Virus record (IMG/VR): IMGVR_UViG_3300012157_000001
Coordinates: 1 to 64,000 of that record
DNA length: 64,000 nt
Strand: one strand, 5' to 3'
Source of the DNA: a virus
Taxonomy: Duplodnaviria > Caudoviricetes
The translations under genes and the position numbers were made by a program. Positions 1-64,000 of the stretch are shown here, one piece after another. Numbering within the stretch: position 1 is the stretch's first letter; each line of letters begins with the position of its first letter. The notes under the pieces are model-generated. The model had not been told where the DNA came from and ran no database searches. It worked only from the letters and a program-made list of their open reading frames with translations.

Positions 1-492
1 GGATTTCGCGGCGGCGGCGGTGGTGGACGTGGAGGTGGCGGCGGATTTCGCGGCGGAGGTGGCGGCGGATTTCGTCACGGCGGAGGTGGACATCACGGCG
101 GACACCGCCGAGGTCGAGGCGGCATCTTCGTTGGCGGCTCTCCCGCGTACTTCGCGCCGGGCTGGGGCTACCCGTACTGGGACGACTCGTACCCGCTGCA
201 GGTGGTCGTTCCGGAGAACTGCGAGGAAAGTGTTCGATCGGGCTGCTACCAGCGCTGGGGCCACGACGCCGCGAAGATGGCGAGCTGCGTGGCGGACGGA
301 TACAAGGGTTGTGGCCTTCAGGGAATCGGGGCGCTACCTGGATTTGGTCGGATGGGCGTAGCGGTCGCGGTTGCGGCCGTCGTGGGCGGCGCCGTCGGAT
401 ACTTCGCGACGAAAAAGCCCATAGTCGGTATCGCGGGCGCCGTGCTCGGCGCTACGCTGCCCGTCCTGGCCCAATCGCTGCCCGCTCTGTAG
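1..492 (+). CDS. 5'-truncated Gly-rich membrane protein (putative virion protein)
   Basis: Frame of ORF 202..492 is open back to base 1 (GFRGGGGGGRGG...); LQGIG/LPGFG motifs and two C-terminal hydrophobic helices. Confidence 0.7.
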   Translation, partial: GFRGGGGGGRGGGGGFRGGGGGGFRHGGGGHHGGHRRGRGGIFVGGSPAYFAPGWGYPYWDDSYPLQVVVPENCEESVRSGCYQRWGHDAAKMASCVADGYKGCGLQGIGALPGFGRMGVAVAVAAVVGGAVGYFATKKPIVGIAGAVLGATLPVLAQSLPAL

Positions 493-506
493 CCCGGACA
501 GGTTTT

Positions 507-536
507 TTGCGTCGGTAGAGGGCGCGCGGGTAGTCT
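507..536 (+). promoter_or_regulatory. sigma70-like promoter
   Basis: TTGCGT-N18-TAGTCT upstream of ATG 552; same geometry recurs through the window. Confidence 0.5.
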
Positions 537-551
537 GGGCTTCGGGCCCGT

Positions 552-1088
552 ATGCCGACGCCGACGCTCACCGACTCGCCGCCAACGTGGTTCGGTCCCT
601 TCCGGGGACCCGAGACGACGATCAACACGATGCGGCAGCTGTGCCTCGGGGCACGCGGCGAACGCTCGATGCTCGTGCGCGGTGCGGTCGAGTACTGCAC
701 CCGAGGGCTCCTGAACAAGGACTACCTGTCCGAAATCCTGTCCATCCGAAACTTCGCCGCCGAGAAGGTCCGGTATCAGAACGACCCCGTGGCGCTGGAA
801 TTGGTGAAAGATCCGCAGCGCCTCATTGAAGAGGTTGCGCGGCACGGGATGGCGATCGGCGATTGCGACGATCTAGCCTTGCTGCTCGCGACGATGGGAC
901 GACAGCTCGGCAGGGAGTCGGAGTTCATCACCGTAGGCTTCGGTGCGCCGAACAATTTCTCACACGTGTTCACTCGCGTGAAGGAGCCGAAGACATCGCG
1001 CTGGATCGTGCTGGATCCGGTCGCGGGGACCAAAGAAGGCGCGATGCTCGCGCGTGTCACGACCTGGCGCGCCTGGAAGATCGATTGA
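552..1088 (+). CDS. Transglutaminase-like (papain-fold) cysteine enzyme; candidate maturation protease or cross-linker
   Basis: GDCDD (Cys), FSHVF (His), WIVLDP (Asp) in the order typical of transglutaminase-like domains. Confidence 0.8.
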   Translation: MPTPTLTDSPPTWFGPFRGPETTINTMRQLCLGARGERSMLVRGAVEYCTRGLLNKDYLSEILSIRNFAAEKVRYQNDPVALELVKDPQRLIEEVARHGMAIGDCDDLALLLATMGRQLGRESEFITVGFGAPNNFSHVFTRVKEPKTSRWIVLDPVAGTKEGAMLARVTTWRAWKID

Positions 1089-1100
1089 AGGAGCCAAACG

Positions 1101-1982
1101 ATGTACGTTCCCGTATTGCGAGGACTCGGATTGTTGGAGCCTACTGCCGGCGGACTTACCGTGCGCTCCGCGGCGACCTGCATCTCCGCCGACGAGCAGA
1201 AGGAGGCGCAGTCGAAGTGCGCGCCGCCGGTGAACCTACGCGGGTTCGGTCAGATGGCCATGGCGCCACGGACCACGCCGATGGCAGGGCGGCTCGCCGG
1301 AATGGATCCATGCGCGGCACTGAAGTTGCCCGTGTGTCCGACGCCGAAGTGTCTGGACGCGACGACGATCGCGATGATCATGGGATGCGCAACTGGTGCG
1401 CCGCCCGCGGGTGTCAACTGTTCGGATCCCTGGACACAATGGACGCTCATCGCTCTCGGGTTCTCCAAGCTTCCGTTCTGCCAGCGCCCGGCGCAGCTGA
1501 CGCTTCCCACGTGTCTCACGAAGGATCAGCTCGCAATGGTGTTCTATTGCCAGCGGTATCCGAAGTTCGACGGCCCGGACAAGGCGATGAATGCCAAGTG
1601 CTGGCTGTTCGGGCACGACACGGCGTTTTGGGGCACATACCAGAACAAGCTGCTCTGCGTGACGCCCGCGGCACCGCCAGCTCCGCCGCCGGTGCTGAGG
1701 CCTCCGCCGGTGCTGAAAGCGCCACCGGTCGTCGCGCAACCTCCGCCGGTGCTGAAAGCGCCACCGGTCGTCGTAGCGAAGCCGCCGCCTGTGCTCGTGT
1801 CGCCCCCACTGCTTGTCGCGCCACCGGTCATCGCGCCGCCCCCGCCGATGCTGGAGCCGCCGGTCCAGAAGGCGGGGATCGGCGTTGGCGGTCTGCTGGC
1901 GATTGCCGCGGGCGTTGCGGTCGGAGGCTGGTTGCTCTTCGGTAGAAAGAAGAAAAAGCTGCCGGGTCAGGCCGCCGCCTAG
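1101..1982 (+). CDS. Cys-rich, Pro-stalked, C-terminally anchored membrane protein
   Basis: SD AAGGAG; many Cys, PPPVLK repeats, TM helix then RKKKK. Confidence 0.75.
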   Translation: MYVPVLRGLGLLEPTAGGLTVRSAATCISADEQKEAQSKCAPPVNLRGFGQMAMAPRTTPMAGRLAGMDPCAALKLPVCPTPKCLDATTIAMIMGCATGAPPAGVNCSDPWTQWTLIALGFSKLPFCQRPAQLTLPTCLTKDQLAMVFYCQRYPKFDGPDKAMNAKCWLFGHDTAFWGTYQNKLLCVTPAAPPAPPPVLRPPPVLKAPPVVAQPPPVLKAPPVVVAKPPPVLVSPPLLVAPPVIAPPPPMLEPPVQKAGIGVGGLLAIAAGVAVGGWLLFGRKKKKLPGQAAA

Positions 1983-2034
1983 GCCGGTTGCACGAAAGTC
2001 GCCGAGTTCCACGAACCAAGGTAGGTTTTCATTC

Positions 2035-2805
2035 ATGCCGCACTACCCGACGTATCCCACTCAACCATTTACGGGGCAGCCTCCGTCGATGTGGTCGGAC
2101 GTCAACCGAGCGAGCGACACGCGGTACTCGTCGAGCACCGCTCCGTACTACCAGGCGAAGATCGATGCGGCGCACGGACGACACCTCGCCGGATCGGACG
2201 ACGAGGTGCAGGACGAGCAGGCGAACCAAGGGTATGCCCTGAACGAGCTCCGGCTGATGGCGGAGATGGACGACATCCAGGGCAACGGAGTCTTCGACAA
2301 CCCGCAGGTGACGCCGCCGAACATCCACGGCGACGCCGGTGTGTTTTCGGCGCGCTTCTCGCTTCCAGGTTATCTGGCGCGCGAGCGCATGTTCGCGCCG
2401 AGCGAGGTCCGCGACGTCACGACGGGTCGTCCGATCATTCCGGTGCCGAACAGCCCGGTGGCGTTCGACACGAACGAGCAGGTCGCATACATCGAGCGCG
2501 GGCTGCACCAGCCGTTCGGGCCCGTCGTCAGCGAGACGTCGCGCGGCGACATGCCCTACGAGTCGATCGTCAACGTCGTGCAGAACCCGGAGCGGATCAA
2601 GATTGGCGTGCCGTACCCGCCGCCTGCGCCTCAGTCGACGCATCCACCGCAGCCGACGGCAGGTTTCTGGCCGGCCACGGACGGAAAGAAGGCGGTCGTG
2701 CTGGTCGGCAGCGCCGCGGTCGCCGTGGGCGTGCTCTGGTTCGTTCTCAAGGGGCAGAAGAAGAAGCCGATGGCAGCGAACCGCAGGCGCGGGCGGAGGC
2801 ACTGA
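2035..2805 (+). CDS. C-terminally anchored membrane protein with basic tail
   Basis: ATG 2035 is 7 nt after TAGGTT; C-terminal TM then KKKPMAANRRRGRRH. Confidence 0.7.
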   Translation: MPHYPTYPTQPFTGQPPSMWSDVNRASDTRYSSSTAPYYQAKIDAAHGRHLAGSDDEVQDEQANQGYALNELRLMAEMDDIQGNGVFDNPQVTPPNIHGDAGVFSARFSLPGYLARERMFAPSEVRDVTTGRPIIPVPNSPVAFDTNEQVAYIERGLHQPFGPVVSETSRGDMPYESIVNVVQNPERIKIGVPYPPPAPQSTHPPQPTAGFWPATDGKKAVVLVGSAAVAVGVLWFVLKGQKKKPMAANRRRGRRH

Positions 2806-2808
2806 GCG

Positions 2809-3357
2809 ATGAACAACGGACTCGGTGAGTACTTCAGCGATCAGGCCGCGTTGCCGGCGGCGCCGCAGCACCCCGCAATGTCGGGCCCGACGGCGTTCGA
2901 GTCGCCGGTACCGCCCACGCGCATGACGCCGCTCATGCCCTCGTCGCGCCTGCCGCAGATCAGCGGCATGGGTGACACTGGCATGGGCATCTTCGGCCCG
3001 ACCACAGGCATGGGAGCGTTCAACATGGGCCCGGTGCCGGCGCCTCGGCAGCCGGGCGCGTTTCGCCGGGTCGCGAGCCGGGTCTCTCCGTTCGCTGGAG
3101 CGCTCGGCGACATGGGCGACGTGATCACCGACGCGAAGTCGGGGTTCGTCTCGGGCGCAGCCGCCGCGACGACGCTGACGGGAATCATCCTCGGGATGGG
3201 CCTCCGCTTCGGCGCGGGCTGGATCGTCGGCAAGGCGCTCGCTCCGTCGGCGAAGGACGAAAAGGCGTACACCTGGGGTGGCGCCATCGGGAGCGTGCTC
3301 TTCGGGTCGATCGGTCTCGGAATCGAGGCGCTCGTCGCACAGAACGCGAGGAAGTGA
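2809..3357 (+). CDS. Membrane protein with GLG/GMG motifs
   Basis: Starts MNNGLGEYF (same motif as the repeats in 16327..18567); 2-3 hydrophobic segments. Confidence 0.7.
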   Translation: MNNGLGEYFSDQAALPAAPQHPAMSGPTAFESPVPPTRMTPLMPSSRLPQISGMGDTGMGIFGPTTGMGAFNMGPVPAPRQPGAFRRVASRVSPFAGALGDMGDVITDAKSGFVSGAAAATTLTGIILGMGLRFGAGWIVGKALAPSAKDEKAYTWGGAIGSVLFGSIGLGIEALVAQNARK

Positions 3358-3370
3358 GAGCGGCGCCGGC

Positions 3371-6300
3371 ATGTCGATGAACTCGAACGTCGGTCCGCTC
3401 GGGCAGGGCGCCGTCGCGCAGTCGCAGATGGTTGCTGCCGCAGACGTGAGCGGATTGCCGACCGGATCACTCCTGTGGGCTGACCACGCGAACGAGTTTT
3501 GGGTCGTGGTTCCGGGCGGAGTAGCGCCGATCAGTCTGCTGGCCGAGCGTGCCGGGCGTCCACCGCCGGACGGTGAGCCGGCGATTGGGATGGCTCCGGA
3601 GTTTGCGCTCGTGCGAGAAGGCGACGGCCGCGTGCCGACGCACGGCACGGCGCAACGCCACGTCATTGCATGGGTCCAGAAGGCGCAGCGAGCGCATCCG
3701 AATCCGGCGCACCTGACGCTCGACGGGCAGTTTCGATCTGGGCTTGGACGCCAGGAAGCCTCGCACCTCGCGCTGGACGGCACGTTTTCGTTCGGTGTCG
3801 GCAGCAAGGACGACCGGCACGTGTCCAATGCCCGTCGCCGCGGCGCCCGCGCGGAGGAGCATGGCGCGGTCGTCGTCACGGCCGTGTTGTACCGAGGCAT
3901 CTGGGCGGTGCCGATACGCATCGAAGTTCGGTCTCAGCCAGGGCCCGCACTGGTGCAGTTCTCGTATGAGGAGAAGCGTGCTCGCGAGACGCACGTCCGG
4001 CTGATGAGCGCACTCGCTCAGCTAGGATGGCCACTCGACGCGACGGTCACGGTGCACGTCGACCAGGGCGCGGTTGCAGGCGCAGCAGGATACGCCGGCC
4101 TCGACCTGCCCATTGCGCTCGGTATGCTCGCGCTGAAGGGCCACGTGCCCCGCGAGTCACTCCGCGGAACCATGGCGGTTGGTGAGCTGGCGCTCGACGG
4201 AAGCCTGCGACCGATTCGCGGCGCGGCCGTCGCGGCGGTCGGCGCAAACGTGGACGACGAGACTGAGCTGCTGCTGGTGCCGGCGGAAAACGAGGTAGAG
4301 GCACGGTTCCTCGCCCAAAAACCTGTCATGTCGTTCGGCAATCTGTCGGAAGTCGTGTCGTACATGCAGACACGGGAGATTCCGCACGAGCCGCCCATCG
4401 AGTTCAGGCCGTGCAAGGCTGGCTATGAGGCGCACGACCCCGGGCTTCCGCCGGAAGCGGTGCAAGCGGCACAGCGTGGCCAGAATCTACTGCTAGTCGG
4501 GCCGCCTGGCGCCGGCAAGATGATGGCGGCGCGCTACATCCACTCGACGCTTGCGCGGCTCTCGGTGGCTGACGCAAAGGAGCTCACGGAGATCTACAGC
4601 GTCGCGGGGCTACTGCAGAACCACTACGCCTGTGCGCGTCCGTTCCGTGCGCCGCATCACACCGTGAGCGAAGCGGGTCTCATTGGCGGAGGTGAGGTGG
4701 TCAGGCCTGGAGAGGTAACGCTCGCGCACCGTGGCGTACTGATGCTGGACGAGGTCACGGAGTTCCGGAAGTCGACGCTATTCCCTCTATCAAGGGCACT
4801 TCAAGAGGGCCGAGTCGTATTCAGTCGTGGCGGGACGTCCATTGGGCTTCCGTCGAGCCCTCTTGTCGTGATCGCTACCGCGCTACCATGTCCGTGTGGC
4901 CACTTCGGAACGTCGCGCTGCCGATGCAGCACGCTGGCGGTGGCTAGCCACGAGGAACGCCTCCGCGAGGTGCAGTCGTTCTTCGCGATGCTGCGAGTCG
5001 ATCTGCAGCCCTTGACGGTGGCCGAGATGACGGGAGGCGCCATGCGTCGGAACGCCAAGGGCGACATCATTTGGCAGGACAACCTGCTGACGTGGAAGTC
5101 GGTGGGTGAAGATCGATCTGGGCAGCCCCGCGGCATCGAGATGATTGCCTCGGGCGAAGGGCGCGTGCGAGCCCAGGAGATGCTGGAAGAACGGCAGAGC
5201 CCACACTTCCGTCGCAGCCCACTCTCTCAGGAGATCGACTTTCTCGAAGTGGCGCTCGGCAACGGCTGGAGCACCGTGCCGCCGGAGGACATCGGTGCGC
5301 TCACGGATGCGACGATCGTGAGCCAGGACGGCTTCGTCGGCGACGACGGGAAATGGTACCCGCACCCGGAGGTCGAGGCACCGATCGTTTACGCGCACAT
5401 GAACTACGCCGTGGAAGATCCGGTCGAGATGTGGGCCGAGGGCAAGCCGGTGTTCTGGATGGCGGACGTTCTCACTGTGAACGACGAGCAGCGCACCCGA
5501 GCGAGAGAGGAGTTGTCGAGCGCCATGGGCGAAGCCTACGAGTCGAACGCACGCAAGAACGTCACGGCCGTGATCAACGCCTTCCTCGCTGGGCGGCGGC
5601 ACAGTGAAAAGACGTGCAGCACCGACGGTTGGCGGCTGTACTCGTACGCGCTGCTGATCGCGGCGAGGGTCGACGCTAAGGGAGAACCGGTAGACGTGGG
5701 CGCACCCGGCGCGCGCGTAGTGGTGCTCGACAAGCGTCTGTCGCCGAGTGCCACGACCAGCACCCAGATCAACGCCGTGCTCTCGGCCGTTTCCGGCGCC
5801 CAGGTCGTCGACGACATGCCGTATGCCGCTCGGTATCTGCCGAATGCGGATCAGAAACCGAATGCTCGGAAGGGCCAGTTCAAGGCCCCGGCTTCACTGA
5901 GTCCCGCGGAGAAGTTTTTCTTCGAGTGGGCTGGTGGCAGCTACACCGCTGGCGCGAGCACAGCGCAACGAAAACGCGAACGTATCGATCAAGCCAAGGC
6001 GATGGCCGCGGCGGAGGCAGAGGGGGAAGATCGCGGATGGAAGGTCGAGTGGGACTACGATCAGGAGCCGGACATCTCGTGGATGGACGACGAGCAGCGC
6101 GAGGAGCTGGAGCGCGGAGCCACGGAGATGCTCGTCGCGTTGCTTCGTGACGAAAACGGCAACGTGCTAGCAAGCCTAGGCGGCGTGCACGTGAGCGCAC
6201 GTGGAGGTCGCGACCCTTACGGACGGGTTGTGGAAGCGGAGCTCATCCAGGAGGCTCTGGAAGCCGAGCGCAGCTCCGGAACCGCGATGGCGCTCAACCG

Positions 6301-6553
6301 CGGAAAGCGACGGCAGGCGCGCAACCCGGTATTCCGGCACATGGATCTCGGCGAAATCGAACAGGTACTGGGCGCTCAAGAGATCGCTAGAGTCATGTCG
6401 TCGGATCGTCCGGAGGCGCACGCGAAGTCCCGCGCCGCCGGATGGTGGGACGCGAACGAGCCGGACTACCACGACGCCTACACGAATCTCGCGCGTATGC
6501 TCAAGGCAGGCGTGCTCGACGACCTGGTCGCAGAGGCACGCGGAGCCCGCTGA
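3371..6553 (+). CDS. Multi-module protein with a degenerate ComM/YifB (Mg-chelatase-like AAA+) domain plus 4-5 unrelated modules
   Basis: GLDLPIALG, GELALDGSLRPIRG, GPPGAGK, RPFRAPHH, PGEVTLAHRGVLMLDE, PCPCG are ComM/YifB signatures (~3860-5010); modules separated by Asn/basic linkers. Confidence 0.8.
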   Translation: MSMNSNVGPLGQGAVAQSQMVAAADVSGLPTGSLLWADHANEFWVVVPGGVAPISLLAERAGRPPPDGEPAIGMAPEFALVREGDGRVPTHGTAQRHVIAWVQKAQRAHPNPAHLTLDGQFRSGLGRQEASHLALDGTFSFGVGSKDDRHVSNARRRGARAEEHGAVVVTAVLYRGIWAVPIRIEVRSQPGPALVQFSYEEKRARETHVRLMSALAQLGWPLDATVTVHVDQGAVAGAAGYAGLDLPIALGMLALKGHVPRESLRGTMAVGELALDGSLRPIRGAAVAAVGANVDDETELLLVPAENEVEARFLAQKPVMSFGNLSEVVSYMQTREIPHEPPIEFRPCKAGYEAHDPGLPPEAVQAAQRGQNLLLVGPPGAGKMMAARYIHSTLARLSVADAKELTEIYSVAGLLQNHYACARPFRAPHHTVSEAGLIGGGEVVRPGEVTLAHRGVLMLDEVTEFRKSTLFPLSRALQEGRVVFSRGGTSIGLPSSPLVVIATALPCPCGHFGTSRCRCSTLAVASHEERLREVQSFFAMLRVDLQPLTVAEMTGGAMRRNAKGDIIWQDNLLTWKSVGEDRSGQPRGIEMIASGEGRVRAQEMLEERQSPHFRRSPLSQEIDFLEVALGNGWSTVPPEDIGALTDATIVSQDGFVGDDGKWYPHPEVEAPIVYAHMNYAVEDPVEMWAEGKPVFWMADVLTVNDEQRTRAREELSSAMGEAYESNARKNVTAVINAFLAGRRHSEKTCSTDGWRLYSYALLIAARVDAKGEPVDVGAPGARVVVLDKRLSPSATTSTQINAVLSAVSGAQVVDDMPYAARYLPNADQKPNARKGQFKAPASLSPAEKFFFEWAGGSYTAGASTAQRKRERIDQAKAMAAAEAEGEDRGWKVEWDYDQEPDISWMDDEQREELERGATEMLVALLRDENGNVLASLGGVHVSARGGRDPYGRVVEAELIQEALEAERSSGTAMALNRGKRRQARNPVFRHMDLGEIEQVLGAQEIARVMSSDRPEAHAKSRAAGWWDANEPDYHDAYTNLARMLKAGVLDDLVAEARGAR

Positions 6554-6568
6554 AAGGTGAAACGAACG

Positions 6569-7537
6569 ATGCACTACTCCTACGCACCGAAGCCAGTCGC
6601 CACGACGCCGTGGGGCGCGCCGCTGCAGGGACTCGGACAGTACGAGGTTCCAAACCCGTACGTCTCGACGACGCACCCGTATCCGACGCGATACCACGGC
6701 GGCATCTGGACTCGCCCCGTCTTCGGATATCCGCGGATGGTCTCCGTGCAGTCCGTCTTCAAGTGCGACGACTTCAACGACGGCAACCCGGCGCTGCGCG
6801 GGTTGAACGGTGACTACCAGGTCGGCAATGGTGTCTTCGGTACAGCCAACGGCGGAGGCGGCGTGTTCGGGCCGAGCCTCTACGGGCTCGCCGGGCAGGC
6901 GGACGACATCGACGCAATCGCGAACTACATCTTGAACACCGGTACCGTTTCGACGGCGGCGTTCGACCTCCAGTCCCAGTTTCGGTCCTGGTACAACAAC
7001 CTCGGTCCGTACGATCGCAACTTCAGCGATGACGTGATGGCAAAGGCGACGAGCTATCGCGCTCAGTTCAACGCCGCTAACGTCTCCGGTGGTACTGCTC
7101 CGCTCCAGCCGGCAACGACGTCCTCCTCGGGTGGCGGTGGCGGTGACGCCTTCTCGAAGGCTTCGATCACGAACCTCCAGCAGCTGCTCAACGCATCGCT
7201 CGTCAAGGCAGGATACAATCCGCTCACTCCGGACGGTGCGCTCGGTCCGAGTACGTGCGGCGCGATCCAGACGTATCGGCAGATCACCGGCAATCCGCAG
7301 TCGGGCAACACGTACGACTCCTTCTGCGCAACCAAAAAGCCTTGGAATGCGCCGACCAAGGCGGGCTCTGGCGGTGGCGGCGGTACGCCGACGTACGTGC
7401 CGCCTCCCGTGGCGCCCACGACGCCACAGCCGACGATGCAGGCCGGCATGCTGGGTGCAGGTGCATGGGCGATGGTCGCCGGTGGTGTGCTCGCGATCGG
7501 CGTCGCGGTGGTCGGCAAGAAGAAAGGATGGTTCTGA
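6569..7537 (+). CDS. Membrane-anchored protein with peptidoglycan-binding-like domain
   Basis: LQQLLN..GY.PL..DG.LGPSTCGAI motif; C-terminal TM + KKK. Confidence 0.7.
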   Translation: MHYSYAPKPVATTPWGAPLQGLGQYEVPNPYVSTTHPYPTRYHGGIWTRPVFGYPRMVSVQSVFKCDDFNDGNPALRGLNGDYQVGNGVFGTANGGGGVFGPSLYGLAGQADDIDAIANYILNTGTVSTAAFDLQSQFRSWYNNLGPYDRNFSDDVMAKATSYRAQFNAANVSGGTAPLQPATTSSSGGGGGDAFSKASITNLQQLLNASLVKAGYNPLTPDGALGPSTCGAIQTYRQITGNPQSGNTYDSFCATKKPWNAPTKAGSGGGGGTPTYVPPPVAPTTPQPTMQAGMLGAGAWAMVAGGVLAIGVAVVGKKKGWF

Positions 7538-7539
7538 TC

Positions 7540-8163
7540 ATGTTCTCCAATCTAGGTTCGCTCGGGTCCCGGCGTCGCCGATCGTCCACCAACGGCATCC
7601 TCAGCGGCTTCGGCGCGGTTCCGTCGCAGTGGACTATCGACTCGCGCGTCAAGACGCTGCAGAGCGCTCTGAACTCACAGATGAGCGCGGCGGGCTGCGG
7701 CACGACGCTCAAAGCGGACGGTCTGATCGGTCCGATGACGTGCGGCTCGCTTGCGTGGTCGAAGGCGACTGGATCGCCGCCGCCCTCGTACACCTCATAC
7801 GCGAGTGACATGGACGCCGGATGCCGGTCGATCACGGCGAAGGCTCCGGCGTGTCCAACCGCGGTAGTTCCGCAGCCGTTGCCCGTGGTGGTTCCGGAAC
7901 CGCCGCCGGCTATCGTTACGACGGGGCCGATCATCGTGCCCGGCCCGGTGTCACGCACGCCAGCCGTTCCGGTCGTCGTGCCCGCTGGGCCCGTGCCGCA
8001 GGTCGCGCCGATCATGCCGATGGCTCCAGCGGCATCGGCTGCGAGGAAAGGTACCGACATGAAGACGATCGCGATCATCGGCGGTGCCGTCGTCGCGGTC
8101 GGCCTTGGTGCGTTCCTGCTCCTCGGAAAGAAGAAGCCCAGCGCTCCAGCAAAGGCGGCCTGA
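7540..8163 (+). CDS. Membrane-anchored PG-binding-like protein (paralog of next gene)
   Basis: LQSALN...LKADGLIGPMTC; Pro stalk; TM + KKK. Confidence 0.7.
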   Translation: MFSNLGSLGSRRRRSSTNGILSGFGAVPSQWTIDSRVKTLQSALNSQMSAAGCGTTLKADGLIGPMTCGSLAWSKATGSPPPSYTSYASDMDAGCRSITAKAPACPTAVVPQPLPVVVPEPPPAIVTTGPIIVPGPVSRTPAVPVVVPAGPVPQVAPIMPMAPAASAARKGTDMKTIAIIGGAVVAVGLGAFLLLGKKKPSAPAKAA

Positions 8164-8166
8164 ACC

Positions 8167-9786
8167 ATGACGTCACTCGGATCACTCGGGCCGCGTCTTC
8201 GACGTTCGAAGAGGAACGGAGTTTTCAGCGGACTCGGCGCAGCGCCGTCGCAGTGGACGGTCGATGCGCGCGTGAAGACGATGCAGGGTCAGCTCAATAC
8301 GGTGCTGGCCGGCGCAGGCTGCAGCACAAAGCTGACGACCGACGGCCTCATCGGGCCGGCGAGCTGCGGCGCGCTCGCGTGGGCGAAGGCACGCGGCGCG
8401 CCACCAGCGGCCTACGTCGCAGCGACGGCCGACATAGATGCAGGCTGCAAACCCTTCAAGCCTACCGCGCCGTCCTGCCCGGCGGCCGCTGCGGGGAGCT
8501 ATCCGTACGGGCTCCCGTTTCCCGTCGGAGTGAAGCACGATACTGCGTACAAGTGGCAGTACATGCTGAACAGCGAGCTCGGCGCGCGCGGGATGCCGAC
8601 CGTGCCGGAGGACGGAATCTTCACCACGGCGACGTGTAACGGGATGGGCGCGTTCGTACGCTCGTACAAGGCGGACCCGGACAACCCGACGCCTGACGAC
8701 ACGTTCCTGCAGCTCCTGAATCAATACCAGACCAACATCGTGTCCGCGTGCCAGGCGATGGCGATGCCGACCACGACGACGGCCGTCCCTGTGGTGGCGC
8801 CGGCTCCGGTTGCGCCGACCGTCAGCGGTGCGGATCTGATGAAGCAGCAGCAGACGATGCTGAATACTTGGCTCGTCAGCGTCGGCTACCAACCGATTCG
8901 CGTCACCGGAGCCTGGGACGGACCGACGTGCGGCGCCGGTCAATTCATGACCAAGACGCTACCGGACACGGACCCGACCAAGCTCGCGCTGGCAAAGGTG
9001 CTCGCGCAGATAAAGCCCCTGCTCGGCATGCCGTGCGGGGTCACCGTGACGCCGGTGGCGCCGATAAGGCCACCCGTTGCGCCGCCGACGAGCGCTCAGA
9101 TTCTGCAGATGCAGAAGCTCATCAACTCCGAGGTGCTGCGGCCCGGAGGCTATAAGCTGATCCCGGAAGACGGAAAGCTCGCGGCCGCTACCTGCGGCGC
9201 GGCGAGCGACACGGCATCTGCGGCGAGCATCGGTCGGATCAAGGTGTCGTCGACGCTCCAGACGTTGCTCAATCATCCGGGACTGCTTCCGGCGTGTCTT
9301 CCGATGAAGCCGTGGACGTTTCCGACGGTGGCCCCGGCCCCGGTGGCCGCAGGACCGTCACGTTCGCCAGCGCTTCCGCCGCTCAACCGAGACGGCGAGT
9401 GCGTCATCAACTTCGGACAGACGTACACCGAGATCGGCGTGCTGCAACAGCAGCTGAACGACGTCCTGGCTCAGAACGGATACAAGCCGATCCCGATAAC
9501 GAACAGGTGGGACGCCGCGACGTGCGGCGCGATGTTCGAGCTCGGCGGTAAGTTCTCGCCGCGGCCCTCGTCAGCCTGTCCGCACTACTACTCCGTGCCG
9601 CTTTCGTGCCCGACCGTCACGAAGCCAATGATCGCGCTGCCGCCTGCTCCGGTCGCCAAAAAGACGAACCTCGCGGTCCCGCTCGGTATCGCCGCGCTCG
9701 TCGGAGTCGCAGCCCTGGTCATCGCGAAAAAGAAGGGCCTGATTATGGCGGCGAAGGCCGCCGGACCCGCCGCTACAGCGGTGTAG
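8167..9786 (+). CDS. Membrane-anchored protein with about 5 Cys-containing PG-binding-like repeats
   Basis: Repeated Q..LN..L...GY.PI...G.....TCGA units; TM + KKK. Confidence 0.75.
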   Translation: MTSLGSLGPRLRRSKRNGVFSGLGAAPSQWTVDARVKTMQGQLNTVLAGAGCSTKLTTDGLIGPASCGALAWAKARGAPPAAYVAATADIDAGCKPFKPTAPSCPAAAAGSYPYGLPFPVGVKHDTAYKWQYMLNSELGARGMPTVPEDGIFTTATCNGMGAFVRSYKADPDNPTPDDTFLQLLNQYQTNIVSACQAMAMPTTTTAVPVVAPAPVAPTVSGADLMKQQQTMLNTWLVSVGYQPIRVTGAWDGPTCGAGQFMTKTLPDTDPTKLALAKVLAQIKPLLGMPCGVTVTPVAPIRPPVAPPTSAQILQMQKLINSEVLRPGGYKLIPEDGKLAAATCGAASDTASAASIGRIKVSSTLQTLLNHPGLLPACLPMKPWTFPTVAPAPVAAGPSRSPALPPLNRDGECVINFGQTYTEIGVLQQQLNDVLAQNGYKPIPITNRWDAATCGAMFELGGKFSPRPSSACPHYYSVPLSCPTVTKPMIALPPAPVAKKTNLAVPLGIAALVGVAALVIAKKKGLIMAAKAAGPAATAV

Positions 9787-9847
9787 TCACAGTCGTCCAA
9801 AAGCGACGGCGTGAATCACTTGGGGAAGCGTGTCGTCTAATGGGCAC

Positions 9848-10810
9848 ATGCCACGATCAAGGCGCCAGCTCGGAGTTGGCCAGCGCCACGGGCATCTGAC
9901 GATTGTTGCCCGAGGCAGACTGAACGGAACCTGGCGCGTGCGCTGCTATTGTGGTGTCGAGAAAGACGTACAATCTGGAACCCTCGGCACAGCGACATTT
10001 TCCTGCGGATGCCAACAGAACATTGGCAAGTATCGGCCAGGGGCGAGGTTCTTAGGTCTGACACTGGTGGCGCGCCTCGGTCGCCGGTGGCGCATGCTGT
10101 GCGAATGCGGAAAGGAGATCATCATCGAGGCGGCGAATGCTGGGCGCCAGCGCTCGTGCGGCTGCCACCTGCGGCGCGCAACCAGAGAGCGCCGCGCTCA
10201 GATAATTGGTAAACGATTCGGCCGCCTCGTGGTCCTTAACTTTCAAGGCACCGATGAACGCAGAGAGGCGCGCTGGCTATGCGTATGCGACTGCGGACAA
10301 CAGAAGTCATGGGTACCGATGGGTTCGTTGAAGAGCGGAAGAACGACCTCATGTGGATGTGCGCATGAAGATGCCTCAAGGCGTCGTATCTTGCCTGAGA
10401 ACCGTTCGCTCACCCCGGCGCAGCGACAACGCAGATATGCCCAGTCAGACCGCGGCATGGCCGCGAAACGCCGGGCTCAGTTCCGCTATGCGCGTCGGCG
10501 GTGGGCATCGATTCGCGGGGACCCCGGCGTGAGCTCTAGTCAATGGCTCTTTATTCAGTGGGCCTACGAGCAGCGCTGTGCGTACTGCGGGAGACGACGA
10601 GAACTAACGCAGGACCACGTTGTACCGCGCAGCAAAGGGGGCCGTCACTCCCCAGACAATATCGTCCCGGCCTGCTGGGACTGTAACTACAAAAAGCGCG
10701 CAAGAACGCTGGATGTGGCGCTTCAGATCCTGAAAGTTGCGGACGCCGACGGGTTCGTAGATAAATGGTCACACGTGGGAAACACCGCGAAAGAGTGCCA
10801 TGATGCGTAG
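9848..10810 (+). CDS. HNH endonuclease (homing-endonuclease-like) with Cys-rich N-terminal repeats
   Basis: CAYCG...DHVVPRSKGG...NIVPACWDCN; three G.RF..L....W.C.C.CG...SCGC repeats; lower GC than neighbours. Confidence 0.85.
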   Translation: MPRSRRQLGVGQRHGHLTIVARGRLNGTWRVRCYCGVEKDVQSGTLGTATFSCGCQQNIGKYRPGARFLGLTLVARLGRRWRMLCECGKEIIIEAANAGRQRSCGCHLRRATRERRAQIIGKRFGRLVVLNFQGTDERREARWLCVCDCGQQKSWVPMGSLKSGRTTSCGCAHEDASRRRILPENRSLTPAQRQRRYAQSDRGMAAKRRAQFRYARRRWASIRGDPGVSSSQWLFIQWAYEQRCAYCGRRRELTQDHVVPRSKGGRHSPDNIVPACWDCNYKKRARTLDVALQILKVADADGFVDKWSHVGNTAKECHDA

Positions 10811-11132
10811 AGTTTATACTTCCACCGCCCACTTCCGGGCTCCGTACGACACGCCTAACGTGAGCTTCGCCGGCTTCGGAGCGGACCACAGTGCGTACGA
10901 CGCGAATCGTTGGCCGCCGGGGCGGAGCTATTGGTCGCCGCACTTTTACCGAGCGCCGTATCAGGCTGGCTACTACCAGTCTGGAGCGCTGCGCGGCTTG
11001 GGAGGAGATCCAACTAGTCCAACCGGTGTCGGAGCGATCATCCTGATCGTCGGAACGATCATCGTAGGTGTCGGTCAGGACTACCTGAAGAAGATGGTTC
11101 GGTCGGCTGACATCAGCGGAGCAGGTCGCTGA
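10800..11132 (+). CDS. Small membrane protein
   Basis: FRAPY/YRAPY, FAGFG, LRGLG motifs, C-terminal TM. Confidence 0.65.
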   Translation: MMRRVYTSTAHFRAPYDTPNVSFAGFGADHSAYDANRWPPGRSYWSPHFYRAPYQAGYYQSGALRGLGGDPTSPTGVGAIILIVGTIIVGVGQDYLKKMVRSADISGAGR

Positions 11133-11136
11133 GGAC

Positions 11137-11394
11137 ATGCCTGCGGCACCGAGCTTCGCCCTGCCGCCGGTGAGCGCCCTGCCACCGGCGGTGCAGCGAT
11201 ACGCGGCCACGGGCACCCCCCCGAGCACGTTTCGGCGCGATCTGGTCACGATGTCGAACCAGATCCCGCGCGTGGCCTACGCGGCGATTGCCGTTGGGGC
11301 GGCGTGGCTCGCATGGCGTGCCTGGAAGAGCTCCGAAGCCGAGCGGAAACGCGAAGGTAGACGCGAGCCCGCAGCCGAAAAGTTGACCGCGTAG
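11137..11394 (+). CDS. Small membrane protein
   Basis: SD GAGGA; single TM followed by charged tail. Confidence 0.6.
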   Translation: MPAAPSFALPPVSALPPAVQRYAATGTPPSTFRRDLVTMSNQIPRVAYAAIAVGAAWLAWRAWKSSEAERKREGRREPAAEKLTA

Positions 11395-11412
11395 CCCGTC
11401 GAGCAGGAAGCT
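11383..11412 (+). promoter_or_regulatory. sigma70-like promoter, probably leaderless transcript
   Basis: AAAAG-TTGACC-N18-GAAGCT, 8 nt before ATG 11421. Confidence 0.55.
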
Positions 11413-11420
11413 AGGGCCTA

Positions 11421-11993
11421 ATGCGTAGGCATGGCCCAGCGCTCGGCATCCTCGGTGGCGCGAGCGCCATTGGCACTGCTGCGCTTGGCACCGACCAGTC
11501 CGACAACATCGACGCGATCACGGAGTACATGACGGCGGTCGCCACGCAGGTGAAGACGACGGCGGCACGGGCGAAGCAGGACGAGTACAAGGCGTGGATA
11601 GATACGGTCGGCTGGTACAACAAGAACTACGATCGGCCCACCTACGACCACGCGCGTAATCTGCGGAACGAGTTCAATGTCGCGAATGCGGTTACCCAAG
11701 CGGAGAAGCAGGCCGTCCAGCAAGTGCTCACCACGGGCCTCACCACTGAGGAGCAGCAAGGTGAAGGGCGCCGCGTAAGTTCCGAAGGCAAGTTCTCTGA
11801 GCAGGAGGCGCCGCCGGTGCCGATGCCGTCTTGGGCCAAGTGGGCGATTGCGGGAGCGGTCGGCGTCGGCATCCTCTACGCCCTCGGCAAGGTCACCACA
11901 TTGGCACAGATCTTCGCCGGCAAGCGCGACAGCAAGGCGGGGCCACCGGGCCATGCACCGAATCCGAAGCGGCGTCGGAGGGCGCGCCGATGA
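11421..11993 (+). CDS. Membrane-anchored protein sharing a domain with 6569..7537
   Basis: DNIDAI..Y...W...G.Y..N....A...R..FN.AN domain; TM; tail APNPKRRRRARR. Confidence 0.7.
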   Translation: MRRHGPALGILGGASAIGTAALGTDQSDNIDAITEYMTAVATQVKTTAARAKQDEYKAWIDTVGWYNKNYDRPTYDHARNLRNEFNVANAVTQAEKQAVQQVLTTGLTTEEQQGEGRRVSSEGKFSEQEAPPVPMPSWAKWAIAGAVGVGILYALGKVTTLAQIFAGKRDSKAGPPGHAPNPKRRRRARR

Positions 11994-12328
11994 AGTACTC
12001 GCGCTGGCGTGCGGACACCGGGGGCTACGACTACTTCGAGGCTGCGGACCGCTTTGGGCTCGGCGACGATCTGCCGGTCCCGAAGCTGTCTGGAGGCACG
12101 GACATCGGAGTGGCAAGCACGGACATCGGTCGAAACCCGATCTCTGGGACTAGACCGGCCGGCAGCGGCCCGACGCCGCAGGGATCGATCATGCCGCTGT
12201 CGCGCCAGGGCCTCTCCGGCGGCCTCTTCGAGGCGATGAACCTGCTGCCCTGGTGGGTGCCGGCGGGAGTCTTTGCGGTGGGCGTAGGCCTCGTGGCCTG
12301 GGAGCTCCGGAAGGGGCGTGCACGATGA
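11990..12328 (+). CDS. Small membrane protein
   Basis: ATGA overlap with previous stop; MKYSRW..GGYDYFE; C-terminal TM. Confidence 0.65.
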   Translation: MKYSRWRADTGGYDYFEAADRFGLGDDLPVPKLSGGTDIGVASTDIGRNPISGTRPAGSGPTPQGSIMPLSRQGLSGGLFEAMNLLPWWVPAGVFAVGVGLVAWELRKGRAR

Positions 12329-12909
12329 GGCGATACGTTGCCAACCGGAGCGACGCACGGTCGGCGGCCGTTTCGATCCGCGAGAAGTTCATCGACGCTC
12401 CGGCGACCACCGAAGAGACGATGCGCTGGAAGTGGCCGCGTGAGATGCAGGAGATCGGCCGTTGGCAGGCGAGCGACGGCGCGATCATGTATGCCTCGAA
12501 CAAGTGGCAGAAGAACCCGAACAACGTGATCGACTACAAGCACGTGGCGGAGGGACCGCAGCGGCTTTTGGCCGTGCCAGGGTTCATTCGTGAGTACCAC
12601 AACACGAGCCGAAAAATTCGTGTGTACGGCCCTATTGTGGAGTTGAACCGCCCGATGCCAGAAGCATTTGCGGTGCTGGCGCCGATCCTCGGCATTCAAG
12701 CGGAGCTCTTCGACGCCGGCACGAACGCCGCACCGGAGTCGTCGGGTGACAGCACGTATAACATCGAGATCGGCAACGCGATGCTCGGGGCTGCAAGGCA
12801 CACGGAGACGGGCCGCACGTTCCTGTTTGTCTACACCGAGAAAGAGGGCCCACTCTGCGTCATCACCGGTGACGAGCTCGACGTCGAGAAGGACGGAATC
12901 GTAGGCTGA
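12325..12909 (+). CDS. Soluble hypothetical protein with N-terminal basic/Asn tag
   Basis: ATGA overlap; MRRYVANR...; ends DGIVG. Confidence 0.7.
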   Translation: MRRYVANRSDARSAAVSIREKFIDAPATTEETMRWKWPREMQEIGRWQASDGAIMYASNKWQKNPNNVIDYKHVAEGPQRLLAVPGFIREYHNTSRKIRVYGPIVELNRPMPEAFAVLAPILGIQAELFDAGTNAAPESSGDSTYNIEIGNAMLGAARHTETGRTFLFVYTEKEGPLCVITGDELDVEKDGIVG

Positions 12910-12910
12910 G

Positions 12911-15286
12911 ATGGCGTACGAGGCGAGGATTGGGCCGTACCCAAAGCCGCGTATGGCGCTCCGTCCGATCCCTTCGTACGCCGGTCTAGGTGTCACGGCT
13001 CCGCCGCCGGTGAGCACGGTGCCGGGACTCCCACCGTCGATCGCGTGGGCACCGAAGAACCTGCCGAAGTTCAATCCCGCGGATTACAACCCGAAAACTT
13101 TCGCGGACGCGCAGTTTACTCGATGGGCGAAACCGGAGATGCAGGCCGGTATCGCATCCGGACGCACTCTCCTCTCACAGAAGCTCGGGATCGCACTGCC
13201 GGCGCTGCCGGCGCTGAACAAAAACGAACTCGTCGATTGGACGACGGGTTACGTGCAGGCCAACGGAGTGCCAACGGATCTGGAGTCCGGCACCAAGATG
13301 GTCACCGCGCTCGCGCACGCGCAGGCGCAGAAACTCGGTGTGCCCCCGGAGTACGTCGCCGCGGCCAACGTCGTAATGAACCCTCCGAAGACGGTCGCCG
13401 AAGGCTTCGCAATGGTGGCGGACCTAGGCGAGGCGTACTTCATGAGGTTCGGCATCCCGTTGCTTCAGAACGAGCTCATGAGCGTGAGCACGAATCTGGC
13501 GATGGTTGCGCAAGCGATTCCGATCCAGTTCGCGATTGCTGGATTCGATGCGCTTTCGGATGGCAAGCTGAGCACCCAGGAAATCGCCGGCATCGCAGTG
13601 CAGGCCGCAGCGTATGCATGTGGCCTCTTGCTGCAGGCTATTGGGATCCCCGCGCCGCTCGGCGCGCTCCTCGCTGGAGTGATCGCTCAGGGCCTGATGA
13701 CCGTCGCCGACGACGTCCTGCACGCGGATGATGCTGACACGCGCGCACGGCGAGAGGCGATTGCGGCACTCGAAGCTCAGCGCCAACAACTAATTACCCA
13801 GTGCGCCACGGCCGCGCAGCAGGTGTGGAACAAGACGCAGGACTACTGGGACAAGGTGCTCGTTCCGATCCAAACGCTCCTCGATCAGCCGCTGGTTGCG
13901 CAGAAGCTGCAGGCCGCAGGCGGCATCCGATACTACGGGCGCAACGTCGTGACGCTGCCGCCCGGCGTCACGCTGCCGAACGCATGGCCGCGCACGAAAT
14001 GGCTCGACTCGTCGATCGTTGCTGCAGCGGCCGATGCGGACAAGGCCGCAAAGGCAGCGGAAGCGCTGGCTGAATCGTACAAGAGTGATTTCCGCAACGC
14101 TGGGCGCTACCGAGCAGAAGCGATTGCGGCGCGCGCAAAGGCGACCGACCTCGCAAAGAAAGCGGCGGCCGAGAAAAAGAAGCCGCTCTACGAGTACGGA
14201 TTCGACTGTCTGTGGTGGGAGGGGGACCTGGTTTTTGACTACCAGCCCGACACGAGGGGACTCCGCCAGTGGTATCCAGCGAACGCGCGACCGTACCCGG
14301 ATGGGTGCCTTTACTTCACGCGGAAAAAGCCGAACACGCAGGCAGGAAAACAGACGTTCGACCAGGCGCAGTGGATGGATGCGAACTACTGGCCGAACCC
14401 AACGCTGATGTGGGAGCGCTGCGCTGTAGCGAGACCCCCGAGCGGATACAGCTACGACCCGCCGAGCTTTCATGCATCGGCAGAGGACGAGGCGCACTGT
14501 CTGCCGACGATGCAGTGGGCGGCGCAAATGCGCATGAACTTCGACGCCTTCAATGTGACGCGCACCATGACCGTGCGGCTCACACCGTACAAGGATCATA
14601 CGTCTGCGGTACGCACGAAGACGGTGACCGTTCTGCCCGGGGCCATGGTCGACGGTAAAGTGAACGCGCAGGCGGCGCTCATGTTTTGGGGTGCGATTCG
14701 GCCGGCGACGGTGTGGTCACAGTACTCCCAGTCCGCCGACGCGCCCGACGTCACGCAATGGAAGGCGTTTGCGTATATCGATCCGTCCGCGATCCAGGTC
14801 TACAAGCAGGACGGCAGCCTGACGGCCAGGCTGAACATCAACGCGGATTACTGCGATACGAATGAGTGGGCGGCGGCAGTACAGACAGCAGCGGCAGCGG
14901 CGGCGCTGGTGCAGCAGGACATCATCCGCACGGTTGCGTGGCAGGTCGGTGCGGAAGAGGCAGCGCGGCAAGCGAAGATCACAAAGGAAGCCGGGGACAA
15001 GGCGGCAGCGCAAACGTCGGCGGCGAACGCGAAGGCCGCCTGGCAGCAGGCTGCGGCCTCGGCGATTGCGCAGCAGGTGGCCAGGGCGCAGCTGCAGGCG
15101 CGAGCGGTCGCGTCGGCGCGCCAAGCCTCGGGGGCATTTGCCGCCGCGACGGCAATGCGCCTCCGGTTCCAAACGGCACAGGCAACGGCCGAGTTCCAGC
15201 GCAAAGCCCTCATCGTCGCCGGGGGTGTCGCAGCGGGCGCCCTGCTGTTTTGGCTGGTCTCCCGCAAGAAGCAAGCGCGGCAGTAG
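12911..15286 (+). CDS. Large membrane protein (791 aa), Ala-rich coiled regions, C-terminal anchor; candidate entry protein
   Basis: Long clean ORF, internal hydrophobic hairpin, C-terminal TM + RKK. Confidence 0.75.
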   Translation: MAYEARIGPYPKPRMALRPIPSYAGLGVTAPPPVSTVPGLPPSIAWAPKNLPKFNPADYNPKTFADAQFTRWAKPEMQAGIASGRTLLSQKLGIALPALPALNKNELVDWTTGYVQANGVPTDLESGTKMVTALAHAQAQKLGVPPEYVAAANVVMNPPKTVAEGFAMVADLGEAYFMRFGIPLLQNELMSVSTNLAMVAQAIPIQFAIAGFDALSDGKLSTQEIAGIAVQAAAYACGLLLQAIGIPAPLGALLAGVIAQGLMTVADDVLHADDADTRARREAIAALEAQRQQLITQCATAAQQVWNKTQDYWDKVLVPIQTLLDQPLVAQKLQAAGGIRYYGRNVVTLPPGVTLPNAWPRTKWLDSSIVAAAADADKAAKAAEALAESYKSDFRNAGRYRAEAIAARAKATDLAKKAAAEKKKPLYEYGFDCLWWEGDLVFDYQPDTRGLRQWYPANARPYPDGCLYFTRKKPNTQAGKQTFDQAQWMDANYWPNPTLMWERCAVARPPSGYSYDPPSFHASAEDEAHCLPTMQWAAQMRMNFDAFNVTRTMTVRLTPYKDHTSAVRTKTVTVLPGAMVDGKVNAQAALMFWGAIRPATVWSQYSQSADAPDVTQWKAFAYIDPSAIQVYKQDGSLTARLNINADYCDTNEWAAAVQTAAAAAALVQQDIIRTVAWQVGAEEAARQAKITKEAGDKAAAQTSAANAKAAWQQAAASAIAQQVARAQLQARAVASARQASGAFAAATAMRLRFQTAQATAEFQRKALIVAGGVAAGALLFWLVSRKKQARQ

Positions 15287-15302
15287 TGCCGTCGCCGAAA
15301 AG

Positions 15303-15332
15303 TTGACGGACGACGCCGTAGGGCAGGAAGCT
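15303..15332 (+). promoter_or_regulatory. sigma70-like promoter
   Basis: GCCGAAAAG-TTGACG-N18-GAAGCT, near-copy of the 11383 promoter. Confidence 0.55.
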
Positions 15333-15342
15333 GAATGACACC

Positions 15343-16110
15343 ATGAGCTACCACACGAACGCTGTTCTCGATCCTCTTCCTCGCCTGGGTCGCCGCTCGG
15401 TAGGCATGGCCGGCTTCGGTGCGTTGGGGCTTCTCGGTCTCGGTGCGACGCCGAACATAACGCTCGTCGGCAACATCGCCGCAGTCGCGCGGAAGTTTCC
15501 GAATGCTACGGACGGAGAGGTCATCTACCTCGCCGTCGCGGGAACTCCAGGGCTTACTCCGGCAGAGATTCAGGCGATCACGCCAACCCTGCTAGGTAAG
15601 CTGGTTGCCATCGCGCGCGCGAATCCGACGTACTCGGCGCAGCAGGTGTTTCAGGGAACGCTGGTCAAACTGTCGGAGCCCACGATGGCGAGCCGCGTGG
15701 CCGTCATGACGAAAAAGGCAGGCCCGGTTGCTGGAGCATTCCTCAAGGCGTGCATGCTCGACCCGGTCGGAAGGCGCGACACGAATGAGTGCTACGCCCT
15801 TGCGGAGAAGCAGGTCGGTTCGCTCCAGGGAGATCAAACTCTCTTCTACAACAACTGCCTGTCGCAGAAGGCGTCGGACGTGCCGGTGGTGGTCCAACAC
15901 AATGCGTGCCTTGCGGAAGCAAAAAAGCTGTCGACCGGACCGGGACCCGCACCGACGGTGACGGCACCGTTCACTCCGCCGCCCGAGCTTACGCAGCCGG
16001 TCGACGAAGGCGGCGCTCCCATGTCGAAGTGGGTTTGGATCGGTGGCGCGGTCGCGGTTGCTGGTCTCGCTTACGTCCTTCTGAAGAAGCCGGCGCCCGC
16101 GCACGCTTGA
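15343..16110 (+). CDS. Membrane-anchored protein with Cys pairs
   Basis: MAGFGALGLLGLG motifs; Pro stalk; TM + KK. Confidence 0.7.
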   Translation: MSYHTNAVLDPLPRLGRRSVGMAGFGALGLLGLGATPNITLVGNIAAVARKFPNATDGEVIYLAVAGTPGLTPAEIQAITPTLLGKLVAIARANPTYSAQQVFQGTLVKLSEPTMASRVAVMTKKAGPVAGAFLKACMLDPVGRRDTNECYALAEKQVGSLQGDQTLFYNNCLSQKASDVPVVVQHNACLAEAKKLSTGPGPAPTVTAPFTPPPELTQPVDEGGAPMSKWVWIGGAVAVAGLAYVLLKKPAPAHA

Positions 16111-16170
16111 GCGCCGCCGTACGCGCCGTGCATGTTGGCGAGGATCCAGCAGAAAAGATGCCGGGTCGCC

Positions 16171-16209
16171 GGCCTTCCCCGAGCCCGGGGAAGGCCCCTC
16201 GTTTTTTTC
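16171..16209 (+). terminator. Intrinsic terminator
   Basis: GGCCTTCCCC/GGGGAAGGCC 10-bp stem followed closely by a T7 run. Confidence 0.65.
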
Positions 16210-16220
16210 TTGCACAAAAG

Positions 16221-16249
16221 TTGACCGAATTTTCGCCGATCGGTAGCTT
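16221..16249 (+). promoter_or_regulatory. sigma70-like promoter of the core/capsid operon
   Basis: AAAAG-TTGACC-N17-TAGCTT directly after the terminator. Confidence 0.6.
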
Positions 16250-16326
16250 GACGATCGTCACGTAGGTTCCAGCCGACTTTCGAGGCCGCTGGGCAGTCCG
16301 CGAGATGCGCGGAGGTATGCCCGAAG

Positions 16327-18567
16327 ATGGCCAGAACAATCGGCAAAGCGTTCAAGATCGGAAAGAAGCAAGTACGGTCGTACGGCTATGCCTCGCCGAA
16401 TCGAGGCACGTACAAGCCGAACGCAGGCGTGACCGCCATCGCCGCCGTGAACGGCCGCGGCGCCCACGGGAAAAACCGCAGCAGGAGCGCGCGCTCCGCG
16501 ATGAATGGTCTCTCTCGGACGCAGCGGCTCGATCGTGCACGAAAGATCACGAGCTCAGGTCGCGCGGCGTTCGCGCGCCGCATGAGCGCGAGCATGCGCT
16601 CGAACGCCACGCCCGCGCAGATCGCGACGGCGCGGCAGAACATTCGCGCCGCCATCGCGGCTCGGAAGTCGCATCGACGCAACCGGAAGCACCGGCGCAA
16701 TCAGGCGCCGGTCAAAACATCGACTCCTGCCACGACGGCAAACCGCCGCGGCAAACGGCCCTCGAAACACAAGGCCAACTCTCGGAGGAAAAAGACAATG
16801 AGAACCCATCGTCGGAACTTCAGCGCGAAGCAGCGGGCAGCGGCCCTGCGCAATCTCGCCAAGGCACGCCGCGCGCGTCGTCATTCGCCGAATCGGCGTG
16901 GCGGACGGAAGGCCCGCCGCAACGGGCTCATGTCGAACCGGAAGCGTCGGCATCGCCGGAACAACGGCGTGGCCGCTGCGGCTCCGGCGCAGACGGCGAA
17001 CCGGAAGCGTCGGCATCGTCGGAACTTCAGCGCGAAGCAGCGGGCAGCTGCCCTGCGGAATCTTCGCAAGGCGCGCGCAGCGAAGCACCGTCCGAACCGG
17101 AAGCACCGCGCTCGCAAGAACGCGCGTCGTCGTACGCACCGCCGCAACGGGCAAATGGCGAACCGCCGTCATCGCAAGAACGCGCGTCGTCGTACGCACC
17201 GCCGTAACTTCACGGCGAAGCAGCGTGCCGCGGCTCTGCGCAATCTCCGCAAGGCGCGTGCAGCGAAGCACCGTCCGAACCGGAAGCACCGTCGCAACGC
17301 GCGTCGGCGTCCCCGCAAGAACGCGCGTCGCCACCGCCGTAACATCCGGATGGCGACGAACCGCCGTCACCGGAAGAACAGCCGTCGGCGTACGCACCGC
17401 CGCAACTTCACGGCGAAGCAGCGGGCAGCCGCCCTGCGCAATCTCCGCAAGGCGCGTGCAGCGAAGCACCGTCCGAACCGGAGGCGTCGCACGCGGAAGA
17501 ACGCGCGTCGTCGTACGCACCGTCGCAACGGGCAGATGGCGAACCGCCGTCACCGTCGCAACGCGCGTCGGCACGGCAAGGCGTTCCGGAAGAACCAGTT
17601 CATGGCGACGGCCATGGCGGTGATGAAGATCGGAACGGTCACGACCCTCGGCTTCCTCGGCCACAAGCTCGCGACCAAGCTCTTCACGGACAACGTCGTC
17701 GACAAGATCTTCGGATCTTCGGGTGTCGTCACGCCGCCCGCACCGGCGGCAACGAGCGGCCTCGAAGCACTGCAGCCGTACCGCACCATCATCGGTGGCG
17801 CGGCGATGGCGGCGCTCGGCATCTGGGCGACCAACCGGTTCGTGAAGGATGTGCGCGTCAAGATGTTCGTGACCACGGGCATCGCGACGTCGCTCATGCA
17901 CTCGGTCGCGGTGTCACTGCTCGCGAAGTTCACGCCGCAGTACACGGGCTACCTCTCGGGCCACGACGCCACGGCGGTTAACCTCGCCGCGATGTACGGG
18001 CTCGGCGGCGGCGCGAGCATCATGCCGGAGTACCACCCGATCGGTTTCGGTGAGTACTTCGCGCAGAACGGTCTGGGCGAATACTTCGCTCAGAACGGGC
18101 TCGGTGAGTACTTCGCGCAGAACGGTCTGGGCGAATACTTCGCTCAGAACGGGCTCGGTGCCTACACCGGCAACCCCGACCTGATGCAGGCGGCGGCCGG
18201 TTACGGTGCGCTCGACAATCCGAACTCGAACATCATCGATCCGGGCAGCGACCTCGATCGGCAGCTCTCGATCGCCGAGGCAGCCGCGGGCGTCGGTGCA
18301 GTGGCTCCTTACGAGGCGGCAGCCGGCTTCGGCCGCGTGCAGCCTTTCGAGGCGGCCGCTGGCTTCGGTCGGGTGCAGCCCTTCGAGGCGGCAGCCGGCT
18401 TCGGCTCCGTCGTGACGGTGCCGCCGACGGCGGACACCTGGATCCCCGGAACGAGTGACGGCGAGCTCTGGGCCGGCACGGTGGCCATCCAGCAGGGCCA
18501 GTCGGCGAACGAGCTGAACAGCGCCGGCATCCTGGAGACCGGTGGCAACCAGGGGGTGTTCGGCTGA
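16327..18567 (+). CDS. Arg-rich protamine-like core protein fused to membrane segments and GxG repeats
   Basis: SD GGAGG; ~420 aa of R/K/H/N-rich repeats (4x RRNF[ST]AKQRAAALRNL), about 3 hydrophobic segments, GEYFAQNGL x4, EAAAG repeats. Confidence 0.8.
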   Translation: MARTIGKAFKIGKKQVRSYGYASPNRGTYKPNAGVTAIAAVNGRGAHGKNRSRSARSAMNGLSRTQRLDRARKITSSGRAAFARRMSASMRSNATPAQIATARQNIRAAIAARKSHRRNRKHRRNQAPVKTSTPATTANRRGKRPSKHKANSRRKKTMRTHRRNFSAKQRAAALRNLAKARRARRHSPNRRGGRKARRNGLMSNRKRRHRRNNGVAAAAPAQTANRKRRHRRNFSAKQRAAALRNLRKARAAKHRPNRKHRARKNARRRTHRRNGQMANRRHRKNARRRTHRRNFTAKQRAAALRNLRKARAAKHRPNRKHRRNARRRPRKNARRHRRNIRMATNRRHRKNSRRRTHRRNFTAKQRAAALRNLRKARAAKHRPNRRRRTRKNARRRTHRRNGQMANRRHRRNARRHGKAFRKNQFMATAMAVMKIGTVTTLGFLGHKLATKLFTDNVVDKIFGSSGVVTPPAPAATSGLEALQPYRTIIGGAAMAALGIWATNRFVKDVRVKMFVTTGIATSLMHSVAVSLLAKFTPQYTGYLSGHDATAVNLAAMYGLGGGASIMPEYHPIGFGEYFAQNGLGEYFAQNGLGEYFAQNGLGEYFAQNGLGAYTGNPDLMQAAAGYGALDNPNSNIIDPGSDLDRQLSIAEAAAGVGAVAPYEAAAGFGRVQPFEAAAGFGRVQPFEAAAGFGSVVTVPPTADTWIPGTSDGELWAGTVAIQQGQSANELNSAGILETGGNQGVFG
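18049..18156 (+). repeat. Coding tandem repeat, 4 x 27 bp arranged as 2 x 54 bp
   Basis: GGTGAGTACTTCGCGCAGAACGGTCTG alternating with GGCGAATACTTCGCTCAGAACGGGCTC. Confidence 0.9.
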
Positions 18568-18718
18568 GCTGAGCCGGACCCTCTCGCTCTCGGCCCCAGA
18601 GCCTCCCGGAGAACCGGGGGCCTGGGGCTTAGGGCGTTGCAAGGACCCAAGAGCATCTAGCTCGAAAGAGGAACGAGCCTCTTTAAAAACGGGAAGTCCT
18701 GGCAAGGAAAACAAGAAC

Positions 18719-19471
18719 ATGGCCAAAGTGGTTTCAATTCGTGAGCGCGTGCACCAGCCCTTCTGGGATTCGCTCATCCGCACTGCCGGTCTCACCTCCG
18801 GCGCCCTCAACGACACGACGTCGCTGTTCACCAGCAACGGCTCGCGGTCCGAGGCCACCACGAACCTGATCAACGGCAGCACGCTGCCGTCCGACCAGTC
18901 GCACGTGGTGCTCGCGCTCCGCGTGTTCAGCTGGTACCGCAACCCGATTCTCCGGGCGGCGGGCGGCGTGGCTGGCGAGATCTCCGAAAACGGCGACTAC
19001 GGGACGCTGACCCCGTGGCTCATCGGTGGTCCCGGCGTCGGCCAGGCCCCGGCGAACATCGAGGACATCTACCGCCTGCACTGGCAGACGGAAGAGCAGC
19101 TTCACTGGAGCTTCGGCACCGGTCTGAAGAACTCGATCGACAACGTCCCCACGTGGTACTTCCCCGCGGGCGGCGGCATCAGCGGCGACATGGGCGCTGC
19201 GACGGACCTCATCCACTGGCAGAACAGCGGATGGGACGGGCACTCGGGCATCCTGCGCCTCGCGCGCGCGATCCTGATCCCGCCCCGTCAGAACATCCTC
19301 TGCCAGGCGAAGATCTTCGCTCTCCCCGACGCGGGGCAGGCGCAGACCTTCCTCACGTCGCAGGGCTCACGCAACATGCTGTCCCTCAAGGACAACTTGA
19401 ACGCGGTCGACGCGGCGCAGAAAGTGATTACGTTCACTTTCGACGGTTTGTTCTCAAGAGATGTGCAGTGA
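18719..19471 (+). CDS. Putative major capsid protein (possibly single jelly-roll)
   Basis: SD AAGGA; 250 aa, soluble, beta-like, strongly C/G-ending codons, directly after the core protein; fold not verified. Confidence 0.5.
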   Translation: MAKVVSIRERVHQPFWDSLIRTAGLTSGALNDTTSLFTSNGSRSEATTNLINGSTLPSDQSHVVLALRVFSWYRNPILRAAGGVAGEISENGDYGTLTPWLIGGPGVGQAPANIEDIYRLHWQTEEQLHWSFGTGLKNSIDNVPTWYFPAGGGISGDMGAATDLIHWQNSGWDGHSGILRLARAILIPPRQNILCQAKIFALPDAGQAQTFLTSQGSRNMLSLKDNLNAVDAAQKVITFTFDGLFSRDVQ

Positions 19472-19478
19472 CAGTCCA

Positions 19479-19630
19479 TCGAACGTGAAGACGTTCGACA
19501 TTGCAGCATGACAAGGGAAGTGGTCGCGAGGAAACCAGGACGCCTCGCGACCACCACCCCCACCCTCCCGAAGAGGTGGGGCCGACTGATGCGTACGGCG
19601 CGCTTCGCCGGTACTCCCACTGGGAGGTAG
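19479..19630 (+). other. Multi-hairpin intergenic RNA structure
   Basis: Stems TCGAACGT/ACGTTCGA, GTGGTCGCGAGG/CCTCGCGACCAC, CCCCAC/GTGGGG, and CTCCC/GGGAG over the SD of the next gene. Confidence 0.55.
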
Positions 19631-19637
19631 CAGTTTC

Positions 19638-20603
19638 ATGAATCCGATGATGCTCCAGCAGTTGATGGACAGCGCTGGTCTCGCGATCAAGCAGTCGCGA
19701 GATGCGCTCCAAACGGCCCAGCAAATGGGCCAGCAGATGGGCGGCATCCGCCAGGAGATGGCGCGCATGGCCCAGAACGCGGCCGACCTGCGCGACGCGC
19801 TCCAGCGGGTGCAGGTGCAGCGCCAGCAGGGCGACCCCGGCATTCAGCGGGTCGAGAACATTCCGGGCCGGCGCGTGCCTTTCGACCTCTTCGTGGACAT
19901 CCCCATCGGGGACAACATCACGAGCGTCCAGCAGGGCACGATTACGATCAGCCAGGAGGGCCCGTTCATCGCGGTGTCCCGTATGGCGGTGTTTCTCTCG
20001 ACGTATCAGTTCCAGGTCGTCGCGGATCCGACGCAGCCGAACAACAAGGCAACGTTCGCGGGTCGGAGCTTCGGTCGGCAGCGTCCGATCCACTCGGTGT
20101 GGGACATAAACGACGGCATGCCGCGGTCGCAGGTCGTCATGGCCGTCGCGCCACCGGGCACCGGCGCGCCACAGGTGATCAGCCCATCGAACGCGAGTCC
20201 GTTCCGGTCGATGGAGGCGGACTACCGCATTCGCTTCGAGAACGCTGGGTCGAGCTTCCCGCGCTCCAACATCGAGATCCCGAGCGCGTTCTGGGTGCGC
20301 GGGCAAAACGATCCCTTCAACCTCGCAGCGCTCGACGTCTTCGAGCGCGGCGAAGTGCTCACGTTCCAGGTGCTGCCGCTTCACCCGAACAACCCACCCT
20401 ACGGCAACGTGTTCGGCTTCGGAGCACCGAACCCAGCTTTCCCGTTCGTGCAGAGCGGGTGGGATGCAGTCGAAGGTATCAACGACGCGAACAACCCGGC
20501 GGCGGGGACGACCGACCCGGTGACCCGCGTCGCAAGCGGCATCCTCACAATCGGCTTCCACGGCTACCGCATCGTCCAGCCGGCGGGCGCAGGACCGTAC
20601 TGA
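19638..20603 (+). CDS. Putative second capsid/structural protein with N-terminal Gln-rich coil
   Basis: SD GGAGG; soluble beta-like body ending LTIGFHGYRI; position after putative MCP. Confidence 0.5.
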   Translation: MNPMMLQQLMDSAGLAIKQSRDALQTAQQMGQQMGGIRQEMARMAQNAADLRDALQRVQVQRQQGDPGIQRVENIPGRRVPFDLFVDIPIGDNITSVQQGTITISQEGPFIAVSRMAVFLSTYQFQVVADPTQPNNKATFAGRSFGRQRPIHSVWDINDGMPRSQVVMAVAPPGTGAPQVISPSNASPFRSMEADYRIRFENAGSSFPRSNIEIPSAFWVRGQNDPFNLAALDVFERGEVLTFQVLPLHPNNPPYGNVFGFGAPNPAFPFVQSGWDAVEGINDANNPAAGTTDPVTRVASGILTIGFHGYRIVQPAGAGPY

Positions 20604-20610
20604 GGGCACC

Positions 20611-20871
20611 GTGCAGTACGCGCACCCACCGCTCAACGAAGCGTATCCGATCGTAAGGGTCGGATACCCGTCGCCGGAGCACGGGTGCGCGCCGTTCTCG
20701 GCGGAGTGCGGGTGTACGGCGATGGCGGAGCAACGCGCACCGCTCGTGCCGGAGTGCGCGTGTGCGTCGTCCGTCGGGGCCATCACAATGCCGACAATCA
20801 ACTGGGCGCAACTCGCAGTCGGCGCGCTCGTCGGAGTCGGCCTCGGCTACGTGTTCTTCGCGACGAAATAG
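20611..20871 (+). CDS. Small Cys-containing membrane protein
   Basis: ECGC/ECAC motifs, C-terminal TM. Confidence 0.55.
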   Translation: MQYAHPPLNEAYPIVRVGYPSPEHGCAPFSAECGCTAMAEQRAPLVPECACASSVGAITMPTINWAQLAVGALVGVGLGYVFFATK

Positions 20872-20884
20872 GAGACCAACTTCC

Positions 20885-21385
20885 ATGGCAGTAGCTATTC
20901 GCCCAGTCACCCCGCAGCAGTTCATGCAGAAGTGCCTTGCATTCTCCACGTCGATGCCGCGCGTTCTGATTGGATCGCGCGGAGAGGCCGTGCGTCGGTG
21001 GCAGACGCTCATGCAAAAGGAGATGGCGGCCAAGATTCATGCCGATGGCATCTTCGGCGCGACCACGCAGGCCGCGACAATGGCCTTTCAGCGCAAGTCG
21101 AAGCTGCCGGCGGATGGCATCGTAGGGCCGAAGACGTGGGCGGCGGCGCTCGTAGCGCCTTGCTATGCGGGGGCGCTCGAAGCGCAACGTAACCCGCGGG
21201 CGTCCGAGATGGCCCTGATGCAGCTGAAGGCCCAGGTACAGCAGATGAGGGACGAGGCGGCCCGGTCGGCGGCCCATGGCGTCGGCGCCTTGGATTTGAG
21301 CTTCTCCGTGCTGGATCCGAAGAGCATGGTCCTCGGCGTTGTCCTCGGAGTCGCAGCAGGAGCCGTGCTTTTCCGGAAGAAGTAA
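20885..21385 (+). CDS. Peptidoglycan-binding (PG_binding_1-type) membrane protein
   Basis: GSRGEAVRRWQ...ADGIFGATTQAATMAFQR...ADGIVGPKTW; C-terminal TM + RKK. Confidence 0.8.
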   Translation: MAVAIRPVTPQQFMQKCLAFSTSMPRVLIGSRGEAVRRWQTLMQKEMAAKIHADGIFGATTQAATMAFQRKSKLPADGIVGPKTWAAALVAPCYAGALEAQRNPRASEMALMQLKAQVQQMRDEAARSAAHGVGALDLSFSVLDPKSMVLGVVLGVAAGAVLFRKK

Positions 21386-21400
21386 GCGACACTTGAGCTC

Positions 21401-22384
21401 ATGAGAAACCAGGCGCTGCGCGAGCGGATGCTGAGCCAGTTCCAGACCGAGAACCCCGGCCTGGCACTCGGAGCTCCGCCGCCGCAGCCGATGGAGGCGA
21501 GCTCGGCAAACCCAACGTCGCCCGCGCGCATCTGGGACCCGGCGACCGTCAGCCGAATCGTTCTGGCGGGCGGCGACACGGCTGCGCGGTTCCTGCACCC
21601 TACGTTCATCCCGTTCGAGAAGCTCTACCGGAAGTTCCCGCAGCAGGGCGTCTTCACGGCATCGCCGCAGAACAACTTCGTGTTCGAGCTCGGCGCGTTT
21701 CGCGTTCCGGCGCAGATGGCGTTCGCGCTCGTGGACTATCGCTTCGCGATCTACCGGCTCTCCGGCGCCGCCGCGGGCGATTGGGTGGAGCTCGAAGATC
21801 GGCGACTCTCGGGACAGGTGGGCTACGACGTCCTGATCTCCGACTACCGCAAGGCGAACCTGAGCTACGAGCTGGAGCCGACGGAGATCCAGGCGGCGAA
21901 GGAAGCAAGCGAGCAACCTATCTCTCCGGGCATCATCGCGGCCGGCGCCGAGTTCAACAACAACCAGCCGCCACAGATCAACGGGCAGCCGCCGTACCCA
22001 TTCCAGCCGATCACTCCGGCGACTCCGGACAGCCCGTTCGCCGATGCTGCACGTGTTGGCAACTCGCTCTATGCGCCGTCGGCGCCACCGTTCGGCGCAA
22101 CGGCCACGGACTTTGCGAACGCGCGCGCCGCGGCGGCCGCGTCGCCCGGCGGCCCCGGTCTCTCGCTCCTTCCGCAGCGGCACGAACGGCTCGGGCCACT
22201 GCCGCTGCCGTTCACGATGATGGTACGCGAAAATCAGCGCGTATCGTTCAAGGTGATCGTGTTCCGTGCGGTCCCGATTCCGGTAGCATTCTTCGAAGTG
22301 GACGTCACCGGCGTCCTGATGCCCGCGAACGTCGCCGACTCGCTACTCAAGGCGATGGCACCGTACGTGGCGCAAGGGGGCTAG
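21401..22384 (+). CDS. Putative minor capsid/penton-like protein
   Basis: Soluble, beta-like N- and C-terminal parts around a Pro/Ala insert; context only. Confidence 0.45.
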   Translation: MRNQALRERMLSQFQTENPGLALGAPPPQPMEASSANPTSPARIWDPATVSRIVLAGGDTAARFLHPTFIPFEKLYRKFPQQGVFTASPQNNFVFELGAFRVPAQMAFALVDYRFAIYRLSGAAAGDWVELEDRRLSGQVGYDVLISDYRKANLSYELEPTEIQAAKEASEQPISPGIIAAGAEFNNNQPPQINGQPPYPFQPITPATPDSPFADAARVGNSLYAPSAPPFGATATDFANARAAAAASPGGPGLSLLPQRHERLGPLPLPFTMMVRENQRVSFKVIVFRAVPIPVAFFEVDVTGVLMPANVADSLLKAMAPYVAQGG

Positions 22385-22559
22385 TGAGAATGCACGGGCA
22401 CAAGACTATGGGTGACGACTCTCTCGGGTGCTCTCTTCTTCGTCGTCGGCAGCACCGTGCCGGAACGCTCGTTGCCGCAAGCAAAAACGCGGCGGCCTGC
22501 GAACCGGCCCTCGAAACGAGAGCGTCGTCGCCCATTCTTTTCTCGCGTGAGGTGATGTC

Positions 22560-23333
22560 GTGAAGGGAAGCCCTGCCTACTACCGGCCAGAGCGTGTATC
22601 GCCGGAGCACGCGCATCTCGGCACGGGACAACACCTCGCCGTCGAGACGATGCTCCGCACGCTTCGGTCGACTCATCGCTTCGATCCGATCGGCGCCTTC
22701 GTGCCGTGGGCAAAGCAGAACGGCGCCGTCAACTGGACGACGATCGACAAGCCGGATCACGAGCTCGTGGTCTATCCGATCGATGCGGACACGGTCGCGC
22801 GCGTGAACGCTGCCTCCTACGGCTCCGAGGTGCCGTGGGTCGCCGTGATGACGGACAAGCCGGTTCAGGCGCTTGCGTCGGAACAGGCGTGGGACGCGAC
22901 GCGCTACGACCAGTTCGCGGTCGAAGCGGTGTACGACGTCGACGACAAGCGCCCGGCGCCACCGATTTGTTTCCTCTACTGGGCCAAGCTCCACGACGAT
23001 GTCGGCGGCGGCCGGGATTCGCTCGATGCCGTGGCAAAGCGCCTCGGCGGCAGGCTCGTCTTCCCGGTGCAGATCGAGAGCTCCGGCATGCGCGCGCTGC
23101 CGCCGCTGCCATTCAATCTCGTGCTCGACGCGCAGCTCGCGGCCCGCGAAGCACCGGTGACCGAGATGCCGGCGCGCGTTGCCACCGCGGGACTCGGGCG
23201 CTACCGCGCGATGTCGGCGGATCCGGTGCCAGCGGCACCGACAGGACCCCGCATTGCACCGTGGCTCATCGTATTTGGCGTCGGCGCCGGTGTGTGGGCA
23301 GTGCTCTGTCGTCGCAAACGGAAACGGCGGTGA
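22560..23333 (+). CDS. C-terminally anchored membrane protein
   Basis: AGLG motif, TM, RRKRKRR tail. Confidence 0.65.
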   Translation: MKGSPAYYRPERVSPEHAHLGTGQHLAVETMLRTLRSTHRFDPIGAFVPWAKQNGAVNWTTIDKPDHELVVYPIDADTVARVNAASYGSEVPWVAVMTDKPVQALASEQAWDATRYDQFAVEAVYDVDDKRPAPPICFLYWAKLHDDVGGGRDSLDAVAKRLGGRLVFPVQIESSGMRALPPLPFNLVLDAQLAAREAPVTEMPARVATAGLGRYRAMSADPVPAAPTGPRIAPWLIVFGVGAGVWAVLCRRKRKRR

Positions 23334-23336
23334 AGC

Positions 23337-23564
23337 ATGTCGTTCATGACGACGCCCACCGACGTGATGACGCTCGTGCGGACGGCGCGGAAGCTCGACG
23401 GAAATCCGTTCTCGCTCGCCGGTAAGCTCGTCGGGCTTGGGGCGGACGAGCAGCGAGCCGGTATCCCAGCCTGGGCCTGGGTCCTTGCTGGCGTGGGGGT
23501 CGGAGTGGCCATCGGGTTGAAACTCGCGCCGGCCGCGCGGGAGCGCCTAAAGGCGTTCACCTGA
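23337..23564 (+). CDS. Small membrane protein
   Basis: IPAWAWVLAGVGVGVAIG TM. Confidence 0.65.
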   Translation: MSFMTTPTDVMTLVRTARKLDGNPFSLAGKLVGLGADEQRAGIPAWAWVLAGVGVGVAIGLKLAPAARERLKAFT

Positions 23565-23644
23565 AACGAGTGCCAAAAAGTTGCGCTCTACGGGGCTGCC
23601 CGGCGAGCATGGGTTGACCCCCACCAAACCAAGGAAAAGCTCCC

Positions 23645-24058
23645 ATGGCCTTTGCTCTAGCAGTTGGTGATCTTTGCAGCCCCGCAGCGGTGGCGTCGTT
23701 CGCATCGTCCTCGGAGCCACCGGTGCTAGGAACCGTAACGAAGATCGGCCCTACCTCCGTCGTATGGCAGGACGGACGTGAGGTGACGTACACGCCGTCT
23801 ACGTTCCCAGGGTCCGTCGATGCCGGCCTGTCGAAGGTGACGATCGAGCTCGGCACCGAATTCCAGAACGCAAAGATCCGTCCGAACGGCGTGATACCGA
23901 ATCCGAACATCGACGGCCGCGCAAACGGTATCGTCGTGCTCGTCGTGAGGGTGACGAATGCCGCTGTCACCGATTTCCAAACAGCCATCGTTCTCTTCGA
24001 AAACGGCCTTTACGTGGCCATTCCGACTCTCGCGATCGAAGTCGTTCCTGGAGCGTGA
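23645..24058 (+). CDS. 'VxWxDG' family protein, copy 1
   Basis: SD AAGGA; promoter TTGCGC-N18-GAGCAT at 23581-23610; near-identical to next gene. Confidence 0.75.
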   Translation: MAFALAVGDLCSPAAVASFASSSEPPVLGTVTKIGPTSVVWQDGREVTYTPSTFPGSVDAGLSKVTIELGTEFQNAKIRPNGVIPNPNIDGRANGIVVLVVRVTNAAVTDFQTAIVLFENGLYVAIPTLAIEVVPGA

Positions 24059-24103
24059 TCCCCCGGGGCCTGTATTCGGTAACCAAGGAAAAGGAACCTT
24101 TCA

Positions 24104-24508
24104 ATGGCCTTCGCTCTTGCAGTAGGTGATCTTTGCAGCGCCGCGGCGGTCGCGTCGTTCGCGTCGTCCTCGGAGCCACCGGTGCTGGGTACCGTCGTCG
24201 CGATCGGGCCCACCGTCGTCGTGTGGCAGGACGGCCGTGAGCAGACATTCGTGGTGTCGGTCCCGGTGGACGTCGGTCTGTCGAAAGTCGCGATCGAGCT
24301 CGGCACGCAGTTCCAGAACGCAAGGATCCGTCCGAACGGCGTGATACCGAATCCAAACATCGACGGCCGCGCGGACGGCATCGTCGTGCTCGTCGTGAGG
24401 GTGACGAACGCCGTGGTCACCGATTTCCAGACGGCTATCGTTCGCTTCGGCAATGGCCTGTACGTCGCCGTGCCGACCCTCGCGATCGAAGTCGTTCCCG
24501 GCGCGTGA
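24104..24508 (+). CDS. 'VxWxDG' family protein, copy 2 (tandem duplicate)
   Basis: Long identical stretches with 23645..24058, including upstream AACCAAGGAAAAG. Confidence 0.75.
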   Translation: MAFALAVGDLCSAAAVASFASSSEPPVLGTVVAIGPTVVVWQDGREQTFVVSVPVDVGLSKVAIELGTQFQNARIRPNGVIPNPNIDGRADGIVVLVVRVTNAVVTDFQTAIVRFGNGLYVAVPTLAIEVVPGA

Positions 24509-24578
24509 TTCTCGGAGGCCCCTTAAGCATTGACCGCGCCTTCGGGCGCACAACGACCAACGGAGACGGAGAGAAGCA

Positions 24579-25127
24579 ATGTCCCTCAATCAGTCAGCGT
24601 ACCAGTCGGGAATCCTCGGCTTCGTGCCGCCTCCCGCCGGTGCGTTTCGCTCGGGCTCGCTCGGTGGTGGTCCGCCGCCAGCGCCCGCATACCACTCGGG
24701 CTCGCTCGGTGGTGGTCCGCCGCCCTCGGGCGCGTTTCGTTCGGGCGTGCTCGGCGTGTTCGGGACACCGCCGCCGTCGGGTGCGTTCAAGTCCGGCTCG
24801 CTCGGCGTGCTCGGTGCTCCGCCGCCGTCGGGCGCGGTAAAGAGCGGCATCCTCGGCTCACTCGGCGTGCCGCCGCCCGCAGGCGCATTCCGCTCGGGCT
24901 CGCTCGGGGTGCTCGGTGAGTCGTACGCGGGCCTCGGAGCGGGCGGGAGCATCATGCCGGTGTACCACCCGATCGGTGACGCGACGGCGGTCAAGCTCGC
25001 CGCGATGTACGGATTCGGCGACGCTCCGGCGCTGCCGGCGCTGCCGAAGATTCTCGTTGCTGCCGCCGGTCTCGGCGCCGTCGGCGTGATCTGGTGGGCG
25101 ATGAAGCGCCGCCACGCGAAAACCTAG
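24579..25127 (+). CDS. Repeat membrane protein (PPPxGAFxSGxLG x ~6)
   Basis: Internal ~15-aa repeats; TM + KRR. Confidence 0.7.
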   Translation: MSLNQSAYQSGILGFVPPPAGAFRSGSLGGGPPPAPAYHSGSLGGGPPPSGAFRSGVLGVFGTPPPSGAFKSGSLGVLGAPPPSGAVKSGILGSLGVPPPAGAFRSGSLGVLGESYAGLGAGGSIMPVYHPIGDATAVKLAAMYGFGDAPALPALPKILVAAAGLGAVGVIWWAMKRRHAKT

Positions 25128-25139
25128 GACGAGGTCACC

Positions 25140-25574
25140 ATGCAAGCAGGAGACATTGTTTTTTTGGGGTCCGCAGTGGTCGGGCCAAGTGGATCCTCAG
25201 TGATCCACGAGCAGCCGCCCCAGCTCGGTATTATCGAGGCACTCGACGCCGGATCGCCGCCGACGAATGTCGTTGTCGTGTGGCAGGACAGTAGGAGAAC
25301 ACAGTACAACGCGGTTGGCAGCGGCGCGACGTCGTTGCTGTTTGTAGTCGGCACTATTCCGCCGGGTACGGTACCGATCGTCGGTTTCGTCGTGCAGCCG
25401 AAGTCGGTCTCGGGCATTCCGAATCCAGGCAGTCGTCTTCAGGGTCCAGTCATTCAACAGTATGGCCTGGAGGATCCGACAGGCGCTTCGGTTGGTCAGG
25501 CCATCGTTGTCGCGACACCGATCGGTTTTCTCGTGATCGATCCGGCCGACGCCACCGTGCTGGCAGCCGCCTGA
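25140..25574 (+). CDS. 'VxWxDG' family protein, copy 3
   Basis: AGDIV...QPPQLG...VVVVWQDS. Confidence 0.7.
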   Translation: MQAGDIVFLGSAVVGPSGSSVIHEQPPQLGIIEALDAGSPPTNVVVVWQDSRRTQYNAVGSGATSLLFVVGTIPPGTVPIVGFVVQPKSVSGIPNPGSRLQGPVIQQYGLEDPTGASVGQAIVVATPIGFLVIDPADATVLAAA

Positions 25575-25585
25575 AGGAGGAACTC

Positions 25586-26020
25586 ATGGCAGCCCCAATC
25601 GCAGCAGGCACGATAGTCACCACGAAATCGGCGCTCAGTGGCTTCGAGCTAGAGAACCGCCGCCCAATCATCGGCAGATGCGAGTCCGCGATAGCGGGGG
25701 CCCCGGGAGCTCCGCCGACAGATGTGGTAGTCGCGTGGGAAGATGGCACGCGAGAGACCTATGCAAACGCAAGAGGGCTCGCGTCGGTAGGCCTACCGAG
25801 CTCGGCATCTCTGCTCGGTACGGTCATGCAATTTCTGCCCACGCAACCTCCAATTCTTGAGGCGGGCACCCGTCTTCGCGGACCCGTCGTGGTGCACGCG
25901 GAGTACTTCGAGGCCAATGGGGATCCGCTCTCTGGTGGCAACGAAGTCGCGACGCTGAAAACTCGATTCGGATACGCCTCATTTCCGGTCGTCGGTCTCG
26001 TCGCCGTACCTGGCGCCTAA
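25586..26020 (+). CDS. 'VxWxDG' family protein, copy 4
   Basis: SD AAGGAGG; VVVAWEDG; ends VPGA like copies 1-2. Confidence 0.7.
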   Translation: MAAPIAAGTIVTTKSALSGFELENRRPIIGRCESAIAGAPGAPPTDVVVAWEDGTRETYANARGLASVGLPSSASLLGTVMQFLPTQPPILEAGTRLRGPVVVHAEYFEANGDPLSGGNEVATLKTRFGYASFPVVGLVAVPGA

Positions 26021-26067
26021 CCGAAAACTGGCGTGCCGGAGCCTAGAGAGGGTACTCTGGGCTGGCC

Positions 26068-26682
26068 TTGGCGGACTTGCTCGACACCCTGGGCCAAGTG
26101 GTCCTGAGCTTCCAATCTGCCCCGCTCGGGGTGCCAGGGCGCATTTGGGACGAGGTGAAGCCGTGGCTCGGTAACCTGGTGCGGCACGCGGCGCCGAAGT
26201 GGCTGCCGCGGCTCTCCTTCGGCTTCCCGTGCACCCTGCCGCGGCCCGATCGGCTCCCGTGCCCTCGACCGGCAATCGCTGCCTGTGACGCCTGTGGGCG
26301 TCCCTGCTGCCTCGACCACGCGCGGATCGACCAGTGGGGTGACGCCATCTGCTACGCCTGCTGCTGGGAGGCCCAGCAGAGGAAGCAGGCCGAGCGCGCT
26401 GCAGCGGCCGGTCATGTGCACGGGCAACCGGACCCGCGGCAGGTGCCGAACCAGCCACCGCCGATCTCCGAAAAGGATCTCGCGGCGGCGCGACGCACGC
26501 TTGGCGTAAAAAAGTCCGACGATTGGGACACCGTCGAGCGCTCGTACAAGCGGCTCCTCGCGAAGTGGCACCCAGATCGGCACCCCGGTGACGGCTACGC
26601 CGCCGCGGAGGAGAAGTTCAAGGCAGTGCGCAATGCGTTCGACTTGCTGGTGAAGGCTCGCGAACAGAAAGAAGCGGCGTGA
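26068..26682 (+). CDS. Zn-finger plus C-terminal DnaJ J-domain protein
   Basis: CxxC clusters; TLGV...YKRLLAKWHPDR...EEKFKAVRNAFDLL (HPD motif). Confidence 0.8.
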   Translation: MADLLDTLGQVVLSFQSAPLGVPGRIWDEVKPWLGNLVRHAAPKWLPRLSFGFPCTLPRPDRLPCPRPAIAACDACGRPCCLDHARIDQWGDAICYACCWEAQQRKQAERAAAAGHVHGQPDPRQVPNQPPPISEKDLAAARRTLGVKKSDDWDTVERSYKRLLAKWHPDRHPGDGYAAAEEKFKAVRNAFDLLVKAREQKEAA

Positions 26683-27362
26683 TGGCGCGAAGCAGGCGAA
26701 ACGAGAAAGTGGACTTCGGCGACGAGGATGCGGTGCTCGAAGAGATCGCGAATGCGCTCAAGGAAGATCCCGAGGACTGCTCAATCGAAGAGGACCGCGG
26801 ACTCACTGGCTTCGGTGAAGGCATCGTCTATCGCGTGAAGTGCGGGCGTATGGAGTACTGCGTCGTCGAAGACGACGATGCCGCTTACGCACTAGCGAAA
26901 GCCAGCGTCATTCAGGACTTGGAGCACGAGCCAGAAATCTTCAACAAGGACTTCATCGAGAGCCACATCGACAAGGACCGGCTGCGGCGTGACCTGCGCT
27001 CGGATGTACGAGACATGGCTGAGGAGGATCTCCGGCAGATGAGCGACCGAGAGTTCTGGCGCACGGCGGAGCGATACATCGACGTGCCAGAAGAGGACGA
27101 GGACGGTGACATGCCGGATACCGACGAGTACGTCGAGGACGTTGCCGAGAAGATGGTCGACGAGCGCCTCAAGGACCCGATGGAGTACCTGGAGGAAATC
27201 TACGGCGACGAAGCGGCGGCGCAGGCGATCAAGATCGCCGGCATCGACATCGACGCAGCTGCGGAGGACGCTGTCGACACCGACGGATGGCAGCACTTCC
27301 TCGCGCGCTACGACGGCAACAGCGAGGAGACCCGAAGCGAATTCGTCTTCTGGCGGGAGTAA
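26682..27362 (+). CDS. Highly acidic protein with N-terminal RSRRN tag
   Basis: D/E-rich throughout; starts MARSRRNE. Confidence 0.7.
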   Translation: MARSRRNEKVDFGDEDAVLEEIANALKEDPEDCSIEEDRGLTGFGEGIVYRVKCGRMEYCVVEDDDAAYALAKASVIQDLEHEPEIFNKDFIESHIDKDRLRRDLRSDVRDMAEEDLRQMSDREFWRTAERYIDVPEEDEDGDMPDTDEYVEDVAEKMVDERLKDPMEYLEEIYGDEAAAQAIKIAGIDIDAAAEDAVDTDGWQHFLARYDGNSEETRSEFVFWRE

Positions 27363-27369
27363 TTGATCC

Positions 27370-27966
27370 ATGAGCTACGACGTAGTGAACCCGACGTACT
27401 ATCAGACATTCCAACAAGGGACGCCGTTTCATCCCGGTGCGCCAGGCTGGACGCAGGCACCGTTTCCGACGTGGGGCGAGAATCCGAATCTTGCCGGTCG
27501 GCGACGGCTAGCGACCGACGGGCTCGGGAACGTCGTCGCGATCAGCGGCCTCGGCTCGATCGTCAAATCCAGTGACCCCGGCTTCACATGCCCGGCGGAT
27601 GCACCGCACCGGGTCGTCGACAGCCGCAGTGGCATCTCGTGTTACGGTGACTCCGAATGGGCAGTATTGAATCAGCAGGCTAAGCCACCGCCCGCGTTCG
27701 TACCCCCGGCGCCGTCGGCGTATCAGACGAGCCCGATCACGATTCCATCGGTGCCGCCGTGGCTGCGAGCACTCAGCACCATTTCCGCTGCTGCGTGCGC
27801 CTACCACGGGTACAAGCGCAACGAATCCGTGGGCTGGGCGTTCGGCTGGGCGTTCTTCGGCTCTGTCGCACCGTTCTTCGCGCTACCGGTGGCGCTCGCT
27901 CAGGGGTTCGGTAAACCGAAGAAGATGGTCTCGAACCGGCGTCAACGCCGCCGCACGCGGCGCTGA
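27370..27966 (+). CDS. Membrane protein with GLG motifs and basic tail
   Basis: DGLG, ISGLG, AYHGYKRN..GWA..W, tail SNRRQRRRTRR. Confidence 0.7.
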   Translation: MSYDVVNPTYYQTFQQGTPFHPGAPGWTQAPFPTWGENPNLAGRRRLATDGLGNVVAISGLGSIVKSSDPGFTCPADAPHRVVDSRSGISCYGDSEWAVLNQQAKPPPAFVPPAPSAYQTSPITIPSVPPWLRALSTISAAACAYHGYKRNESVGWAFGWAFFGSVAPFFALPVALAQGFGKPKKMVSNRRQRRRTRR

Positions 27967-27969
27967 GCG

Positions 27970-28104
27970 ATGTACGTTGCAACCCCGCTACCGAGGCGCC
28001 TGGGCGCCGTCCAGGAGCCGACGAGGGGCACGCCGGCATGGGTATCGCTGGTGATCCTCGGCGTGGCCGTAGCCGTTTTCGTGGGCACGCTGCGGCCTCG
28101 TTGA
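27970..28104 (+). CDS. 44-aa membrane peptide (absent from the ORF track)
   Basis: MYVATPLPRRLGAVQEPTRGTPAWVSLVILGVAVAVFVGTLRPR* fills the gap between genes. Confidence 0.55.
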   Translation: MYVATPLPRRLGAVQEPTRGTPAWVSLVILGVAVAVFVGTLRPR

Positions 28105-28156
28105 CAGCGGGCTGAAAAGTTGCGGGGTGCGCCGAGCGGGGCGTAGCCTGAGGGGC

Positions 28157-28831
28157 ATGGACTACTACCGGCCCGTCACCGCCCACGTCCCGCTCCGCCC
28201 GATGGGCGCCTCACCTGACGGCCTCGGCGCGTACTTCGCGACGACCTACACGCAAGGCATCAGTCCAAGTCCAGGTGGCGTGTTTCCGGTCGCGTACAAG
28301 CCGATCACGAGGCAGTCGACGCAGGGACTCGGGAACGGAGTCAATACGGAGCCAGGCACGAGCTCGATCGCGGTGTACCACCCGATCATTCGGCAGGCGG
28401 CGAACGGACTCGGCTGCGGTTGCTCGGCGGCCGGCGCTCCGGCTGCAGGTGTCGGTGAATTGCCGGCGTGGCTCTCCAGCACGTGGGTCAAGGTCGGTCT
28501 CGGTGCCGCAGTGCTCGGCGCGCTCTGGTTCGCGTTTGGTCGAAAGAAGAAGCAAACGGCGAACGCTCGTCGCCGGCATCGTAGGAACGCCAAGTGGTCA
28601 GGCAAGTACAAGCGCTCCCTTCCGGATTCGTCGTTTCTGTACGTTGGACCGGACGGTAAGCGACACTTCCCGTACAAGAATGCGGCGGGGCACATCGATC
28701 TGCCGCATCTTCGGAACGCGATTGCGCGGATCCCGCAGTCGAATCTGTCGGCTCTTCACCGTCATGCGCTTCAGCAAAAGGCGCAGAGGATCCTCGCTCA
28801 GCACGGCGGCTACGCGCGGGCAGCGGCGTAA
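28157..28831 (+). CDS. Membrane protein with a C-terminal small phage domain (DUF6582-like)
   Basis: Promoter TTGCGG-N18-TAGCCT 7 nt upstream; GLG motifs, TM, ANARRRHRRN, then LPDSSF...RHFPY...HLRNAIAR. Confidence 0.65.
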   Translation: MDYYRPVTAHVPLRPMGASPDGLGAYFATTYTQGISPSPGGVFPVAYKPITRQSTQGLGNGVNTEPGTSSIAVYHPIIRQAANGLGCGCSAAGAPAAGVGELPAWLSSTWVKVGLGAAVLGALWFAFGRKKKQTANARRRHRRNAKWSGKYKRSLPDSSFLYVGPDGKRHFPYKNAAGHIDLPHLRNAIARIPQSNLSALHRHALQQKAQRILAQHGGYARAAA

Positions 28832-29082
28832 TGCCTAGGCGCGCGAAGCGTCCAGTCGACGATGAGGCGCTCGTCGCCGAGTGGCTGGGCGAGCATCCGT
28901 CGGTCGAGCTGCAGGTCACCTACCTTTCGATCGATCGGCAGTGGCTCGTAGCGGCGTATCTGGTCGGATCCAGACAGATCCACGGATTCGAAGCGGACTA
29001 CCTGGCGGTCCACCAGCACGCTTCGCTCATCGCAGCAATGCTCGCGACGGTCAATGAGCTGGAGCAAAGCGGAGAGGTCTAG
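28831..29082 (+). CDS. Hypothetical protein
   Basis: TAATG coupling to previous gene. Confidence 0.5.
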   Translation: MPRRAKRPVDDEALVAEWLGEHPSVELQVTYLSIDRQWLVAAYLVGSRQIHGFEADYLAVHQHASLIAAMLATVNELEQSGEV

Positions 29083-29087
29083 GCCCC

Positions 29088-30083
29088 GTGACGTTTCTCC
29101 CTGCGCACATCGACGCCGAGTACGTGCGCCGCGCCTGCGCGGGCGGGCGCTGCAAGCCGCATCGCGCGCCTCCACTCAGTGAGTGCACTACGTTTGCGGT
29201 TCGCCGGCTGCCCGCCGGGCGGATCGCATTTCGGCGGCAGGTAACGCCGGTTGCTCAGCTGGGGGCGGTGGGGGAGTTCTACTTGCGGCCGACCTATCGG
29301 CGCGTGCCGACGTCGTGGCTGTGGGAGCGGCCCGCGTGGCGCGGCTACGCCGGCACGGAGGCGCCCCCGCCGGGGATTGAGTTTGGGGTGCCCCCGTGGC
29401 GAAGCCTAGACGGCGGCCTTGGTGCGCTCGGTCTGGGAGGCGTCGAGATTCCGGACAGGCTGACGCCGCTGACAGAAGCGCAAGCAGCTGGAGCTCTGTC
29501 GACGGCGTACAAGCGCGTTACCGGTGTTTTCCCGACACAGCGAATTCTTGAGCTCTTGATGGCGCAGACCGCCCAGGAGACCGGGAGATGGCTACGGCTG
29601 CACAACTACGGGTTCGGCAACCTAAAGGCCAGCGCGAGCAATGCGTACTACCAGGGCTTTCGGTGCTGGGAAGTCGTGAACGGCCAAACGGTTTGGTACG
29701 AAGCGGACAATCCGATGTGCCGATTCGCGGCGTACCTCACGCCGGAGGATGGCGCCGAGCAGTACATTCGGCTGCTCCAAAAGCGAGCTCACTGGTGGAA
29801 CGGGCTCCAGACGGGCACGGTGGAGGGCTTCGTATCCGGTCTCACGACGGTGCCGAAGTTTTTCACTGGAGATGCCGGTGTGTACGCCAGAAACATGAGG
29901 CAGTTCATTTCGGAGTACGCAGGCGTCGCGGCTGAGTACGCCGGTCAAGCCGCGCAGTTTGCCGGCGCGCACAAGTACGCAGCGATTGGCACCGCCGTCG
30001 GCGTATTCTCACTCACGTTCGGCAGCTGGTACCTCTACAACGCGATGCAAAAGAAACGAAAGGAGCGGTCGAAGACAACGTGA
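29088..30083 (+). CDS. Membrane-anchored glucosaminidase/muramidase (GH73/FlgJ-like); start uncertain
   Basis: AQTAQETG.W...N..GN.KA...FAAY......Y motif set; C-terminal TM + KKRK. Confidence 0.65.
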   Translation: MTFLPAHIDAEYVRRACAGGRCKPHRAPPLSECTTFAVRRLPAGRIAFRRQVTPVAQLGAVGEFYLRPTYRRVPTSWLWERPAWRGYAGTEAPPPGIEFGVPPWRSLDGGLGALGLGGVEIPDRLTPLTEAQAAGALSTAYKRVTGVFPTQRILELLMAQTAQETGRWLRLHNYGFGNLKASASNAYYQGFRCWEVVNGQTVWYEADNPMCRFAAYLTPEDGAEQYIRLLQKRAHWWNGLQTGTVEGFVSGLTTVPKFFTGDAGVYARNMRQFISEYAGVAAEYAGQAAQFAGAHKYAAIGTAVGVFSLTFGSWYLYNAMQKKRKERSKTT

Positions 30084-30487
30084 AGATCGACCTCGCGATC
30101 GTGCTCCTCGGCGCGGGCGGCGCGTTGCTGGGCTACGGGCTCTACCGAGCTTTCAGTGGCGGCGCGCAGCCCGGAGCGGAGCCACCGGCGCCAGCACAGC
30201 CGGACGCCTCCGCGCCGGAGCCTCCGGTGACCTACGGCGAGCCGAAGGTAACTACGCCTTTCCCGGCTGGGTACCGACGGCTGAAGCAGGCTGAGGTGAC
30301 TCCATCCCTCACCAGCAAGGCAACATCGATCCGGAACGCGCCAGGCTTCACGAGCATGCAGTACGGAACTGTGGTTCCAATCGGCGGAGCCACGGCGGCG
30401 CTGATCGAGCAGCACTATCACGAGCCCGGTGGAGCCATGACGCCGTGGGGCTACCACCACGGTGTCACGCTGATCCAGCAGGCGTAA
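30080..30487 (+). CDS. N-terminally anchored protein
   Basis: MKID-led Gly-rich TM, Pro stalk, EQHYH...WGYHHGVT. Confidence 0.65.
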   Translation: MKIDLAIVLLGAGGALLGYGLYRAFSGGAQPGAEPPAPAQPDASAPEPPVTYGEPKVTTPFPAGYRRLKQAEVTPSLTSKATSIRNAPGFTSMQYGTVVPIGGATAALIEQHYHEPGGAMTPWGYHHGVTLIQQA

Positions 30488-30488
30488 G

Positions 30489-31097
30489 ATGAAGATCGAC
30501 GCAACAACCGTTCTGATCGGAGTTGGCGGCGCGCTCGTCGGTTACGGCATCTATCGAGTGGTGAAGAACCGACAGACGGGGGCCTCTTCATTCTTCACTC
30601 CATCCGTCGTGACGGGACCGCGGCCGCCGGGTCTGCCGCAGTCGGAGCCTCTCATCGCGCAGCTGAAACCGTCCGTGCAGCCCAAGGCACGCGAGGTGCT
30701 TCAGCGTGCGATCAACATGGGGATCCCGCTCGTCGTCACGCAGGCGTACCGCGATCCGGCTGAGCAGGCGCGACTGTACGCGCAGGGGCGCACGACGCCG
30801 GGGGCAATCGTGACCAATGCACCGCCCGGTTGGTCGTGGCACGAGTACAAGCTTGCCTTCGACGTCGCGGTGCTCGACCAGGTCACGGGTCGACCGACGT
30901 GGCCAAACGATAACGCGCTCTGGCAGCAGATCGGTGCGGCCGGAAAAGCCTCCGGCCTGGAATGGGGTGGCGACTGGACGGGCATCGTGGACCGCCCGCA
31001 TTTCCAGTTTACGATGGGGACACCGATTGCTTCGGCGCGCGCGGGTCAACTGCCGGCGCAGCTCGCAGGATTGTGCTCTTTTCGGCTTGCCGCTTGA
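30489..31097 (+). CDS. M15-family (L-Ala-D-Glu type) peptidoglycan peptidase with N-terminal anchor
   Basis: YR..EQ..LYAQGRT.PG.IVTNA..G.S.H....AFD...WGGDW....D.PHFQ. Confidence 0.88.
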   Translation: MKIDATTVLIGVGGALVGYGIYRVVKNRQTGASSFFTPSVVTGPRPPGLPQSEPLIAQLKPSVQPKAREVLQRAINMGIPLVVTQAYRDPAEQARLYAQGRTTPGAIVTNAPPGWSWHEYKLAFDVAVLDQVTGRPTWPNDNALWQQIGAAGKASGLEWGGDWTGIVDRPHFQFTMGTPIASARAGQLPAQLAGLCSFRLAA

Positions 31098-31240
31098 GGG
31101 AGTTGACGCCAACTGAATGCGCTGGCAGCATTGGCTGCACGGTGCGCATCGTCAATGCGCCTGATCCTTGACAATAGGAGTGGTGGCTGCGCGTGCGAGC
31201 GGTCCATTGCCGCTCAAGGCCCCGGGAGCGCTCGCAGGAG

Positions 31241-32108
31241 ACAGCAGAGCCGGCGGAGCGGCATGGTTTCTCCGAGGTGGGTGGCCCAGGGCGGCACGCC
31301 CGATAGGGACGACCAGCAGATCTGGCGGAGCGGCGTTGTTTCTCCGAGCTACAGGCCAGAGATCAACCCCCCGGGATCTTCCTTAGCCAGCAGAGCCGGC
31401 GGAGCGGCGTCGTTTCTCCGAGGAGCCAATCGTCTGGCCTGCATCGAGGGTGATCTCCCCAACAGAGCCTGCGGAGCGGCGTCGTTTCTCCGAGGCACGG
31501 TAGGCAGGTGACTCAATGACTGTACCGCACGACCCAACAGAGCCGGCGGAGCGGCGTTGTTTCTCCGAGGTGGATATGGACCGCGGGATCGTCGCCTACG
31601 ACTTCGCGCCAACAGAGCCTGCGGAGCGGCGTAGTTTCTCCGAGCCGCGGGAATGGCCCGAGGGACCCCCTACCGTGGCGGCCAACAGAGCCTGCGGAGC
31701 GGCGTCGTTTCTCCGAGAAACGTCCCCCCTGGGCGTTGCCGAGACCCTCGTCTCCCAGCAGAGCCCGCGGAGCGGCGTCGTTTCTCCGAGCGCGATGCCT
31801 TTTCGTTCTACCGACGAGCAAGGTGGGCCAGCAGAGCCGGCGGAGCGGCGTTGTTTTCTCCGAGCCGATGTTCCAGTCGAACAGGGGCCTGCGGAGAGGC
31901 GAAATGTCTCCGACGTGATGCGGCTGCGTCGAGAGCCTGCGGAGCGGCGTGGTAGCTCCGAGGTGACGCGCGCAACGCGGAAAACGCCTCTCCACTCGAA
32001 CCAGCAGAGCCTGCGGAGCGGCGTGGTAGCTCCGAGTGGTGCGTCAGCACCGTCTTCGCACGGAACCCGTACCCAGCAGAGCCGGCGGAGCGGCGTTGAT
32101 GCTTCGAC
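31241..32108 (+). CRISPR. CRISPR-like array, block 1: 13 repeats, consensus CCARCAGAGCCNGCGGAGCGGCGTYGTTTCTCCGAG (36 bp); no cas gene in window
   Basis: Repeat starts 31241, 31313, 31387, 31459, 31534, 31609, 31682, 31755, 31828, cores at 31885 and 31933, then 32001, 32073; unique 36-39 bp spacers except two short ones. Confidence 0.9.
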
Positions 32109-32167
32109 CTTCGATCCAATCCATTGTGTTAGAGCGCGCCCTGCGCGGTTTCGGATATACTGGCGCC

Positions 32168-32329
32168 ATGGCTCAGAAGCGAAAAAAGAGCGGTCTGCCC
32201 AGCTGGTTTCCGTTCGCACTCGGTGCATCTGCGGTGCTCATTCTGTTCGCGGGTGCTCGATCGGGCTGGAGGACGAGCGCAACCCAGGGGACGCCGCTCC
32301 GTGGCTGGCCAGGTCGACGAATTGCATGA
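32168..32329 (+). CDS. 53-aa membrane peptide embedded in the array
   Basis: TATACT 6 nt upstream of ATG; MAQKRKKSGLPSWFPFALGASAVLILFAG...; stop abuts the next repeat. Confidence 0.5.
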   Translation: MAQKRKKSGLPSWFPFALGASAVLILFAGARSGWRTSATQGTPLRGWPGRRIA

Positions 32330-32739
32330 GAGCCTGCGGAGCGGGCGTTGTGCCTCCGACTAGTGCGCGTAGTGCATTTGAGCCAGCGGCGTGGCCTGGT
32401 GACGTCGAGCGGTAGTAGTCGGCGTTGGTCAAGCCCGCGGAGGGGCGTTCGCTACTCCGACATCAGTCATCCCAAGGCTAGAGCCGGCGGAGCGGCAAAA
32501 AAACTCCGAGACGTCGAGCATTACCGATTGGTGCCCGCAGCAAGAGCCAGCGGAGCGGCGTCACTGTCTCCGACAGGTTGCACCATCGTCTTTTAGCTCA
32601 CGGAGAGGCGCTGCCATCTCCGACCACCAGATGAGCGTCGCGGAGCCCGCGGAGGGGCGTTGTGCCTCCGGCGCCATGCCTGAGGCCACCTCCGACAGCC
32701 ACATCGTTCGAGCCCGCGGAGGGGCGTTGTGCCTCCGAG
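32330..32739 (+). CRISPR. CRISPR-like array, block 2: 8 divergent 30-31-bp repeat cores, mostly 18-21-nt spacers
   Basis: Cores GAGCC-NG-CGGAG-N-GGC-N7/8-CTCCG-AS at 32330, 32380, 32431, 32481, 32544, 32594, 32643, 32710. Confidence 0.75.
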
Positions 32740-32811
32740 AGCCTCTGCTGCGACGTGCCCGCGGAGGCGCCATTGACCCGCGTGTGCCACCGATGCTATC
32801 ACTGGCGGCAC

Positions 32812-33405
32812 ATGGCAGACGACGATAAACCGGCCAAGCCGGCGGAGCCGTCTCCTCGCATCGAGGCGCCGATGATCTTCGTGCGCGGCGGAACCACGAC
32901 GGCGAAGCACGATGTGCTTATGGCGAAGCAACGCGCGGATACCGAGCAACGTCGCGCCATTCAGGACCGGCAGTATCAGATCACGCGCGAGGACCCGATG
33001 GCCGCGCGCATGCATTCTATGAAACTTGCGGGCGCCGACTCGCCGAAGATCGTCGTCGCGGTCAAGCATCCGAAGGAGCTGGACTTCAAGGAATGGGTCA
33101 TCTGTGACCTGCTCGACCAGGGCACGGAGAAGGTTCTGAACATGCGGTGCCCTCAGTGCGCCGCAAAGAACCCGGGCCACGAGCCCGACTTCATGATCAA
33201 GCAGTCGAACCGGCGGTGGCACTTCGACCCGCGGCCGCCGAGGTGGATGCGCGACCTCGGGACCGACCGGATCTGGGTCAACCCGGCGGACGGCAGCACG
33301 GTCGTGGTGGCGGGCAGCGTGACGACCGACGACTGGATCCGGTGTCCGGGCCTCGGGTGCGCCTGGCACTTCAAGATCGACGACTCGGTGGCGTACCCCA
33401 AATGA
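32812..33405 (+). CDS. Zn-ribbon-containing hypothetical protein
   Basis: Promoter TTGACC-N18-TATCAC at 32773-32802; CPQC and CPGLGC. Confidence 0.7.
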   Translation: MADDDKPAKPAEPSPRIEAPMIFVRGGTTTAKHDVLMAKQRADTEQRRAIQDRQYQITREDPMAARMHSMKLAGADSPKIVVAVKHPKELDFKEWVICDLLDQGTEKVLNMRCPQCAAKNPGHEPDFMIKQSNRRWHFDPRPPRWMRDLGTDRIWVNPADGSTVVVAGSVTTDDWIRCPGLGCAWHFKIDDSVAYPK

Positions 33406-33842
33406 GCGATGATACCCTTCAGAGCGGTGCGGACGTTGTCACCTCGGCGTCCGCGCCGGCACGGCTGTCGGCTACACCCGGCGGCCGTGCGCTTTCTGAG
33501 GAGCCCGAGCTCACAGCAGTGGATGCGGCGGAGCTCCGTGCTGCCGAGCTCGCCATCGCAGGAGAGAAGGATCGCCCGCTCACACTCGAATTCGGGAAGC
33601 GGCTCGACCGGTTCATTGCGGACGCCCTCATCGAGCACACGAAGGACCATCCGCTCGCCGACCCGTTCCAGGTCATGGAGACGCTGCTCAGGATCTCCGC
33701 CGGCATCGCGATCGTGCGTGACCGCGACGCAATCTGGTTTCAGAGCTACGCCCGCGGCATCTACGACGAGGAACGGCAGGCGCGTCCGGAGGGCAAGGCG
33801 CCCGTGGTGCCGGTCGCGATCACTGGGCGGGAGGACCGTTAG
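33402..33842 (+). CDS. Hypothetical protein
   Basis: ATGA overlap with previous gene. Confidence 0.55.
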   Translation: MSDDTLQSGADVVTSASAPARLSATPGGRALSEEPELTAVDAAELRAAELAIAGEKDRPLTLEFGKRLDRFIADALIEHTKDHPLADPFQVMETLLRISAGIAIVRDRDAIWFQSYARGIYDEERQARPEGKAPVVPVAITGREDR

Positions 33843-33845
33843 CCC

Positions 33846-34334
33846 ATGGGAGTCTGGGGCACGGGGCCTTTCGACAACGATGACTCAGCCGACATGATTG
33901 CCGGCCTAGCACGGAAGGTCCATCGAGTTCTCGAACGGAACGATAGTGACGACTACGGGGAGGCCCGCGCCGCGGCGGCGTTCGTCCTATTGGCGCACGG
34001 GACAGACGTGCTAGGCGGTCCCGGTCTCGATGTGGTGCTGAAGGCGCTCGTCAAGATGCGGGAGAACAACGAGTGGCTGGCCGGGTATCGCCAGCCGCAG
34101 CAAATCGCAGCTGCGCTCAACAAAGAGATCGGCGCCGTTATTGCGAGGATGCGAGCCTGCAAAGGCTGCCGGCGGGGGCGCGATGAAGCCGAGTGGAAAG
34201 AGATAGAAACGCTGGCGCGAAAAGCACGACGGGCGCCGGTGCCGGCTACCACTTGGCGAACAGGTCGTCGAAAGGCGCGAGTGAGCAAGGCGCGCCGCCG
34301 AAGGATCCCTCGAATAAAGGAGCGCCGATCGTGA
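33846..34334 (+). CDS. DUF4259-like protein
   Basis: N-terminal MGVWGTGPFDNDDSAD signature. Confidence 0.7.
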   Translation: MGVWGTGPFDNDDSADMIAGLARKVHRVLERNDSDDYGEARAAAAFVLLAHGTDVLGGPGLDVVLKALVKMRENNEWLAGYRQPQQIAAALNKEIGAVIARMRACKGCRRGRDEAEWKEIETLARKARRAPVPATTWRTGRRKARVSKARRRRIPRIKERRS

Positions 34335-37300
34335 AGCTCGACTTCGACGCTCTCACGCCTGCGCAGCAGCGCGCCGCGGGCAATGTTGCGATCAATCAAG
34401 ATCTCGGAGAGAACCCGCGAGTACTCGCCGCGCTGGAAGATCTCGGCGTGCTGACCTCGTACGAGGAGAACCAGGGCGGACATCCGCCGCTCATGGTGAA
34501 GCGTTACGCGATGCCGGTGAGCGTGCACATGGCGTGGTGCGAGTGGTGCTCACGGACGCCGAAAGAAGAGGCGTTGCCGTGAGTGAGCTGAAGAAAGAGT
34601 GGCTCGCGTACCTATCGCTCGTCGGGCTCAGTGTCCTAGCTGGAGTCATCGGCGGCTACTCCATCGGCCACAACAGCGCCGAACACGACATCGCTGGTCG
34701 GTTCTACCACCGCTGCCGCGAGAACCTTGGTCTGTTTGAGCCGATGACGACGCTCCAGAAGGGCGAATCGGCGTGCGCGCATCTCATCACCGAAGAGCTC
34801 GGAATCGAGAACCGATGGGCCAAGGAACTGCCCTAAGATGGCACGCGACGTCGAAGTCCGTCGTAACGGCCAGGTCGTCGGCCACGCAAGGGTCTGCAGC
34901 CAGGACGACATTGTTCCACCGCGTGGGCTCCCCGCGCCTCGCGAGGACTACGAAGAGAAAGTGAGCACCAGCATGGACAAGGACAAGCACAAGGCTGCGC
35001 TCGATGCGCTCGCGGAGCTGATCCGGGGGGAGTTGGCAGGTGAGGACCGCGCACGCTTTTCGCGCGTGTGTCGGCTCGCCCTGATCGGTCAGAAACTCAT
35101 GGTGGAACTGAACCCTCGCGCGGAGGACGTGGACGAGGAAATCGAGGGCGACGAGTTCCACCAGCTCGGTGGGGTCTATCCGGCGCGGCGCCGCCGCCAC
35201 GGCGAGCTCATACTCGGCGCCGGCAACGACCAACAGCAAATGGTTCGAGAAACGTTGGCCATGCTGGGCCCCGCAATGGGCGGCCTGCAGCAGCAGAACG
35301 ATGCTCGGCGGCGCGAGTCGATGGCTCGCGAGTTGAACCAACTCATCGACGCTCGCGAAGTGCTGAAGGAACAGGACCAGGCTGCAGCCGGCATGCTCAC
35401 GAAGCGGATCGATGCAATCCTCGCGGCGATGGGCGAAGAAGAAAAACCGAAAGGAGACGAAGATGGACTTTCAGTGGTTCCTGCCGTCGATGTACGGCGA
35501 CATCAAGCTGAACCGAGTCTCGGCAGACTCAACGAGGATGACCCTCAATGGTCTCTCGCCGACGGAGAAGGAGGCGGTGCAGGCGCTCTTCGAGCGGGCG
35601 ACGAACCCGGGCGCGCTCCGCAAGTCGTGGGCCACGGCGGATAAAACTGCGGCCGTGGACCTAGACTCCATGAGGGAGCAGGTCGTCGAGCTCGACGCAC
35701 CGATCACGAAGGTGCAGGAGTTCCTACAAAAGCAACTGAAGCCGCACCGGAAGCAGATTTCGGCGGTGCGCTTCTCGAACGGTCATGTCGAGCAGCTCAC
35801 GGAGGCAACGCTGCAGGTGATCGACGCACCGGCCGAACCCGACGTGGCGCAAGCAGTCGATACGCCCGCCCCTGCGAAGGAGAAAAAGAAGCCCGAGCCG
35901 AAAGGTGCCGTTACTGTGGCGCAGCCCGTGCGCGGGTGTCCCGCGCCGGACTTCGATGACGTCGAGGTCCGAGCGAGCCGCGTGCTCAAGGCGTTTCTGA
36001 CGCGGGATCAGATCGACGATTTCGAACGGCGGCAACAGTTCGTTGCCATCGGTGCCGACACCGGTCACCGGTACCTGCTCACGTCGCGGCACGCAAGGCG
36101 GGCGCTCTCTCAGTACGGCCATCGGACGCTCTACGACATGGACGAGCGCCTGCCGATGTGCGTCCACGACTGGGAGGTCCCGGCGCCGGAGGAGCTCTTG
36201 GCGCTCTTCGTTCACCTGTCACTGCCGGGTTTGGAGGAATACGTCCGGAGCATTCCGGACAGGGACGGCATCCTTGCCCACTGAAGCCGAAGGAGAGGTC
36301 ACCGTGGACGAGAACGGCGTCGTGCGGCTTCCAGATGGCAGCGGCTGTTTCGTCGCTTCGTTCCCGCTGAGGAAGTCGCATTGGATCTACGCTGAGGGCG
36401 ACAACGATCCGCCGATGCCAATGCGCATCGGAGTCGGGCCGGAGCGGGCGGCGCTGGAGGCTCAGATCCGCTCGGCAGCGAAGTACGCGATACGTGCGGC
36501 GACCATGAAGGGAACGGAAATGGACTTCGATCCGGACGCGATGGTCCAAAACATGATCATCGGCCTGCTCGGCTACTGCACGCACGACGGCTCCCACGGG
36601 GGCCGTCTACCGGAGGACGCGGTTCTCGGGAGGCGCCCATGAAGATCGAAGTAAGGACCGGCGACGACGGAGGCGCGGAGGTCATCCTGTCCGACGTGTT
36701 CTCGGGCCTAGGCATCCGGACCGACGCCGGCCTGTTCGGCATCGCACAGCGAGACGGCGGCATCGAGGTGCTGCTTAACGGCACAACCGTGTGGGCGAGG
36801 GGCGCGAGCGCGGAGGACTTGCCGAACACACTTCCGCCGCCGCCGGCCATGACCGAAGAACGAGCTGCAGCGATTGCGAAGGTGATCAGCAGGCTGAGCA
36901 CACGGATCGGTCCTATGTTACGCGACGAGAAGGAGCATTTGGGCGTAGCAGTCGCGCTGACGACGATGGCGGCCCACCACGTGCTTCACGATGGCGCTAC
37001 CGAAGCGGACTTTTTGGATGTCTGCCGGATGGCCTGGAAGAAGTCTTTCGAGGCACACAAGGACTGCGGAAAAAACTGACCGCACCGATGGCAGATACCT
37101 CGCGCAGCTTCATTGGGGAGCGCCTGAAAGCGGCGTGGGCCCATCTACGCGAGCAGAAGGTCGGTGACCTGTACGACCGCGCCAAGCTCTGGGCCGATGC
37201 CGTGTCGCACGGAGCCGACCCGATCGAAGCGATGCACGGGCACCTGTGCGGTCCCGAGTGCGAGCACTGGGAGACAATGAGCGCCGAACGCAAAGCGAAG

Positions 37301-39762
37301 CTGCGGAACGCGCCATGGAACAAGCGGAGCTGAGAGATGAGCGACCCGACAGACGATCCCGACGACACGCCTTACGTGCATCAGGTGCTCTACACCAACG
37401 ACCTCATCCGAATAGTCTCCACGTGGCTCGGTGCCCTGTTCACAGTCGCGGATCCCGAGCGTGTGCGCCGAGCGCTGCAGCACGTGCTCGACAACTGGCC
37501 GCGACAGGTAGAGATGTTCGAGAACATGCGGCGTATCGCGCAGCAGGTGGAGGAGCGCAACAAGAGGCAGAGCCAGAAAGGCGGTGGGAATTGACGGAGT
37601 TCGGCGGGCTCGGCGGCGTGAGCGGCGGGAGACCGAGAAACACGGCCGATCTCTTCGAGGCGGCGATCGAACGCGCCTTTGGCGATCGGCTGCGGCACGA
37701 GCGCCGCCAGGGCCTGGACGCACGGAAGGGCGACAACGAGGAGGGAGGATTGTGGGACCGCGACGGGCTCGGAGCGCGACTTTGGGGCTCGCTCGCGAAC
37801 ATCGACTGGATCCACGAAAATGGCGACACGGCGGGCTACTCGTTTCGCGCAGCCGGCGACATGATCGCAGCGGTGGTCGGGGAGGGCGACTACATGGATT
37901 GGTACTGCTCATCGGACGCTGGCGTGGTCGACTCCGAAGTCGCTGAGGGCCTGCTGCGGGAGGGTTGGAGGCCGGAGGCGTGAACCGCCGCGAGCGCCGC
38001 GCGCAGCAGTCGTGGGCCCGAAAGGACCCACGGCTTCAGGGCATGGAGATCCGCTACGGCGGACGGACGCTCGTCTTCCACATCCTGGTGAACACTGACG
38101 AAGACGCGGAACAGGTCGTGTGGAGGCTCAAGCGCGCTGCCCCTGGCCCGAAGCAGGTGATGACTCTCGTGGCCGGTCGCAAACCGGACACGGCACACTG
38201 GGCGTCCACATGGGAAGGAGCCGGCATCCCGACCCTTTTCGCCGGACGCACAATCGCGATGGAGATCTACCTCAACACGGACGAAGAGCCGGGGCCGATC
38301 TCGGCGCGCCTCCTCGCGGCCGCTCGGGTGCCGGGAAACGCGGCGACCGCGGCTGAGCTGCGGAGGCTAGGCAACGTGCCGGATTCAGAGGACGTGAGTC
38401 TCGCCGTCATCATTGCCTGCGGCGACGTCGATGCCGAGGCGGCTCGTTCGGTGTGGGAAGCGACCTTTCGGGCGGGTGTCAAAACGGTGGAGAACGAGAA
38501 CTGATGCCCGACGTTACGACAGGTCGCGTCGGCGCTCTGGAGCGCGAGGGGCCGTGCCACTTTTGCGGTCGGACGGTCTCCCAGTACGCAGTCGTGGGTG
38601 AACCACGGCGAAGCTTCTTCGAACACGAGCATCCATGGTGCGAGGAGTACACCGCAATCGCGGCGGAGCACGGGCTCAGCGCAGAACACAACCCAAAGGA
38701 CGACGATGCCGAAAACTAGCGGCAAGCCATTCAGCCGCATCGTGGAAGCCATCGGCCGCAAAAAGGGCAGCTGGGTCGTCACTGTTCATCAGGGTCAGGC
38801 TCTGCTCGCTGCCGGCTCTATCAACGTAGTCAAGGCTGCCGGAGGCTTCATTGTGACGCTGCGCCTGAGCCGCGACGAGCTACTGAATCTGAGGCGCGCT
38901 GCCGACGAGGCGTTATCTGCTCTCGACGCGCAGTCGCCGCCGCACTAGCGAACAACCCCAAGGAGAAACGTCATGCACGTGCTTTCGTCAATGACCATCG
39001 TCGCCAAGAAAACCGAGGTGCTCGCAACGCTCAAGAGCAACCGCGCAAAGCACTCCGAGATCGTGAAAGAGGCACGAGAGGGCTACATGGAAAAGGCACA
39101 GGCCGCGCTGAAGGAGAAGCTGGAGCACCTGCGGTCGGGCAAGCTCGCGTCGCTCTCTTTTTCACTGCGCGTGCCGCTCGACTACACGAAGGTCTACGAC
39201 ACGGCCATCCGAATGCTGGAGCTCCACCAGAACGACACGATTCAGCTCGACGCCGCGCAGGTACGCAACCTCATGCAGGACGAGTGGGACTGGACGGACA
39301 GTTTCTACGGCACGAATATGGTGTATTCGAAGATGGCGAACGACTTTCACAACGGTGAGGAGTAGCCGGGCCGCGTATCGGAGGGCCTCGATGGACGACG
39401 AAAAAAAGAAAAAGGCACCGCCGATGCCGGTGCCAATGACCCGACAGCAGCGGCGGCAAATGAAGCGCGGGCGCATGAAGCTCATTGAAGGGGGCAAGCG
39501 ACCGGATGCGCCGAGCGTGGACATGTCGGAGCCGGCGGGGCGCTTCGCGTTCTACCTGCACGACTTCATCGTGCGCTACGTGGCGAAGAATCCTGATCTC
39601 GAAAAAACGGCTGCATGCGCGGCGGCGCTACAGGTCGCGGCGAAGTTCGCGGTCGAGGTCGAAGGCGACGAAGAGGGCTTTGCGGTGGCCGCTAAGCACT
39701 TCTTCAACGGCGAGTGGCAGGCGCGTCGCGGCGCTCCACCACCGCCGAAGGGCACGGGATGA
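34331..39762 (+). other. Run of ~14 small coupled hypothetical genes (34331-34582, 34579-34836, 34838-35644, 35463-36284, 36304-36642, 36639-37079, 37088-37333, 37337-37594, 37591-37983, 37980-38504, 38504-38719, 38706-38948, 38973-39365, 39391-39762)
   Basis: Successive ATGA/GTGA overlaps and SD motifs; typical phage accessory organisation; no recognisable families. Confidence 0.65.
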
Positions 39763-41060
39763 GCAGTCCTGACCAAAAGCTCGTTGCGGAGAACTACTGG
39801 GCGCCAGGCATGGCTGCCGTGAACGACTACGGCGTGATGTACCAGGCCGAGTGGGAAACGCTGTGGGACGGAACCGCCGTTGCCGCGCGTCTCCACGCTC
39901 GTGCGCTCGCGGCGCAAGGTATCCCCGTGCTGCTGAAGTCCTTCTCGGGCATCGTCGTGAACGCGGAGGGCGTGCCAGAACCGGTGTTCGCGGCGGGCCT
40001 TCCAGAGGCGGTGAAGGCCGAGGTCGGCTCGCTTCCAGAAACATCGATCGGGACGCTCGCGATCCTGCTGAAGCACCTGGTTGTCCGTGGGCAAGGCGCC
40101 CTCGACGGATACCTGATGCCTCGGCACGTGGCGCACTCGGACGTTACGGCGCTGCTGGCGCTTCGGAAGGCAGTCTACGACTCAACGATCACGTACACCG
40201 TGTGGGAGCGGGATCGCGTCGCGCCCGGGATCGCTCAGCTGCTCGGACGGTGCGGGCAAGCGTGGGTGCCGTGCAGCCAGAATGCCTCGGCGCTGATCCG
40301 GTCTGGCGTGCCGGCGGAGAAGGTACGGGTCGTGCCGCATCCGTACGAGCCGACCGACTCGATGTGTCGACTCACCGAGCGTAAGCCCATGACCGGCAAG
40401 CGGTTCTATTCGATCGGGCGCTGGGAGCCGAGGAAAGGACTCCACGAGCTCATCGGCGGATTCATGCTCGCGTTCCGACCGGGCGATGATGTGACGCTGA
40501 CGATCAAGACGAGCCCCGGGACGTGGAAGGGATACCCGAATCCAGAAGAGAGCGTCTCCTGGTGGCTCAAGCGGTTCGACTACTGGAGCGAGAAGACGCT
40601 CCACCCGCACCTTGTTGTCGATCATCGGCGGTACCCGAGGAGCCGCATTCTGAAGCTTCACTTCGACAACAACATTTACGTGTCGGCGTCACACGGGGAG
40701 GCATGGAACCTGCCGGCGTTCGAGGCGAAACTTGCCGGTAACCGGCTCGTGCACGTCCCGTTCGGCGGCACGGCGGATTTCTGCGTGGCCGATGATGTGC
40801 CGGTCGCATACGTGATGGAGCCGGTGGCTGGGATCTACGGCTGGGAGCCGGACGCCGAGTGGGCGAGCGTGACGATCGACGAGATAGCCGCGGCGCTTCG
40901 CATGGCGAAAGCGCCAGAGGCTTACGTGCGACCGGAGCACTACGAGCGCACATTCAGCTTCGATGCAGTCGGTGAGAGGATGGCGAACCTCGTACTCGCG
41001 CAGCTCGACGATGTGGATCCGAAGGCCGGAGCCTGGATTCGGGAGCGCAGGCGCAGATGA
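39759..41060 (+). CDS. Glycosyltransferase (GT-B, GT4-like)
   Basis: YTVWE, VVPHPY, IGRWEPRKG, SHGEAWNLPAFEA (E-x7-E). Confidence 0.8.
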   Translation: MSSPDQKLVAENYWAPGMAAVNDYGVMYQAEWETLWDGTAVAARLHARALAAQGIPVLLKSFSGIVVNAEGVPEPVFAAGLPEAVKAEVGSLPETSIGTLAILLKHLVVRGQGALDGYLMPRHVAHSDVTALLALRKAVYDSTITYTVWERDRVAPGIAQLLGRCGQAWVPCSQNASALIRSGVPAEKVRVVPHPYEPTDSMCRLTERKPMTGKRFYSIGRWEPRKGLHELIGGFMLAFRPGDDVTLTIKTSPGTWKGYPNPEESVSWWLKRFDYWSEKTLHPHLVVDHRRYPRSRILKLHFDNNIYVSASHGEAWNLPAFEAKLAGNRLVHVPFGGTADFCVADDVPVAYVMEPVAGIYGWEPDAEWASVTIDEIAAALRMAKAPEAYVRPEHYERTFSFDAVGERMANLVLAQLDDVDPKAGAWIRERRRR

Positions 41061-42525
41061 AACCGCTGGACGTCCTCTCCATCCTAGTCACGTCGCACGG
41101 CGATGAGCTCGCACAACGCTTCGGTCGCAGGACCATGGAAGCGTTTAAGGAAATGCATGAACGCCGCCGCGAGCTGACCGACAAGCAAGAGACGTGGGTC
41201 ATGGACGTCGGCGAGAAAATGGGCATCATCACAGCGCCCGGAGCAAACCTGTTTTCGAGGCTTTCGCCGAAGGAACAAGCGCGGCAACGGGCGCAGGCGA
41301 AGAGGATTCTTCCGTGGGAAAAGTGAGTGTGGCGGAGGACAACGACATTCTTGGTCAGTTTCGGCGTGCACATGAGCGCGCAGAACGAGTGGCCCACCAC
41401 TACGGGTTCGCTTTCTACATAGCCAACGGCTTCTACAACGAGTACGCCGGCTGGAAGAGCGAGGACCGAGTAGCGACGGAGGTCGAGCAGGAACTCTGGG
41501 CGGCGCTGGACAGGCTTGCGCCGGCCGACTTGTGAAAGGGACGACGACGATGATCGAACATCAGCACCACAACCTCGACGACGAAGGCAAGCCGGCCGGT
41601 GGCCGTGTCAAGGCTACCGGCTTCGACTTCGAGTGGAACAGCGGTCCGCCCGACAAGCCCAATGGAGCCACGCTCGAAGACGTGCTGGAGGCAGCGATCG
41701 GTCGTCTGGAGTTTCTGCAGAAGGCGCAGCCGAACCGCGACAAGGCGATTGCGCTCAATCATCTCGAAACGGCGTTCTTGTGGTTCCAGAAGAATGAACG
41801 GAAGGGTAAGCGGACCCCGTGAAGTGGAAGCCTGAGCCACGGGCTCTTCTGTCGCTGCCGTGCACGGGGCACATGTCCGAGCCGAAGCAGGACTGCGACA
41901 AGAGGATCGATATGCTCTTCCCGTTCAATCTGGAGAAGCTCACATCGGAGCTCAAGCGAGCGGGATGGTTCGTCACGGCGGTGACTCCGCCAGGCACGAA
42001 TCCGCCGGTCATGAGCGTGCTCTGCGGCGACTGTGCGGACGCGCTGATACCCGAGCTGACCGAGGCCACACGACAGGTCTGGAAGAAAAGGGACTCATGA
42101 CGAAGGTGCCTGGTCAGGGTGGCCCGTACTTCAGCCTCACGGAGAGTGAGTGCGGCCCTGCGCTGAAAGCGATCCTCGAACGGGAGGGGGCCGAGAACCT
42201 GGTGCAAGAGCTACACCGATGGATGCGTAGGCGTAGGGTGGAGGACGTCGCCTCGCTCTTTGATTCGCGCACCGCAGGCATGACCTGCGGCCCAGCCTCC
42301 GTCGTTCGCGGCTTGAAGGAAGCCGTCGAGTCGGGCACCGCCGAGAACCATACGTACCACTTTGCGATGACGGCGATCGTGTATGCGATGGCTCTGGAGA
42401 AGCTAGACCCAGAGTTCTTCAGAGAGAAAAGGCACATGGTGGACTCCGCAGCGTATGAAAAGCGGCGGCGCGAAATAATGGAATACGTCCGCCGGATCGC
42501 GGCAACGGAGGACACAACGTCATGA
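41057..42525 (+). other. Five small coupled hypothetical genes (41057-41326, 41323-41535, ~41532-41822, 41819-42100, 42097-42525)
   Basis: Overlapping start/stop codons. Confidence 0.6.
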
Positions 42526-43631
42526 CGCCGACGGTTCGCCTCTACGGTCGCGGCGTCGGCCACGGATCGCACGCCCAGGTGACCGCGGGCTTCAGAGCCG
42601 CGCTGCAGGAGGCCGGGCTGCTAGCCGGCTTCGTGGCGTTCGACTGCGACCCGCCCCCCGACGCTCCGCAGCCCGGCGGTCCGCTCGCCCCCCGCGCGGT
42701 GTTCACGGGGCCGCTGGGCTTCCTGCCGGCGATGCGCCGCGGGACGCGACACGCCGAGCGGTACGCGATGCTCGCGCCGAACAGCTCGTTCGTACCCGGC
42801 AATCTCATGATGGCGCTGGAGCAAATCTGCACGGAGATCTTGGTGCCATCGAAATGGGCGCAGGACGTCGTCGAGGAGAACACGAGCGTCTCTGTTCGCG
42901 TGGTGCCTCACGGCGTAGATGCCGGCTTCACGGAGAACCAAGAGCTGCGCGCGACGGCGCGCGCGGCGTATCGGCTCAGCGAATTCGAGGTGCTCCACCT
43001 CTCGTCGACGGCCTACGACCGAAAGGGCACGCTCGCGCTCTTAACGGCGTGGGGCATGCTCACCTCAAAGGGCGAGCTGCCGCAGGAGTCGAGGCTACGA
43101 CTCGTCCTCGAAATCGAAGCGATGAGCAGAACGATGGCGTGGATGGCGGAAAACGCCGGGGCCCTCGCGCTTCAGAACGTGTACGTAACGGCGCGCATGG
43201 ACGCCCCGCCCGCGCGGCTCGCGGACACGTACTCGTCGCACCACGTCGTGTGTCAGCCGTCGCGAGGCGAGGGGTTCGGCATGGTTCCACTGGAAGCGCT
43301 CGCGTGCGGCGTCCCGATCGTCGCCACGGCGTGTACGGGGCACACGGAGTGGTTTCAGCCTGGGCTAGCCGGTGCGGTGCGGGTGGAGCATGGGCTCAAT
43401 GCGCCGATCGACGATGGGCCTGGTGCCCTCGCGCCGACGGTCGAGCCCGATGCCATTGCGGCGGGGCTCAAGGAAGCGTACGCGCGGTGGGAGCAGCTCG
43501 ACTCGGCTGCCGCGGCCGCGGCCGCGGCCGCCCGTGCGCAATGGGCCTGGTCCAGGCAGCTCGCGCCGTTCATGAAGGAGCTTAGTTCTCCGGTAGAGGC
43601 CGACGAGTGGCCAAAGCCGGCACAGCAGTAA
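42522..43631 (+). CDS. Glycosyltransferase (GT-B, GT4-like)
   Basis: VPSKW, VVPHGVD, RKG, PSRGEGFGMVPLEALACGVP. Confidence 0.88.
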   Translation: MTPTVRLYGRGVGHGSHAQVTAGFRAALQEAGLLAGFVAFDCDPPPDAPQPGGPLAPRAVFTGPLGFLPAMRRGTRHAERYAMLAPNSSFVPGNLMMALEQICTEILVPSKWAQDVVEENTSVSVRVVPHGVDAGFTENQELRATARAAYRLSEFEVLHLSSTAYDRKGTLALLTAWGMLTSKGELPQESRLRLVLEIEAMSRTMAWMAENAGALALQNVYVTARMDAPPARLADTYSSHHVVCQPSRGEGFGMVPLEALACGVPIVATACTGHTEWFQPGLAGAVRVEHGLNAPIDDGPGALAPTVEPDAIAAGLKEAYARWEQLDSAAAAAAAAARAQWAWSRQLAPFMKELSSPVEADEWPKPAQQ

Positions 43632-43644
43632 GGAGACGACGAAA

Positions 43645-44100
43645 ATGAACGATCAGAATGAAACGACAAACCAGACCCCGACTCCGACGGAAGCCCCGAC
43701 CCAGCCGGTGCCTCCCGACAAGCTCGCGCCGTTTCGAGCGCTCTTCGGTATGCCGGTGGCCGTGCAGTTCGCGGCGCAGACGCCTTACGTGCAGGTGGCG
43801 CCGTTGACTGACGCGGTGGGCAACGTCCAGGCGGTCCAGATTCCGAACACGACGCGCGTGATCGGACTTCCGGCCGTCGCGGAGCCCCAGCAGGCGATAG
43901 CGGTTGCGACCGGTGTGCTTCGCCCGTCTGAGGACGGAACGTGGCTCATCATCGAGGAGCGGATCGGAATTCCGCGCTCTGCGCATTCCCTGGGAGGCCA
44001 GGCGCTGATGGACGTCTACGTGCGGCCAGAGTTCGTCACTCACATCAGCTTCGTGAAGGCCATCGAGCTGCGCCGACCGGCGCGCGAGCCCGAGGCGTGA
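43645..44100 (+). CDS. Hypothetical protein
   Basis: SD AAGGAG. Confidence 0.6.
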   Translation: MNDQNETTNQTPTPTEAPTQPVPPDKLAPFRALFGMPVAVQFAAQTPYVQVAPLTDAVGNVQAVQIPNTTRVIGLPAVAEPQQAIAVATGVLRPSEDGTWLIIEERIGIPRSAHSLGGQALMDVYVRPEFVTHISFVKAIELRRPAREPEA

Positions 44101-44341
44101 TCATGAAGCATACGTGTGCGTTTAGATCATCCCACGATCCTGACACGCTGGAACCGACTGGCCCGCGCTGCAACAAGCGCGCGACGCAGGAAATATATTG
44201 GCAGGATGGCCGAGTCTCCCCGTCGTGTCCGCAGCACGGCTTGCGCGCCCTAGAAAAAGAGGCGCGTGCGCTGGTGGTTCGCGTAACTCGCCCGCAGTCG
44301 GAAGCCCAGTGGGCGACCGCCGGATAGGCTTCTTCTAGGTT

Positions 44342-44989
44342 ATGCGCGACGAAGGCGAGTCCCGCTTCCGGCGCTGGCTACTCGACAAGGTCAAGCGCTC
44401 GCGATGGGTGACGTACCCCGCCGACACGGCGGAGTCCGTCGCGAGGAGGATTGGTGTCCAACCGGATATCATCCTGCAGGCTCAGCGGGAGCTCGCCGCC
44501 GAACGCAAGGCGGATGGCAAGGTACCGATGGTGCTCGGCACCGGACGGACCAAGCGCCCGAAGCGCCGGCAGATCGACGTCGACATGCCGAAGGAAGTGT
44601 ACGAGGACTGGTTGCTGTACTGCAGGACGCGGGGTCTGCCAGGATCGGTCGTCATCCGAAGCGTGGTCCATACTTTACTCTCTGGTCCAGAGAATCCATC
44701 TTGGATTGGGCGCCGGTGCCGCTACCGCGGGCAGATGTTGAGTCTGGCCGGCTACACGCAATTCGTGCAGCGGGGCTGGCCGTACAACATTAAAACGGAC
44801 GTGTCGGAGGGCGCAGCCCGCGCCCTCGCGGTGAGGGCAAGGAACCTCGGTTGCACGCTGGCAGCCCTGGTCAGGGGCGCGGTGATCGATGTCCTCGAAG
44901 GCCGAACAAAGCGCCTAAATATCGTGAGTTCCTCGGATGCTATGTGGGACGACGAGACCCGGTACTGGGTGGGCATTCCGCGGGCTTGA
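44342..44989 (+). CDS. Putative DNA-binding regulator (HTH plus two ribbon-helix-helix-like repeats)
   Basis: AESVARRIGVQP; QIDVDMP...RG..GSVVIRSVV and NIKTDVS...LG.TLAALVRGAV. Confidence 0.5.
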   Translation: MRDEGESRFRRWLLDKVKRSRWVTYPADTAESVARRIGVQPDIILQAQRELAAERKADGKVPMVLGTGRTKRPKRRQIDVDMPKEVYEDWLLYCRTRGLPGSVVIRSVVHTLLSGPENPSWIGRRCRYRGQMLSLAGYTQFVQRGWPYNIKTDVSEGAARALAVRARNLGCTLAALVRGAVIDVLEGRTKRLNIVSSSDAMWDDETRYWVGIPRA

Positions 44990-45021
44990 CAGCCGACGGC
45001 AGCGATGACAGCGTTGGCAGC

Positions 45022-47713
45022 ATGGGAACGACCAAGAAAGAGCTGGTCGAAGATCTGTGGAAGAAGCCCTACTCGCTGAAGCGCGCCGAGATCGAAAAGC
45101 GCGCGAAGCGGGGCGACTACCACGACTTTGATTCGGAGCTAGCGGGACCAAAGATCGCGCTGGTGGACGACCTTCGAGCGGCCGGCTTCGGTGACTTGGC
45201 CCAGAAGGCCATCGACGGCGCCTACGACGATGAACGCCCGACGGTCGAACAGATTGAGGAGATGCGACAAGAGTTGGGTCCAGAGTTGTTCGACCAGGTC
45301 ATGGACTCGAAGCCAAGGGGTTCAGCGTGAGCACGAAAACGTCGTGGATACCGGACGAGCCGGCGAGCAAGGAAGAGCTCCTGGCACTGGTGGCGCGGAT
45401 GCGCGCGGTCAGCAACGCGACCTACGATCTGTTCTTCACAACGGGCATGGGTGGAGACGTCCACGCCTTCATCGAATTTTGCGGTGTGCTCTCAAAGTAC
45501 GTCGACATCTGCGAGCGCTGCGCAGAGCAAGGGATCGATTTCCGGTTGCTGAACACGCACTCCGGACGAGGCTTGCCCGTAGAAGTGCACGACATGCGGT
45601 ACCTCGGCGAGAAGCTGGACTGCATCCTCGGGCCGGCGATACACGCGAACCCAGCCGCGAGTGCAGCACTTCGGGAGGCGCTGTTCCGAGACGATGCTTT
45701 CACACCCGCCGAGCTTGGCGTAATGGGCAAGCTCGACCCCGTGAATCCGAAGGCGGTGCTTGCGTGGCTCGGCGGCGAGGGTCCGAATCCGTGGGAGACC
45801 TCTGAATACAGGCTCGCGATGACGCTTCAGCTCGCAGAAGAGCTCCGCCGCGACGGCTATCACGTCATCGTGCGCGATCGTGACGGCCGTATCGTTGGCC
45901 CAACCGGGATGCCGGAGGGCTGAGCCGATGAGCGTCACCGGGAAAATGATCGACGATGCTGAATCGCTCGCCGAGGAGCGCCGGCAGCAGCTCGAATCGG
46001 AACGGATCGCGCACGTCGTCACCAGGCAAGAGCTCATCGAAACCAGGGAGCTCCTGCGCCAGGCAGCGGCCTGCGTGCCCGAGTGGGGCTTCCCATACAA
46101 GGCGCTCCCGTACAAGGAGCTGCGGCAGCGTATCGAGGCGGTGCTGGCCGCCCCGGTGCCAGGGCTCCCGGACGAGTGGGCAAAGCCGCCGGAGCAGCCA
46201 GCGACGGGGCCGCTGCGGAGGAAGCTCGGCGTTGCCCGCGGCGTACTCAACACGGTGCTCGACTCGACGACGATCGGCGGCCCACCGATGCCCACTCAGG
46301 CCGAGCTTCGGCAAGCAATCGACGAGACGGCGGATACGTGAACGTGCTGGAAACCCTGAATCACCTGACGATGCCGGCGGCGCTCGTCATCGTTGCCGTG
46401 ATCGCCGCGCTCGCGTGGCTCGGCACGAAAAACTTCTTCGTCGCCGTCGCGATTGGCATCGTCGCGATCATCGCCGCGGTGCGGTTCTTGTTCGGGGTGC
46501 ATCTGTGACGGTCCACATTCTCTATCAGGGTCTGCCGCGATGCCGCTTCTCGACGGAGGTGCCCAGAGACTGGCCGGAAGGTCACCAGTGGGTTTCGGAT
46601 GCGGACGCCGACCAGGCCACGTGCCAAGAGTGCCTGCGCGAGGCTGAAGTGATCTCGAACGCAAAGGGGCGGCGATGAGGGGTGCGAAGGCAAAGCGTGG
46701 CACGCATGGGCTACGAAAGCGGTGTCCGTGCTGCAGAAAGCTCCGGAAGTTCACTCATCCGCCGGACCACGAACGGGCGGAAGGCTGGACCAAGGTCGGC
46801 GACCAGTGGATCTGTCCGATCTGCGCGCAGCAGTCGATGTGGCACTGCTTCGAATGCAACAAAGTGGTCGTGGTGGCCCCGAAGGTCGTCACGCGCGACG
46901 GCGGTCGCTGGATGCCGGCGCCGCCAGACTGGCTTTTCGTGAAGGACCACGACGAGCTGACGTTCGTGTGTTCGGAGAAGTGCATACAGGCAATCTACGC
47001 GAGGAACGACTGAGACGATGGCAAAACGAAAAGTCATAGCGATGAGAATTCGCTCGTTTCATGACGAGCAACGGGTGAAGGTGCTGCGCAACGACAAGGG
47101 TATCGCGGTAGGTGCCGTTGGCACAGTGAGGCGACTCCGCCGGAACGACAACGGCGCGTGGGTCGAGCTCGATCGCCGCCACAAGAATGAGGCGGTTCAC
47201 CCGTTCCTGAGAGGAGACGACCGAGACTGCCACGTGCTCGCGTATCCGGAGGACTGCGAGATGCCGCTGCAGACGTCACGCGACCGCCGCCGCCGCGACC
47301 GCGCCGAGCTGACGCCGACGGCGTTATCGATCAACGAATTCGGTCGAGATCACTGGTCGACGCTGCTCTACGTCGAGGCTCGCTGCACCGACAACAGCGG
47401 CGTTCCGGATCGGCGCAACATGCGCTGCATCGACAGCCGGCACCCGCAGTACTCGCACGGACACGATTCGAGCGCGTATCCAACGCGCTTGGCCGGCGAT
47501 AAGCTGCTCCCGAACCACGACGACTGGGACTGCGTCGATGACTTGGAGCGTGTTGGTCTCGTCGTGATCGGCGGCACAGGCACGAACCCTGTTTGGGAGA
47601 TGACTGCGGAAGGCCAGCGCATCGTCGGGCTACTCCGAACGCACAAGCAGAGCGGTCAAGGCCTCGGGGCGTTCATCATGGTGCCCGACGCGCAGGAGGC
47701 GGTGGGAACGTGA
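45022..47713 (+). other. Run of small hypothetical genes (45022-45330, 45327-45923, ~45928-46341, 46338-46508, 46505-46678, 46675-47013, 47018-47713)
   Basis: Coupled ORFs; several CxxC motifs. Confidence 0.6.
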
Positions 47714-48135
47714 GCACGACGCAAAGTGAAGATCCTACCGAGCGCGTCGACCATCCGCGCTGGTACAACCAACACGCGAGCGGGATCGAGTGCATCGAGA
47801 TCATTGAGCACTCGCCCGGAAACCTGAGCGCGGCGGTGAAGTACATCTGGCGCTGCGGCCTCAAGCAATCCGAGACGCCGCTCCGGGATTTGCAGAGCGC
47901 GCGCTGGTACACCGAACGCGAGTCTCAGCGCGTCGACTTGTACGAGCTCGACGACGATCCTAGATTGAAGACGGATGTCATCTGGCGCGCGCTCGCCAGG
48001 AAGGTCATCTGGGCCGACCGGGACAGCACGCTCGCCGACTACCTAGAAGAGCTGCTGAACGGAAGCTTCACGGAGATGCTTGCCGCGATCGATCACGCGA
48101 TCAGCGAGCTCGACGAGCGGAAGGCTGCGCCGTGA
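47710..48135 (+). CDS. DUF3310-like phage protein
   Basis: VDHP.WY....GIECIEI...AVKYIWR.G.K...DL..ARWY. Confidence 0.75.
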   Translation: MSTTQSEDPTERVDHPRWYNQHASGIECIEIIEHSPGNLSAAVKYIWRCGLKQSETPLRDLQSARWYTERESQRVDLYELDDDPRLKTDVIWRALARKVIWADRDSTLADYLEELLNGSFTEMLAAIDHAISELDERKAAP

Positions 48136-48659
48136 CGAAACGACAACGAGAGGTGAAGGCCGCGCGCGCAAAACGGAAGAAAGCTCTCGCGTTGCTGCGA
48201 GAGGCGAACAACGTCTTGTTCGCGCGTCGGCGTAGGCGGCGTAGGCTCCTGCGTCGGCCGCTGAGAAGAAGTAACCCAGAGGAGACTGCCTTCTACACGT
48301 GGCTACACGATTTCGAGGTGCTGCTTCCCGCCGTGGCGCGCACTGCCGGCTCCGGAACGTTCACGTCTGAGGATCTTATCGTCAAGGCCACCCAGGCAGC
48401 CGATCGGATGAAAGGGGAGGTGGCGGCACGTCGCCCCAGCAGTCTCGCTGAAGTCGACAGCGGCCGGCATATTCGTCGCCGCCGGCTCGGAAAGCATGCC
48501 GACTGGCGTCACTGGCAGCACGTGTTCGACGGCTTAGTACACGCGCTGGCGGAACGTAGTGGACTGAACTCGGACGCCGTCATCGATCGTGCTAGCGAAC
48601 TCACGGATGCAATGCTCAACGAGATTGATAAACGTCGCCCGCGGAGGTCTGCCAAATGA
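48132..48659 (+). CDS. Hypothetical protein with internal duplication
   Basis: Two W.H.F..L..A.A.....I..A....D.M..E...RRP units. Confidence 0.6.
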   Translation: MTKRQREVKAARAKRKKALALLREANNVLFARRRRRRRLLRRPLRRSNPEETAFYTWLHDFEVLLPAVARTAGSGTFTSEDLIVKATQAADRMKGEVAARRPSSLAEVDSGRHIRRRRLGKHADWRHWQHVFDGLVHALAERSGLNSDAVIDRASELTDAMLNEIDKRRPRRSAK

Positions 48660-49495
48660 ACATCGTCCGATCGATCGCAACCAGTGACCGCGCGCTTTTG
48701 GAGCGCGTCTTCGAGCAACGCTGCAAAACAATCGTTCTGAACGACAGCGTCGCGCTGACGCGCGTGCTCGGCGACCTGATGCTGTACGTAGACACGCGAG
48801 ACACCGGAGTCGCCCCGCACCTTCTGATGAGCGGCTACTGGGAGTTCTGGGTGACGCAGGCCATCGCGCGTCACTTGAAACCCGGTATGGTCTGCGCAGA
48901 CGTGGGTTCGAACGTTGGTTACTACACGCTCCTGATGGCGGCGCTCGTGGGCGAGAAAGGCCGCGTGCACTCCTTCGATATTCTGTCTACGAATTGCGTG
49001 CTGCTGCGGCGCAGTGCGGAAATCAACGGCTTCCGCGAGACGGTTTCGGTGCATGCGCACGGTATCGCCGATCGCGAGGGCGACGCGCCGATTCGGGTAC
49101 CCACATCATCGTGGGATGGCTCGGGCCATTTCGCCAGTGCGGCGCTCACGGAGGTGATGGGCGGCGAGACCAACACATCGGAGGCGTATCAGCCGGGCAT
49201 CGTGCCGGTGCGGCCCCTGGACGCGATTGACTTCGGCGAGCGCCTCGACTTCGTGAAGATCGACGTCGAGGGCGCGGAGCCGCTGGTGTGGAAGGGGGCA
49301 GTCGAGACATTCCGCCGGTACAACCCGGTCATGTGTATGGAGTACGAGAGCCTTCGGCTGGGCTACCCAGAGTTCCTGGTGCTCCTTCGGAAGGATGGTC
49401 TCCGGGTGCGTTACGTCGAATACGACTCGAATCTGGTGGACCTGCCGGAGTCGCCGGATCCCGAGCGGCTCTACATGCTGTGGGTGACGCGATGA
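48656..49495 (+). CDS. FkbM-family SAM-dependent methyltransferase
   Basis: DVGSNVGYYT, LDFVKIDVEGAE. Confidence 0.88.
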   Translation: MNIVRSIATSDRALLERVFEQRCKTIVLNDSVALTRVLGDLMLYVDTRDTGVAPHLLMSGYWEFWVTQAIARHLKPGMVCADVGSNVGYYTLLMAALVGEKGRVHSFDILSTNCVLLRRSAEINGFRETVSVHAHGIADREGDAPIRVPTSSWDGSGHFASAALTEVMGGETNTSEAYQPGIVPVRPLDAIDFGERLDFVKIDVEGAEPLVWKGAVETFRRYNPVMCMEYESLRLGYPEFLVLLRKDGLRVRYVEYDSNLVDLPESPDPERLYMLWVTR

Positions 49496-52400
49496 ACCTT
49501 CGGCGCATCCTAACGGCGCGGCCGGTGGATCTGCCGATCTACCGGCAGTACGTGGTCGACCACCCGAAGCACGGTGCAACGGCGCTCGTCTACATGCTGC
49601 CGTGGTCGGTCACTCTCGGAATCGTCGTCGTGGGCATGCTCGTCTGCGCGCTCGGGAGTCCGTGATGGCGCACGTCGTACAAGTCGTGTACACGCCCGTC
49701 CGAGGTGGCGACGGCTCGGAGTTGGTCGCGATCCGATTGCCGGACCGAGAATCGGTGAGGCACTACCTGCGCGGCGAAGCGCCGAGTGCGGCGGTGTGCC
49801 TGGCGCTCGAAGCGGCATCGCGCAGCGTTGCGCGCGACGAGGTGCCGTCCGGTGACGGCTTCACGGTGACGGTCGTCTTCGTGAACGAAGCCGGTGAGCC
49901 GCTCACTCCCGTTGAGCCGATGCCGCCTGAGCAAAGAGTCATTCAAGTCCCGGCGGACCATCCGGCCTGGAACGCGATCGACGACGACGACTGGAATGGT
50001 CACACGTTTGGCAGCTGGCTGCGAACCTACGTAAAGGGTGCGACCGTAGTGATCTGGCCACCCCACGACTACGGCGACAGGCTCGGAAGATTTCTGGCGG
50101 CGCTGCTCAACGCAGGCGCCGAGCGCATCGTAGCCGGAGCGGCCACGTGAGCTGTCGGCGCATCGGCACCGCAATTCTCAACGTCGCCAATCCGGCGTTG
50201 CGGATCCGAGTGGGCGGCAAGCCGTTCCTGTTCGAGGATCATCCGTTCTGTGGTCCGTTGCCCTGTTACTCGGACGGTACCGAGCGTCGGGTCGGTCAGC
50301 GTAGCCCGTTTTGGGAAGCGGTGACGCGCTGGTACCAGAGCGGCAAACGAGTCGACCGGGAGGGCTGGTGCGTGGTCGAGGAGCCGACGCCATGAGCACG
50401 GACGAGGCACTGTTGCTCCCTCGCTTCTGCGAGCGCACCGGCAACCCGTGCGGGACGGACACTGTGCACAACGACGAGCCGGGCTGCTCTTGCCGGCAGT
50501 GCATGCTCTGGTGCCTCGAAGAACTCAAGCAGCGTTGGCTTGCGATGGACCTCCAGCGTACGGAAAATGAAAAGCTCCGCATCGCCTTGTCGGACTGCGC
50601 GAACCACGCCGCTGGGTTCAGGTGCACGTCCGGCATGTGCTCAACGGAGTTCCTGCTGAACGTTCCCGAAGAGGTACGGCTACAAATCGGCGCTCGCGAG
50701 CGAGACAGGGACGCGACCAGAGCGGCTCTGGTTCGCGTAGAGGCCGAGCGGGACGCAGCCCGGGCCGAGGCTCAGGCGATGGAAAACAGCTACATCGCGG
50801 AAAGCTCACGCAATTGTGAGGCGGAGCGCGCGCTTCGCGACGCGCTCCTGGACGTCCTGAGCTCTGCCACGCCACATCCGGTCGAGCACCCATCGATGTG
50901 GCGCACGTGGCGACAAGCCAACAAGCTGCTCGGACGGGATCCGGACACGCACGTGATACCGACGGCGGACAAGGATCTGGAGCAATACCTCATGACGGAG
51001 CGCCCATGAAAGCAGTCACCGAGCACGAGCGCGCGCTAAGGCTTCAGAAGCAATACCGCGGCAGCATGGCGAACCACGTCATTCTTAGCCGAGTGATGAT
51101 GACCGAGAGGCAGGCATCGTTCACGATTGGACGGCCCGGCGATAGCACATACACCGCCGAGATTGTGGTGCTTCGTTGGGGTCACCTGCTCGTCCACGGT
51201 GACATCGACGCAGTGATTTTCGGCGTGTGTAGCGGCTACGAGTCGTGGCGGGACGTCCTCGATTGGATGGGCCGCGCTGACTACGGCTACGCCGAAGAGA
51301 AAGCGTCGATCGGCTCCACGTGTTCCGCGATGGCGCGGTGCTTCGACGACGAGGTCGCGCTCTCGAAGATCTGCTACTGGCGCCGGCACCGATACATCCC
51401 AGACAAGGAATCCGCCCGCGAGCTCTGGGACCACGTGCAGAGCGGCGAGTGGCACGAGGCGCAAAGTAGGCTGTACAGCATCGACTTCGAGCTCAATCTC
51501 GACGACGTGACCCATCCGCGGGTGTTCATGGCACAAGCAGCCGTCAAGCGGCTCTGCGAGCTGCTCGACGCGGAAAAAGCGGTCAACGTAGCTCAAGTCG
51601 AGGCGGTCACATGACGCAGACGAACGCCGGGGAAATGGACGAAAGGGTGCATCTGACGGTGGAGCAGGCGATGGGGATGCTCGACGTCAAAGGTACTCGG
51701 GTGCACACGCTCGTGAATCCAGCCGTCAATATGATGGTGGGCGCGGACTGGGACGTCGAGCAAGTGCGTGCCTGCTTCGAGGAGAACGGAGTCGAGCTCG
51801 CCGGACACACCGCCACGAGCATGGGCCACGGCCTCGCATCCAAAGATCGGGGTCGCTGGGTGTACTTCGCCACGCGCGAGGGAAGCAAGGCCGAGGTGGC
51901 ATCTTGAGGGACGAAGTTGTCGCTGCGGCGGAGGCGGTACTCGTCGCGGCCAGGGAGCTGCCAGCGGTTGGCGCTGGTAAGGAACAGGTTCTCGTCGCGC
52001 TTCGAAAGTACGACGCGGCGGAGACTCGACTGGATGACGCAATGGACGCCTACATGGCAGCAGCGGCAGCGAAGGGAAAGAAACGATGATCGTCGTGGTG
52101 TGGTTCGTGAACATCCTGATTTCGTGGTTCAACGCATGGGGCTGCGGCAAGACGTGGGCGGAGACCCGCGCGGCCGGCGGCATGCCACACTTTCTGAACT
52201 GGATGGGTGCGATCATGAGCGCGAGCGGCTTCACGTGGTGCTACACGCTGCTCGCTTGCCTGCTTGGCGGTGGCGTAACGCACACGGTGGACGGCAGAGT
52301 CGTTCCGTACCTGTCGGAAGCGCAGATACAAGCCGTCGCCGGCATGGGGTACATGATGGTCATCCTGCCCGTGCTCGGAAGCGGGCTCGCAATCACGCTG

Positions 52401-52912
52401 CACTCGTGGGGCGTGTTTTATAGACGCCGTAGTTTCGGCAGCGGTGCGGTCGCTGGGTGGAACACATTCGCGCAGGCCTCGAACATGTACCACGCGGCCC
52501 AGGACATCCCGCGAGTGTGGGGAATGCTCGGGGGTTTCTTCGGCGGCAAGAGCAAAAGCGGCAGCAGCGACAGCAACGGGAGCAAACTCGTCATACTGAT
52601 CGCCGCCTGCGCGCTCCTAGCCGGCATCCTGACCACGTATACGATTCTGACGTCGACGGCGCGCGCCACCGCCAGGGATCGGTCGCTGCGCTACGCGAGG
52701 GTCGCGTGAGAGTCGGTGTCGCGGCGCCGGAACCGATGCCGGAGGTCGTTGTCCTCGTCGGCGATGAATCATCCCACGATGGTCCCGGCTGGTACTACTA
52801 CGACGCGGAGTATCCTGACGAAGGCTCGTGCGGAGCGTTCGCAACGCGGGAGGAAGCCATCGCGCACGCCGAGGAGGCTGGATACGTCGTTCGGCCGCCG
52901 GGTGTCCTGTGA
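49492..52912 (+). other. Run of small hypothetical genes including membrane proteins (49492-49665, 49665-50150, 50147-50395, 50392-51009, 51006-51614, 51611-51907, 51904-52089, 52086-52709, ~52706-52912)
   Basis: Coupled ORFs; 52086-52709 has about 4 TM segments. Confidence 0.6.
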
Positions 52913-53181
52913 AGGCCACGAAACGGCAGAAGCCGGAGCCGTGGGACCCAACGCGCCTCAGCTTTCGAACGGTCAGGGAGACCAGCGACCGGATCCGCGC
53001 GCTAGCGAAAAAGGAGGGAATGACCGTCACCAGCCTGATCGCTGAGGCTATCTACATTCACCTGCATCGCTTGGAATCGAGAGGTGATCGGAAACGCCGC
53101 CGGATGCTCGTTTGCGGGGCGTGCGGCAAGCCGGCAGTGGATGCTGCCACTGATGGCAGGAAGAAGAGCAGGCAGCCGTGA
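52909..53181 (+). CDS. Ribbon-helix-helix (CopG/Arc-like) regulator
   Basis: RLSFRT...DRIRALAKKEGMTVTSLIAEAI; C-terminal CxxC. Confidence 0.6.
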   Translation: MKATKRQKPEPWDPTRLSFRTVRETSDRIRALAKKEGMTVTSLIAEAIYIHLHRLESRGDRKRRRMLVCGACGKPAVDAATDGRKKSRQP

Positions 53182-54962
53182 GCACTCTGTTCTACGGAGA
53201 CAACCTGGACAACATGCGGCGGCTCCGCGACGAGACGGTGGACCTCTGCTACATCGACCCGCCGTTCAATTCGAAGCGCACCTACAACCAGATCTACAAC
53301 AACGTCGGACGAGAAGATCGCGCGCAGGCCCGCGCCTACACTGACACGTGGGAATGGGGCGACCGGTCGATCGAAGGATTCCAGGAAATCCTGGGAAACA
53401 AGCACGGGCGGTTCCCCGCGAAGACGATCGATCTGATCAAGGGGCTCCACAAGGTGCTCGGCGAAGGCGGTCTGCTCGCGTATCTCGTGAGCCTGACCAC
53501 ACGAGTCACCGAGATGCATCGGCTCCTCCGACCGACGGGGAGCTTCTACCTGCACTGCGACCCGACGGCGAGCCACTATCTGAAGATCGTGCTCGACAGC
53601 ATCTTCTGTTCGCAGTGCGGCGAGTTCCAGAACGAGATCGTGTGGCGCCGAACCGGCGCGCACGGCAAGACGCAACGCTTCGGGCCGATCCACGACGTCA
53701 TTCTCTTCTACACGAAGTCCGACACATACACGTGGAACCCGGTGAACCGCCCGTATATGCGCGGCCACGTGAAGGAGTACTTCGTGCAAGAGGCCGACGG
53801 CCGTTGGCGGACGAATTACTACGGCAACGTCCTCACTGGGTCCGGGCTCCGCGGCGGCGAGTCGGGGAAACCGTGGCGTGGCTTCAACCCGAGCGCCAAG
53901 GGCCGGCACTGGGCAGTGCCGGGAAAGTTGATCGAGGAGGTCGATGAAGATCTGTCGAAGTTATCGCAGCACGAAAAGCTCGACCGGCTCTACGAGCTCG
54001 GCCTGATCACGATCACGCCGGGCGAGGCGTGGCCGATGTATCAGCGCTACATCAACCGCAGCGACGGCCAGGCCCTGTCGGACCTGTGGGCGTTTCAGCC
54101 GTACACCGATGGCACCGTCTTCGAGACGGCGGACGGTATCGACGCCGACGTGCGGTGGCTGTCGTCGAACGATGCGGAACGACTCGGCTACCCAACGCAG
54201 AAGCCAGAGGGCCTCCTAGAACGCATCGTACGCGCGTCGAGCAAGGAAGGCGACACGGTGCTCGACGCCTACTGCGGCTGCGGAACCACAGTGTCGGTTG
54301 CGCAGCGTCTCGGCCGTGAGTGGATCGGCATGGACATCACGTACCAGTCGATTTCCCTGATCCTCAAGCGCTTGGAAGATGACTTCGGCGAGAAGATAGC
54401 CGAGAGCGTGAAGCTCTCGGGCGTTCCGAGAGACATGGAGTCCGCCGTCGCGTTGGCGCACAAGAAAGACGACCGCGTCCGAAAGGAGTTCGAGAAGTGG
54501 GCGGTGCTGACGTACACGAACAATCGCGGTGCGGTAAACGAAAAGAAGGGCGCGGACGCCGGCATCGACGGAACCGTGCACTTCATGACCGCGGAGAAGG
54601 AGAACGCGCTCATGGTGCTCCAGGTGAAGTCCGGCGGCGTCGGTCGAGGCGACATTGCGAAGCTCCGCGGCGACATGCAACGCGAAGACGCCGAGCTTGC
54701 CGTCTTGATCACGCTGGAATCCGCGAAGGCGCCAATGGTCAAGGAAGCGAATGCCGCGGGGCGCTATCGGCACGAGGTCATGGGCCGGGACTACCCGAGG
54801 ATCCAGATCGTGACCGTCCAGGAGATGATCGAGAAAAGACGCCGGATGGATCTGCCGGTGGAGTGGAAAAAGGAGGCGCCGGCATCCAGTGCTACTGCTG
54901 CCACTGGCGGCACGCGCCGTGCAAGGCATAATGGGAAGAGGCTAAACAATGTTCCACCGTAA
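53178..54962 (+). CDS. N6A/N4C DNA methyltransferase (beta class) fused to Mrr-like nuclease domain
   Basis: GDNL, YIDPPF, YPTQKP..LLERI, DAYCGCGTT; C-terminal DAGIDG...QVKSG. Confidence 0.9.
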   Translation: MSTLFYGDNLDNMRRLRDETVDLCYIDPPFNSKRTYNQIYNNVGREDRAQARAYTDTWEWGDRSIEGFQEILGNKHGRFPAKTIDLIKGLHKVLGEGGLLAYLVSLTTRVTEMHRLLRPTGSFYLHCDPTASHYLKIVLDSIFCSQCGEFQNEIVWRRTGAHGKTQRFGPIHDVILFYTKSDTYTWNPVNRPYMRGHVKEYFVQEADGRWRTNYYGNVLTGSGLRGGESGKPWRGFNPSAKGRHWAVPGKLIEEVDEDLSKLSQHEKLDRLYELGLITITPGEAWPMYQRYINRSDGQALSDLWAFQPYTDGTVFETADGIDADVRWLSSNDAERLGYPTQKPEGLLERIVRASSKEGDTVLDAYCGCGTTVSVAQRLGREWIGMDITYQSISLILKRLEDDFGEKIAESVKLSGVPRDMESAVALAHKKDDRVRKEFEKWAVLTYTNNRGAVNEKKGADAGIDGTVHFMTAEKENALMVLQVKSGGVGRGDIAKLRGDMQREDAELAVLITLESAKAPMVKEANAAGRYRHEVMGRDYPRIQIVTVQEMIEKRRRMDLPVEWKKEAPASSATAATGGTRRARHNGKRLNNVPP

Positions 54963-55878
54963 TCTGAACGTTCTGTCCGTAGTCCTGTTGTTCGCCGGCT
55001 GTGGCGGCGGCGATTTCAGCACCGCTGGGCTCGAAACCGGCGGCGTGGGCCCCGAAGGCACCGGCGGCGCCGTTGAGGCCGACGCTGGAGCGGCGGGCGC
55101 GAAGCAGGGCACCGGCGGCGTAACCGGTGTGACGGGCGGCCAGGCGGCCGTTACGGGCGGTTCGGCCGGTATCGGGGCTGACACGGGCGGGACGGCCGGC
55201 GGTGGCACAGGTGGCCAGCAGGCGGGTTCCGGGGGCGATCCTGTCGGGCCGGGCGGCGGGGCGACCGGCGGCCAACAGGCAAGCACAGGGGGCCTCGGCG
55301 GCGGTACAGGAGGGAGCCCTGGCACCGGTGGCGCCCAATCGTCTGGCGGCGTTGGCACCGGAGGCGTCGCTGGATGCCAGCCGCCGTACGCCGACCAGCT
55401 GACGACTGCCCTGCTGGCCGCCCTTCCGCCCAGCATCACCTGGACGGCGTTTTATTCCTACGTATCGACCACGACTTGTCCCGCGTACGCTGCCTGCGGA
55501 CCGCTGGGAGGCTCGACGCCGACGCCGAACTGCGGGGAACTCTTCATCAGATGGAATTCCGCGGACATTCGTCCTGGCGGCGACGTGTACATTTCGTTTT
55601 CTGCTCAGGTCAATACTGCTGCCCGCTACGGATGCAGCGGCGCAATCATCAACAGCTGCTCAATCGAGGCGGCCACCACGCAGGGCACCGTCAAGGTGCA
55701 CATCGAAAACACAGCGGGGGCGCCAGCTCTTGCCTGGAAGCTGACCGCGCCGCAGTCGTTCACCACGTGGAACGCCACCAGCAGCTGTCCGAATTTCGAC
55801 GGGACCGCCGCCGGCACTGACCTCAACGCAGAGCTCCTGGCCGCGATACCTGTCACGCTGACGGGTTCCTGTCAGTAA
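54949..55878 (+). CDS. Gly/Thr-rich lipoprotein with Cys-rich C-terminal domain
   Basis: Lipobox-like LLFAGC; GTGG repeats. Confidence 0.7.
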   Translation: MFHRNLNVLSVVLLFAGCGGGDFSTAGLETGGVGPEGTGGAVEADAGAAGAKQGTGGVTGVTGGQAAVTGGSAGIGADTGGTAGGGTGGQQAGSGGDPVGPGGGATGGQQASTGGLGGGTGGSPGTGGAQSSGGVGTGGVAGCQPPYADQLTTALLAALPPSITWTAFYSYVSTTTCPAYAACGPLGGSTPTPNCGELFIRWNSADIRPGGDVYISFSAQVNTAARYGCSGAIINSCSIEAATTQGTVKVHIENTAGAPALAWKLTAPQSFTTWNATSSCPNFDGTAAGTDLNAELLAAIPVTLTGSCQ

Positions 55879-55922
55879 CGAACCAGCACGAATTCAGCGC
55901 TTCCTGACACGGTGCCGTTTTG

Positions 55923-55952
55923 TTGACGGCTACGCCCGGCGAGCTGTAGCCT
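55923..55952 (+). promoter_or_regulatory. sigma70-like promoter, probably leaderless
   Basis: TTGACG-N18-TAGCCT, 7 nt before ATG 55960. Confidence 0.6.
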
Positions 55953-55959
55953 TCGCGAC

Positions 55960-56403
55960 ATGGCACTCGTTGTCGGTGACATCGTTTCGATGAGCCTGGA
56001 GGCCTACGAGAATCTCAATGGACTTCTGGGTCCATTGGTCCAGGCGCAGCCGCCGAGGTTCGGTAGGGTGGCCGCGGCAGACGGGCCCCCCGCCACGATC
56101 GTGGATGTTCTCTGGGATGATGGCCGGTTCGAGGAGGACATCCCGGTGGTGGCGCTCGACAAAATCGATTCACCTGACGCAGGCATAGTCGCCACCCTCC
56201 AGGGCTTCGTGCTCAAAACGAATCCGTCGGTCGTGGCGCAGGCGGAAAGTCCAGAGTTTCAGGGCATCGCCATTGCGTTCTACACGCGCGACAACAACGG
56301 CGCCGGTACACCGACCGAAACACTGGTACTCATGCGTCTGAATTTCTTCGGGACGTACCGCGAGCTGCTCGCCTCTACGCTTCAGGTAGCCACGGGCCGG
56401 TGA
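55960..56403 (+). CDS. 'VxWxDG' family protein, copy 5
   Basis: LVVGDIV...QPPRFG...VDVLWDDG. Confidence 0.7.
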   Translation: MALVVGDIVSMSLEAYENLNGLLGPLVQAQPPRFGRVAAADGPPATIVDVLWDDGRFEEDIPVVALDKIDSPDAGIVATLQGFVLKTNPSVVAQAESPEFQGIAIAFYTRDNNGAGTPTETLVLMRLNFFGTYRELLASTLQVATGR

Positions 56404-56795
56404 GGAGTACCGCGCCGCCGGCAAGCTCGGAGTTACCGAGCCGCGCCGCCTGCATCGCGGGCCTCCGAACGGCACTCACGGATGCGAGGGCCGCTGTCGA
56501 AGCGTGGCGTGACGAGCGCATGGATCCCATGGCGCGCCTGCTCAACGACGCGACGGCTGCGCTGTCACGTGCGAATCGGATGGCGGCCCAGCTGACGCAG
56601 ACGATTCCCTCGCACTCGCGTCGCGTGCGTACGGTGCTCCGAGCCGTGGAGCAGGTTACCGAGGCACTACGAATCGTCGATCGAGCCCGCATGTGGGACT
56701 GGTCCCAAGAGGACCAGGCGGCGGACGATGCGATGCAGGTAGCGATGGTCCGGGCGCTCGGCACGGCGGAACGCGCGATCGACGCGACGGTCTAG
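56400..56795 (+). CDS. Hypothetical helical protein
   Basis: GTGA overlap. Confidence 0.5.
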   Translation: MRSTAPPASSELPSRAACIAGLRTALTDARAAVEAWRDERMDPMARLLNDATAALSRANRMAAQLTQTIPSHSRRVRTVLRAVEQVTEALRIVDRARMWDWSQEDQAADDAMQVAMVRALGTAERAIDATV

Positions 56796-56814
56796 AGGGG
56801 AGGCCCGAGACCGA

Positions 56815-57549
56815 ATGCCCGCAGCATTGGGTGTCCCTCAGTTTGCGGACAACCTGAACGGATCGCCCTCCGCCGTTTCGGTGACGGTGGGCAACGGGGA
56901 CGCGATCCTCGTAGCGGTTACCGTGAGCCTCGCGTTCGGCGGTCACACGGTCTCAGTCGCTGATGGGGGCGCATCCTACTCGGAGATCGGCTCCGCGCTG
57001 CAGGACACAACGAACCAGCAGGAGATTCGAGCTTGGTACAAGCCGAACTTGGCTTCGGGTTCGTACAGCGTTGCGGCCACAATCGGAAATCCTGTCGCCG
57101 GGCAGACGTATGCGGGGATCTGCGCCGTCGCAGTGCAGGGTGTGACGACATCTCCTTTGACCGCGTACGGCCCCGGGCTCAAACAGGTGGGCCCCGGGAC
57201 GGGCACGGACGCGATCAACTCGGGCTCGTCGCAGACTCCGGGAGCGTCCACATGCCTGGTCATCACGTTTTGTCAAGACACCAGCACTGGCATCTTGGTT
57301 CCGGCCGCCGGAACTGGCTTCGCATCGGCGGGCACCGGGTGGGGCTTCGGCGGCGCGCCCGGAATGCGTATCGCGAGCAAACGAATCACGAGTGGCAATG
57401 CGCAAGGAACGTTTACAGCGCAGTCGGGCGGCGGTAGCGTCACCTACCTGACCCAGATGTTCGCGTTCGCAGGGCTCGGTGCAGCCTCACCGAGCGACAT
57501 TCTTGTCGCTGCGCAACGGCATGCGCGCGACCCTCTAATCAGGATGTGA
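56815..57549 (+). CDS. Beta-rich Gly/Ser/Thr protein, candidate spike/receptor-binding
   Basis: SD GGAGG; composition; C-terminal tail shared with next gene. Confidence 0.6.
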   Translation: MPAALGVPQFADNLNGSPSAVSVTVGNGDAILVAVTVSLAFGGHTVSVADGGASYSEIGSALQDTTNQQEIRAWYKPNLASGSYSVAATIGNPVAGQTYAGICAVAVQGVTTSPLTAYGPGLKQVGPGTGTDAINSGSSQTPGASTCLVITFCQDTSTGILVPAAGTGFASAGTGWGFGGAPGMRIASKRITSGNAQGTFTAQSGGGSVTYLTQMFAFAGLGAASPSDILVAAQRHARDPLIRM

Positions 57550-57553
57550 ACCA

Positions 57554-59032
57554 ATGAGCGTATACCGGCAGCCCACATTCTTCGTGCGACGGCCTCCGTT
57601 CCTGCCGTCGAAGGTTCAGCCAGGAGTCACGCCGCTTGTCACGGTGTCCGCGGACGGTCGCTACCTCATCGACGCAGCGGGAAAGCCATTTCGGTTTCAG
57701 TGCGAGGCGGCATGGCCGTCTACGACGCGCGCGACGCTCGCGGAATACGACACGTACTTTCAGGACCGCAAAGCACGTGGCTTCAACACGATCCTCATTA
57801 TGGCGATCGTGCAAGAGGGAGGCTCGTACTCGTGGCAGCGAGCGAACCAAAATGGTGATGAGCCGTTCACGACCGTCGGGCACTTCGACACGCCGAACGA
57901 CGACTACTTCGACTTTCTCGAAGCTGTGATTGATCTCGCGGCGAGCTACGGCCTGCTCATCGTGCTCGCGTACACCTACGTGGGCTTCAACGGCAATCAG
58001 TTCGGCGAGGGCTGGTGGACGGACGTCGCTGCCTCTCACAATACGGAGAGCGTTTGCTACGGCTGGGGCCAGTACCTCGGCAATCGGTTCAAGAACAAGG
58101 CGAACCTGATCTGGTTCTCGGGCGGCGACTACACGATGCCCGACGATGCGACGCGCGCGAAGTACATCAAAATCATGGACGGGATCCGCTCTGTCGGAGC
58201 AATCCAGCTCGCCGGCAGCGAATGGGGCTATCCCGATTCGATTGCAGTCGACCAGGCCGGATACACCTACGGAACGGACCCGAGCGTTGCCGCGCAAAAC
58301 CTCAGCACGTTCTATGCGCAAGGTCAGGGGCAGAACGGCCAGGACTACGGCGCCGCAGATCGATCGTGGGCGGCATCGCCGACGCTTCCGACAATCGCCG
58401 AAGAGGTGATGTGGGCATACGGAACGTACGCGCCGATCGACTCGTCGCGCGCGCCGATTCGCAGGTATCAGCACTGGGCTGTCACCGCCGGGAGCACCGC
58501 GGGAACGTTTTGGGGTGTATGGGACATTGCTGACTGGCACGTGACTGGGACGCCGAAGCTCTGGGAGCAGGCGCTCACGGACATCGTGTCGCTCGACCAG
58601 GCGCGCGCGTTCGAGTTCTACCGACACATCCCGTGGTGGCGCATGCGTCCGAGCGGCACGGCTTCCGGTTACGCGGGCCGGGAGTTGATCGTGTCGGGCA
58701 TCGGGACTGGGGATTCGAAGATCACGTCGTCGATGACGAGCGACGGCATGTGCCTCATCGCGTACGTGCCACCTACCGGAACGGGGGCGACGACGTTCTC
58801 CGTAGACCTTAGGTCGATGTTCGACACGGCGAGGGCGTCGTGGTGGAACCCGACGACAGGTGACTACCAGTCCATCGGTGCGTTCGACAACACGCTTTCG
58901 GCGCAGTCGTTCACGACGCCCGGCGACAACGGAACGGGCTCAAACGACTGGATGCTTCTGCTGGAGGTCGCTACGTCGCTGCCGGCGGTCGCGGCTCAAC
59001 GGACCTTGCGTAACACGCTCTTGAGAATGTAA
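57554..59032 (+). CDS. Glycoside hydrolase-like protein (DUF4038/apiosidase-like TIM barrel plus C-terminal beta domain)
   Basis: VSADGRYL..A.GKPF, Y..DRKARGFNTI, YLGNRFK...NLIW..GGD, WWNPTTG, TPG.N..G.NDW.L. Confidence 0.75.
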   Translation: MSVYRQPTFFVRRPPFLPSKVQPGVTPLVTVSADGRYLIDAAGKPFRFQCEAAWPSTTRATLAEYDTYFQDRKARGFNTILIMAIVQEGGSYSWQRANQNGDEPFTTVGHFDTPNDDYFDFLEAVIDLAASYGLLIVLAYTYVGFNGNQFGEGWWTDVAASHNTESVCYGWGQYLGNRFKNKANLIWFSGGDYTMPDDATRAKYIKIMDGIRSVGAIQLAGSEWGYPDSIAVDQAGYTYGTDPSVAAQNLSTFYAQGQGQNGQDYGAADRSWAASPTLPTIAEEVMWAYGTYAPIDSSRAPIRRYQHWAVTAGSTAGTFWGVWDIADWHVTGTPKLWEQALTDIVSLDQARAFEFYRHIPWWRMRPSGTASGYAGRELIVSGIGTGDSKITSSMTSDGMCLIAYVPPTGTGATTFSVDLRSMFDTARASWWNPTTGDYQSIGAFDNTLSAQSFTTPGDNGTGSNDWMLLLEVATSLPAVAAQRTLRNTLLRM

Positions 59033-59059
59033 CATCGAAGGAAAGGAATCGGAAACATC

Positions 59060-59527
59060 ATGGGCAGAGTATACACGGCGGTTTTTCAGGCAGCGGCGGT
59101 CTCCGCCGCGCAAGATCTGTTCATGCTCCTCGCGAGCTCGACGGTGCCGATCAAGATCCATGCGATCTACATCGGGCAGTCGTCCGACGCGGGGGATGCT
59201 CAGGATGAGCTCCTGCGCATCACGTTGAAGCGCGGCATGTCGACGAGCGGCTCGGGAGGGAGCACACCGACTCCGGTGGCGCTCAATCCGGGCGACCCTG
59301 CAAGCGGCGTCACGGCGCACGCGAACGACACGACCGCCTCCTCGGGAGGTACCATCGTCGTGCTCGACGAGCAGTGCTTCAACGTGCGAGCGGGCTACGT
59401 GTACGTGCCGACGCCGGAGGCGCGCCCGGTCGTGCCGGCAGGAGGCAGGCTTGCGGTGAACCTCCCTACGGCGCCCGCGGATGCGCTCACGATGAGCGGC
59501 ACGATCTATTTCGAGGAGCTCGCCTAA
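59060..59527 (+). CDS. Small beta-barrel-like protein, candidate virion component
   Basis: SD AAGGA; alternating beta pattern ending SGTIYFEE. Confidence 0.55.
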   Translation: MGRVYTAVFQAAAVSAAQDLFMLLASSTVPIKIHAIYIGQSSDAGDAQDELLRITLKRGMSTSGSGGSTPTPVALNPGDPASGVTAHANDTTASSGGTIVVLDEQCFNVRAGYVYVPTPEARPVVPAGGRLAVNLPTAPADALTMSGTIYFEELA

Positions 59528-59531
59528 GAGC

Positions 59532-60047
59532 GTGCGCGTCTACCGGCCGGAGTTCCGCGCTCCGCTACGGGCTCCCCTCATCGCGGCGATTGGAACGAAG
59601 CCGCCCCAGAGCGGGGAGTGGAGGCAGTACGCCCGCTCGATAGACACTACGGGCGGCGGGTTCGATACGGGCAGCGGCGGCTCGGTCACGTTTCGCGTGC
59701 GAACCGTCGGCTCGGAGCGCGAAGTCGAGTGCTACATCGCCTGGGGAGGCGCGGGCCTGTCGGCGGGTACGGGGGCGCTAGTCATCCCGATTTCAGAGCT
59801 CGACACGCTCAAACTGGTCGGCTCGCAGATGAAGGACGTTGGGGGCTCGCTCGACGTCATCTTTCTGGTGAGCGCACGCGACGGAGCGAGTCCAATCGCC
59901 GGGTTCGTCATGAACGGCAACGCGGAGGACGCTGCAACCTCGGTCATGGTGCCGGCTCAAACCGCCCTGGTGGCAGCGTTGGGTGCGCCGACGTCCGGGC
60001 GGACCTGGGCGCTGAAGTTCTCCGTGCCGGTCAGAGCAGTCGAGTAA
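59532..60047 (+). CDS. Candidate spike/fibre-tip protein
   Basis: Beta-like; N-terminus resembles that of 57554..59032. Confidence 0.5.
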   Translation: MRVYRPEFRAPLRAPLIAAIGTKPPQSGEWRQYARSIDTTGGGFDTGSGGSVTFRVRTVGSEREVECYIAWGGAGLSAGTGALVIPISELDTLKLVGSQMKDVGGSLDVIFLVSARDGASPIAGFVMNGNAEDAATSVMVPAQTALVAALGAPTSGRTWALKFSVPVRAVE

Positions 60048-60164
60048 ACAACTTTCTGGGCCGCGTAACGTCTCTTCTGGTACGTCGTCACAGTGACGCC
60101 GCTGCTGCCACTGGCAGCACCATGGCACGCTGCGTGCAAAGGACGAACCAACCAGGAGAGCCCC

Positions 60165-60503
60165 ATGCGTAAGAACATTGCCAGTGTAATCGATGCGTTC
60201 CACCACCGTGATTCGTACCAGGACAAGACGTGCCGCACGGACGGGAAAGCCATCTACTCGTATTCGCTTCTGATCGCGGTCCGGTACGGCGCCACGGTGT
60301 ACGTGCTCGACGAGTCGGAATCGCCTAGCCGCACAACTACCAGCCAGATCCGGGCGGTCCGCGCGGCCCTCCCGGACGCCAGGACGGCTGGCACCGAGGA
60401 GATGCTGCGCGGTCTCCTGGAAGACGAGCCCGACCGGGAAAGCGGCGAATTCGATACGGGCACGGCCCGTGGCTACCGGGAGGACTTCCACGCGGACGGC
60501 TGA
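60165..60503 (+). CDS. Stand-alone homolog of an internal module of 3371..6553
   Basis: SD AGGAG; RKN...VI.AF...KTC.TDG..YSY.LLIA...VLD...SPS.TT..QI.AV. Confidence 0.75.
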   Translation: MRKNIASVIDAFHHRDSYQDKTCRTDGKAIYSYSLLIAVRYGATVYVLDESESPSRTTTSQIRAVRAALPDARTAGTEEMLRGLLEDEPDRESGEFDTGTARGYREDFHADG

Positions 60504-60523
60504 GTTTCCAGCGCGTCACGCCC

Positions 60524-60570
60524 AAACGTCACGGTTGCGGCCGGGGTTACGCCCGGCCGTGACGTTTTGT
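60524..60570 (+). terminator. Probable intrinsic terminator
   Basis: AAACGTCAC...GGCCGGG/CCCGGCC...GTGACGTTTT hairpin. Confidence 0.5.
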
Positions 60571-60654
60571 GTCCCGGAGGGAAGACGCAGCCCTTGATCC
60601 CGTATGCTGTCACTGGCAGCATGGTCTGGCACAACCAGTGCACAGCGAGACAAC

Positions 60655-63600
60655 ATGAGCACGTACCGCATCATCCGTCACTTCCAGAATACCGACACGC
60701 GCCTGCGCGTCGTGAAGCGCGGGCTGACGCTCGAACAGGCCCAAGAGCACTGCCGCGATCCCGAGACGAGCAGCAGCACGGCGACGAGCTCGCGCGCTCG
60801 GAGCCGGACGCGCGAGCTCGGGCCCTGGTTCGATGGCTACCAGGAGGAACGATCATGAGCCGGCGCGCGGAAACGATCGCCACGGAGCGCTGGTGCGCAC
60901 GGCTATACCGCGGGGGCACGCAGGTGGACTCGTCACCGCTGTTGCGTAGCAAGGAAGCGGCGGTGCAATGGGCGCGCACTAGCAAGCGCGCCGAATTCCT
61001 CGACGTGCAGCTCTGGTGCCGCCCGGCTGGAAGCAGCAGGTACGAGGCGACGGGCATCGGCTGGTCGGCGGAAGTTCCGGAGCGCCTGCTTCGTAAGTAC
61101 GGCGAGGAACGTGGAGAACGGCCATGAAGACGATTCGGCTCAGCGACATGCTGACGGACGAGCAGATCCAGCAATGTGCAGCGCTGTACCCAAACCGGGA
61201 GCGTATTCGGGACGAGGTTGTCAAGCCGAACATGGCGGAGCTCGACCGAAGGCTCGGCCAGGAGAACGATCCGGACTACCTGAGCTACACGATCGTCTAC
61301 GTGCTCGGCGAAGCGCAGAGAAGGAGCATGTCGTGAGGAACGCGAAGCCGACGCTCAAGGCAGACGTTCTGAAAAACGCGAGGGGCTTGTCCCTTGGGGC
61401 TCCCGTCTCCGTCACGCTCGATGACGACCCGAAGCAGACCCGACGGTTCACGCCGGCAGAGCTGGACTCCCTCATTGGGCACGCGAAGCGCTCGGTGCGT
61501 GTCTACTACGTAGGCGTCGGCGTGCTGTGCGCGTTCACCGTGGGCGCAACGATAGGCGTCTTCTCCGGTCACCGGACCGAGCGGGTGCCGCCGCTGCCGC
61601 CACCGGTTCAGCCGACGTTAGTAACGCGCACGCTTGTTGCTAGGGAGATTCCGAGCGCGGCGCCGCCGTCGTCGGCGCGACCGCGGCTCTTGCGGAAGCG
61701 ACCGATGGTCGACGTCAAACAGCCGCTTTTCTCAGCCTACGAATCGATGTTGAACGAGGAGGACGATAACGATGCAAACCGCTGATCAGGAAACCGTGAA
61801 ACGAATGGAGGAGCACGAGGGACCCCGGCGCGTCGAGTGGGGCCATTGGGCCCTGACGTTCTGCCGAGGAAGCCGTGTGATAGCCGTACTGCACTTCCCG
61901 GTCGGTCCGGGTGGGCCCTCGGACGGCGCCCTCGGGTCGCCGTTGCGAGAGGCGTACTGCGAGGCGTGCCGTGCTTGGGTGGCACGTGGGCGGCTCCCTG
62001 AATCCGCCGTCCGTGCCGCAGCGCAGCTGGAAGGACGCGCATCGTGAGAGGCTGCTTTTACCACGTCGCGCCGCGCTACACGCCCGGGAGCCCCGCCATG
62101 GTGAGCGAGTGGATTGCTCGCCGTGTCGCCGAGCAAGAAAAGGTCTCCATCACGCACGCCCTTTCCGGAGCTTGGGGCGACCGGGAGAAGCTCCGGGCGG
62201 AGCGGCTCGGGCTCCGCGGCATCGCCGAACTGCGCGAGGAGACGAAGAAAGGGTGGCTGATTCTCGACCTCTGCACCGAGGAGCACCTGCTGAAGCTCTA
62301 CGACCCTGAGAAGGTCGGATACCGACAGTTCTACGACCTCGACACCGGCACGCAGCGCGCACTCAGAGTGGCGCCGCCGCCGGGCGTCGAGGAAGTCGAC
62401 CGCGAGTTTTACAAGCTCGACGAGGCGCTCGCGGCGCACCTCACGCAGCAGGTGCAGGTCTACCGGCCGGAGATGCTGAGCGAAGAAAGGCTTCTGGGGA
62501 TGTTTCCGAAGGCAGCACGAAGGAGAGTCTCCAAGTGACACGTGCGGAGCTCGTCGAGGCTGCATTTATCGCGCTTCAGGTGCGCGACCATATGAGAGAA
62601 GGTCGGGGCGCGCCGCTCGTCTCCGACATGGAGCGTTTCATCGAGGAAGCAGAGACCGTCGCTGAATTGTGCAAAGAGGCCAATGTCAGGCTTGCCGCGC
62701 GTCGTACGGTTCGGCCCTCGAAGCGGAGTGCAAAGGCGTCATGAGCGTGGAGGCCACATCGGCGCTCCTGGCAACCCTCGCCGCGGCCAGGAGGTCATCC
62801 GATCACGAGATCGAGAGCGCGATCAGTGAGCTACGTGCCGCGTACAAGCACATCGTTGAGGCTGCAGAGGTATCGGCGGCGCTCAACTTCGGGGTGGGTA
62901 AGTCATCATCGACGCCGATGACCGAGCTGGAGGACTACCTGGCGACCACGCGAGAGGCATTGGCGGAAATCACGATGGTGCTGATCGAGCTGCACCCGAA
63001 ACAAGCGGGTAACCTCGGCGTGAACCCGAGCCCAGCGTCGTTTGCAACCGATGCTCGAAACGGCATGCAGGTGAAGCGTCTCGCGAAATGGGAAGCCGAG
63101 GCGCTCCGAACGGTCGTTGTCGAGGCCCTTGCCGGCGACGCGAAGGCGTCACAATGAGCAAGCCGTCGTCACCAACTGTCCCCGCCGAGCAGCTCCCCCG
63201 CGCCGACGTCGCGTACCTGCTTCTGATCGCGAGGAGCGGTCCGTTCGTTGTGCTGCGCGTGCCGGCGGAGTGTGAGGTCACCGTGGGTCGCAGAGGCCGT
63301 GAGAGCCACGGCGGCCGGTATCTGCCGAAGTGGCCCGAGATCGTCAGCGGCGCCAAGGCGATCCTCGCGGAGCACGGGCTCCCTCCGGAGGACTTTCTGA
63401 TGCTCGATCGCATCGTAGAGCCGTGGGACTGGGCCACACCGTGGGGCGGCAAGCTCCTGATGGCCGACCTGCGGTTACGTGCGCTGAAGGCCGACGCGGC
63501 GTTCGACGGGCATCCAGAGGTGTATCGAAAGCACTACCTCTACGACTGGGTCGGCAAGGCGTTCACGCGCGTGCGGGGCCCGCTGGAAGAGCAGCAACCG

Positions 63601-64000
63601 GAAGCCGTCGAACCGAAAGGAACGACATGAGCCCGGAATGCTGGAAACGCCGCCTAGCAAAACTTGGGCTCGCGCTCACCGTCTACGATAGAAGCCACAT
63701 GCTTGGAGACGTGACGCAGGAATGGACCGTGTTCGTCGAACCGATAGATCGTTCTCGTAGCGACCCTCGGTTCCGACCCCTGATTGGGATTGCGATCCAT
63801 CAAAGTCGTGATGAAGCGATCCGGATCGCGGTCTCGGACTTCGAGTTCGCCGAGGCCGATCAGCTGCGCGAAAAGGTCGCGTTGGCGCTGGCCGGAGAGC
63901 AGAGGGCGTAGTGAACACGGGAATCGTCGCGGAAGAGCTGCGTGCTACCGCGGCGCTGCAGGGCGATGCTGCCATGGCGCTTGGACAAAGCATTCGAGAG
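60655..64000 (+). other. Run of ~11 small phage-type hypothetical genes (60655-60858, 60855-61127, 61124-61336, 61333-61785, 61772-62047, 62044-62538, 62535-62744, 62741-63157, 63154-63630, 63627-63911, 63911->64000)
   Basis: Continuous start/stop overlaps; no recognisable families. Confidence 0.6.

Follow-up and report, generated by a model that had tools for sequence, protein, structure and literature searches.

What kind of virus particle do the first 31.1 kb of this DNA encode? The window that we analyzed covers the first 64 kb of an IMG/VR virus genome of 179.4 kb, which is complete, was assembled as a circle, and has ends that overlap by 33 bp. All credible genes at 1 to 31.1 kb lie on the + strand (as does every module feature described below), and so does nearly the whole 64-kb window. 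The co-oriented 31-kb block described in the first-pass annotation is therefore real, and the genome is indeed far larger than the minimum of 64 kb given there. We think it probable that positions 1 to 31.1 kb are the virion-morphogenesis module of a complete circular 179.4-kb dsDNA bacterial virus, and that it is part of a clade that is widespread, uncultured, and high in GC, has genomes of about 110 to 180 kb, and is not a group of tailed phages. We found 24 related loci, on contigs of 61 to 182 kb. The genome encodes a one-piece, bacterial tmRNA and 32 tRNAs, 31 of them arrayed at 172.7 to 178.4 kb and a tRNA-Ile apart at 114 kb. It also carries phage-type lysis enzymes, RecT/YqaJ recombination genes, and anti-defence-like domains.

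The best candidates for shell proteins are the products of a triad of genes (250, 321, and 327 aa) that is conserved, with synteny, in all 24 related loci. The first-pass annotation had pointed to them as three soluble beta-type proteins, and all three are present at the positions it gave. The 250-aa protein (18719..19471, with 18719 as the true start) is encoded by the clade's most conserved gene, found in all 24 loci at 50 to 93% identity, and is a candidate capsid protein. Its family, which has a mean column identity of 64% in alignment A7, comprises at least 752 database clusters, all without a name or a Pfam domain, and a comparison with phage gave no match at E-values up to 10. The 327-aa protein (21401..22384), a candidate second capsid or penton protein, is likewise present in 24 of 24 loci (27 to 72% identity), its gene directly following that of the 321-aa protein in most of them; it has no Pfam, PHROG, or PDB sequence match.

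The 321-aa protein (19638..20603) is the candidate major capsid protein. It is found in 24 of 24 loci and has more than 540 homologs, none with a Pfam domain or a name. Its AF2 model (pLDDT 85.4, pTM 0.84) consists of a long N-terminal helix (residues 4 to 63) and a core folded as a single jelly roll, into which two long loops are inserted. Viral capsid proteins with vertical jelly rolls prevailed in the fold searches. The top Foldseek matches were SH1, SPV1, and HHIV-2 (probability 0.80 to 0.84 for SH1 and SPV1), with none reaching an E-value below 1e-3, and a first, weaker model pointed to the same viral jelly rolls. The VIA Z scores were 8.5 for PBCV-1, 7.7 for SH1, 7.7 for SPV1 (136 of 178 residues), 7.4 for HHIV-2, and 7.1 for HCIV-1, and the nonviral jelly roll PHM tied with them at 8.0 to 8.1. 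From the model, we confidently assign the single jelly-roll fold that the first-pass annotation had anticipated, and among viral proteins it is capsid proteins of internal-membrane viruses that match best; with scores at the common-fold level (Z of 6 to 8.5), the protein is a candidate for the capsid role.

Could the virus nevertheless be a tailed phage (Caudoviricetes) that has diverged very far? Pfam and PHROGs would then fail to recognize its HK97 capsid, portal, terminase, and tail genes, the jelly rolls would be decoration, cement, or fiber proteins, and lysis or superinfection exclusion would be the task of the membrane proteins. The size (179 kb), the tRNA array, and the tmRNA are together typical of jumbo tailed phages, look-alike Atlas clusters are automatically classed as "Uroviricota," and jelly rolls are also known as phage cement or baseplate parts, with Pam1, KHP40, and KP1 among our structural matches. 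However, no terminase, portal, HK97 capsid, or tail gene and no FtsK/A32 ATPase was found in the whole 179-kb genome by Pfam (about 235 ORFs), PHROGs (ORFs of at least 300 aa left unexplained by Pfam searched singly, the rest in bulk with the best 25 families listed), or six six-frame family searches at E-values up to 1 to 10. What the first-pass annotation reported for 64 kb thus holds for the entire genome, and profile searches found no Caudoviricetes head-tail-terminase module, and no Terminase_6N, in five relatives either. These negative results for hallmark genes come from profile searches. Among phage genes, terminase is usually the one most readily recognized, and once the annotated ORFs are set aside, too few large unexplained ORFs are left to accommodate TerL, portal, sheath or tape measure, and baseplate. 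A collagen-like fiber gene does match "tail fiber" PHROGs, but the match comes from a Gly-X-Y repeat and appears with either strand, and the clade's most conserved genes are the triad rather than any HK97-like gene. Hence, we regard a tailed phage as quite unlikely. Left without any explanation were a protein of 934 aa (168751-171555) and several others of 370 to 400 aa; they count against the tailless reading, and the 934-aa protein speaks for a tailed phage.

At the sequence level, a transglutaminase-like structural protein shared with SSIP-1 is all that ties the virus to any cultured membrane phage. The protein encoded at 552..1088 (papain-fold Cys-His-Asp; Pfam Transglut_core, E-value of 2.2e-5) is homologous to gp34 of SSIP-1, annotated as "structural protein" (26% identity over 143 aa, E-value of 2.3e-8), and is present in 5 of 5 related genomes at 48 to 61% identity. 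It is a core clade gene and encodes a candidate virion or maturation protease. A motif, h-x-G-[L/F]-G, is overrepresented in the module (20 observed versus 3.2 ± 1.7 expected) and in the relatives (179 versus 42) and lies about 20 to 25 residues from many N termini. The cysteine protease of adenovirus cuts virion precursors at (M/I/L)-x-G-x-G-type sites. The matching motif and the conserved papain-fold enzyme suggest that virion proteins of the present virus may be matured by proteolysis in a similar manner.

Does the virus then belong to the PRD1/P23-77/SH1 assemblage (Varidnaviria in the broad sense), as a much enlarged true member that packages its DNA with an ATP-driven motor at a unique vertex? 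The jelly-roll matches to SH1, HHIV-2, HCIV-1, and P23-77 VP17 fit such a relationship, as do the SSIP-1 gp34 homolog and the adjoining candidate capsid genes, an arrangement shared with P23-77 and SSIP-1, each of which encodes two capsid protein types. Against it, the FtsK/A32-type packaging ATPase expected of a relative of PRD1, PM2, or P23-77 is absent by every test. FtsK/HerA and A32 gave no match in six frames at E-values up to 10, canonical Walker A motifs occur only in DnaB and its loader and in no spare ORF, and the five relatives also lack a packaging ATPase, with no FtsK match above the cutoff. The sole AAA+ protein of the module, a ChlI/ComM-type protein of 1,060 aa with long C-terminal extensions (3371..6553; Pfam Mg_chelatase, E-value of 1.3e-45; ChlI, E-value of 1e-10), is accessory and not core, its AAA+ core being found in only 1 of 5 related genomes. 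Moreover, the triad profiles match nothing in SSIP-1, and the kinship to PRD1, PM2, and P23-77 proposed in the first-pass annotation found no sequence or profile link beyond common-fold structural scores. We therefore consider it improbable that the virus is a member of this assemblage whose ATPase has escaped detection. To our knowledge, every icosahedral dsDNA phage with an internal membrane that has been cultured has a gene for a packaging ATPase, and this universality counts against our preferred reading of a tailless virus outside the assemblage.

The module is rich in tail-anchored membrane proteins. With a strict rule (a hydrophobic 18-mer within the final 75 aa and three or more K/R after it), a basic C-terminal tail behind such an anchor was found in 14 of 36 module ORFs versus 2 of the 206 ORFs elsewhere in the genome (Fisher P = 2e-11). 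Four further proteins (15343-16110, 20611-20871, 28157-28831, and 29088-30083) fit the architecture by eye, so the true number is about 14 to 19; the Pro stalks and the architecture first noticed in this region are real, but the original count of more than 20 was slightly too high. The related loci have 2 to 7 such proteins each. The protein at 1101..1982, with relatives in 7 of 24 loci, has N-proximal LRGLG/LRGFG motifs, a polyproline-type stalk of about 65 aa (PPxVxx repeats), a C-terminal transmembrane (TM) helix, and a KKKK tail, and that at 2035..2805 has the basic tail KKK...RRRGRRH. Three proteins at 6557..9786 (6557-7537, 7540-8163, and 8167-9786) combine peptidoglycan-binding-like repeats (weak PG_binding_1, E-value of 0.006), Pro-rich stalks, and KKK tails, each with the h-x-G-[LF]-G motif at residue 20 to 23. 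Four small membrane proteins are encoded at 10800..12328 (10800-11132, 11137-11394, 11421-11993, and 11990-12328, the last kept in 16 of 24 loci). An Ala-rich protein of 791 aa (12911..15286; 11 of 24 loci) with two internal TM segments, one C-terminal TM segment, and YAGLG at residue 23 might be a membrane scaffold or tape-measure-like protein. The tail-anchored protein at 15343..16110 has MAGFG/LLGLG motifs at residues 22 to 30. Two small tail-anchored proteins lie between the triad genes (20611..21385), a position from which they are absent in most relatives; one of them (20885-21385) has a PG_binding_1 domain (E-value of 5e-12). Two conserved membrane proteins follow the triad (22560..23564), one of 257 aa, tail anchored and ending in an RRKRKRR tail (17 of 24 loci), and one of 75 aa (18 of 24), and further membrane and basic proteins are encoded at 27370..30083, where the 29088-30083 product has a C-terminal TM helix and a basic tail. 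No N-terminal signal-like segment was found in the tail-anchored set of the module. The topology is puzzling, which counts against our reading: proteins with large N-terminal domains, no signal peptide, and a TM helix ahead of a strongly basic tail are at odds with ordinary bacterial membrane insertion.

Upstream of the triad, and directly so in 18 of 24 loci, lies the gene for a tripartite polybasic protein of 746 aa (16327..18567). With 17% Arg, it is the Arg-rich core protein of the first-pass annotation. Residues 1 to 425 contain about 160 K/R and 1 D/E in tandem repeats, residues 430 to 545 are hydrophobic, and the C terminus carries Gly-motif repeats. Pfam, PHROG, and phage searches gave no match. 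The protein is a candidate genome-condensing protein tied to the membrane. Its functional analogues in adenovirus would be the Arg-rich DNA-condensing core proteins VII, V, and mu inside a jelly-roll capsid; adenovirus, however, has no homology to this virus and differs by its double-jelly-roll hexon, its packaging ATPase, and its lack of a membrane.

These membrane and basic proteins also suit a nontailed virus whose jelly rolls do not form the shell, for example an enveloped or pleomorphic virus with an external membrane, peptidoglycan-binding tail-anchored spikes, jelly rolls as spike or matrix proteins, and a nucleoprotein core. Long Pro-rich stalks with peptidoglycan-binding ectodomains would be well placed on an outer envelope, enveloped nucleocapsids would agree with both the polybasic nucleoprotein and the missing packaging motor, and the jelly-roll similarity is at the fold level only and equal to that of noncapsid jelly rolls. 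We nevertheless judge this arrangement unlikely: among viral proteins, shell proteins of internal-membrane viruses match best; extreme conservation and an unvarying length, as seen in the 250-aa and 321-aa proteins, are typical of proteins that build lattices; and SSIP-1, with its homologous transglutaminase-like structural protein, has an internal membrane.

At the end of the module, two proteins with paralogous N-terminal anchors (MKID...) are encoded at 30080..31097. The 30489-31097 product is an M15 d-Ala-d-Ala peptidase (Peptidase_M15_4, E-value of 2.6e-12; VanY, E-value of 4.4e-8) that also matches PHROG endolysin families and, by these similarities, is a predicted cell wall hydrolase for entry or lysis. 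A glucosaminidase-like region at 29088-30083 (Glucosaminidase, E-value of 0.022) is below the cutoff. Together with the PG_binding_1 protein between the triad genes, these matches bear out the muralytic enzymes seen earlier. Of the remaining genes, an HNH endonuclease of lower GC3 (9830..10810) has no counterpart among the 24 related loci and is probably a mobile insertion in the module, and a conserved soluble protein of 194 aa (12325..12909; 17 of 24 loci, 31 to 72% identity) falls into no family of Pfam or PHROGs. At 23645..26020 lie four beta-rich paralogs of about 140 aa (23645, 24104, 25140, and 25586) and a Gly/Pro-repeat tail-anchored protein (24579-25127), all with counterparts in the closest relatives only. 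At 26068..27362, a DnaJ-domain protein with a Cys-rich N-terminal part (26068-26682; Pfam DnaJ, E-value of 6.7e-11), kept in 21 of 24 loci, precedes a very acidic 227-aa protein (26679-27362; 30% D+E), and we infer that both are candidate assembly chaperones.

With so many membrane or wall-binding products, might the DNA be a large plasmid-like element and not a virus, its module encoding cell envelope proteins? Its classification as a virus is automatic, and it is known from sequence alone. However, it has no conjugation or partition ATPases, carries phage-type lysis enzymes, RecT/YqaJ, anti-defence-like domains, and a tRNA array with a tmRNA, and encodes a jelly roll resembling capsid proteins as well as a protein homologous to one from the SSIP-1 virion, and we give this explanation very little credence.

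Among known systems, the nearest architectural analogue of this tailless virus appears to be the archaeal virus SPV1 (Sulfolobus polyhedral virus 1, Portogloboviridae; PDB accession number 6oj0), rather than P23-77. SPV1 has a single-jelly-roll shell, an inner membrane, sub-capsomer membrane proteins, and a nucleoprotein core, and no ATPase among its assignable ORFs (PMC8459092); the design proposed here agrees with it in each of these points. Like the virus described here, it has circular dsDNA and no recognizable packaging ATPase, and its shell protein VP4 aligns with our 321-aa model at a Z of 7.5 to 7.7 over 133 to 136 of 178 residues. Further likenesses are an inner membrane with many small membrane proteins and a basic protein in the nucleoprotein core, both predicted here from genes, and the CRISPR-type arrays on SPV1's viral genome. 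SPV1 differs by its 20-kb genome and hyperthermophilic archaeal host (versus 179 kb with bacterial signatures, namely tmRNA and peptidoglycan enzymes), it has no sequence similarity, and the core protein here is a membrane-linked polybasic protein of 746 aa. SSIP-1, with an internal membrane and two capsid protein types (PMC6356626), shares the bacterial host and circular dsDNA genome, and several of its proteins end in a C-terminal hydrophobic stretch. It differs by the virion P-loop ATPase gp40, absent here, by a genome four times smaller, by C-terminal tails that are not strongly basic, and by the lack of a giant polybasic protein, and profiles of our three capsid candidates find nothing there (E-value above 0.07). 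The Sphaerolipoviridae and Matsushitaviridae (SH1, HHIV-2, HCIV-1, and P23-77) have adjacent genes for vertical single-jelly-roll capsid proteins and an internal membrane and gave the top Foldseek matches to the 321-aa model as well as Z scores of 6.3 to 7.7, a similarity at the fold level only. They encode an FtsK/HerA-type packaging ATPase in genomes of about 17 to 31 kb, neither of which applies here.

How might such a virion be built? We hypothesize that the adjacent triad forms an outer protein shell; of the three proteins, at least that of 321 aa is a single jelly roll of the vertical-capsid type. A lipid membrane of the virion would be populated by about 15 to 20 tail-anchored proteins, with Pro-rich stalks and peptidoglycan-binding or other ectodomains directed toward the shell or the outside and Lys/Arg tails toward the genome. 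The 746-aa protein, with an N-terminal arm of about +160 charge followed by hydrophobic segments, may condense the DNA and tie it to the membrane. Because no packaging ATPase was found, the DNA may be encapsidated as it is in SPV1, through condensation into a nucleoprotein that is then wrapped, instead of by an ATP-driven portal motor. Virion proteins may then mature by adenovirus-protease-like cleavage, and the membrane-anchored M15 peptidase and the peptidoglycan-binding proteins could handle the host wall at entry or exit.

The large tailless membrane virus first proposed for this DNA thus stands with respect to its size, its jelly roll, and the lack of tailed-phage genes, but not its P23-77-type kinship, while the presence and position of its membrane are predicted from gene content. 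As far as its genes tell, the virus seems to unite a jelly-roll shell, a membrane rich in tail-anchored proteins, and a protein of huge size that coats the DNA; so far, this design is known in small viruses only.

We consider it fairly probable that this genome belongs to a tailless, membrane-containing virus with a jelly-roll capsid. The candidate capsid proteins are a triad of 250, 321 and 327 aa (window 18719-19471, 19638-20603 and 21401-22384). Local tblastn recovered all three genes in each of 24 loci, with their order unchanged and mostly side by side; the loci lie on 21 IMG/VR contigs of 61 to 182 kb, one NCBI contig of 137 kb and two MAG contigs, which are labelled Pseudomonadota and Gemmatimonadota. 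Conservation is highest for the 250-aa protein (50 to 93% identity across loci). Metagenomic homologs of constant length form at least 752 clusters for this protein and more than 540 for the 321-aa protein; the 327-aa protein, which is more divergent, has 39. A 746-aa polybasic protein, a protein with a DnaJ domain, several membrane proteins and two soluble ones are also kept, in 16 to 21 loci. The triad had no match in Pfam, PHROG or phage databases, blastn and tblastn searches of 50,697 phage records with the 6-kb core and the 746-aa and 250-aa proteins gave no meaningful match, and the 327-aa family had no hit among PDB sequences. Profile-profile comparison detected no paralogy among the three families.

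The first-pass annotation had suggested that the triad proteins might be jelly rolls, and structure prediction bore this out for the 321-aa protein. An initial model of the whole protein from a shallow alignment had a pLDDT of 57, and its N-terminal helix dominated the fold search. With remote relatives from an exhaustive profile search (111 clusters at 50% identity), a deeper alignment of the core alone gave a confident model (pLDDT 85.4, pTM 0.84). It shows a single jelly-roll sandwich into which two long loops are inserted; in the full protein, a helix of 60 residues comes before this core. The best PDB matches in Foldseek were SH1 capsid proteins, SPV1 and HHIV-2, with probabilities of 0.80 to 0.84 and E values above 1e-3. 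VIA-align gave Z scores of 8.5 for PBCV-1, 7.7 for SH1, 7.7 for SPV1 VP4 (136 of 178 residues at 3.9 Å), 7.4 for both SGIV and HHIV-2, 7.1 for HCIV-1, 7.0 for STIV, 6.4 to 6.7 for vaccinia D13, 6.3 for P23-77 VP17 and, over one barrel only, 5.5 for PRD1 P3. The structural alignment with SPV1 VP4 has 10 to 12% identity and no sequence match, and shape searches of BFVD and the ESM Atlas returned no named close relative. There is good reason to infer a capsid role from the conservation of the protein, its synteny and the kinds of viral proteins that it matches; we do not put the case higher because the viral Z scores are middling and are equalled by the non-viral jelly roll PHM (Z 8.0 to 8.1). 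For the 250-aa protein, an Atlas feature search gave sub-threshold leads only, of the PRD1 P2/P3 type (0.75 to 0.77), to which we attach no weight. A complex prediction with the 321-aa core scored 0.00 ('no answer'), which is neutral on binding.

The triad sits in a module of proposed particle-building genes (window 1-31097) with an unusual set of membrane proteins. A strict rule for tail anchors, which asks for a hydrophobic 18-mer in the C-terminal 75 residues with three or more Lys/Arg after it, selects 14 of the 36 ORFs in the first 31.1 kb and 2 of the 206 in the remaining genome (Fisher P = 2e-11); by eye, four or five additional module ORFs fit the pattern. The first-pass annotation was thus correct about this architecture, which is real and specific to the block, and slightly overcounted in reporting more than 20 such proteins. 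Many of the anchors are preceded by Pro-rich stalks, and no N-terminal signal-like segment was found in the tail-anchored proteins. Their topology is a puzzle, since large signal-less N-terminal domains that precede a transmembrane helix and a highly basic tail are at odds with normal bacterial inner-membrane insertion. The other traits ascribed to the module from the sequence were also recovered. Nearly all genes of the window lie on the plus strand, and the supposed Arg-rich core protein is the tripartite 746-aa polybasic product of window 16327-18567, with about 160 Lys/Arg, one acidic residue and tandem repeats in residues 1 to 425, a hydrophobic stretch at residues 430 to 545 and a C terminus with short Gly-containing repeats. 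The cell-wall functions comprise an M15 peptidase (E = 2.6e-12), a PG_binding_1 domain (E = 5e-12), PG-binding repeats with weaker matches and a glucosaminidase-like region that stays below threshold. Two pairs of paralogous, beta-rich proteins, each of about 140 aa (window 23645-26020), may be variable spike or decoration proteins, since only the closest relatives share them. An HNH endonuclease inside the module (window 9830-10810) has a GC3 of 0.64 against about 0.8, was not found in the related loci and is probably a recent mobile insertion; many more HNH genes lie elsewhere in the genome.

A short motif recurs in the module and links it to possible processing of virion proteins. The pattern [MLIFYV]-x-G-[LMF]-G occurs 20 times against 3.2 ± 1.7 in shuffled sequences (about six-fold), at five times the density of the remaining genome, and lies at residues 20 to 31 in eight tail-anchored proteins; in many proteins of this kind the distance from the N terminus is about 20 to 25 residues. 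The enrichment is a clade-wide feature, with 179 occurrences against 42 expected in the related loci. The pattern fits the type of consensus recognized by adenovirus protease, which by analogy suggests that short N-terminal leaders are removed at these sites; we consider the motif a candidate cleavage or sorting tag. The tail-anchored set with its N-proximal Gly motif poses a concrete and testable problem of membrane biogenesis. The module also encodes a transglutaminase-like (papain-fold) protein (window 552-1088), which is present in five of five related genomes about 13 to 14 kb upstream of the triad and is homologous to gp34 of SSIP-1, an annotated structural protein.

What does the genome offer for packaging and for a tail? 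About 235 ORFs were compared with Pfam, the large ones individually and the others in bulk, and with PHROGs, individually for Pfam-unexplained ORFs of at least 300 aa and in bulk for the remainder; six-frame translations were searched with the profiles Terminase_6N, TerL_ATPase, Phage_capsid, Phage_portal, FtsK_SpoIIIE and Pox_A32. All of these are sequence-profile methods, which could miss a very divergent HK97 fold. Neither the six-frame searches with PF03237 and PF03354, at E values up to 1 to 10, nor Pfam and PHROGs on the sizeable ORFs found a large terminase. The same holds for the HK97 capsid and the portal (PF05065 and PF04860 in six frames, Pfam and PHROGs on the sizeable ORFs), and Pfam and PHROGs found no tail component besides 'tail fiber' matches of one collagen-like ORF. 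The first-pass annotation had seen no terminase, portal, HK97 capsid or tail gene in 64 kb, and by profile searches this extends to the whole 179,401-bp contig. The FtsK/A32-like ATPase that it proposed to look for was not found either (PF01580 and PF04665 in six frames, E up to 10), and canonical Walker A motifs occur only in DnaB and the DnaB loader. In the five related genomes, four of which are rated complete, PF03237 had no match and FtsK had none above the cut-off, with one 14.8-bit P-loop match below it. The large ORFs that still lack an explanation, among them one of 934 aa, are too few to build a head-tail machine.

Several candidates for the missing functions were rejected. The tail fiber match of the collagen-like ORF (contig about 129454-130470, minus strand) came from its Gly-X-Y repeat alone and on both strands; the protein has a C-terminal beta domain and could be a vertex or surface fibre. 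A 693-aa ORF considered as a terminase is a relative of Cas12m (contig 146424-148505, minus strand; PDB 23vw, E = 2.1e-8) and may represent a minimal type V system carried by the virus. In two related loci (L021 and L024), ORFs with a P-loop close to the triad proved to encode DnaB-type helicases. A 1,060-aa AAA+ protein of the ChlI/ComM type with long modular C-terminal extensions (window 3371-6553) was rejected as the packaging motor of the clade, as only one of the five relatives has its AAA+ core; parts of its C-terminal region match separate small ORFs in two others.

The contig ends overlap by 33 bp, indicating a circular or permuted assembly of an IMG/VR virus record with a completeness rating of 100% and a GC content of 64.6%. 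An array of 31 tRNAs lies near the far contig end and a further tRNA-Ile at 114 kb. The array and a one-piece standard tmRNA (Rfam RF00023, 86.7 bits; tag ANDNSTALPIAA) occupy contig 165355-178357 and, read across the circular junction, directly precede the module. The presence of a tmRNA is a pointer to a bacterial host. Outside the module are genes for DnaB and a DnaC-like loader, for RecT and YqaJ, for a tyrosine integrase and an SNF2 helicase, and for ThyX, methyltransferases, glycosyltransferases and endolysins. A DUF2201 metallopeptidase/VWA protein adjoining a MoxR-like ATPase (contig 116759-120253, minus strand; phrog_1297, E = 2.2e-24) forms a chaperone-type pair. An N6/N4 DNA methyltransferase is fused to an Mrr-type restriction endonuclease domain (window 53178-54962; Pfam E = 9.8e-38 and 3.9e-6), and an Apiosidase-like glycoside hydrolase with a collagen-binding-type C-terminal domain (window 57554-59032; E = 1.5e-40 and 1.1e-9) could be a depolymerase for host surface polysaccharide. 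Directly 3' of the module is a CRISPR-like repeat array (window 31241-32739) with a 73-bp period at 31534-31717 in TRF and no cas genes beside it. In the bulk scan, one window ORF matched the Acb2/Tad1 hairpin domain (E = 1.2e-4), a family of anti-CBASS/Thoeris sponge proteins, and another matched DUF4259.

The combination of features does not place the virus in an established group. The archaeal virus SPV1 has a single-jelly-roll shell, an inner membrane with many small proteins and a nucleoprotein core, and lacks a recognizable packaging ATPase (PMC8459092). The gene content of our virus is compatible with this design, through the jelly roll, the tail-anchored proteins, the polybasic protein and the lack of a detectable packaging ATPase. 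However, SPV1 has a genome of about 20 kb and a Sulfolobales host, whereas the genome described here is nine times larger, at 179 kb, and is that of a bacterial virus with a bacterial tmRNA, peptidoglycan enzymes and no proteins related to SPV1 in sequence. The closest cultured bacterial virus is SSIP-1, which has an internal membrane and two types of capsid protein (PMC6356626). The two viruses have the structural protein gp34 in common, here as the transglutaminase-like homolog; SSIP-1 has a virion ATPase, whereas none was found here, and the triad has no similarity to SSIP-1. PRD1-type viruses have a double-jelly-roll major capsid protein; of the three candidates here, the 321-aa protein is the one modelled, as a single jelly roll. 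They share with Sphaerolipoviridae/Matsushitaviridae a packaging ATPase of the FtsK/HerA (A32-like) type. SH1 and P23-77 build their capsomers from two adjacent vertical single jelly rolls; here, one of three adjacent proteins is modelled as a jelly roll, with SH1 and HHIV-2 among its best matches. The proposal of a larger relative of PRD1 and P23-77 was right in expecting a genome of 64 kb or more, but kinship to these families is not supported, and the packaging ATPase expected of such a relative was not found by the profile searches. Profile searches likewise gave no large terminase, HK97 capsid, portal or tail genes as in Caudoviricetes. Membership in Caudoviricetes, the PRD1 type, Sphaerolipoviridae/Matsushitaviridae or Portogloboviridae is not supported, because defining features were not found or are unconfirmed. 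The full-text literature that was searched, which lacks most subscription papers, yielded no description of such viruses.

In summary, we tentatively propose an undescribed major lineage of non-tailed bacterial viruses of 110 to 180 kb, a reading to which we give somewhat less than even weight and which would rank at family level or well above. In its virions, a shell of single jelly rolls would enclose a membrane that carries many tail-anchored proteins, and virion proteins would be matured by adenovirus-like proteolysis. No packaging motor would be needed to encapsidate the DNA, which would condense on a giant, protamine-like protein tethered to the membrane; we rate this mechanism as somewhat less likely than not. 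To our knowledge, every bacterial virus known with a genome above about 45 kb is a tailed phage, whereas membrane-containing phages with jelly-roll capsids are regarded as small (no more than about 44 kb). If our reading is true, a widespread clade, represented by hundreds of metagenomic protein clusters, would break this size limit, and standard marker sets built on terminase, portal and HK97 capsid would overlook a whole class of large phages. The clade would be to bacteria what the large membrane-containing viruses are to eukaryotes, as well as an analogue of SPV1 on a larger scale, and encapsidation based on nucleoprotein, with no motor, could be studied in a bacterial model. It would also bear on the evolution of large jelly-roll capsids and internal membranes across the three domains of life.

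Follow-up and report, generated by a model that had tools for sequence, protein, structure and literature searches.

A short N-terminal tag on particle proteins of an uncultured bacterial virus, and a transglutaminase-fold enzyme that may remove it

About half of the particle-building proteins of an uncultured bacterial virus with a genome of 179 kb carry a short tag that ends in Gly-(Leu/Phe)-Gly. The tag is conserved, has been gained and lost as a module, and is co-inherited with a cysteine enzyme, the product of 552-1088, which has a transglutaminase-core fold and an intact catalytic triad. Judged from the sequence, tag and enzyme may well form a maturation system of cut site and protease in which 552-1088 removes the leader, a reading that is put forward tentatively. 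The DNA analysed here (the window) is a stretch of 64,000 nucleotides, and the tagged proteins are encoded in a module in its left part.

The module and its setting

The genome encodes 34 left-module proteins (8,937 aa) and 237 others. Gene 1 wraps the contig origin, and the module is closed by an endolysin, besides which it encodes several peptidoglycan-binding proteins. The tailed-phage hallmark models Terminase_6N, Phage_portal and HK97-type capsid have no match in the genome. Megablast comparison of the first 20 kb with phage records detected no close relative, PHROGs and NCBIfam gave no annotation for the large module proteins, and the 791-aa protein had no match when IMG/VR was scanned by pattern. 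A DUF2201 metallopeptidase-like protein is encoded outside the module. The features of the module are as follows.

1-492 (+): 3′ part of gene 1, a Gly/Arg-rich tail-anchored protein; its start lies at the other contig end
552-1088 (+): transglutaminase-core cysteine enzyme of 178 aa, candidate processing protease; Cys105 (in GDCDD), His138, Asp155
1101-1982 (+): Cys-rich tail-anchored protein; tags LRGLG (nt 1116-1130) and LRGFG (nt 1236-1250)
2809-3357 (+): tail-anchored protein; 6-residue leader ending GLG (nt 2812-2826), then G-M-G cassettes
3371-6553 (+): multidomain protein of 1060 aa whose AAA+ core is ChlI/Mg-chelatase-like; a single internal RSGLG (nt 3734-3748) precedes the core
6569-7537 (+): tail-anchored protein; 23-residue leader ending LQGLG (nt 6623-6637)
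7540-8163 and 8167-9786 (+): paralogous tail-anchored proteins; basic SLGSLG leaders ending LSGFG (nt 7600-7614) and FSGLG (nt 8224-8238)
10800-11132 (+): small membrane protein; leader ending FAGFG (nt 10866-10880), second tag LRGLG (nt 10989-11003)
11421-11993 and 11990-12328 (+): two proteins; leaders ending AALG (nt 11475-11489) and FGLG (nt 12050-12064)
12911-15286 (+): 791-aa tail-anchored protein; leader starting M-A-Y and ending YAGLG (nt 12977-12991)
15343-16110 (+): tail-anchored protein; leader starting M-S-Y, with PRLG, MAGFG and LLGLG (nt 15406-15444)
16327-18567 (+): 746-aa protein with a very basic N-terminus; near the C-terminus, tandem 9-residue NGLG-ended cassettes (nt 18064-18159) and three AAGFG repeats
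18719-19471 and 19638-20603 (+): two extremely conserved beta-rich proteins, capsid-shell candidates, without an N-terminal tag
21401-22384, 22560-23333 and 23337-23564 (+): three proteins with the tag conserved at residues 20-35; LALG (nt 21458-21472), AHLG (nt 22608-22622) and LVGLG (nt 23427-23441)
24579-25127 (+): tail-anchored repeat protein; [FY]-[RKQ]-S-G-x-L-G units with Pro-rich spacers between them
27370-27966, 28157-28831 and 29268-30083 (+): three tagged proteins, with ISGLG, four x-GLG and GLGALGLG, respectively
30489-31097 (+): Peptidase_M15 endolysin with an N-terminal membrane helix, marking the module end

The two capsid-shell candidates are 93-94% and 89% identical in relatives whose other genes are only about 50% identical, and the 250-aa family of the first comprises 724 clusters. 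Its AF2 model has a pLDDT of 37, too low for a fold to be assigned. Profile searches with three conserved beta-rich proteins against PDB sequences gave noise only, and hhalign comparison of the 250-aa family with the SSIP-1 capsid proteins gp45 and gp46 was not significant.

Anatomy and conservation of the tag

In about 18 proteins the motif closes an N-terminal leader of 4-55 residues, and the leader is shared by module proteins that are otherwise unrelated. Gene 1 has a 7-residue leader ending in LQGLG, with LQGIG and LPGFG near its C-terminal helix. Among 18 curated window sites, chosen for a final [LF]-G, the preceding residue is Gly in 15 and the residue at P5 is hydrophobic in 11. The five-residue pattern proposed in the preliminary description, a hydrophobic residue followed by x-Gly-(Leu/Met/Phe)-Gly, is real, but what orthologues conserve is the smaller core x-[LFM]-G: they commonly, though not invariably, have the first Gly and the hydrophobic P5, and often retain only [LFM]-G. 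This core is kept in orthologues that are only 50-60% identical, while the length and sequence of the leader drift. In the 791-aa protein, L26 and G27 are nearly invariant across 15 homologues (51-93% identity) whose leaders vary from 9 to 27 residues. The tag of 10800-11132 is conserved in six orthologues, the leader of 2809-3357 is kept in five, and the L011 orthologue of 1101-1982 has IAGLG at the same place; the proteins of 27370-27966, 28157-28831 and 29268-30083 have no orthologues in the loci fetched. An M-x-Y start is often fixed too in orthologue sets of varying leader length, and is found in seven of 37 module proteins compared with three of 237 others (p = 4e-5). As had been expected, the tag usually closes a short leader ahead of the conserved protein body, and it is both evolutionarily conserved and module-specific.

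Most tagged proteins are membrane proteins without a signal peptide, as had been proposed, and these are tail-anchored, with a C-terminal helix followed by a basic tail. Within the module, the association of tag and tail anchor is a trend only (p = 0.10, with a crude predictor).

Enrichment of the motif in the module

Motif counts were compared with those obtained after shuffling the residues within each protein (500 shuffles). In the 34 proteins of the left module G[LF]G occurs 40 times against 8.8 expected (sd 2.9), a count reached by none of the shuffles, and the five-residue pattern occurs 16 times against 2.1. The control tripeptides G[AVSTI]G, G[LF]A and A[LF]G show no enrichment there. 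In the remaining 237 proteins G[LF]G is found 36 times (36.5 expected) and the five-residue pattern 12 times (8.0 expected). The motif instances listed earlier are all present, in window genes and gene 1, and the contrast between left and right survives the control for composition. The tag had been described as not noticeable in the right half; there is indeed no enrichment, but genes 36639 and 37591 carry the pattern, consistent with chance. Position is also informative: G[LFM]G falls within the first 50 residues in 12 of 37 left proteins (2.2 expected) versus 15 of 237 elsewhere.

The enrichment recurs in every relative examined. Seven metagenomic relatives have a 3-5-fold excess of the motif, and in 24 IMG/VR loci, recovered with a narrow enzyme alignment, the 10 kb downstream of the enzyme gene contain 250 instances in total against 79.6 expected, compared with 58 against 43 upstream.

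Gain and loss of the leader in the 6569 family

The homologues of 6569-7537 provide a natural experiment. About 60 of the 72 begin directly with the conserved body, exactly where the leader ends, and at four loci stop codons lie 1-2 codons upstream of the leaderless starts; in the window, the start codon and ribosome-binding site of 6569-7537 support its leader. The window lineage and at least four other homologues (P0315, P0316, P0322 and P0355) have N-terminal extensions ending in [LM]-G, 0-12 residues from the body, and one close relative has G-V-G at the end of its extension. About five extended homologues are without [LFM]-G at the junction. A motif at the boundary of leader and body, where leaderless homologues start, is the pattern predicted for a removable peptide.

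A transglutaminase-core enzyme heads the module

The neighbouring gene had been described as a Cys-His-Asp enzyme, and this holds. Its product matches Pfam PF01841 (25.2 bits against a cut-off of 23; 26 bits in a six-frame search of the genome), and the cysteine of GDCDD is confirmed as Cys105. Across 50 homologues H138 never varies and C105 and D155 hardly do, and the three residues follow the papain-like order. The AF2 model (pLDDT 95.9) is matched by Foldseek with probability 1.00 to 3kd4, 3isr, PNGase and LapG, the top matches being putative proteases of transglutaminase fold, PNGase and LapG; the cell-wall isopeptidases PeiP and PeiW are also among the matches. The transglutaminase-core fold with a conserved Cys105-His138-Asp155 triad can thus be assigned with confidence. 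Three homologues carry inteins placed exactly before the catalytic Cys, which indicates that the site is under strong constraint. The window enzyme has no hydrophobic segment, hence no membrane anchor.

The enzyme gene heads the module, in synteny, in L011, L014 and the 24 IMG/VR contigs, and enzyme and tag travel together. The enzyme of many relatives bears a leader of its own that ends in [FLW]-L-G, and in L011 YLSGLG lies between its catalytic domain and a membrane anchor. When the enzyme was modelled in complex with residues 1-50 of the 791-aa protein, with no control runs, the score was 0.00, which carries no weight in either direction.

A distant counterpart in phage SSIP-1

Among 50,697 phage records the only relative of 552-1088 is gp34 of Salisaeta phage SSIP-1 (tblastn E 5e-4), whose alignment to the catalytic domain supports homology (hhalign 99.4%, E 7e-22). 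GenBank annotates gp34 as a structural protein, and its presence in the particle rests on that note. Neighbouring tail-anchored proteins of gp34 have the motif as well: ORF36, gp37, ORF52 and gp53 carry G-[LM]-G at residues 17-33. The two viruses differ in that gp34 has a C-terminal membrane anchor whereas the window enzyme has none, and the 43.8-kb SSIP-1 has no other detectable gene in common with the 179-kb genome.

A proposed model for leader removal

Peptidase activity of the enzyme, the tag as its substrate and the position of the scissile bond are all inferred. The tag would be a modular N-terminal assembly leader, usually basic and often starting M-x-Y, that ends in (hydrophobic)-x-G-[LF]-G with [LFM]-G as its invariant core. 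Its carriers would be tail-anchored virion membrane proteins, which would bear it on the domain that faces the cytoplasm, and some other late proteins. The product of the first module gene, 552-1088, would recognise the [LF]-G element and remove the leader, most likely cutting directly after the final Gly, so that Leu/Phe would occupy the S2 pocket, which is typically hydrophobic in papain-like enzymes. Such a process would resemble the handling of T4 capsid-targeting sequences or adenovirus precursor sites, with an unrelated protease. The tag may also serve in assembly or targeting, much as in the alternative first offered; a cleavable leader could fill such a role.

Several lines of evidence argue for cleavage: the module-specific enrichment and its recurrence in relatives, the fixity of [LFM]-G (often with M-x-Y) while leader length changes, the gain and loss of leaders at the junction in the 6569 family, and a high-pLDDT fold with a conserved triad and a proven protease, LapG, among its nearest solved structures. 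To these are added the syntenic position of the enzyme gene, the tag on the enzyme itself in many relatives, the structural annotation of SSIP-1 gp34 with the G-[LM]-G of SSIP-1 proteins, and the outcome of the Pfam models tried on the genome, which gave no other protease candidate (neither Peptidase_C5 nor S78 prohead protease). Against cleavage, the transglutaminase-core fold also houses amidases, cell-wall isopeptidases and cross-linkers, a peptidase for viral proteins being one option. The tandem 9-residue GLG-ended cassettes of 16327, 2809 and 24579 resemble multivalent docking motifs more than cut sites, and some leaders of 4-7 residues are short for a propeptide. The 6569-family extensions without [LFM]-G at the junction, and the mere trend between tag and tail anchor, weaken the model further.

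Other readings of the tag and enzyme

A serious rival, though a less probable one, is that the tag is an uncleaved short linear motif, which either docks late proteins onto a common receptor such as the capsid shell, a scaffold or a membrane-insertion factor or sorts them into the virion membrane, and that the enzyme has another job, e.g. as a virion-borne hydrolase of the cell wall or envelope at entry. The many motif copies in cassettes and repeat proteins fit such docking, as do tagged proteins that are tail-anchored and lack signal peptides; the tag on the enzyme in many relatives is what a packaging signal would predict, PeiP and PeiW, among the fold matches, are phage cell-wall isopeptidases, and SSIP-1 gp34 is a virion component by its GenBank note. 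The motif nevertheless sits at the leader-body junction where leaderless homologues begin, the module already has a dedicated M15 endolysin and peptidoglycan-binding proteins, and the fold is matched best by putative proteases, PNGase and LapG, not by cell-wall enzymes.

Cleavage of the tag by a host protease or another viral one, with 552-1088 unrelated to it, is improbable. The DUF2201 protein would be a candidate, and co-inheritance of tag and enzyme could simply reflect a common late operon; however, the two co-occur from the 179-kb virus to SSIP-1, which have no other recognisable gene in common, and the enzyme carries the tag itself.

Still less probable is a true transglutaminase that cross-links the tagged proteins, as the preliminary description had allowed. 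The fold and triad are common to transglutaminases, and at a few sites (LQGLG, AQNGLG) Gln stands two or three residues ahead of the closing Gly-Leu-Gly, but most sites have Ser, Ala or Arg there and the tag has no position with a conserved Gln or Lys, which makes cross-linking unlikely.

An origin of the motif in Gly-rich, high-GC composition, or in the common descent of paralogues, has a negligible probability and is already contradicted by the shuffles, positional counts and enrichment in relatives: it is true that Gly is somewhat abundant in the module proteins, that 7540 is a paralogue of 8167 and that the cassettes inflate the counts, yet the excess persists under within-protein shuffling, control tripeptides are not enriched, Gly-rich right-half proteins have no tag, and at least 15 proteins without detectable mutual similarity carry it.

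Relation to known maturation systems

Adenain (MEROPS C5) cleaves virion precursors at (M/I/L)-X-G-X|G and (M/I/L)-X-G-G|X. As there, a hydrophobic-x-Gly-x-Gly signature is found on many unrelated virion proteins, often near a terminus, and a cysteine enzyme travels with the particle genes. The enzyme itself is no relative of adenain: Peptidase_C5 (PF00770) has no match in 552-1088 or elsewhere in the genome, every fold match belongs to the transglutaminase core, and the order is Cys-His-Asp, whereas adenain belongs to clan CE with His and Glu/Asp before Cys. The conserved core here is [LFM]-G and not G-x-G, the host is a bacterium, the enzyme has no known cofactor peptide, and cleavage is predicted from sequence. 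Since the enzyme is unrelated to adenain, 'adenovirus-like' can mean only convergence, and the likeness of the sites is at most convergent.

LapG, a cellular enzyme of the periplasm that depends on calcium, is proven to act as an endopeptidase; it takes off an N-terminal module at a small-residue motif, cutting at Ala-Ala. The window enzyme has the same fold and triad as these bacterial transglutaminase-like cysteine proteases (PDB 4u65, 4fgq; Foldseek TM ∼0.5), but the likeness is at fold level only, with the Pfam BTLCP family absent among its matches. In phage T4, capsid-targeting sequences are removed by the prohead protease gp21. The window virus likewise has otherwise unrelated particle proteins that begin with a short common leader and a simple motif at its end (in T4 a cleavage motif), and its candidate protease, like that of T4, would be made as a pro-form; T4 differs in its unrelated serine protease family, L/I-x-E sites and tailed-phage head, while the window virus has membrane-anchored proteins and no tailed-phage genes were found. 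PeiP and PeiW, pseudomurein endoisopeptidases of archaeal viruses (PDB 8z4f, 8jx4), are likewise virus-encoded transglutaminase-fold Cys-His-Asp enzymes, but they cut host cell-wall isopeptide bonds, not viral proteins, and match less well (TM 0.40-0.44).

Implications

Maturation by proteolysis at consensus sites is characteristic of adenoviruses, of the large DNA viruses of eukaryotes and of tailed phages. The literature searched holds no description of it in membrane-containing tailless bacterial viruses, and no publication was found describing such a pairing of tag and enzyme. It is conceivable, and again offered with reserve, that in a widespread lineage of uncultured bacterial viruses of 95-180 kb, which lack tailed-phage genes and have a distant link to SSIP-1, the membrane-anchored particle proteins are matured by a transglutaminase-fold protease reading hydrophobic-x-G-[LF]-G; such a system would have arisen independently of adenain and reached a near-identical site grammar by convergence. 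SSIP-1 is cultivable, so that a direct experimental test is possible. If the tag is cut, it would provide a simple sequence rule for the mature ends of proteins in a very large, otherwise unannotatable virus group, a new viral role for the transglutaminase fold and a clear case of site grammar convergent with that of adenain.

The genome and its left gene block

The 64-kb window is the start of a single contig of 179,401 bp (64.6% G+C), which IMG/VR records as a virus with direct terminal repeats and CheckV rates as 100% complete. The 33-bp repeat (window 1-33; genome 179369-179401) lies within the tandem Gly-Arg repeat of a Gly-rich coding gene spanning the contig origin, where assembly may have influenced the precise junction and the number of Gly-Arg copies. 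Terminase_6N, Phage_portal and HK97-type capsid were not found in the genome with the Pfam models tried, and the best 25 of the 101 PHROGs families matched include replication, recombination, methylase and endolysin genes but no terminase, portal or capsid family.

The left 31 kb forms one block of ∼37 genes in the same orientation, nearly all lacking family matches, with a DnaJ-domain gene and an M15 endolysin at its end. About 20 of the block proteins have a C-terminal hydrophobic helix and, after it, a basic tail, an arrangement found in just 9 of 237 proteins elsewhere in the genome, and are predicted to be tail-anchored membrane proteins. The 250-aa protein 18719-19471 keeps 93-94% identity in relatives that are ∼50% identical in their other genes, and its family comprises 724 protein-collection clusters, with contigs reaching 138 kb. 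It has no family match, PDB match or usable AF2 model; it probably forms the main shell of a large, uncharacterised group of viruses.

Features of the left block (window coordinates)
3371-6553: 1060-aa protein with a ChlI/Mg-chelatase-like AAA+ domain; deviant Walker A (G-K-M, not G-K-S/T) near residue 383
9830-10810: HNH endonuclease gene between module genes, in a different place in the relative L002
26068-26682: DnaJ (J-domain) protein closing the structural block, in the same place in the relatives L001/L002 and L004
30080-31097: adjacent protein pair with similar N-terminal membrane helices; Peptidase_M15 domain in the second
6569, 11990, 12911, 15343, 20611, 27370, 28157: proteins with M-x-Y starts
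2809, 7540/8167, 10800, 11421, 11990, 15343, 21401, 22560, 23337: orthologue groups with a conserved tag

Relatives encode the AAA+ domain as a separate 548-aa gene. The shifted position of the HNH gene suggests a mobile insertion, the DnaJ protein is possibly a recruiter of host chaperone for assembly, and the second protein of the pair is probably a membrane-tethered endolysin.

A selected tag at the end of N-terminal leaders

It is close to certain that the tag, G-[LF]-G at the end of a leader preceding the protein body, serves the morphogenesis module as a functional signal under selection. When residues are shuffled inside each protein (500 shuffles), which holds composition constant, 8.8 occurrences of G[LF]G are expected in the block (sd 2.9) and 40 are seen, a count reached by no shuffle, whereas the rest of the genome has 36 against 36.5 expected. 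The five-residue pattern of the preliminary description, (M/L/I/F/Y)xG(L/M/F)G, occurs 16 times in the block against 2.1 expected, and control tripeptides there show no enrichment over within-protein shuffles. Every instance listed in that description is present in the translated genes, and the enrichment it proposed withstands the composition control.

G[LFM]G falls within the first 50 residues of 12 of the 37 block proteins (2.2 expected) versus 15 of 237 elsewhere. Of 18 curated window sites, chosen for their final [LF]-G, 15 have Gly just before it and 11 have a hydrophobic residue four positions ahead of the final Gly; Ala most often follows the tag, and other sites vary at this position. 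The M-x-Y start is a second conserved leader element (7/37 block proteins versus 3/237 others, p = 4e-5).

The relatives in which the tag was followed are metagenomic, no homologues having been found outside metagenomes. In the family of the 791-aa protein 12911-15286 (14 homologues, 51-93% identity), the M-A/S-Y start and a Leu-Gly are nearly invariant, separated by a leader of 9-27 residues and followed by a linker that also varies. The one seeming exception is a miscalled start: the public call for L013 10001-12496 is too late, and moving it 57 nt upstream, to the true start, gives back an M-A-Y leader ending in Leu-Gly. A variable leader with a fixed core recurs in at least ten other orthologue groups (syntenic loci on seven contigs), and alignments across groups reduce the invariant core to x-[LFM]-G. 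A 9-residue cassette, an aromatic pair then Q-N-G-L/M-G, is repeated in tandem at 18064-18159, 2959-3015 and 24651-24938, in three unrelated genes and their orthologues.

Gene 6569-7537 has an ATG start, a good ribosome-binding site and a 23-residue leader ending LQGLG, common only to its two closest relatives. Most of its 72 homologues start straight at the conserved body, and in four loci a stop codon 1-2 codons upstream of the start makes a leader impossible. At least four others carry unrelated extensions ending [LM]-G 0-12 residues from the body, and about five have extensions without this ending. In this family, then, the leader acts like a separable unit, with the motif marking its downstream edge.

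The co-encoded enzyme

The 552-1088 protein matches Transglut_core above cut-off, keeps Cys105, His138 and Asp155 and has a confidently predicted fold (pLDDT 95.9); its family numbers 2,192 representatives at E <= 1e-3. The enzyme is no adenain: neither it nor the rest of the genome gives a Peptidase_C5 match, and its triad follows the order Cys-His-Asp. The Pfam models tried also detect no S78 prohead protease in the genome. The best structural matches are 3kd4 and 3isr (transglutaminase-fold putative proteases), PNGase and LapG, a proven protease; the viral cell-wall isopeptidases PeiP and PeiW match more weakly, and the protein may instead be a cell-wall or amidase enzyme, with which the modelled transglutaminase fold is compatible. 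Three close metagenomic homologues (P0016, P0017, P0019) have inteins directly before the catalytic Cys, with a Hint module and, in P0019, a LAGLIDADG endonuclease; inteins typically home to indispensable sites.

Cut site or docking motif

The most economical model, held tentatively and at somewhat less than an even chance, is that the tag is a cut site and 552-1088 its protease. Tail-anchored virion membrane proteins would carry a cleavable assembly leader, ending in the tag, on N-terminal domains that face the cytoplasm, and the cysteine enzyme would trim this leader, probably after the final Gly. That position is favoured because the choice of site by papain-like enzymes depends mainly on a hydrophobic residue at P2 and because leaderless homologues start at that point. 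An uncleaved sorting or docking motif is somewhat less likely but a serious rival, which the tandem GLG-ending cassettes in 16327, 2809 and 24579 and those leaders that are very short (4-7 residues) suit at least equally well. The remaining probability is divided among cutting by a different protease, cross-linking and chance.

Enzyme and tag occur together beyond this genome. L011, L014 and 24 IMG/VR contigs (25-182 kb) have the same module with the enzyme gene in first place; summed over the 24, G[LFM]G occurs 250 times in the 10 kb downstream (79.6 expected) and 58 times upstream (43 expected). The enzyme of many relatives is itself extended at the N-terminus by a stretch ending [FLW]-L-G, and in L011 YLSGLG stands between catalytic domain and C-terminal membrane anchor. 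No published description of this tag-plus-enzyme pattern was found in the literature searched; the enrichment, the M-x-Y element and the link to Salisaeta phage SSIP-1 (43.8 kb) each derive from the present data. Among 50,697 phage records the sole relative of the enzyme is SSIP-1 gp34, a membrane-anchored protein annotated as structural, and four neighbouring proteins, three of them tail-anchored, carry G-[LM]-G at residues 17-33. With no further genes detectably common to SSIP-1 and the 179-kb genome, the pair of enzyme and tag has persisted across a very large evolutionary distance.

Follow-up and report, generated by a model that had tools for sequence, protein, structure and literature searches.

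Does an asparagine set against a run of arginines or lysines mark a class of proteins in a large bacterial virus, and if so, what would it do there? The question is raised by a module of membrane proteins at 1-31 kb of an uncultured bacterial virus with a genome of 179 kb, of which the window analyzed here is a stretch of 64,000 nucleotides. A sequence-only reading of the window had proposed that Asn within a basic patch is the second of two addresses, lying after the membrane helix in single-pass proteins whose GxG motif lies before it, and that it labels DNA-side cargo for packaging, possibly with cleavage at Asn. All the peptides that it quoted are found in the open reading frames named for them (Table 1), and in single-pass proteins the element does follow the membrane helix. 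We compared the module with about 100 related viral contigs (the relatives G2, G3 and G4 and a series of L-numbered loci, the virus itself being G0). No description of the motif or of the virus group was found in the literature searched, and for the tagged proteins the ComM-like domain of the 3371 protein was the sole informative match in Pfam and PHROGs.

Table 1. Genes of the window that bear on the Asn/basic element.
Position	Strand	Encoded protein	Asn/basic feature	Match
552..1088	+	Transglutaminase-fold Cys-His-Asp enzyme, head of the row of membrane proteins		Pfam PF01841, E 2.2e-5, 25.2 bits (cut-off 23)
2035..2805	+	C-terminally anchored protein	Ends KKKPMAANRRRGRRH / KGQKKKPMAANRRRGRRH (Asn codon 2779); tail fits M-x-x-N-RRR	
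2809..3357	+	Membrane protein with five G[LMFIV]G motifs	Ends ALVAQNARK (Asn codon 3343)	
3371..6553	+	Soluble "cargo" protein of several modules		ComM/Mg-chelatase-like ATPase module (residues 154-555; Pfam)
11421..11993	+	Anchored protein with long tail	Ends APNPKRRRRARR / GHAPNPKRRRRARR (Asn codon 11961)	
12325..12909	+	Conserved soluble protein, fold without assignment	Starts MRRYVANR	
16327..18567	+	Membrane-anchored, protamine-like core protein: basic domain, three weak hydrophobic segments, GLGEYF repeats	Basic domain, residues 1-425 (16327-17601)	
18719..19471	+	Single jelly roll, likely a capsid-shell component (context gene)		
26682..27362	+	Acidic soluble protein	Starts MARSRRN	
27370..27966	+	Anchored protein	Ends KKMVSNRRQRRRTRR / GKPKKMVSNRRQRRRTRR (Asn codon 27934); tail fits M-x-x-N-RR	
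28157..28831	+	GLG motifs, membrane helix, linker, conserved soluble C-terminal domain	Linker N-ARRRHRR-N-A; TANARRRHRRNAK just after the membrane helix (Asn codons 28562, 28586)	

Within the virus's own genome, the Asn/basic patch outside the 16327 protein is at chance level. In the whole proteome minus 16327, Asn shows no excess next to [KR] runs; in or near the basic patches of the 1-31 kb module minus 16327, 16 Asn are observed versus 11.5 expected (p about 0.1), and 11 versus 10 when 3371 is left out as well. Asn-bracketed basic units number 2 versus 1.3 expected, and are at chance level in G2 and G3 too, while the pattern [MLIVFY]xxN[RK][RK] occurs 4 times versus an expected 4.5. The virus's own copies of the unit often have no hydrophobic residue (QTAN, HAPN, HRPN). 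The tripeptide NAR is 1.6-fold above expectation in this genome (p 0.025), and its excess of 1.1-1.6-fold overall is marginal. Asn makes up 9.5% of the basic stretch of 16327, versus 2.4% genome-wide.

Across the relatives, however, the patch is a real motif, with strong enrichment in the roughly 100 related contigs, and it takes the form [L/M/Y/V]-x-x-N-(R/K)n. Of 38 post-anchor tails, 12 have Asn at position -1 of the distal arginine or basic run, versus a background of 3.3% (p 2e-9; many family contexts come from kin proteins, so that p-values overstate independence), and such Asn-headed distal runs occur in at least 11 unrelated body families. The 16327 family has a hydrophobic residue at -3 of N[RK][RK] in 119 of 158 contexts, and the post-anchor tails have one in 18 of 25 (72-75%), versus 24.7% in controls where S, A, T, P or G precedes [RK][RK]. 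Asn is found in 24 of the 27 tails with at least 8 K/R, and in roughly 4-11% of tails with 3-5 K/R. The residue after [RK][RK]N tends to be small (G, A, P, S), being G in 26%, A in 16% and P in 11%.

The unit is an uncommon addition and does not amount to a general second address. About 20 anchored proteins encoded at 1-31 kb, together with their orthologues in G2, G3, G4 and the L-numbered loci, carry a cluster of 2-5 K/R directly after the helix, and in most anchored proteins and orthologues this short stop is explained by von Heijne's positive-inside rule. The Asn-polyarginine differs from such stops in being a second, distal cluster, 3-15 residues beyond the membrane helix and with its own sequence grammar; the rule alone leaves the whole tail unexplained, given the Asn-headed distal runs and the hydrophobic residue at -3. 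These tails are present on about 19 of some 506 unique anchored proteins in the family (~4%), usually one per 20-kb locus, and since all other orthologues have plain K/R stops, the unit is an addition to a normal anchor. An upstream G[LMFIV]G is no more linked to the tail than chance would have it (11/19 carriers versus 313/487 others, p 0.63). With so few anchored proteins carrying the tail, and no link to an upstream GxG, the proposed two-address code is unsupported. Read by eye, the tail carriers contain no signal-peptide-like N-terminal hydrophobic stretch, and they do not follow the order of sortase-like signals (LPXTG, PEP-CTERM, GlyGly-CTERM), as the Asn motif comes after the helix and a signal peptide is absent.

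Conservation of the Asn in homologues is divided: orthologues of 26682, and the distant ones of 2035 and 27370, are without it, which is the outcome that the sequence-only reading had named as a refutation, and it is kept at 28157, 12325 and 3371. For example, the 2035 orthologue in G4 ends TMVSNRSHRGTSRRKR, while in six others, more distant, plain K/R closes the chain and the whole extension is missing. Close relatives of 27370 end PAMAANRRRGRARR (G4), AAMAANKRRGRARRR (L047) and PAMAANRRARRR (L052), and its distant orthologues stop at AQGFGKPKRG or similar, again without the whole extension. Asn is retained in the tails of the closest clade. Orthologues of 2809 end AQNMKK (G4), ALNHKGR (G3) and ALHHR (G2), i.e., Asn is present in 3 of 4, and for 11421, where the G4/L048 tail was compared, the L050 protein stops before the extension. 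Part of the Arg run in the 2035 tail (CGG AGG) also supplies the GGAGG that serves gene 2809 as its ribosome-binding site. An apparent swap of the 2035 and 27370 tails between this virus and G4 is clear at the peptide level; at the DNA level the crosswise pair is identical at 37 of 49 positions versus 26/34 and 31/43 in the orthologous pairs, a slight preference. Recent cassette transfer by DNA-level copying of the 16327 repeats onto other genes was rejected, the matches being of 7-15 nt alone, with E of at least 0.01.

The unit recurs dozens of times in the 16327 core protein, where residues 1-440 contain 120 R, 42 N, 39 K and 22 H, with 159 K+R versus a single acidic residue; this high Arg/Lys content with acidic residues nearly absent is what defines a protamine-like domain, and the basic domain would, on its composition, condense the genome DNA. 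Orthologues are present at 76 loci, and most of 45 have 30-45% K+R and 0.3-5% D+E. Across these 45, the enrichment of Asn is 1.54-fold immediately ahead of [RK] runs and 2.06-fold immediately behind them, and 38 of the 45 enrich Asn after basic runs even though the basic domains are not alignable. At the run borders enrichment is highest for Asn and His, while Q, G, D and E are underrepresented, a pattern that speaks against an origin by mere mutational drift from K or R. The hydrophobic spacer that had been described here is present as three weak segments leading from the basic domain to the GLGEYF repeats; in the orthologues, between 2 and 5 segments are counted by a crude hydropathy scan, which fixes neither the number nor the parity of membrane passes.

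The unit also marks the joints between modules in 3371 and 28157, joints that are borne out by comparison with the relatives. In 3371 the ATPase module is bounded by N153-A and N561-A, with further sites at N726-A, N831-A, N976 and N985, and the peptides concerned are SNARRR, RRNAK, SNARKN, PNARK and LNRGKRRQARNP. The joint is intact in G4 (HMKKN-AAAKGEVIW), where the ATPase has a gene of its own, which starts MARRK at the point at which this virus has N-ARRR, and a free-standing twin at 60165 starts MRKNIASV, versus ES-N-A-RKNVTAV in the fused form. The junction Asn of 28157 is present in 5 of 5 orthologues, those that bear the domain (G4/L048, L055, L105) keep an N-basic6-N-[AG][KR]WS junction, and the shortened L052 orthologue keeps the double Asn; in G4 an extra module is inserted between two N-basic-N-A units. 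At the start of 12325, M-x-RR-hydrophobic-x-x-N is kept in most of the 34 distinct orthologue N-termini, with Asp in the six most distant, and the protein has no informative match in Pfam, PHROGs or the ESM Atlas. The orthologues of 26682 start MAPKRKRARF (G2) and ATKAKRAPADF (G4), with Asn absent, and the Asn of this protein is probably incidental.

Of the tag that had been proposed, what stands is an element shared by unrelated proteins and module joints; a general second address does not. The grammar shared with 16327, the unrelated carriers and the position at module joints make a DNA-side role plausible. The explanation that we favor, and to which we would give an even chance, is that the unit on tails and cargo is a portable single copy of a DNA-condensing unit, in which two small or polar residues stand between a hydrophobic residue and an Asn that leads into an Arg/Lys run. 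Tandem copies would build the DNA-condensing domain of the core protein, and single copies would have been gained in this lineage beyond the ordinary K/R stop of a few unrelated anchored proteins (2035, 27370, 11421) and between the modules of cargo proteins (28157, 3371). Most likely, these copies act as genome-binding arms that fasten proteins, and hence the membrane, to the packaged DNA, with Asn, often as P-N or N-G, the classic turn formers, providing an uncharged turn or cap residue that opens or closes each arginine run. The motif, its conservation, its portability and its place at module joints are seen in the sequences; we infer the DNA binding, the membrane side and the structural role of Asn. 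If positive-inside tails are held in the cytoplasm and the viral membrane is pinched from the cell membrane as in PRD1, the tails would be turned to the capsid instead of the DNA.

Arginine-rich genome-binding tails are well known in viruses, e.g., the SPRRR repeats in the C-terminal domain of the hepatitis B core protein and the N-terminal arginine-rich arms of small RNA virus capsids. Like the unit described here, they are short arginine runs headed by a small polar residue, often with proline, at the terminus of a structural protein, here presumably on the genome side too. Unlike them, the runs in this virus are headed by Asn and not by a phosphorylatable Ser, with a hydrophobic residue three before; they belong to a large DNA phage and sit on proteins that are anchored in a membrane, and their binding is putative. 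If the unit does tether membrane proteins and cargo, it would show how a large, apparently tailless, membrane-lined phage organizes 110-180 kb of DNA against lipid, for which we know of no cultured model, and the motif would be a sequence handle for predicting DNA-adjacent proteins in these uncultured viruses. For the 64-kb window alone the meaning is more modest: the listed cases are for the most part either plain anchor stops or additions specific to the lineage.

For a turn former, the fixed hydrophobic residue three before Asn is more than is called for, and it has the look of a recognition site. We also weighed a reading in which a viral protease, with the 552-1088 enzyme as the candidate, makes maturation cuts at hydrophobic(P4)-x-x-Asn(P1); the core protein would be reduced to short arginine peptides, the tails trimmed and the cargo modules of 3371 and 28157 released. 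This is rather unlikely, although several observations are consistent with it: the constant spacing resembles a protease subsite pattern, small residues follow [RK][RK]N, and the units lie exactly at module joints, with the ComM-like module between two N-A sites here and free in G4 (M-ARRK), the free twin at 60165 starting at the joint, and the extra G4 module set between two units. An intact Cys-His-Asp enzyme is always at the module head, its GDCDD, SHVF and DPVA motifs kept in G2, G3, G4, L095, L120 and L122 down to 37% identity; with a score above the cut-off and this conserved triad it belongs to PF01841, and it is the sole peptidase-like candidate reader found beside the module. Against cleavage, joints that coincide with linkers are domain boundaries and not proof of cutting, and distant orthologues manage without tails. 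The complete 179-kb genome has no match at E <= 1 to PF01650 (legumain, C13), PF00656 (caspases, C14), PF00770 or PF02902 (peptidases C5 and C48, clan CE, i.e., the adenain and Ulp1 families), nor was a Trypsin_2-like gene found in it, and no transglutaminase-fold enzyme is known to us to cut after Asn. The fullest form of the idea, in which a new Asn-directed maturation system run by the transglutaminase-fold Cys enzyme turns the anchored core protein, as particles assemble, into oligo-arginine peptides that condense the 179-kb genome and, inside a membrane-lined tailless particle, releases cargo enzymes (the ComM-like ATPase among them) from polyproteins, is in our view decidedly unlikely; were cleavage real, the protease would have a specificity that is new, and bacterial viruses a maturation scheme like that of adenovirus.

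The nearest known parallel to such a scheme is adenovirus, in which the protease adenain processes the core proteins pVII and pX/Mu and virion precursors at (M/I/L)-x-G-x-G, before the last Gly. As there, a protamine-like core protein occurs with many putative virion precursors whose short tags have a hydrophobic residue in the place of P4, and it is the G[LMF]G tags of this virus that resemble the adenain site; here, however, the candidate is of transglutaminase fold and not of the adenain/Ulp1 family, the core protein is membrane-anchored and cleavage is putative, and adenain is not known to accept Asn at P1. The 3C-like viral proteases, chymotrypsin-fold enzymes that take Gln at P1 and a hydrophobic P4, also read a hydrophobic-x-x-carboxamide followed by a small residue, an analogy only, as their P1 is Gln rather than Asn and their fold another. 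Asparagine peptide lyases, i.e., the self-cleaving coat proteins of nodaviruses, tetraviruses and reoviruses, hold the scissile Asn in a folded catalytic environment and are found cleaved in mature particles, whereas the N-A and N-P pairs present here are located in basic linkers and tails.

It is improbable that nothing specific is at work in this genome, with the tails as ordinary positive-inside stops, their Asn and those of 3371, 26682 and the other proteins there by chance, and 16327 as a low-complexity repeat that includes Asn. The chance-level counts within the genome agree with this, as do the Asn losses in 26682 and in distant 2035 and 27370 orthologues, the duplication of repeats that inflates the Asn count of 16327 and the 2035 Arg run that partly doubles as a ribosome-binding site. 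The family-wide signals (the excess at -1 and the threefold preference for a hydrophobic residue at -3) are hard to obtain by chance, Asn is retained at 28157 and 12325 where the surroundings have diverged, and core-protein domains that cannot be aligned still enrich Asn after their runs. Arginine clusters are topology determinants under the positive-inside rule, and the unit follows closely on the helix in proteins that have no N-terminal signal peptide, yet it is very improbable that it binds acidic lipid head groups or fixes tail-anchored orientation or insertion instead of binding DNA, since dozens of units lie in a 440-residue domain far from any helix, others lie at the joints of the soluble 3371 protein, and 96% of the anchored proteins do with 2-5 K/R.

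A module of similar layout is that of phage SSIP-1, where C-terminally anchored proteins, some with a structural annotation, likewise stand in a row after a transglutaminase-like gp34. This gp34, whose own annotation is that of a structural protein, matches 552..1088 weakly (26% identity, E 5e-4), the remaining module proteins are unmatched, and the SSIP-1 tails are short (SSK, KKGQ) and without Asn-polyarginine; the large protamine-like protein is absent there. Terminase_6N and the HK97-type capsid family had no match in the complete genome, an absence that is not proof, and the 19638 protein had no match in a phage database and a structure model of pLDDT 53. The 18719 protein is the most conserved in the family (31-95% identity to relatives); its model (pLDDT 70) has its best structural matches, at Z 5-6, with TNF-like folds, PRD1 P5 and the SPV1 capsid protein, all generic jelly rolls that point to no one capsid type.

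Across the virus family the Asn/basic unit can be written as [LMYV]-x-x-N-(R/K)n and, judged from sequence comparison, it is a short motif that is real, conserved and portable, with a putative role. Among 408 unique post-helix tails, Asn is present in 24 of 27 with at least 8 K/R, compared with approximately 4-11% of those with 3-5 K/R. Where a tail has a second, distal basic run, Asn lies directly before this run in 12 of 38 cases, against a background of 3.3% (p = 2e-9, a value that overstates independence, as the family-wide contexts are drawn from related viruses); carriers of a distal Asn-headed run span 11 or more families whose bodies are unrelated, and the pattern persists among such proteins despite the kinship of the contexts. 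Our analysis of 45 orthologues of the membrane-anchored core protein 16327 (genes are named by their start), whose basic domains are too divergent to be aligned, demonstrated that Asn is enriched 1.54-fold directly before [RK] runs (a bias seen in 33 of the 45) and 2.06-fold directly after them (38 of 45). These run borders are poor in Q, G, D and E, so codon drift from Lys/Arg does not account for the enrichment. Position -3 relative to the Asn is hydrophobic (L, M, Y or V) in 119 of 158 core protein sites, 18 of 25 tail sites and 56 of 128 sites elsewhere, compared with 24.7% of controls (S/A/T/P/G before [RK][RK]), and in approximately half of the core protein cases the residue following [RK][RK]N is G, A or P.

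At about even odds, we favor a reading in which a DNA-condensing domain is built from copies of the unit; a few anchored and cargo proteins would use single copies as arms that bind DNA, and the Asn (as P-N or N-G) would be an uncharged turn or cap residue bounding each arginine run. Functionally, the unit would most closely resemble the protamine-like core proteins and the arginine-rich, genome-binding tails found in other viruses, e.g., the SPRRR repeats of hepatitis B core and adenovirus proteins VII and Mu. Membership in the adenain, legumain or sortase-signal systems was rejected, because the defining features of each were looked for and were absent, and our literature search found no published description of the motif or of this virus group.

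The sequence-only reading also placed Asn/basic peptides at module boundaries, and this was borne out by three comparisons. The ComM-like module of 3371 (residues 154-555) is bounded exactly by HVSN/ARRR and AMRRN/AKGDIIW; in the closest relative, G4, the joint is uninterrupted (HMKKN/AAAKGEVIW) and a gene of its own, starting MARRK, encodes the ATPase. The block of 3371 following ESN/ARKNVTAV has a free-standing twin at 60165, starting MRKNIASV, and the G4 orthologue of 28157 carries an additional module between two N-basic-N-A units. This location, together with the fixed position of the hydrophobic residue relative to the Asn, favors the main alternative, in which the transglutaminase-fold enzyme would cut the unit after the Asn (P1), with the hydrophobic residue at P4. 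We consider this alternative unlikely: family searches of the genome found no C13, C14, C5, C48 or Trypsin_2 member, and we know of no transglutaminase-fold enzyme with such a specificity. On sequence grounds the joint peptides are best described as domain borders with a recurrent linker and do not in themselves indicate cleavage.

All of the peptides originally quoted were found in place, and the reference chosen decides whether they are in excess over chance within this genome (G0). The only clearly Asn-rich case is 16327 (9.5% Asn versus 2.4% for the genome), where residues 1-440 contain 120 R, 39 K, 42 N, 22 H and a single acidic residue. Without 16327, the proteome shows no enrichment of Asn beside [KR] runs; within the module, 16 Asn lie in or near basic patches versus 11.5 expected (p = 0.1), or 11 versus 10 if 3371 is also removed; Asn-bracketed basic units number 2 versus 1.3 expected, [MLIVFY]xxN[RK][RK] 4 versus 4.5, and the NAR tripeptide is 1.6-fold above expectation (p = 0.025). 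Two G0 sites fit the unit fully (MAAN-RRR and MVSN-RR); VAQN-ARK, YESN-ARK, MRRN-AK, MALN-RGKRR and YVAN-RS have the hydrophobic residue at -3, with a basic run after the Asn that fits loosely or not at all, and QTAN-ARRR, HAPN-PKRRRR, QKPN-ARK and SRRN-EK lack it. The tag is weaker and rarer in the window than first proposed. Chance combined with the positive-inside rule partly explains the list, accounting for several of these sites, but leaves the family-wide grammar unexplained; a lipid-binding or topology role fails, as it does not explain tandem units far from any helix. Asn-arginine tails are not confined to the 1-31 kb module: beyond the window, a small membrane protein at 164061-164474 ends in SGWSRNGRRAAVPRRRRRA.

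We compared two genomes at 56-62% identity (G2 and G3), G4 (18719 protein 93% identical) and 108 loci around homologues of 18719, and conservation of the Asn was mixed. The 28157 junction has the form helix-x-N-(six basic)-N-[AG]-[KR]-W-S in all orthologues that possess the soluble C-terminal domain, as far as one whose genome encodes an 18719 protein of 58% identity. Relatives share this domain (AKWSGKYKRSLPDSSFLYV...DLPHLRNAIARIPQSNL) at 40-61% identity, and it matches no Pfam family at E <= 0.01. Most of 34 distinct 12325 orthologue N-termini read M-x-R-R-hydrophobic-x-x-N, and the Asn is kept in 3 of 4 genomes for 2809 and in G0 and G4 for 11421. In contrast, it is lost in orthologues of 26682, and the 2035 and 27370 tails keep it only inside the closest clade; their more distant orthologues all have a plain K/R stop directly after the helix. 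The Asn-arginine extension is thus a lineage-specific addition to an ordinary anchor. Two forms of the tail, PMAANRRRGRR and MVSNR..., are on opposite proteins in G0 and G4 (L127-L128), which looks like tail exchange, but at the DNA level the crosswise pairing is favored only slightly (37 of 49 identical), i.e., exchange is weakly supported. The GGAGG ribosome-binding site of 2809 lies within CGG AGG, the final Arg codons of the 2035 tail, so part of that arginine run is doubly constrained.

The proposed two-address code, pairing this tag with G[LMFIV]G on the other side of the membrane, fits poorly: approximately 19 of approximately 506 unique anchored proteins carry the tag, in 17 of 65 loci, mostly with a single carrier per locus and with three in G0, and an upstream G[LMFIV]G is present in 11 of 19 carriers versus 313 of 487 other anchored proteins (p = 0.63). 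The argument that the basic domain and GLGEYF repeats of 16327 lie on opposite faces depends on three weakly hydrophobic segments, and a crude hydropathy scan gives 2-5 such segments in orthologues. The positive-inside rule would hold the tails in the cytoplasm, from where PRD1-like pinching-off would, by analogy, place them on the capsid side, and export of a 440-residue polycation without a signal peptide is hardly possible.

The viral record is complete (179,401 bp, direct terminal repeats); its first 64 kb have a G+C content of 65%, with nearly all genes on the + strand. Family searches of the genome detected no Terminase_6N or HK97-type capsid family, and among cultured viruses only SSIP-1, a Salisaeta phage that contains a membrane, gives any match; its transglutaminase-like gp34, annotated as a structural protein, weakly matches the enzyme heading the row of anchored proteins and is likewise followed by C-terminally anchored proteins.

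Features of the 0.5-31 kb module and adjoining observations (window coordinates)
Position	Feature	Evidence or remark
552-1088	Transglutaminase-fold Cys enzyme	PF01841 above cut-off; Cys-His-Asp triad kept in relatives; conserved to relatives at 37% identity
~0.5-31 kb	~20 proteins with a single C-terminal membrane helix and K/R stop	Majority with G[LMFIV]G motifs upstream of helix
0.5-31 kb region	Peptidoglycan-binding, DnaJ and M15 peptidase domains	
2035-2805	Anchored protein with Asn-arginine tail	
2790-2812	Tail codons of 2035 with GGAGG of 2809	
3371	Multi-module protein with ComM/Mg-chelatase-like ATPase	
7540-8163, 8167-9786	Adjoining anchored proteins	N-terminal 100 residues 56% identical, start MxSLGSLG..RRRSxxNG; second has repeated peptidoglycan-binding-like units
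9830-10810	HNH endonuclease gene within structural module, has repeats of Cys-rich units	Same genome has a 54%-identical stretch near 177.6 kb; no match in G2/G3; G4 match only 31% identical
16327	746-residue protein, residues 1-440 protamine-like	Composition
18719	Most conserved family protein, predicted single jelly roll	Model pLDDT 70; top structural matches generic (Z 5-6)
23645-24058, 24104-24508	Tandem paralogues, small beta-rich proteins	84% identical; single copy in G4
25140-25574, 25586-26020	Tandem paralogues, small beta-rich proteins	~34% identical
26068-26682	DnaJ-domain protein of structural module, N-terminal half Cys-rich	Kept in 51 related loci
27370-27966	Anchored protein with Asn-arginine tail	
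28586-28831	Soluble C-terminal domain of 28157

Follow-up and report, generated by a model that had tools for sequence, protein, structure and literature searches.

Polyvalent proteins are regarded as one of the principal vehicles for the counter-defence and takeover functions that phages and plasmids deliver. Among large eukaryotic DNA viruses, ASFV and adenovirus produce structural or core cargo in polyprotein form, and a viral cysteine protease cuts it at a short code; ASFV pp220 and pp62 are cut at Gly-Gly-X by pS273R, and the adenovirus protease sites read (M/I/L)XGX-G. In T4 and in giant phages of the phiKZ/SPN3US type, a propeptide directs head-internal and ejection proteins to the particle, and a morphogenetic protease trims these cargo proteins at a short consensus (PMC7411985). 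The polyvalent proteins of Iyer, Burroughs, Anand, de Souza and Aravind (2017; PMC5512222) are, in the passages of that paper drawn on here, predicted to enter the host together with the DNA and to be split into pieces, with embedded metallopeptidases proposed to do the processing, and the passages searched describe no seam motif.

We analysed a window of 64,000 nucleotides from a 179-kb uncultivated virus genome (IMG/VR record with direct terminal repeats, CheckV 100%), in which the gene at 3371-6553 resembles the mobile-element polyvalent proteins of those passages in combining many unrelated domains in one polypeptide with variable architectures (PMC5512222). The signature domains named there (MuF, ArdC-N, zincin-like metallopeptidase, SNF2-methylase-LPD36 and Pfam LPD) were detected neither in the polyprotein (Pfam E <= 0.1) nor in its relatives. 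In contrast to the polyvalent proteins as those passages present them, the virus gene encodes a strict seam peptide and lacks an embedded peptidase (PMC5512222). The T4/phiKZ/SPN3US cargo is cut at (L/I)xE or AXE by a serine prohead protease in phages with an HK97-fold capsid, and each cargo protein carries a single propeptide, whereas the site here ends in Asn and many modules share one gene (PMC7411985). Profiles of prohead protease, HK97 capsid, portal and terminase had no match in the 179-kb genome. Compared with the ASFV and adenovirus core polyproteins, the code is another and the protease folds are unrelated; their content is fixed, whereas the virus gene is hypervariable.

Layout of the modular gene

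The frame is open from GTG 3278 to 6553, and the gene likely starts at ATG 3371, because GGAG stands 5 nt upstream, the codon lies 13 nt past the stop of gene 2809-3357, and this start agrees with the 1,060-aa database protein P0003. Residue numbers are counted from GTG 3278 (M32 = 3371), and a slash marks the joint in a seam. The gene has a GC3 of 0.76 and is laid out as follows.

3371..6553, + strand: polyprotein gene, 1,060 aa (ORF and translation; identical to database protein P0003)
3371..3388, +: seam J0 (MSMNSN), also the gene start (alignment A4, seam list)
3389..3703, +: N-terminal domain (aa 38-142) of module family F5, which 8 of 16 relatives carry
3704..3829, +: short universal element, aa 143-184, here in two tandem copies (alignment A4)
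3818..3835, +: seam J1 (HVSN/AR)
3830..5053, +: ComM/YifB-like module, aa 185-592 (Pfam, PDB 8rxd alignment, Walker motifs)
5042..5059, +: seam J2 (MRRN/AK), GGAGG 5 nt before its Met codon
5054..5548, +: module C1, aa 593-757, family F3, mixed alpha/beta (AF2 model m6c697ee6f934)
5537..5554, +: seam J3 (YESN/AR), pLDDT < 50 (model segment 161-165 = aa 756-760)
5549..5845, +: module C2, aa 758-856, family F1, paralogue of gene 60165-60503
5834..5869, +: double seam J4 (YLPN/ADQKPN/AR), pLDDT < 50 (segment 261-267 = aa 856-862)
5846..6298, +: module C3, aa 857-1007, family F6, alpha-beta3-alpha core (AF2 model m53e8a8cb9e05, pLDDT 92)
6287..6328, +: double seam J5 (AMALN/RGKRRQARN/P) (orthologous seams, AF2 model)
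6326..6550, +: module C4, aa 1017-1091, a helical domain of family F4 that mostly stands at the C-terminus and is internal in P0078

The gene is a string of separable, independently folding modules, six in number, with independent homologue sets and folds; polyvalent proteins carry two to fifteen unrelated domains. The six are the N-domain together with the universal element, the truncated ComM-like AAA+ module, and C1 to C4. The sequence-only reading had split the frame into about six blocks at five linkers (VSNARRR at 3821, MRRNAK at 5042, ESNARKN at 5540, PNADQKPNARK at 5840 and ALNRGKRRQARNP at 6290, in GTG 3278 numbering), and all five stand at these positions, with a further border at the gene start. 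The block borders were recovered independently in a search of 1.84 billion representatives, where matches span aa ~615-754, 752-867, 859-1001 and 1008-1089 and the four C-terminal modules together drew 614 matches. AF2 models of these modules have a pLDDT of 88-92 inside and fall below 50-70 exactly at the seams; J5 is the lowest-confidence stretch of its model (blocks 141-160, pLDDT 69 and 58). The double seam J4 occurs in a single form, YLPN/ARK, in P0006, and in relatives additional N-terminal modules precede HSMRAN, the equivalent of J0.

Free-standing relatives exist for each of C1, C2, C3 and C4. C1 (mean pLDDT 88 in AF2; best VIA Z 3.7) has 44 homologues, many of them free-standing, and C2 belongs to the most widespread module family, present in 13 of 16 proteins. 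The C3 family is large and consists of small, mostly free-standing proteins of ~120-150 aa (112 homologues among those collected). Its structural and sequence matches are weak only (T7 Gp1.2, Z 4.2; a Rhodococcus phage RGL3 protein, E 3.4e-3), and the dsRBD-like or T7 Gp1.2-like resemblance was set aside as too weak.

The large block, aa 185-592, is of the ComM/YifB AAA+ type, an assignment absent from the sequence-only reading. Pfam at E <= 0.1 returned only ComM-type domains on the polyprotein. PDB sequences searched with profiles of the C1+C2 and C3+C4 alignments yielded no credible match, Foldseek against PDB and BFVD gave none at E <= 1e-3 for the C-terminal models, and VIA-align against 48,161 chains reached a best Z of 5.1, confined to a short helical stretch. 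Apart from ComM, no module thus matches a known family or solved fold in the Pfam, PHROGs, profile and structure searches, and none resembles a known effector or anti-defence family.

The seam peptide and its possible processing

The linkers share the consensus small-small-[M/H/Y]-x-[P/A/S]-N-[A/G]-[R/G]. The pattern [MYHF]xxN[AGVRP] matches the window polyprotein six times, always at a module border, against 1.18 +/- 1.05 expected from shuffling (4 of 5,000 shuffles reach six). Across 88 distinct seams from 15 proteins, Asn is the sole invariant residue; P4 is M40/H24/Y19/F5, P2 is P28/A20/S12, P1' is A56/G12/P9 and P2' is R31/G21, so that the seam dipeptide is mostly Asn-Ala and Pro follows the Asn in just nine. 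Homology breakpoint clusters of the 15 related proteins fall within 10 aa of a seam in 81 of 124 cases, whereas positions drawn at random give 18.7 +/- 3.9 and at most 32 over 2,000 trials. Several junctions with a common consensus in exposed linkers, one of the marks of a viral polyprotein, are present in the seam list, the breakpoints and the AF2 models.

The seam belongs to the peptide and to its context. Codons at five window seams vary (AAT GCC, AAC GCC, AAC GCA, AAT GCG and AAT GCT), which points to selection on the peptide and not on a DNA recombination site, and a DNA-level recombination signal was rejected on this ground. Strict seams number 16 in 2,608 aa of polyproteins versus one in 9,731 aa of neighbouring genes (L008, L010, L014; Fisher p 2e-10). 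Among all proteins of the genome the seam occurs 11 times versus 3.8 expected, three of the 11 inside the polyprotein gene, and its rarity in the other proteins argues against a general maturation code. Free-standing C3 and C1 relatives of other lineages have no seams. This distribution shows that the seam is context-specific, which does not imply that it is cut.

The reading that we prefer, and to which we give about an even chance, is a beads-on-a-string polyvalent protein or polyprotein whose seams are processing sites cut after Asn. It is favoured by the seam code, the breakpoint match, the autonomy of the modules, the free forms that begin at a seam and a conserved upstream enzyme. A trans-acting viral enzyme would cut after the invariant Asn and free the modules as separate proteins; with modules freed in this way, new genes such as ComM could join the cargo by simple in-frame insertion between seams. 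The upstream enzyme is encoded within the window.

552..1088, +: transglutaminase-fold enzyme (Pfam Transglut_core E 2.2e-5; alignment A5; synteny)

This protein is perhaps the best candidate for the proposed processing enzyme. It has an invariant Cys105-His138-Asp155 (alignment A5), and its gene lies four genes upstream of the polyprotein in every related locus, with the Cys-His-Asp enzyme upstream in L001, L008/L009 and L010. We know of no phage protease with [M/H/Y]xxN specificity, and transglutaminase-fold proteins are, to our knowledge, not established virion maturation proteases.

A lesser but serious possibility is that the chain stays uncut as a polyvalent multidomain protein, acting or being carried whole, with the seams as flexible hinges or as docking or DNA-binding peptides. 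According to the passages drawn on above, polyvalent proteins of phages and conjugative elements are in many cases believed to work as long chains of several domains (PMC5512222). The R/K-rich residues that follow the seams would suit such peptides, as would the NAR(R/K) strings of the Arg-rich protein 16327-18567 and of the gene 2809-3357 C-terminus. However, a mere hinge would require neither the invariant Asn nor the M/H/Y fixed three residues ahead of it, which recur across the 88 seams, and the free permutation of module order and the free-standing versions that begin at a seam also speak against this reading.

Protease-free self-cleavage through asparagine cyclisation, the chemistry of the asparagine peptide lyases, is improbable. 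The invariance of Asn alone would suit it, as would the start of the universal element in N-P-x-H, and known lyases, like the putative sites here, have Asn at the scissile bond; they cut Asn-Ala in the nodavirus coat protein and Asn-Pro-Thr-His in FlhB/YscU (PMC3207474). Those lyases nevertheless cut within a folded catalytic domain and require that environment around the Asn, whereas the seams are predicted to be disordered linkers between unrelated modules (PMC3207474).

We regard it as very unlikely that the seam Met residues are internal in-frame start codons, from which modules or nested C-terminal isoforms would be initiated separately. The GGAGG ahead of the J2 ATG is of the kind expected, SD-like words stand ahead of 8 of the 19 Met seams but of only 4 of the 25 His/Tyr seams, and the gene's own start is a seam Met; yet the difference between the Met and His/Tyr seams is not significant (Fisher p 0.088), and in 48 of the 88 seams this position is H, Y or F, residues that cannot start translation. 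Ribosome skipping of the 2A type, a eukaryotic-ribosome mechanism with an NPGP motif, was discarded as a misfit with Asn-Ala.

The strict and statistically solid seam code is a directly testable handle on how the chain is assembled and dismantled. It may also serve as a rule for finding cargo in dark viral genomes, in which segments between seams would be the candidates.

The virus genome and the universal element

The universal element lies between two seams and is the sole piece common to all 12 relatives in the alignment. Its consensus reads PxHLxLDGxFSFGxG(T/S)KDDxH(M/V)xxN, with N111, P112, H114, L117, G137, S140, G144 and D147 as invariant A4 columns, and in P0012, P0057 and P0078 it forms a segment of its own, 22-25 aa long (family F14). 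There is no other occurrence in the 179-kb genome. The element is a candidate address tag: flanked by seams, these 25 residues could be a common address or recognition element for the chain.

Delivery of the freed modules in a particle together with the DNA is the more speculative step. The 179-kb genome encodes a tyrosine integrase, and a profile search found no match to capsid, portal, terminase or FtsK-type ATPase; the Phage_capsid and Phage_portal profiles likewise matched nowhere in it. The grounds for a particle, and hence for packaged cargo, are therefore the IMG/VR classification and the gene context. Three genes, at 18719-19471, 19638-20603 and 21401-22384, encode candidate shell proteins. 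We consider it possible, though less likely than not, that [M/H/Y]-x-x-Asn is the code of an Asn-directed processing system (by the Cys-His-Asp enzyme or by Asn cyclisation) that would turn one hypervariable gene into at least six particle-borne proteins in a bacterial-virus lineage without a recognisable tailed-phage hallmark. If Asn-directed processing is true, it would be the prokaryotic equivalent of the way ASFV and adenovirus process their core polyproteins, and the gene would offer a plug-in slot that makes any gene, ComM in this case, virion cargo by in-frame insertion.

Pfam and PHROGs searches covered the polyprotein and ten of its relatives, ten proteins that have C1 or C3 in common with it, and ~30 genes that are large or lie nearby. 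Across this set they returned almost nothing beyond ComM and a few other domains, namely HNH, transglutaminase core, a methylase-Mrr fusion, integrase, an apiosidase-like glycosidase, FG-GAP, GHKL-DUF5661 and DUF2201. Searches of a phage collection, viral_contigs and metagenome_contigs (DNA and protein), together with a homologue search with the N-block, yielded no new polyprotein relatives, only ComM-type matches or one known 124.6-kb contig.

Module shuffling and the ComM-like module

The polyprotein relatives (15 related proteins) occupy one conserved gene position, with synteny across L001, L008/L009 and L010 and also L013, L014 and the P0009 contig. The segments of 16 proteins make up 37 module families, of which 17 recur. 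The set of modules and their order differ between proteins; F4, F8, F12, F13 and F15 change position. Such permuted order is the domain shuffling by which polyvalent proteins are characterised. Positional orthologues carry different module sets between the same linkers, a point that the sequence-only reading had proposed to check, and even different orders, which speaks against the fixed architecture of interdependent domains that would have refuted that reading.

The resemblance of block 5549-5845 to a separate gene, first noticed by eye, is borne out by BLASTP.

60165..60503, +: free-standing C2 paralogue, 112 aa, AGGAGA before its ATG (conserved family P0015-P0045)

The polyprotein ORF and the product of 60093-60503 share 40 of 89 identities (45%, E 2e-18) over aa 755-843 of the former and aa 22-98 of the latter. 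When each block was run by tblastn on the complete 179-kb genome, this was the only internal paralogue found, and the twin begins M-RKN where the fused copy reads NA/RKN. In the C2 tree, free and fused copies part at one branch with a support of 100/99, which indicates that the twin is probably an old paralogue from one old duplication or fission; its recent capture was rejected on this tree. The proposal that accessory genes are recruited into the polyprotein is partly supported, by the separable modules, their free-standing versions and the separate ComM of L001, but not by the C2 twin cited for it, which is no recent recruit.

ComM is a better example of capture. The module comprises a Lon-like domain and an AAA+ core with a CPCG..CRC zinc finger (Pfam Mg_chelatase PF01078, E 1.3e-45; ChlI PF13541, E 1e-10) and aligns with residues 13-362 of the 509 in PDB 8rxd at E 2.7e-50. 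It shares with the ComM branch-migration helicase a Lon-like domain at the N-terminus, an AAA+ core and an embedded zinc finger (PMC11612176; PDB 8rxd). In contrast to that helicase, the viral module is embedded in a modular protein, has Met for Thr in Walker A and is without the C-terminal Mg-chelatase domain (PMC11612176), the 8rxd alignment stopping at 362/509 with no Pfam match; it ends at a seam ~40 aa past the zinc finger. The window copy thus reads GKM and not the canonical GK(T/S); GPPGAGKM is found in P0001, P0004 and P0005, and GKT in P0012 and P0192.

The Lon-like domain was rejected as the processing protease since most orthologous loci lack ComM. By inspection, no Ser stands around DLPIALG of this domain in the viral copies compared.

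A cellular recombination helicase is thus caught in three states: embedded as a module in the window gene, separate in L001 as the adjoining next gene, and absent in others, including the positional orthologues P0006-P0011, P0013, P0014, P0057, P0061 and P0078. A ComM-centred recombination or replication enzyme with the remaining blocks as accessory domains is hardly tenable; ComM is the largest block and the sole recognisable domain, but the architectures of these orthologues contradict it, no Mg-chelatase domain is on record among the called genes of L008, L010 and L014, ComM is a gene apart in L001, and the window copy has the missing C-domain and altered Walker A described above. The free-standing ComM gene of L001 begins M-ARRK, and its window counterpart follows the seam as N/ARRR.

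Modular architecture at a conserved locus

Autonomous modules make up the polyprotein in a hypervariable series, and the peptide that links them, here called the seam, is conserved and disordered, with an invariant Asn. The virus record that encodes the polyprotein, of which the window covers the first 64 kb, spans 179,401 bp, with direct terminal repeats, ~65% G+C and a CheckV completeness of 100%. The reading frame is open from GTG 3278, from which residues are numbered; the most likely start codon is ATG 3371, with GGAG 5 nt ahead of it. This codon follows the preceding gene's stop by 13 nt and fits the database copy P0003 (1,060 aa). The genes most needed below are as follows.

552-1088, transglutaminase-fold protein
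2809-3357, upstream membrane protein
3371-6553 (+), polyprotein P0001
12911-15286, membrane protein of the same block
16327-18567, 746-aa Arg-rich protein
60165-60503, free-standing paralogue (twin) of module C2
116759-118348 (-), DUF2201_N putative metallopeptidase and VWA-like protein

A ComM/YifB-type unit was the sole part of the polyprotein recognised by Pfam, as a ChlI/Lon-like domain (aa 232-338, E 1e-10) and an Mg_chelatase AAA+ core (aa 397-564, E 1.3e-45); PHROGs added nothing useful. The Pfam profiles Terminase_6N, TerL_ATPase, Phage_portal, HK97 Phage_capsid and FtsK_SpoIIIE gave 0 matches across the whole genome of this record, which is rated complete. The genome also encodes a tyrosine integrase (88401-89801), a methylase-Mrr fusion (53178-54962) and an apiosidase-like glycosidase (57554-59032).

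When aa 590-1091 were searched against 1.84 billion representative proteins, 614 matches were returned, the majority of them free-standing proteins of 100-230 aa. The matched ranges end or begin at aa ~615-754 (C1), 752-867 (C2), 859-1001 (C3) and 1008-1089 (C4), and thus confirm the block borders externally. AlphaFold2 models from two curated alignments reached pLDDT 92 for C3+C4 and 88 for C1+C2, dropping under 50 precisely at aa 756-760 and 856-862, with 58-69 at aa 1002-1021. Compared with solved or predicted viral structures, the module models had no convincing match, and Foldseek gave none at E <= 1e-3. With VIA the highest Z, 5.1, was confined to a short helical stretch, C3 against T7 Gp1.2 scored just Z 4.2, and the top BFVD match was an uncharacterised Rhodococcus phage protein (E 3.4e-3).

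The homologue search yielded 12 proteins (P0003, the database copy of the polyprotein, and 11 relatives), the representative search added three, and P0192 came from the related locus L001, on a 124.6-kb relative. Where DNA or gene calls exist (the window, L001, L008/L009, L010, L013, L014 and the P0009 contig), the gene holds the same position in a shared order: a transglutaminase-like gene, 2-3 small membrane proteins, a ~180-aa TM protein, the polyprotein and PG-binding membrane proteins. Segments obtained by splitting each protein at the seams were clustered into 37 module families (F1 and so on), 17 of which recur; F4, F8, F12, F13 and F15 differ in position between proteins.

Module-family order in three polyproteins
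Window: F5-F7(ComM)-F3-F1-F6-F4
P0010: F2-F5-F9-F10-F3-F13-F16-F1-F11
P0007: F2-F8-F3-F1-F6-F4

A fixed architecture of interdependent domains would have spoken against the capture of genes as modules proposed in the sequence-only reading. The opposite was found, with modules swapped and reordered, and capture is supported, for example by a ComM that is embedded, separate or absent among relatives.

An HNH endonuclease gene (window 9830-10810; L001 9164-10027), probably a mobile homing-type insertion, interrupts the otherwise conserved block at a site that differs between relatives. Upstream of the block in L010, a 536-aa gene (376-1986) has a weak precomputed match to AcrVA2-like (PF26125). 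Elsewhere in the window's genome, 105467-109000 (-) encodes a 1,177-aa GHKL-ATPase protein bearing DUF5661, and the unrelated P0164 (400 aa) combines a C1-type module with DUF5661, a pairing that hints at circulation of C1 among other polyvalent proteins.

The seam peptide and its possible processing

All five linkers that had been read as dividing the frame, near 3821, 5042, 5540, 5840 and 6290, were found there. The linkers are variants of one shared motif (↓, proposed cut): MSMNSN↓V at the start, RHVSN↓AR, AMRRN↓AK, AYESN↓AR and the double seams RYLPN↓ADQKPN↓AR and AMALN↓RGKRRQARN↓P. The pattern [MYHF]xxN[AGVRP] matched the polyprotein six times, 6/6 at borders, against 1.18 +/- 1.05 in shuffles, and 4 of 5,000 shuffles had six matches. 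Among 15 related mosaic proteins, 88 distinct seams gave a logo with M40/H24/Y19/F5 at P4, P28/A20/S12 at P2, invariant N, A56/G12/P9 at P1' and R31/G21 at P2'. When homology breakpoints from all-against-all BLAST were grouped into clusters, 81/124 lay within 10 residues of a seam, against 18.7 +/- 3.9 at random (maximum 32 in 2,000 trials). Codons vary between the window's seams, so conservation lies in the peptide and not in the DNA.

The seam is specific to the polyprotein gene family. In three related loci, 16 strict seams fell within 2,608 aa of polyprotein and one within 9,731 aa of neighbours (p 2e-10). The window's own genome has 11 against 3.8 expected, 3/11 of them within the polyprotein gene. 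Those outside include one in 12911-15286, which L008 and L014 retain in a relaxed version (P4 L or M) but L010 does not, and two close to the N-terminal end of the Arg-rich protein (TYKPN↓AG, SMRSN↓AT). The first ~420 residues of the latter are nearly all basic tandem units (NRRHRRNARRR and similar), followed by hydrophobic segments and NGLGEYFAQ repeats, and it also has seam-like NAR(R/K) strings. The product of 2809-3357 ends in LVAQNARK before its stop (3334-3357), with a seam-like NARK at the extreme C-terminus.

We infer, with the chances about evenly balanced, that seams are cut after Asn and that cutting would release the modules, because the conservation resembles a protease subsite pattern (P4, P2, P1, P1', P2'), prediction places seams in accessible stretches, modules occur in permuted order and free-standing genes begin at the seam. 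The most plausible candidate enzyme is the transglutaminase-fold protein, since its Cys105, His138 and Asp155 do not vary across four loci, and its gene stands at the head of the same block in the window, L001, L008/L009 and L010; the protein at 116759-118348 (-) is a possible alternative. Asn cyclisation is a chemically appealing route to self-cleavage, with precedents in nodavirus (Asn↓Ala) and in FlhB (Asn↓Pro-Thr-His; PMC3207474), but it fits poorly with seams that are disordered and lie between unrelated modules. Translation starts inside the gene, at the Met codons of seams, fail to account for the 55% of seams that have H, Y or F at that position, and SD-like words are not significantly more frequent before Met seams (8/19) than before His/Tyr seams (4/25, p 0.088).

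Free-standing counterparts of modules

The block at ~5551-5810 does resemble the product of 60165-60503 (45% identical across 89 residues, E 2e-18), the sole internal paralogue of polyprotein modules in the whole genome, which starts M-RKN where the fused copy reads NA↓RKN. The twin is not a fresh recruit: when 15 fused and 30 free C2 copies were placed in a maximum-likelihood tree, one branch divided them (support 100/99), so the two forms have existed side by side since a single old event.

ComM is embedded in the window polyprotein, P0004, P0005 and P0012. In L001 it is a separate gene (7515-9161, P0192) right after the polyprotein, starting M-ARRK exactly at the position of the window seam N↓ARRR and continuing in frame into two seam-delimited modules (HAPN↓AR, YARN↓AS), one of which belongs to F8, recurring in P0007, P0009 and P0057. 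In L008, L010 and L014 the polyprotein has no ComM, and none of its neighbouring genes has an Mg-chelatase domain on record. Alignment with Legionella ComM (PDB 8rxd) is limited to residues 13-362 of 509; the viral ComM therefore lacks the C-terminal Mg-chelatase domain, described as tightly tied to the ATPase (PMC11612176). Its Walker A (window 4499-4522) reads GPPGAGKM, with ATG in place of the relatives' Thr codon, a form common to P0004 and P0005 but not to P0012 or the free-standing L001 ComM. Activity of the viral module is doubtful.

Candidate tag and possible cargo role

A tag, seam cutting and a cargo role are plausible but unproven, and an anti-defence role of the modules, also proposed in the sequence-only reading, is unsupported. 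Packaging and delivery are weakly suggested, by gene position only, because the gene lies in a co-oriented block with membrane-anchored and peptidoglycan-binding proteins and an Arg-rich protamine-like protein. ASFV and adenovirus cleave core polyproteins or precursors at a short code with a viral cysteine protease, which may offer the nearest functional analogy. The closest concept is the polyvalent protein (Iyer et al. 2017, PMC5512222); both share many unrelated domains, variable architectures, predicted delivery and predicted processing, whereas the polyprotein has none of the signature domains and has a seam code that the consulted passages of that work do not mention. T4 internal proteins and SPN3US/phiKZ ejection proteins combine an address peptide with a protease consensus, (L/I)xE or AXE (PMC7411985), a similar principle, but site, protease and capsid type differ from the polyprotein's.

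The best candidate for a tag, with a function that is pure inference, is the short element PxHLxLDGxFSFGxG(T/S)KDDxH(M/V)xxN, found in 12/12 aligned relatives. It is flanked by a seam on either side, has two copies in the window (aa 143-184) with no further occurrence in the genome, and is a segment of its own, 22-25 residues long, in P0012, P0057 and P0078. Most membrane proteins of the block (window 1101-16110) have a hydrophobic-x-G-hydrophobic-G string ~6-25 residues from the N-terminus (LRGLG, LQGLG, LSGFG, FSGLG, FAGFG, YAGLG and MAGFG; genes at 1101, 6557, 7540, 8167, 10800, 12911 and 15343), which may serve as a second code, for processing or sorting. The same proteins finish with a Pro-rich stalk, one TM helix and a Lys/Arg tail, and a related string, FSFGVG, occurs within the polyprotein tag.
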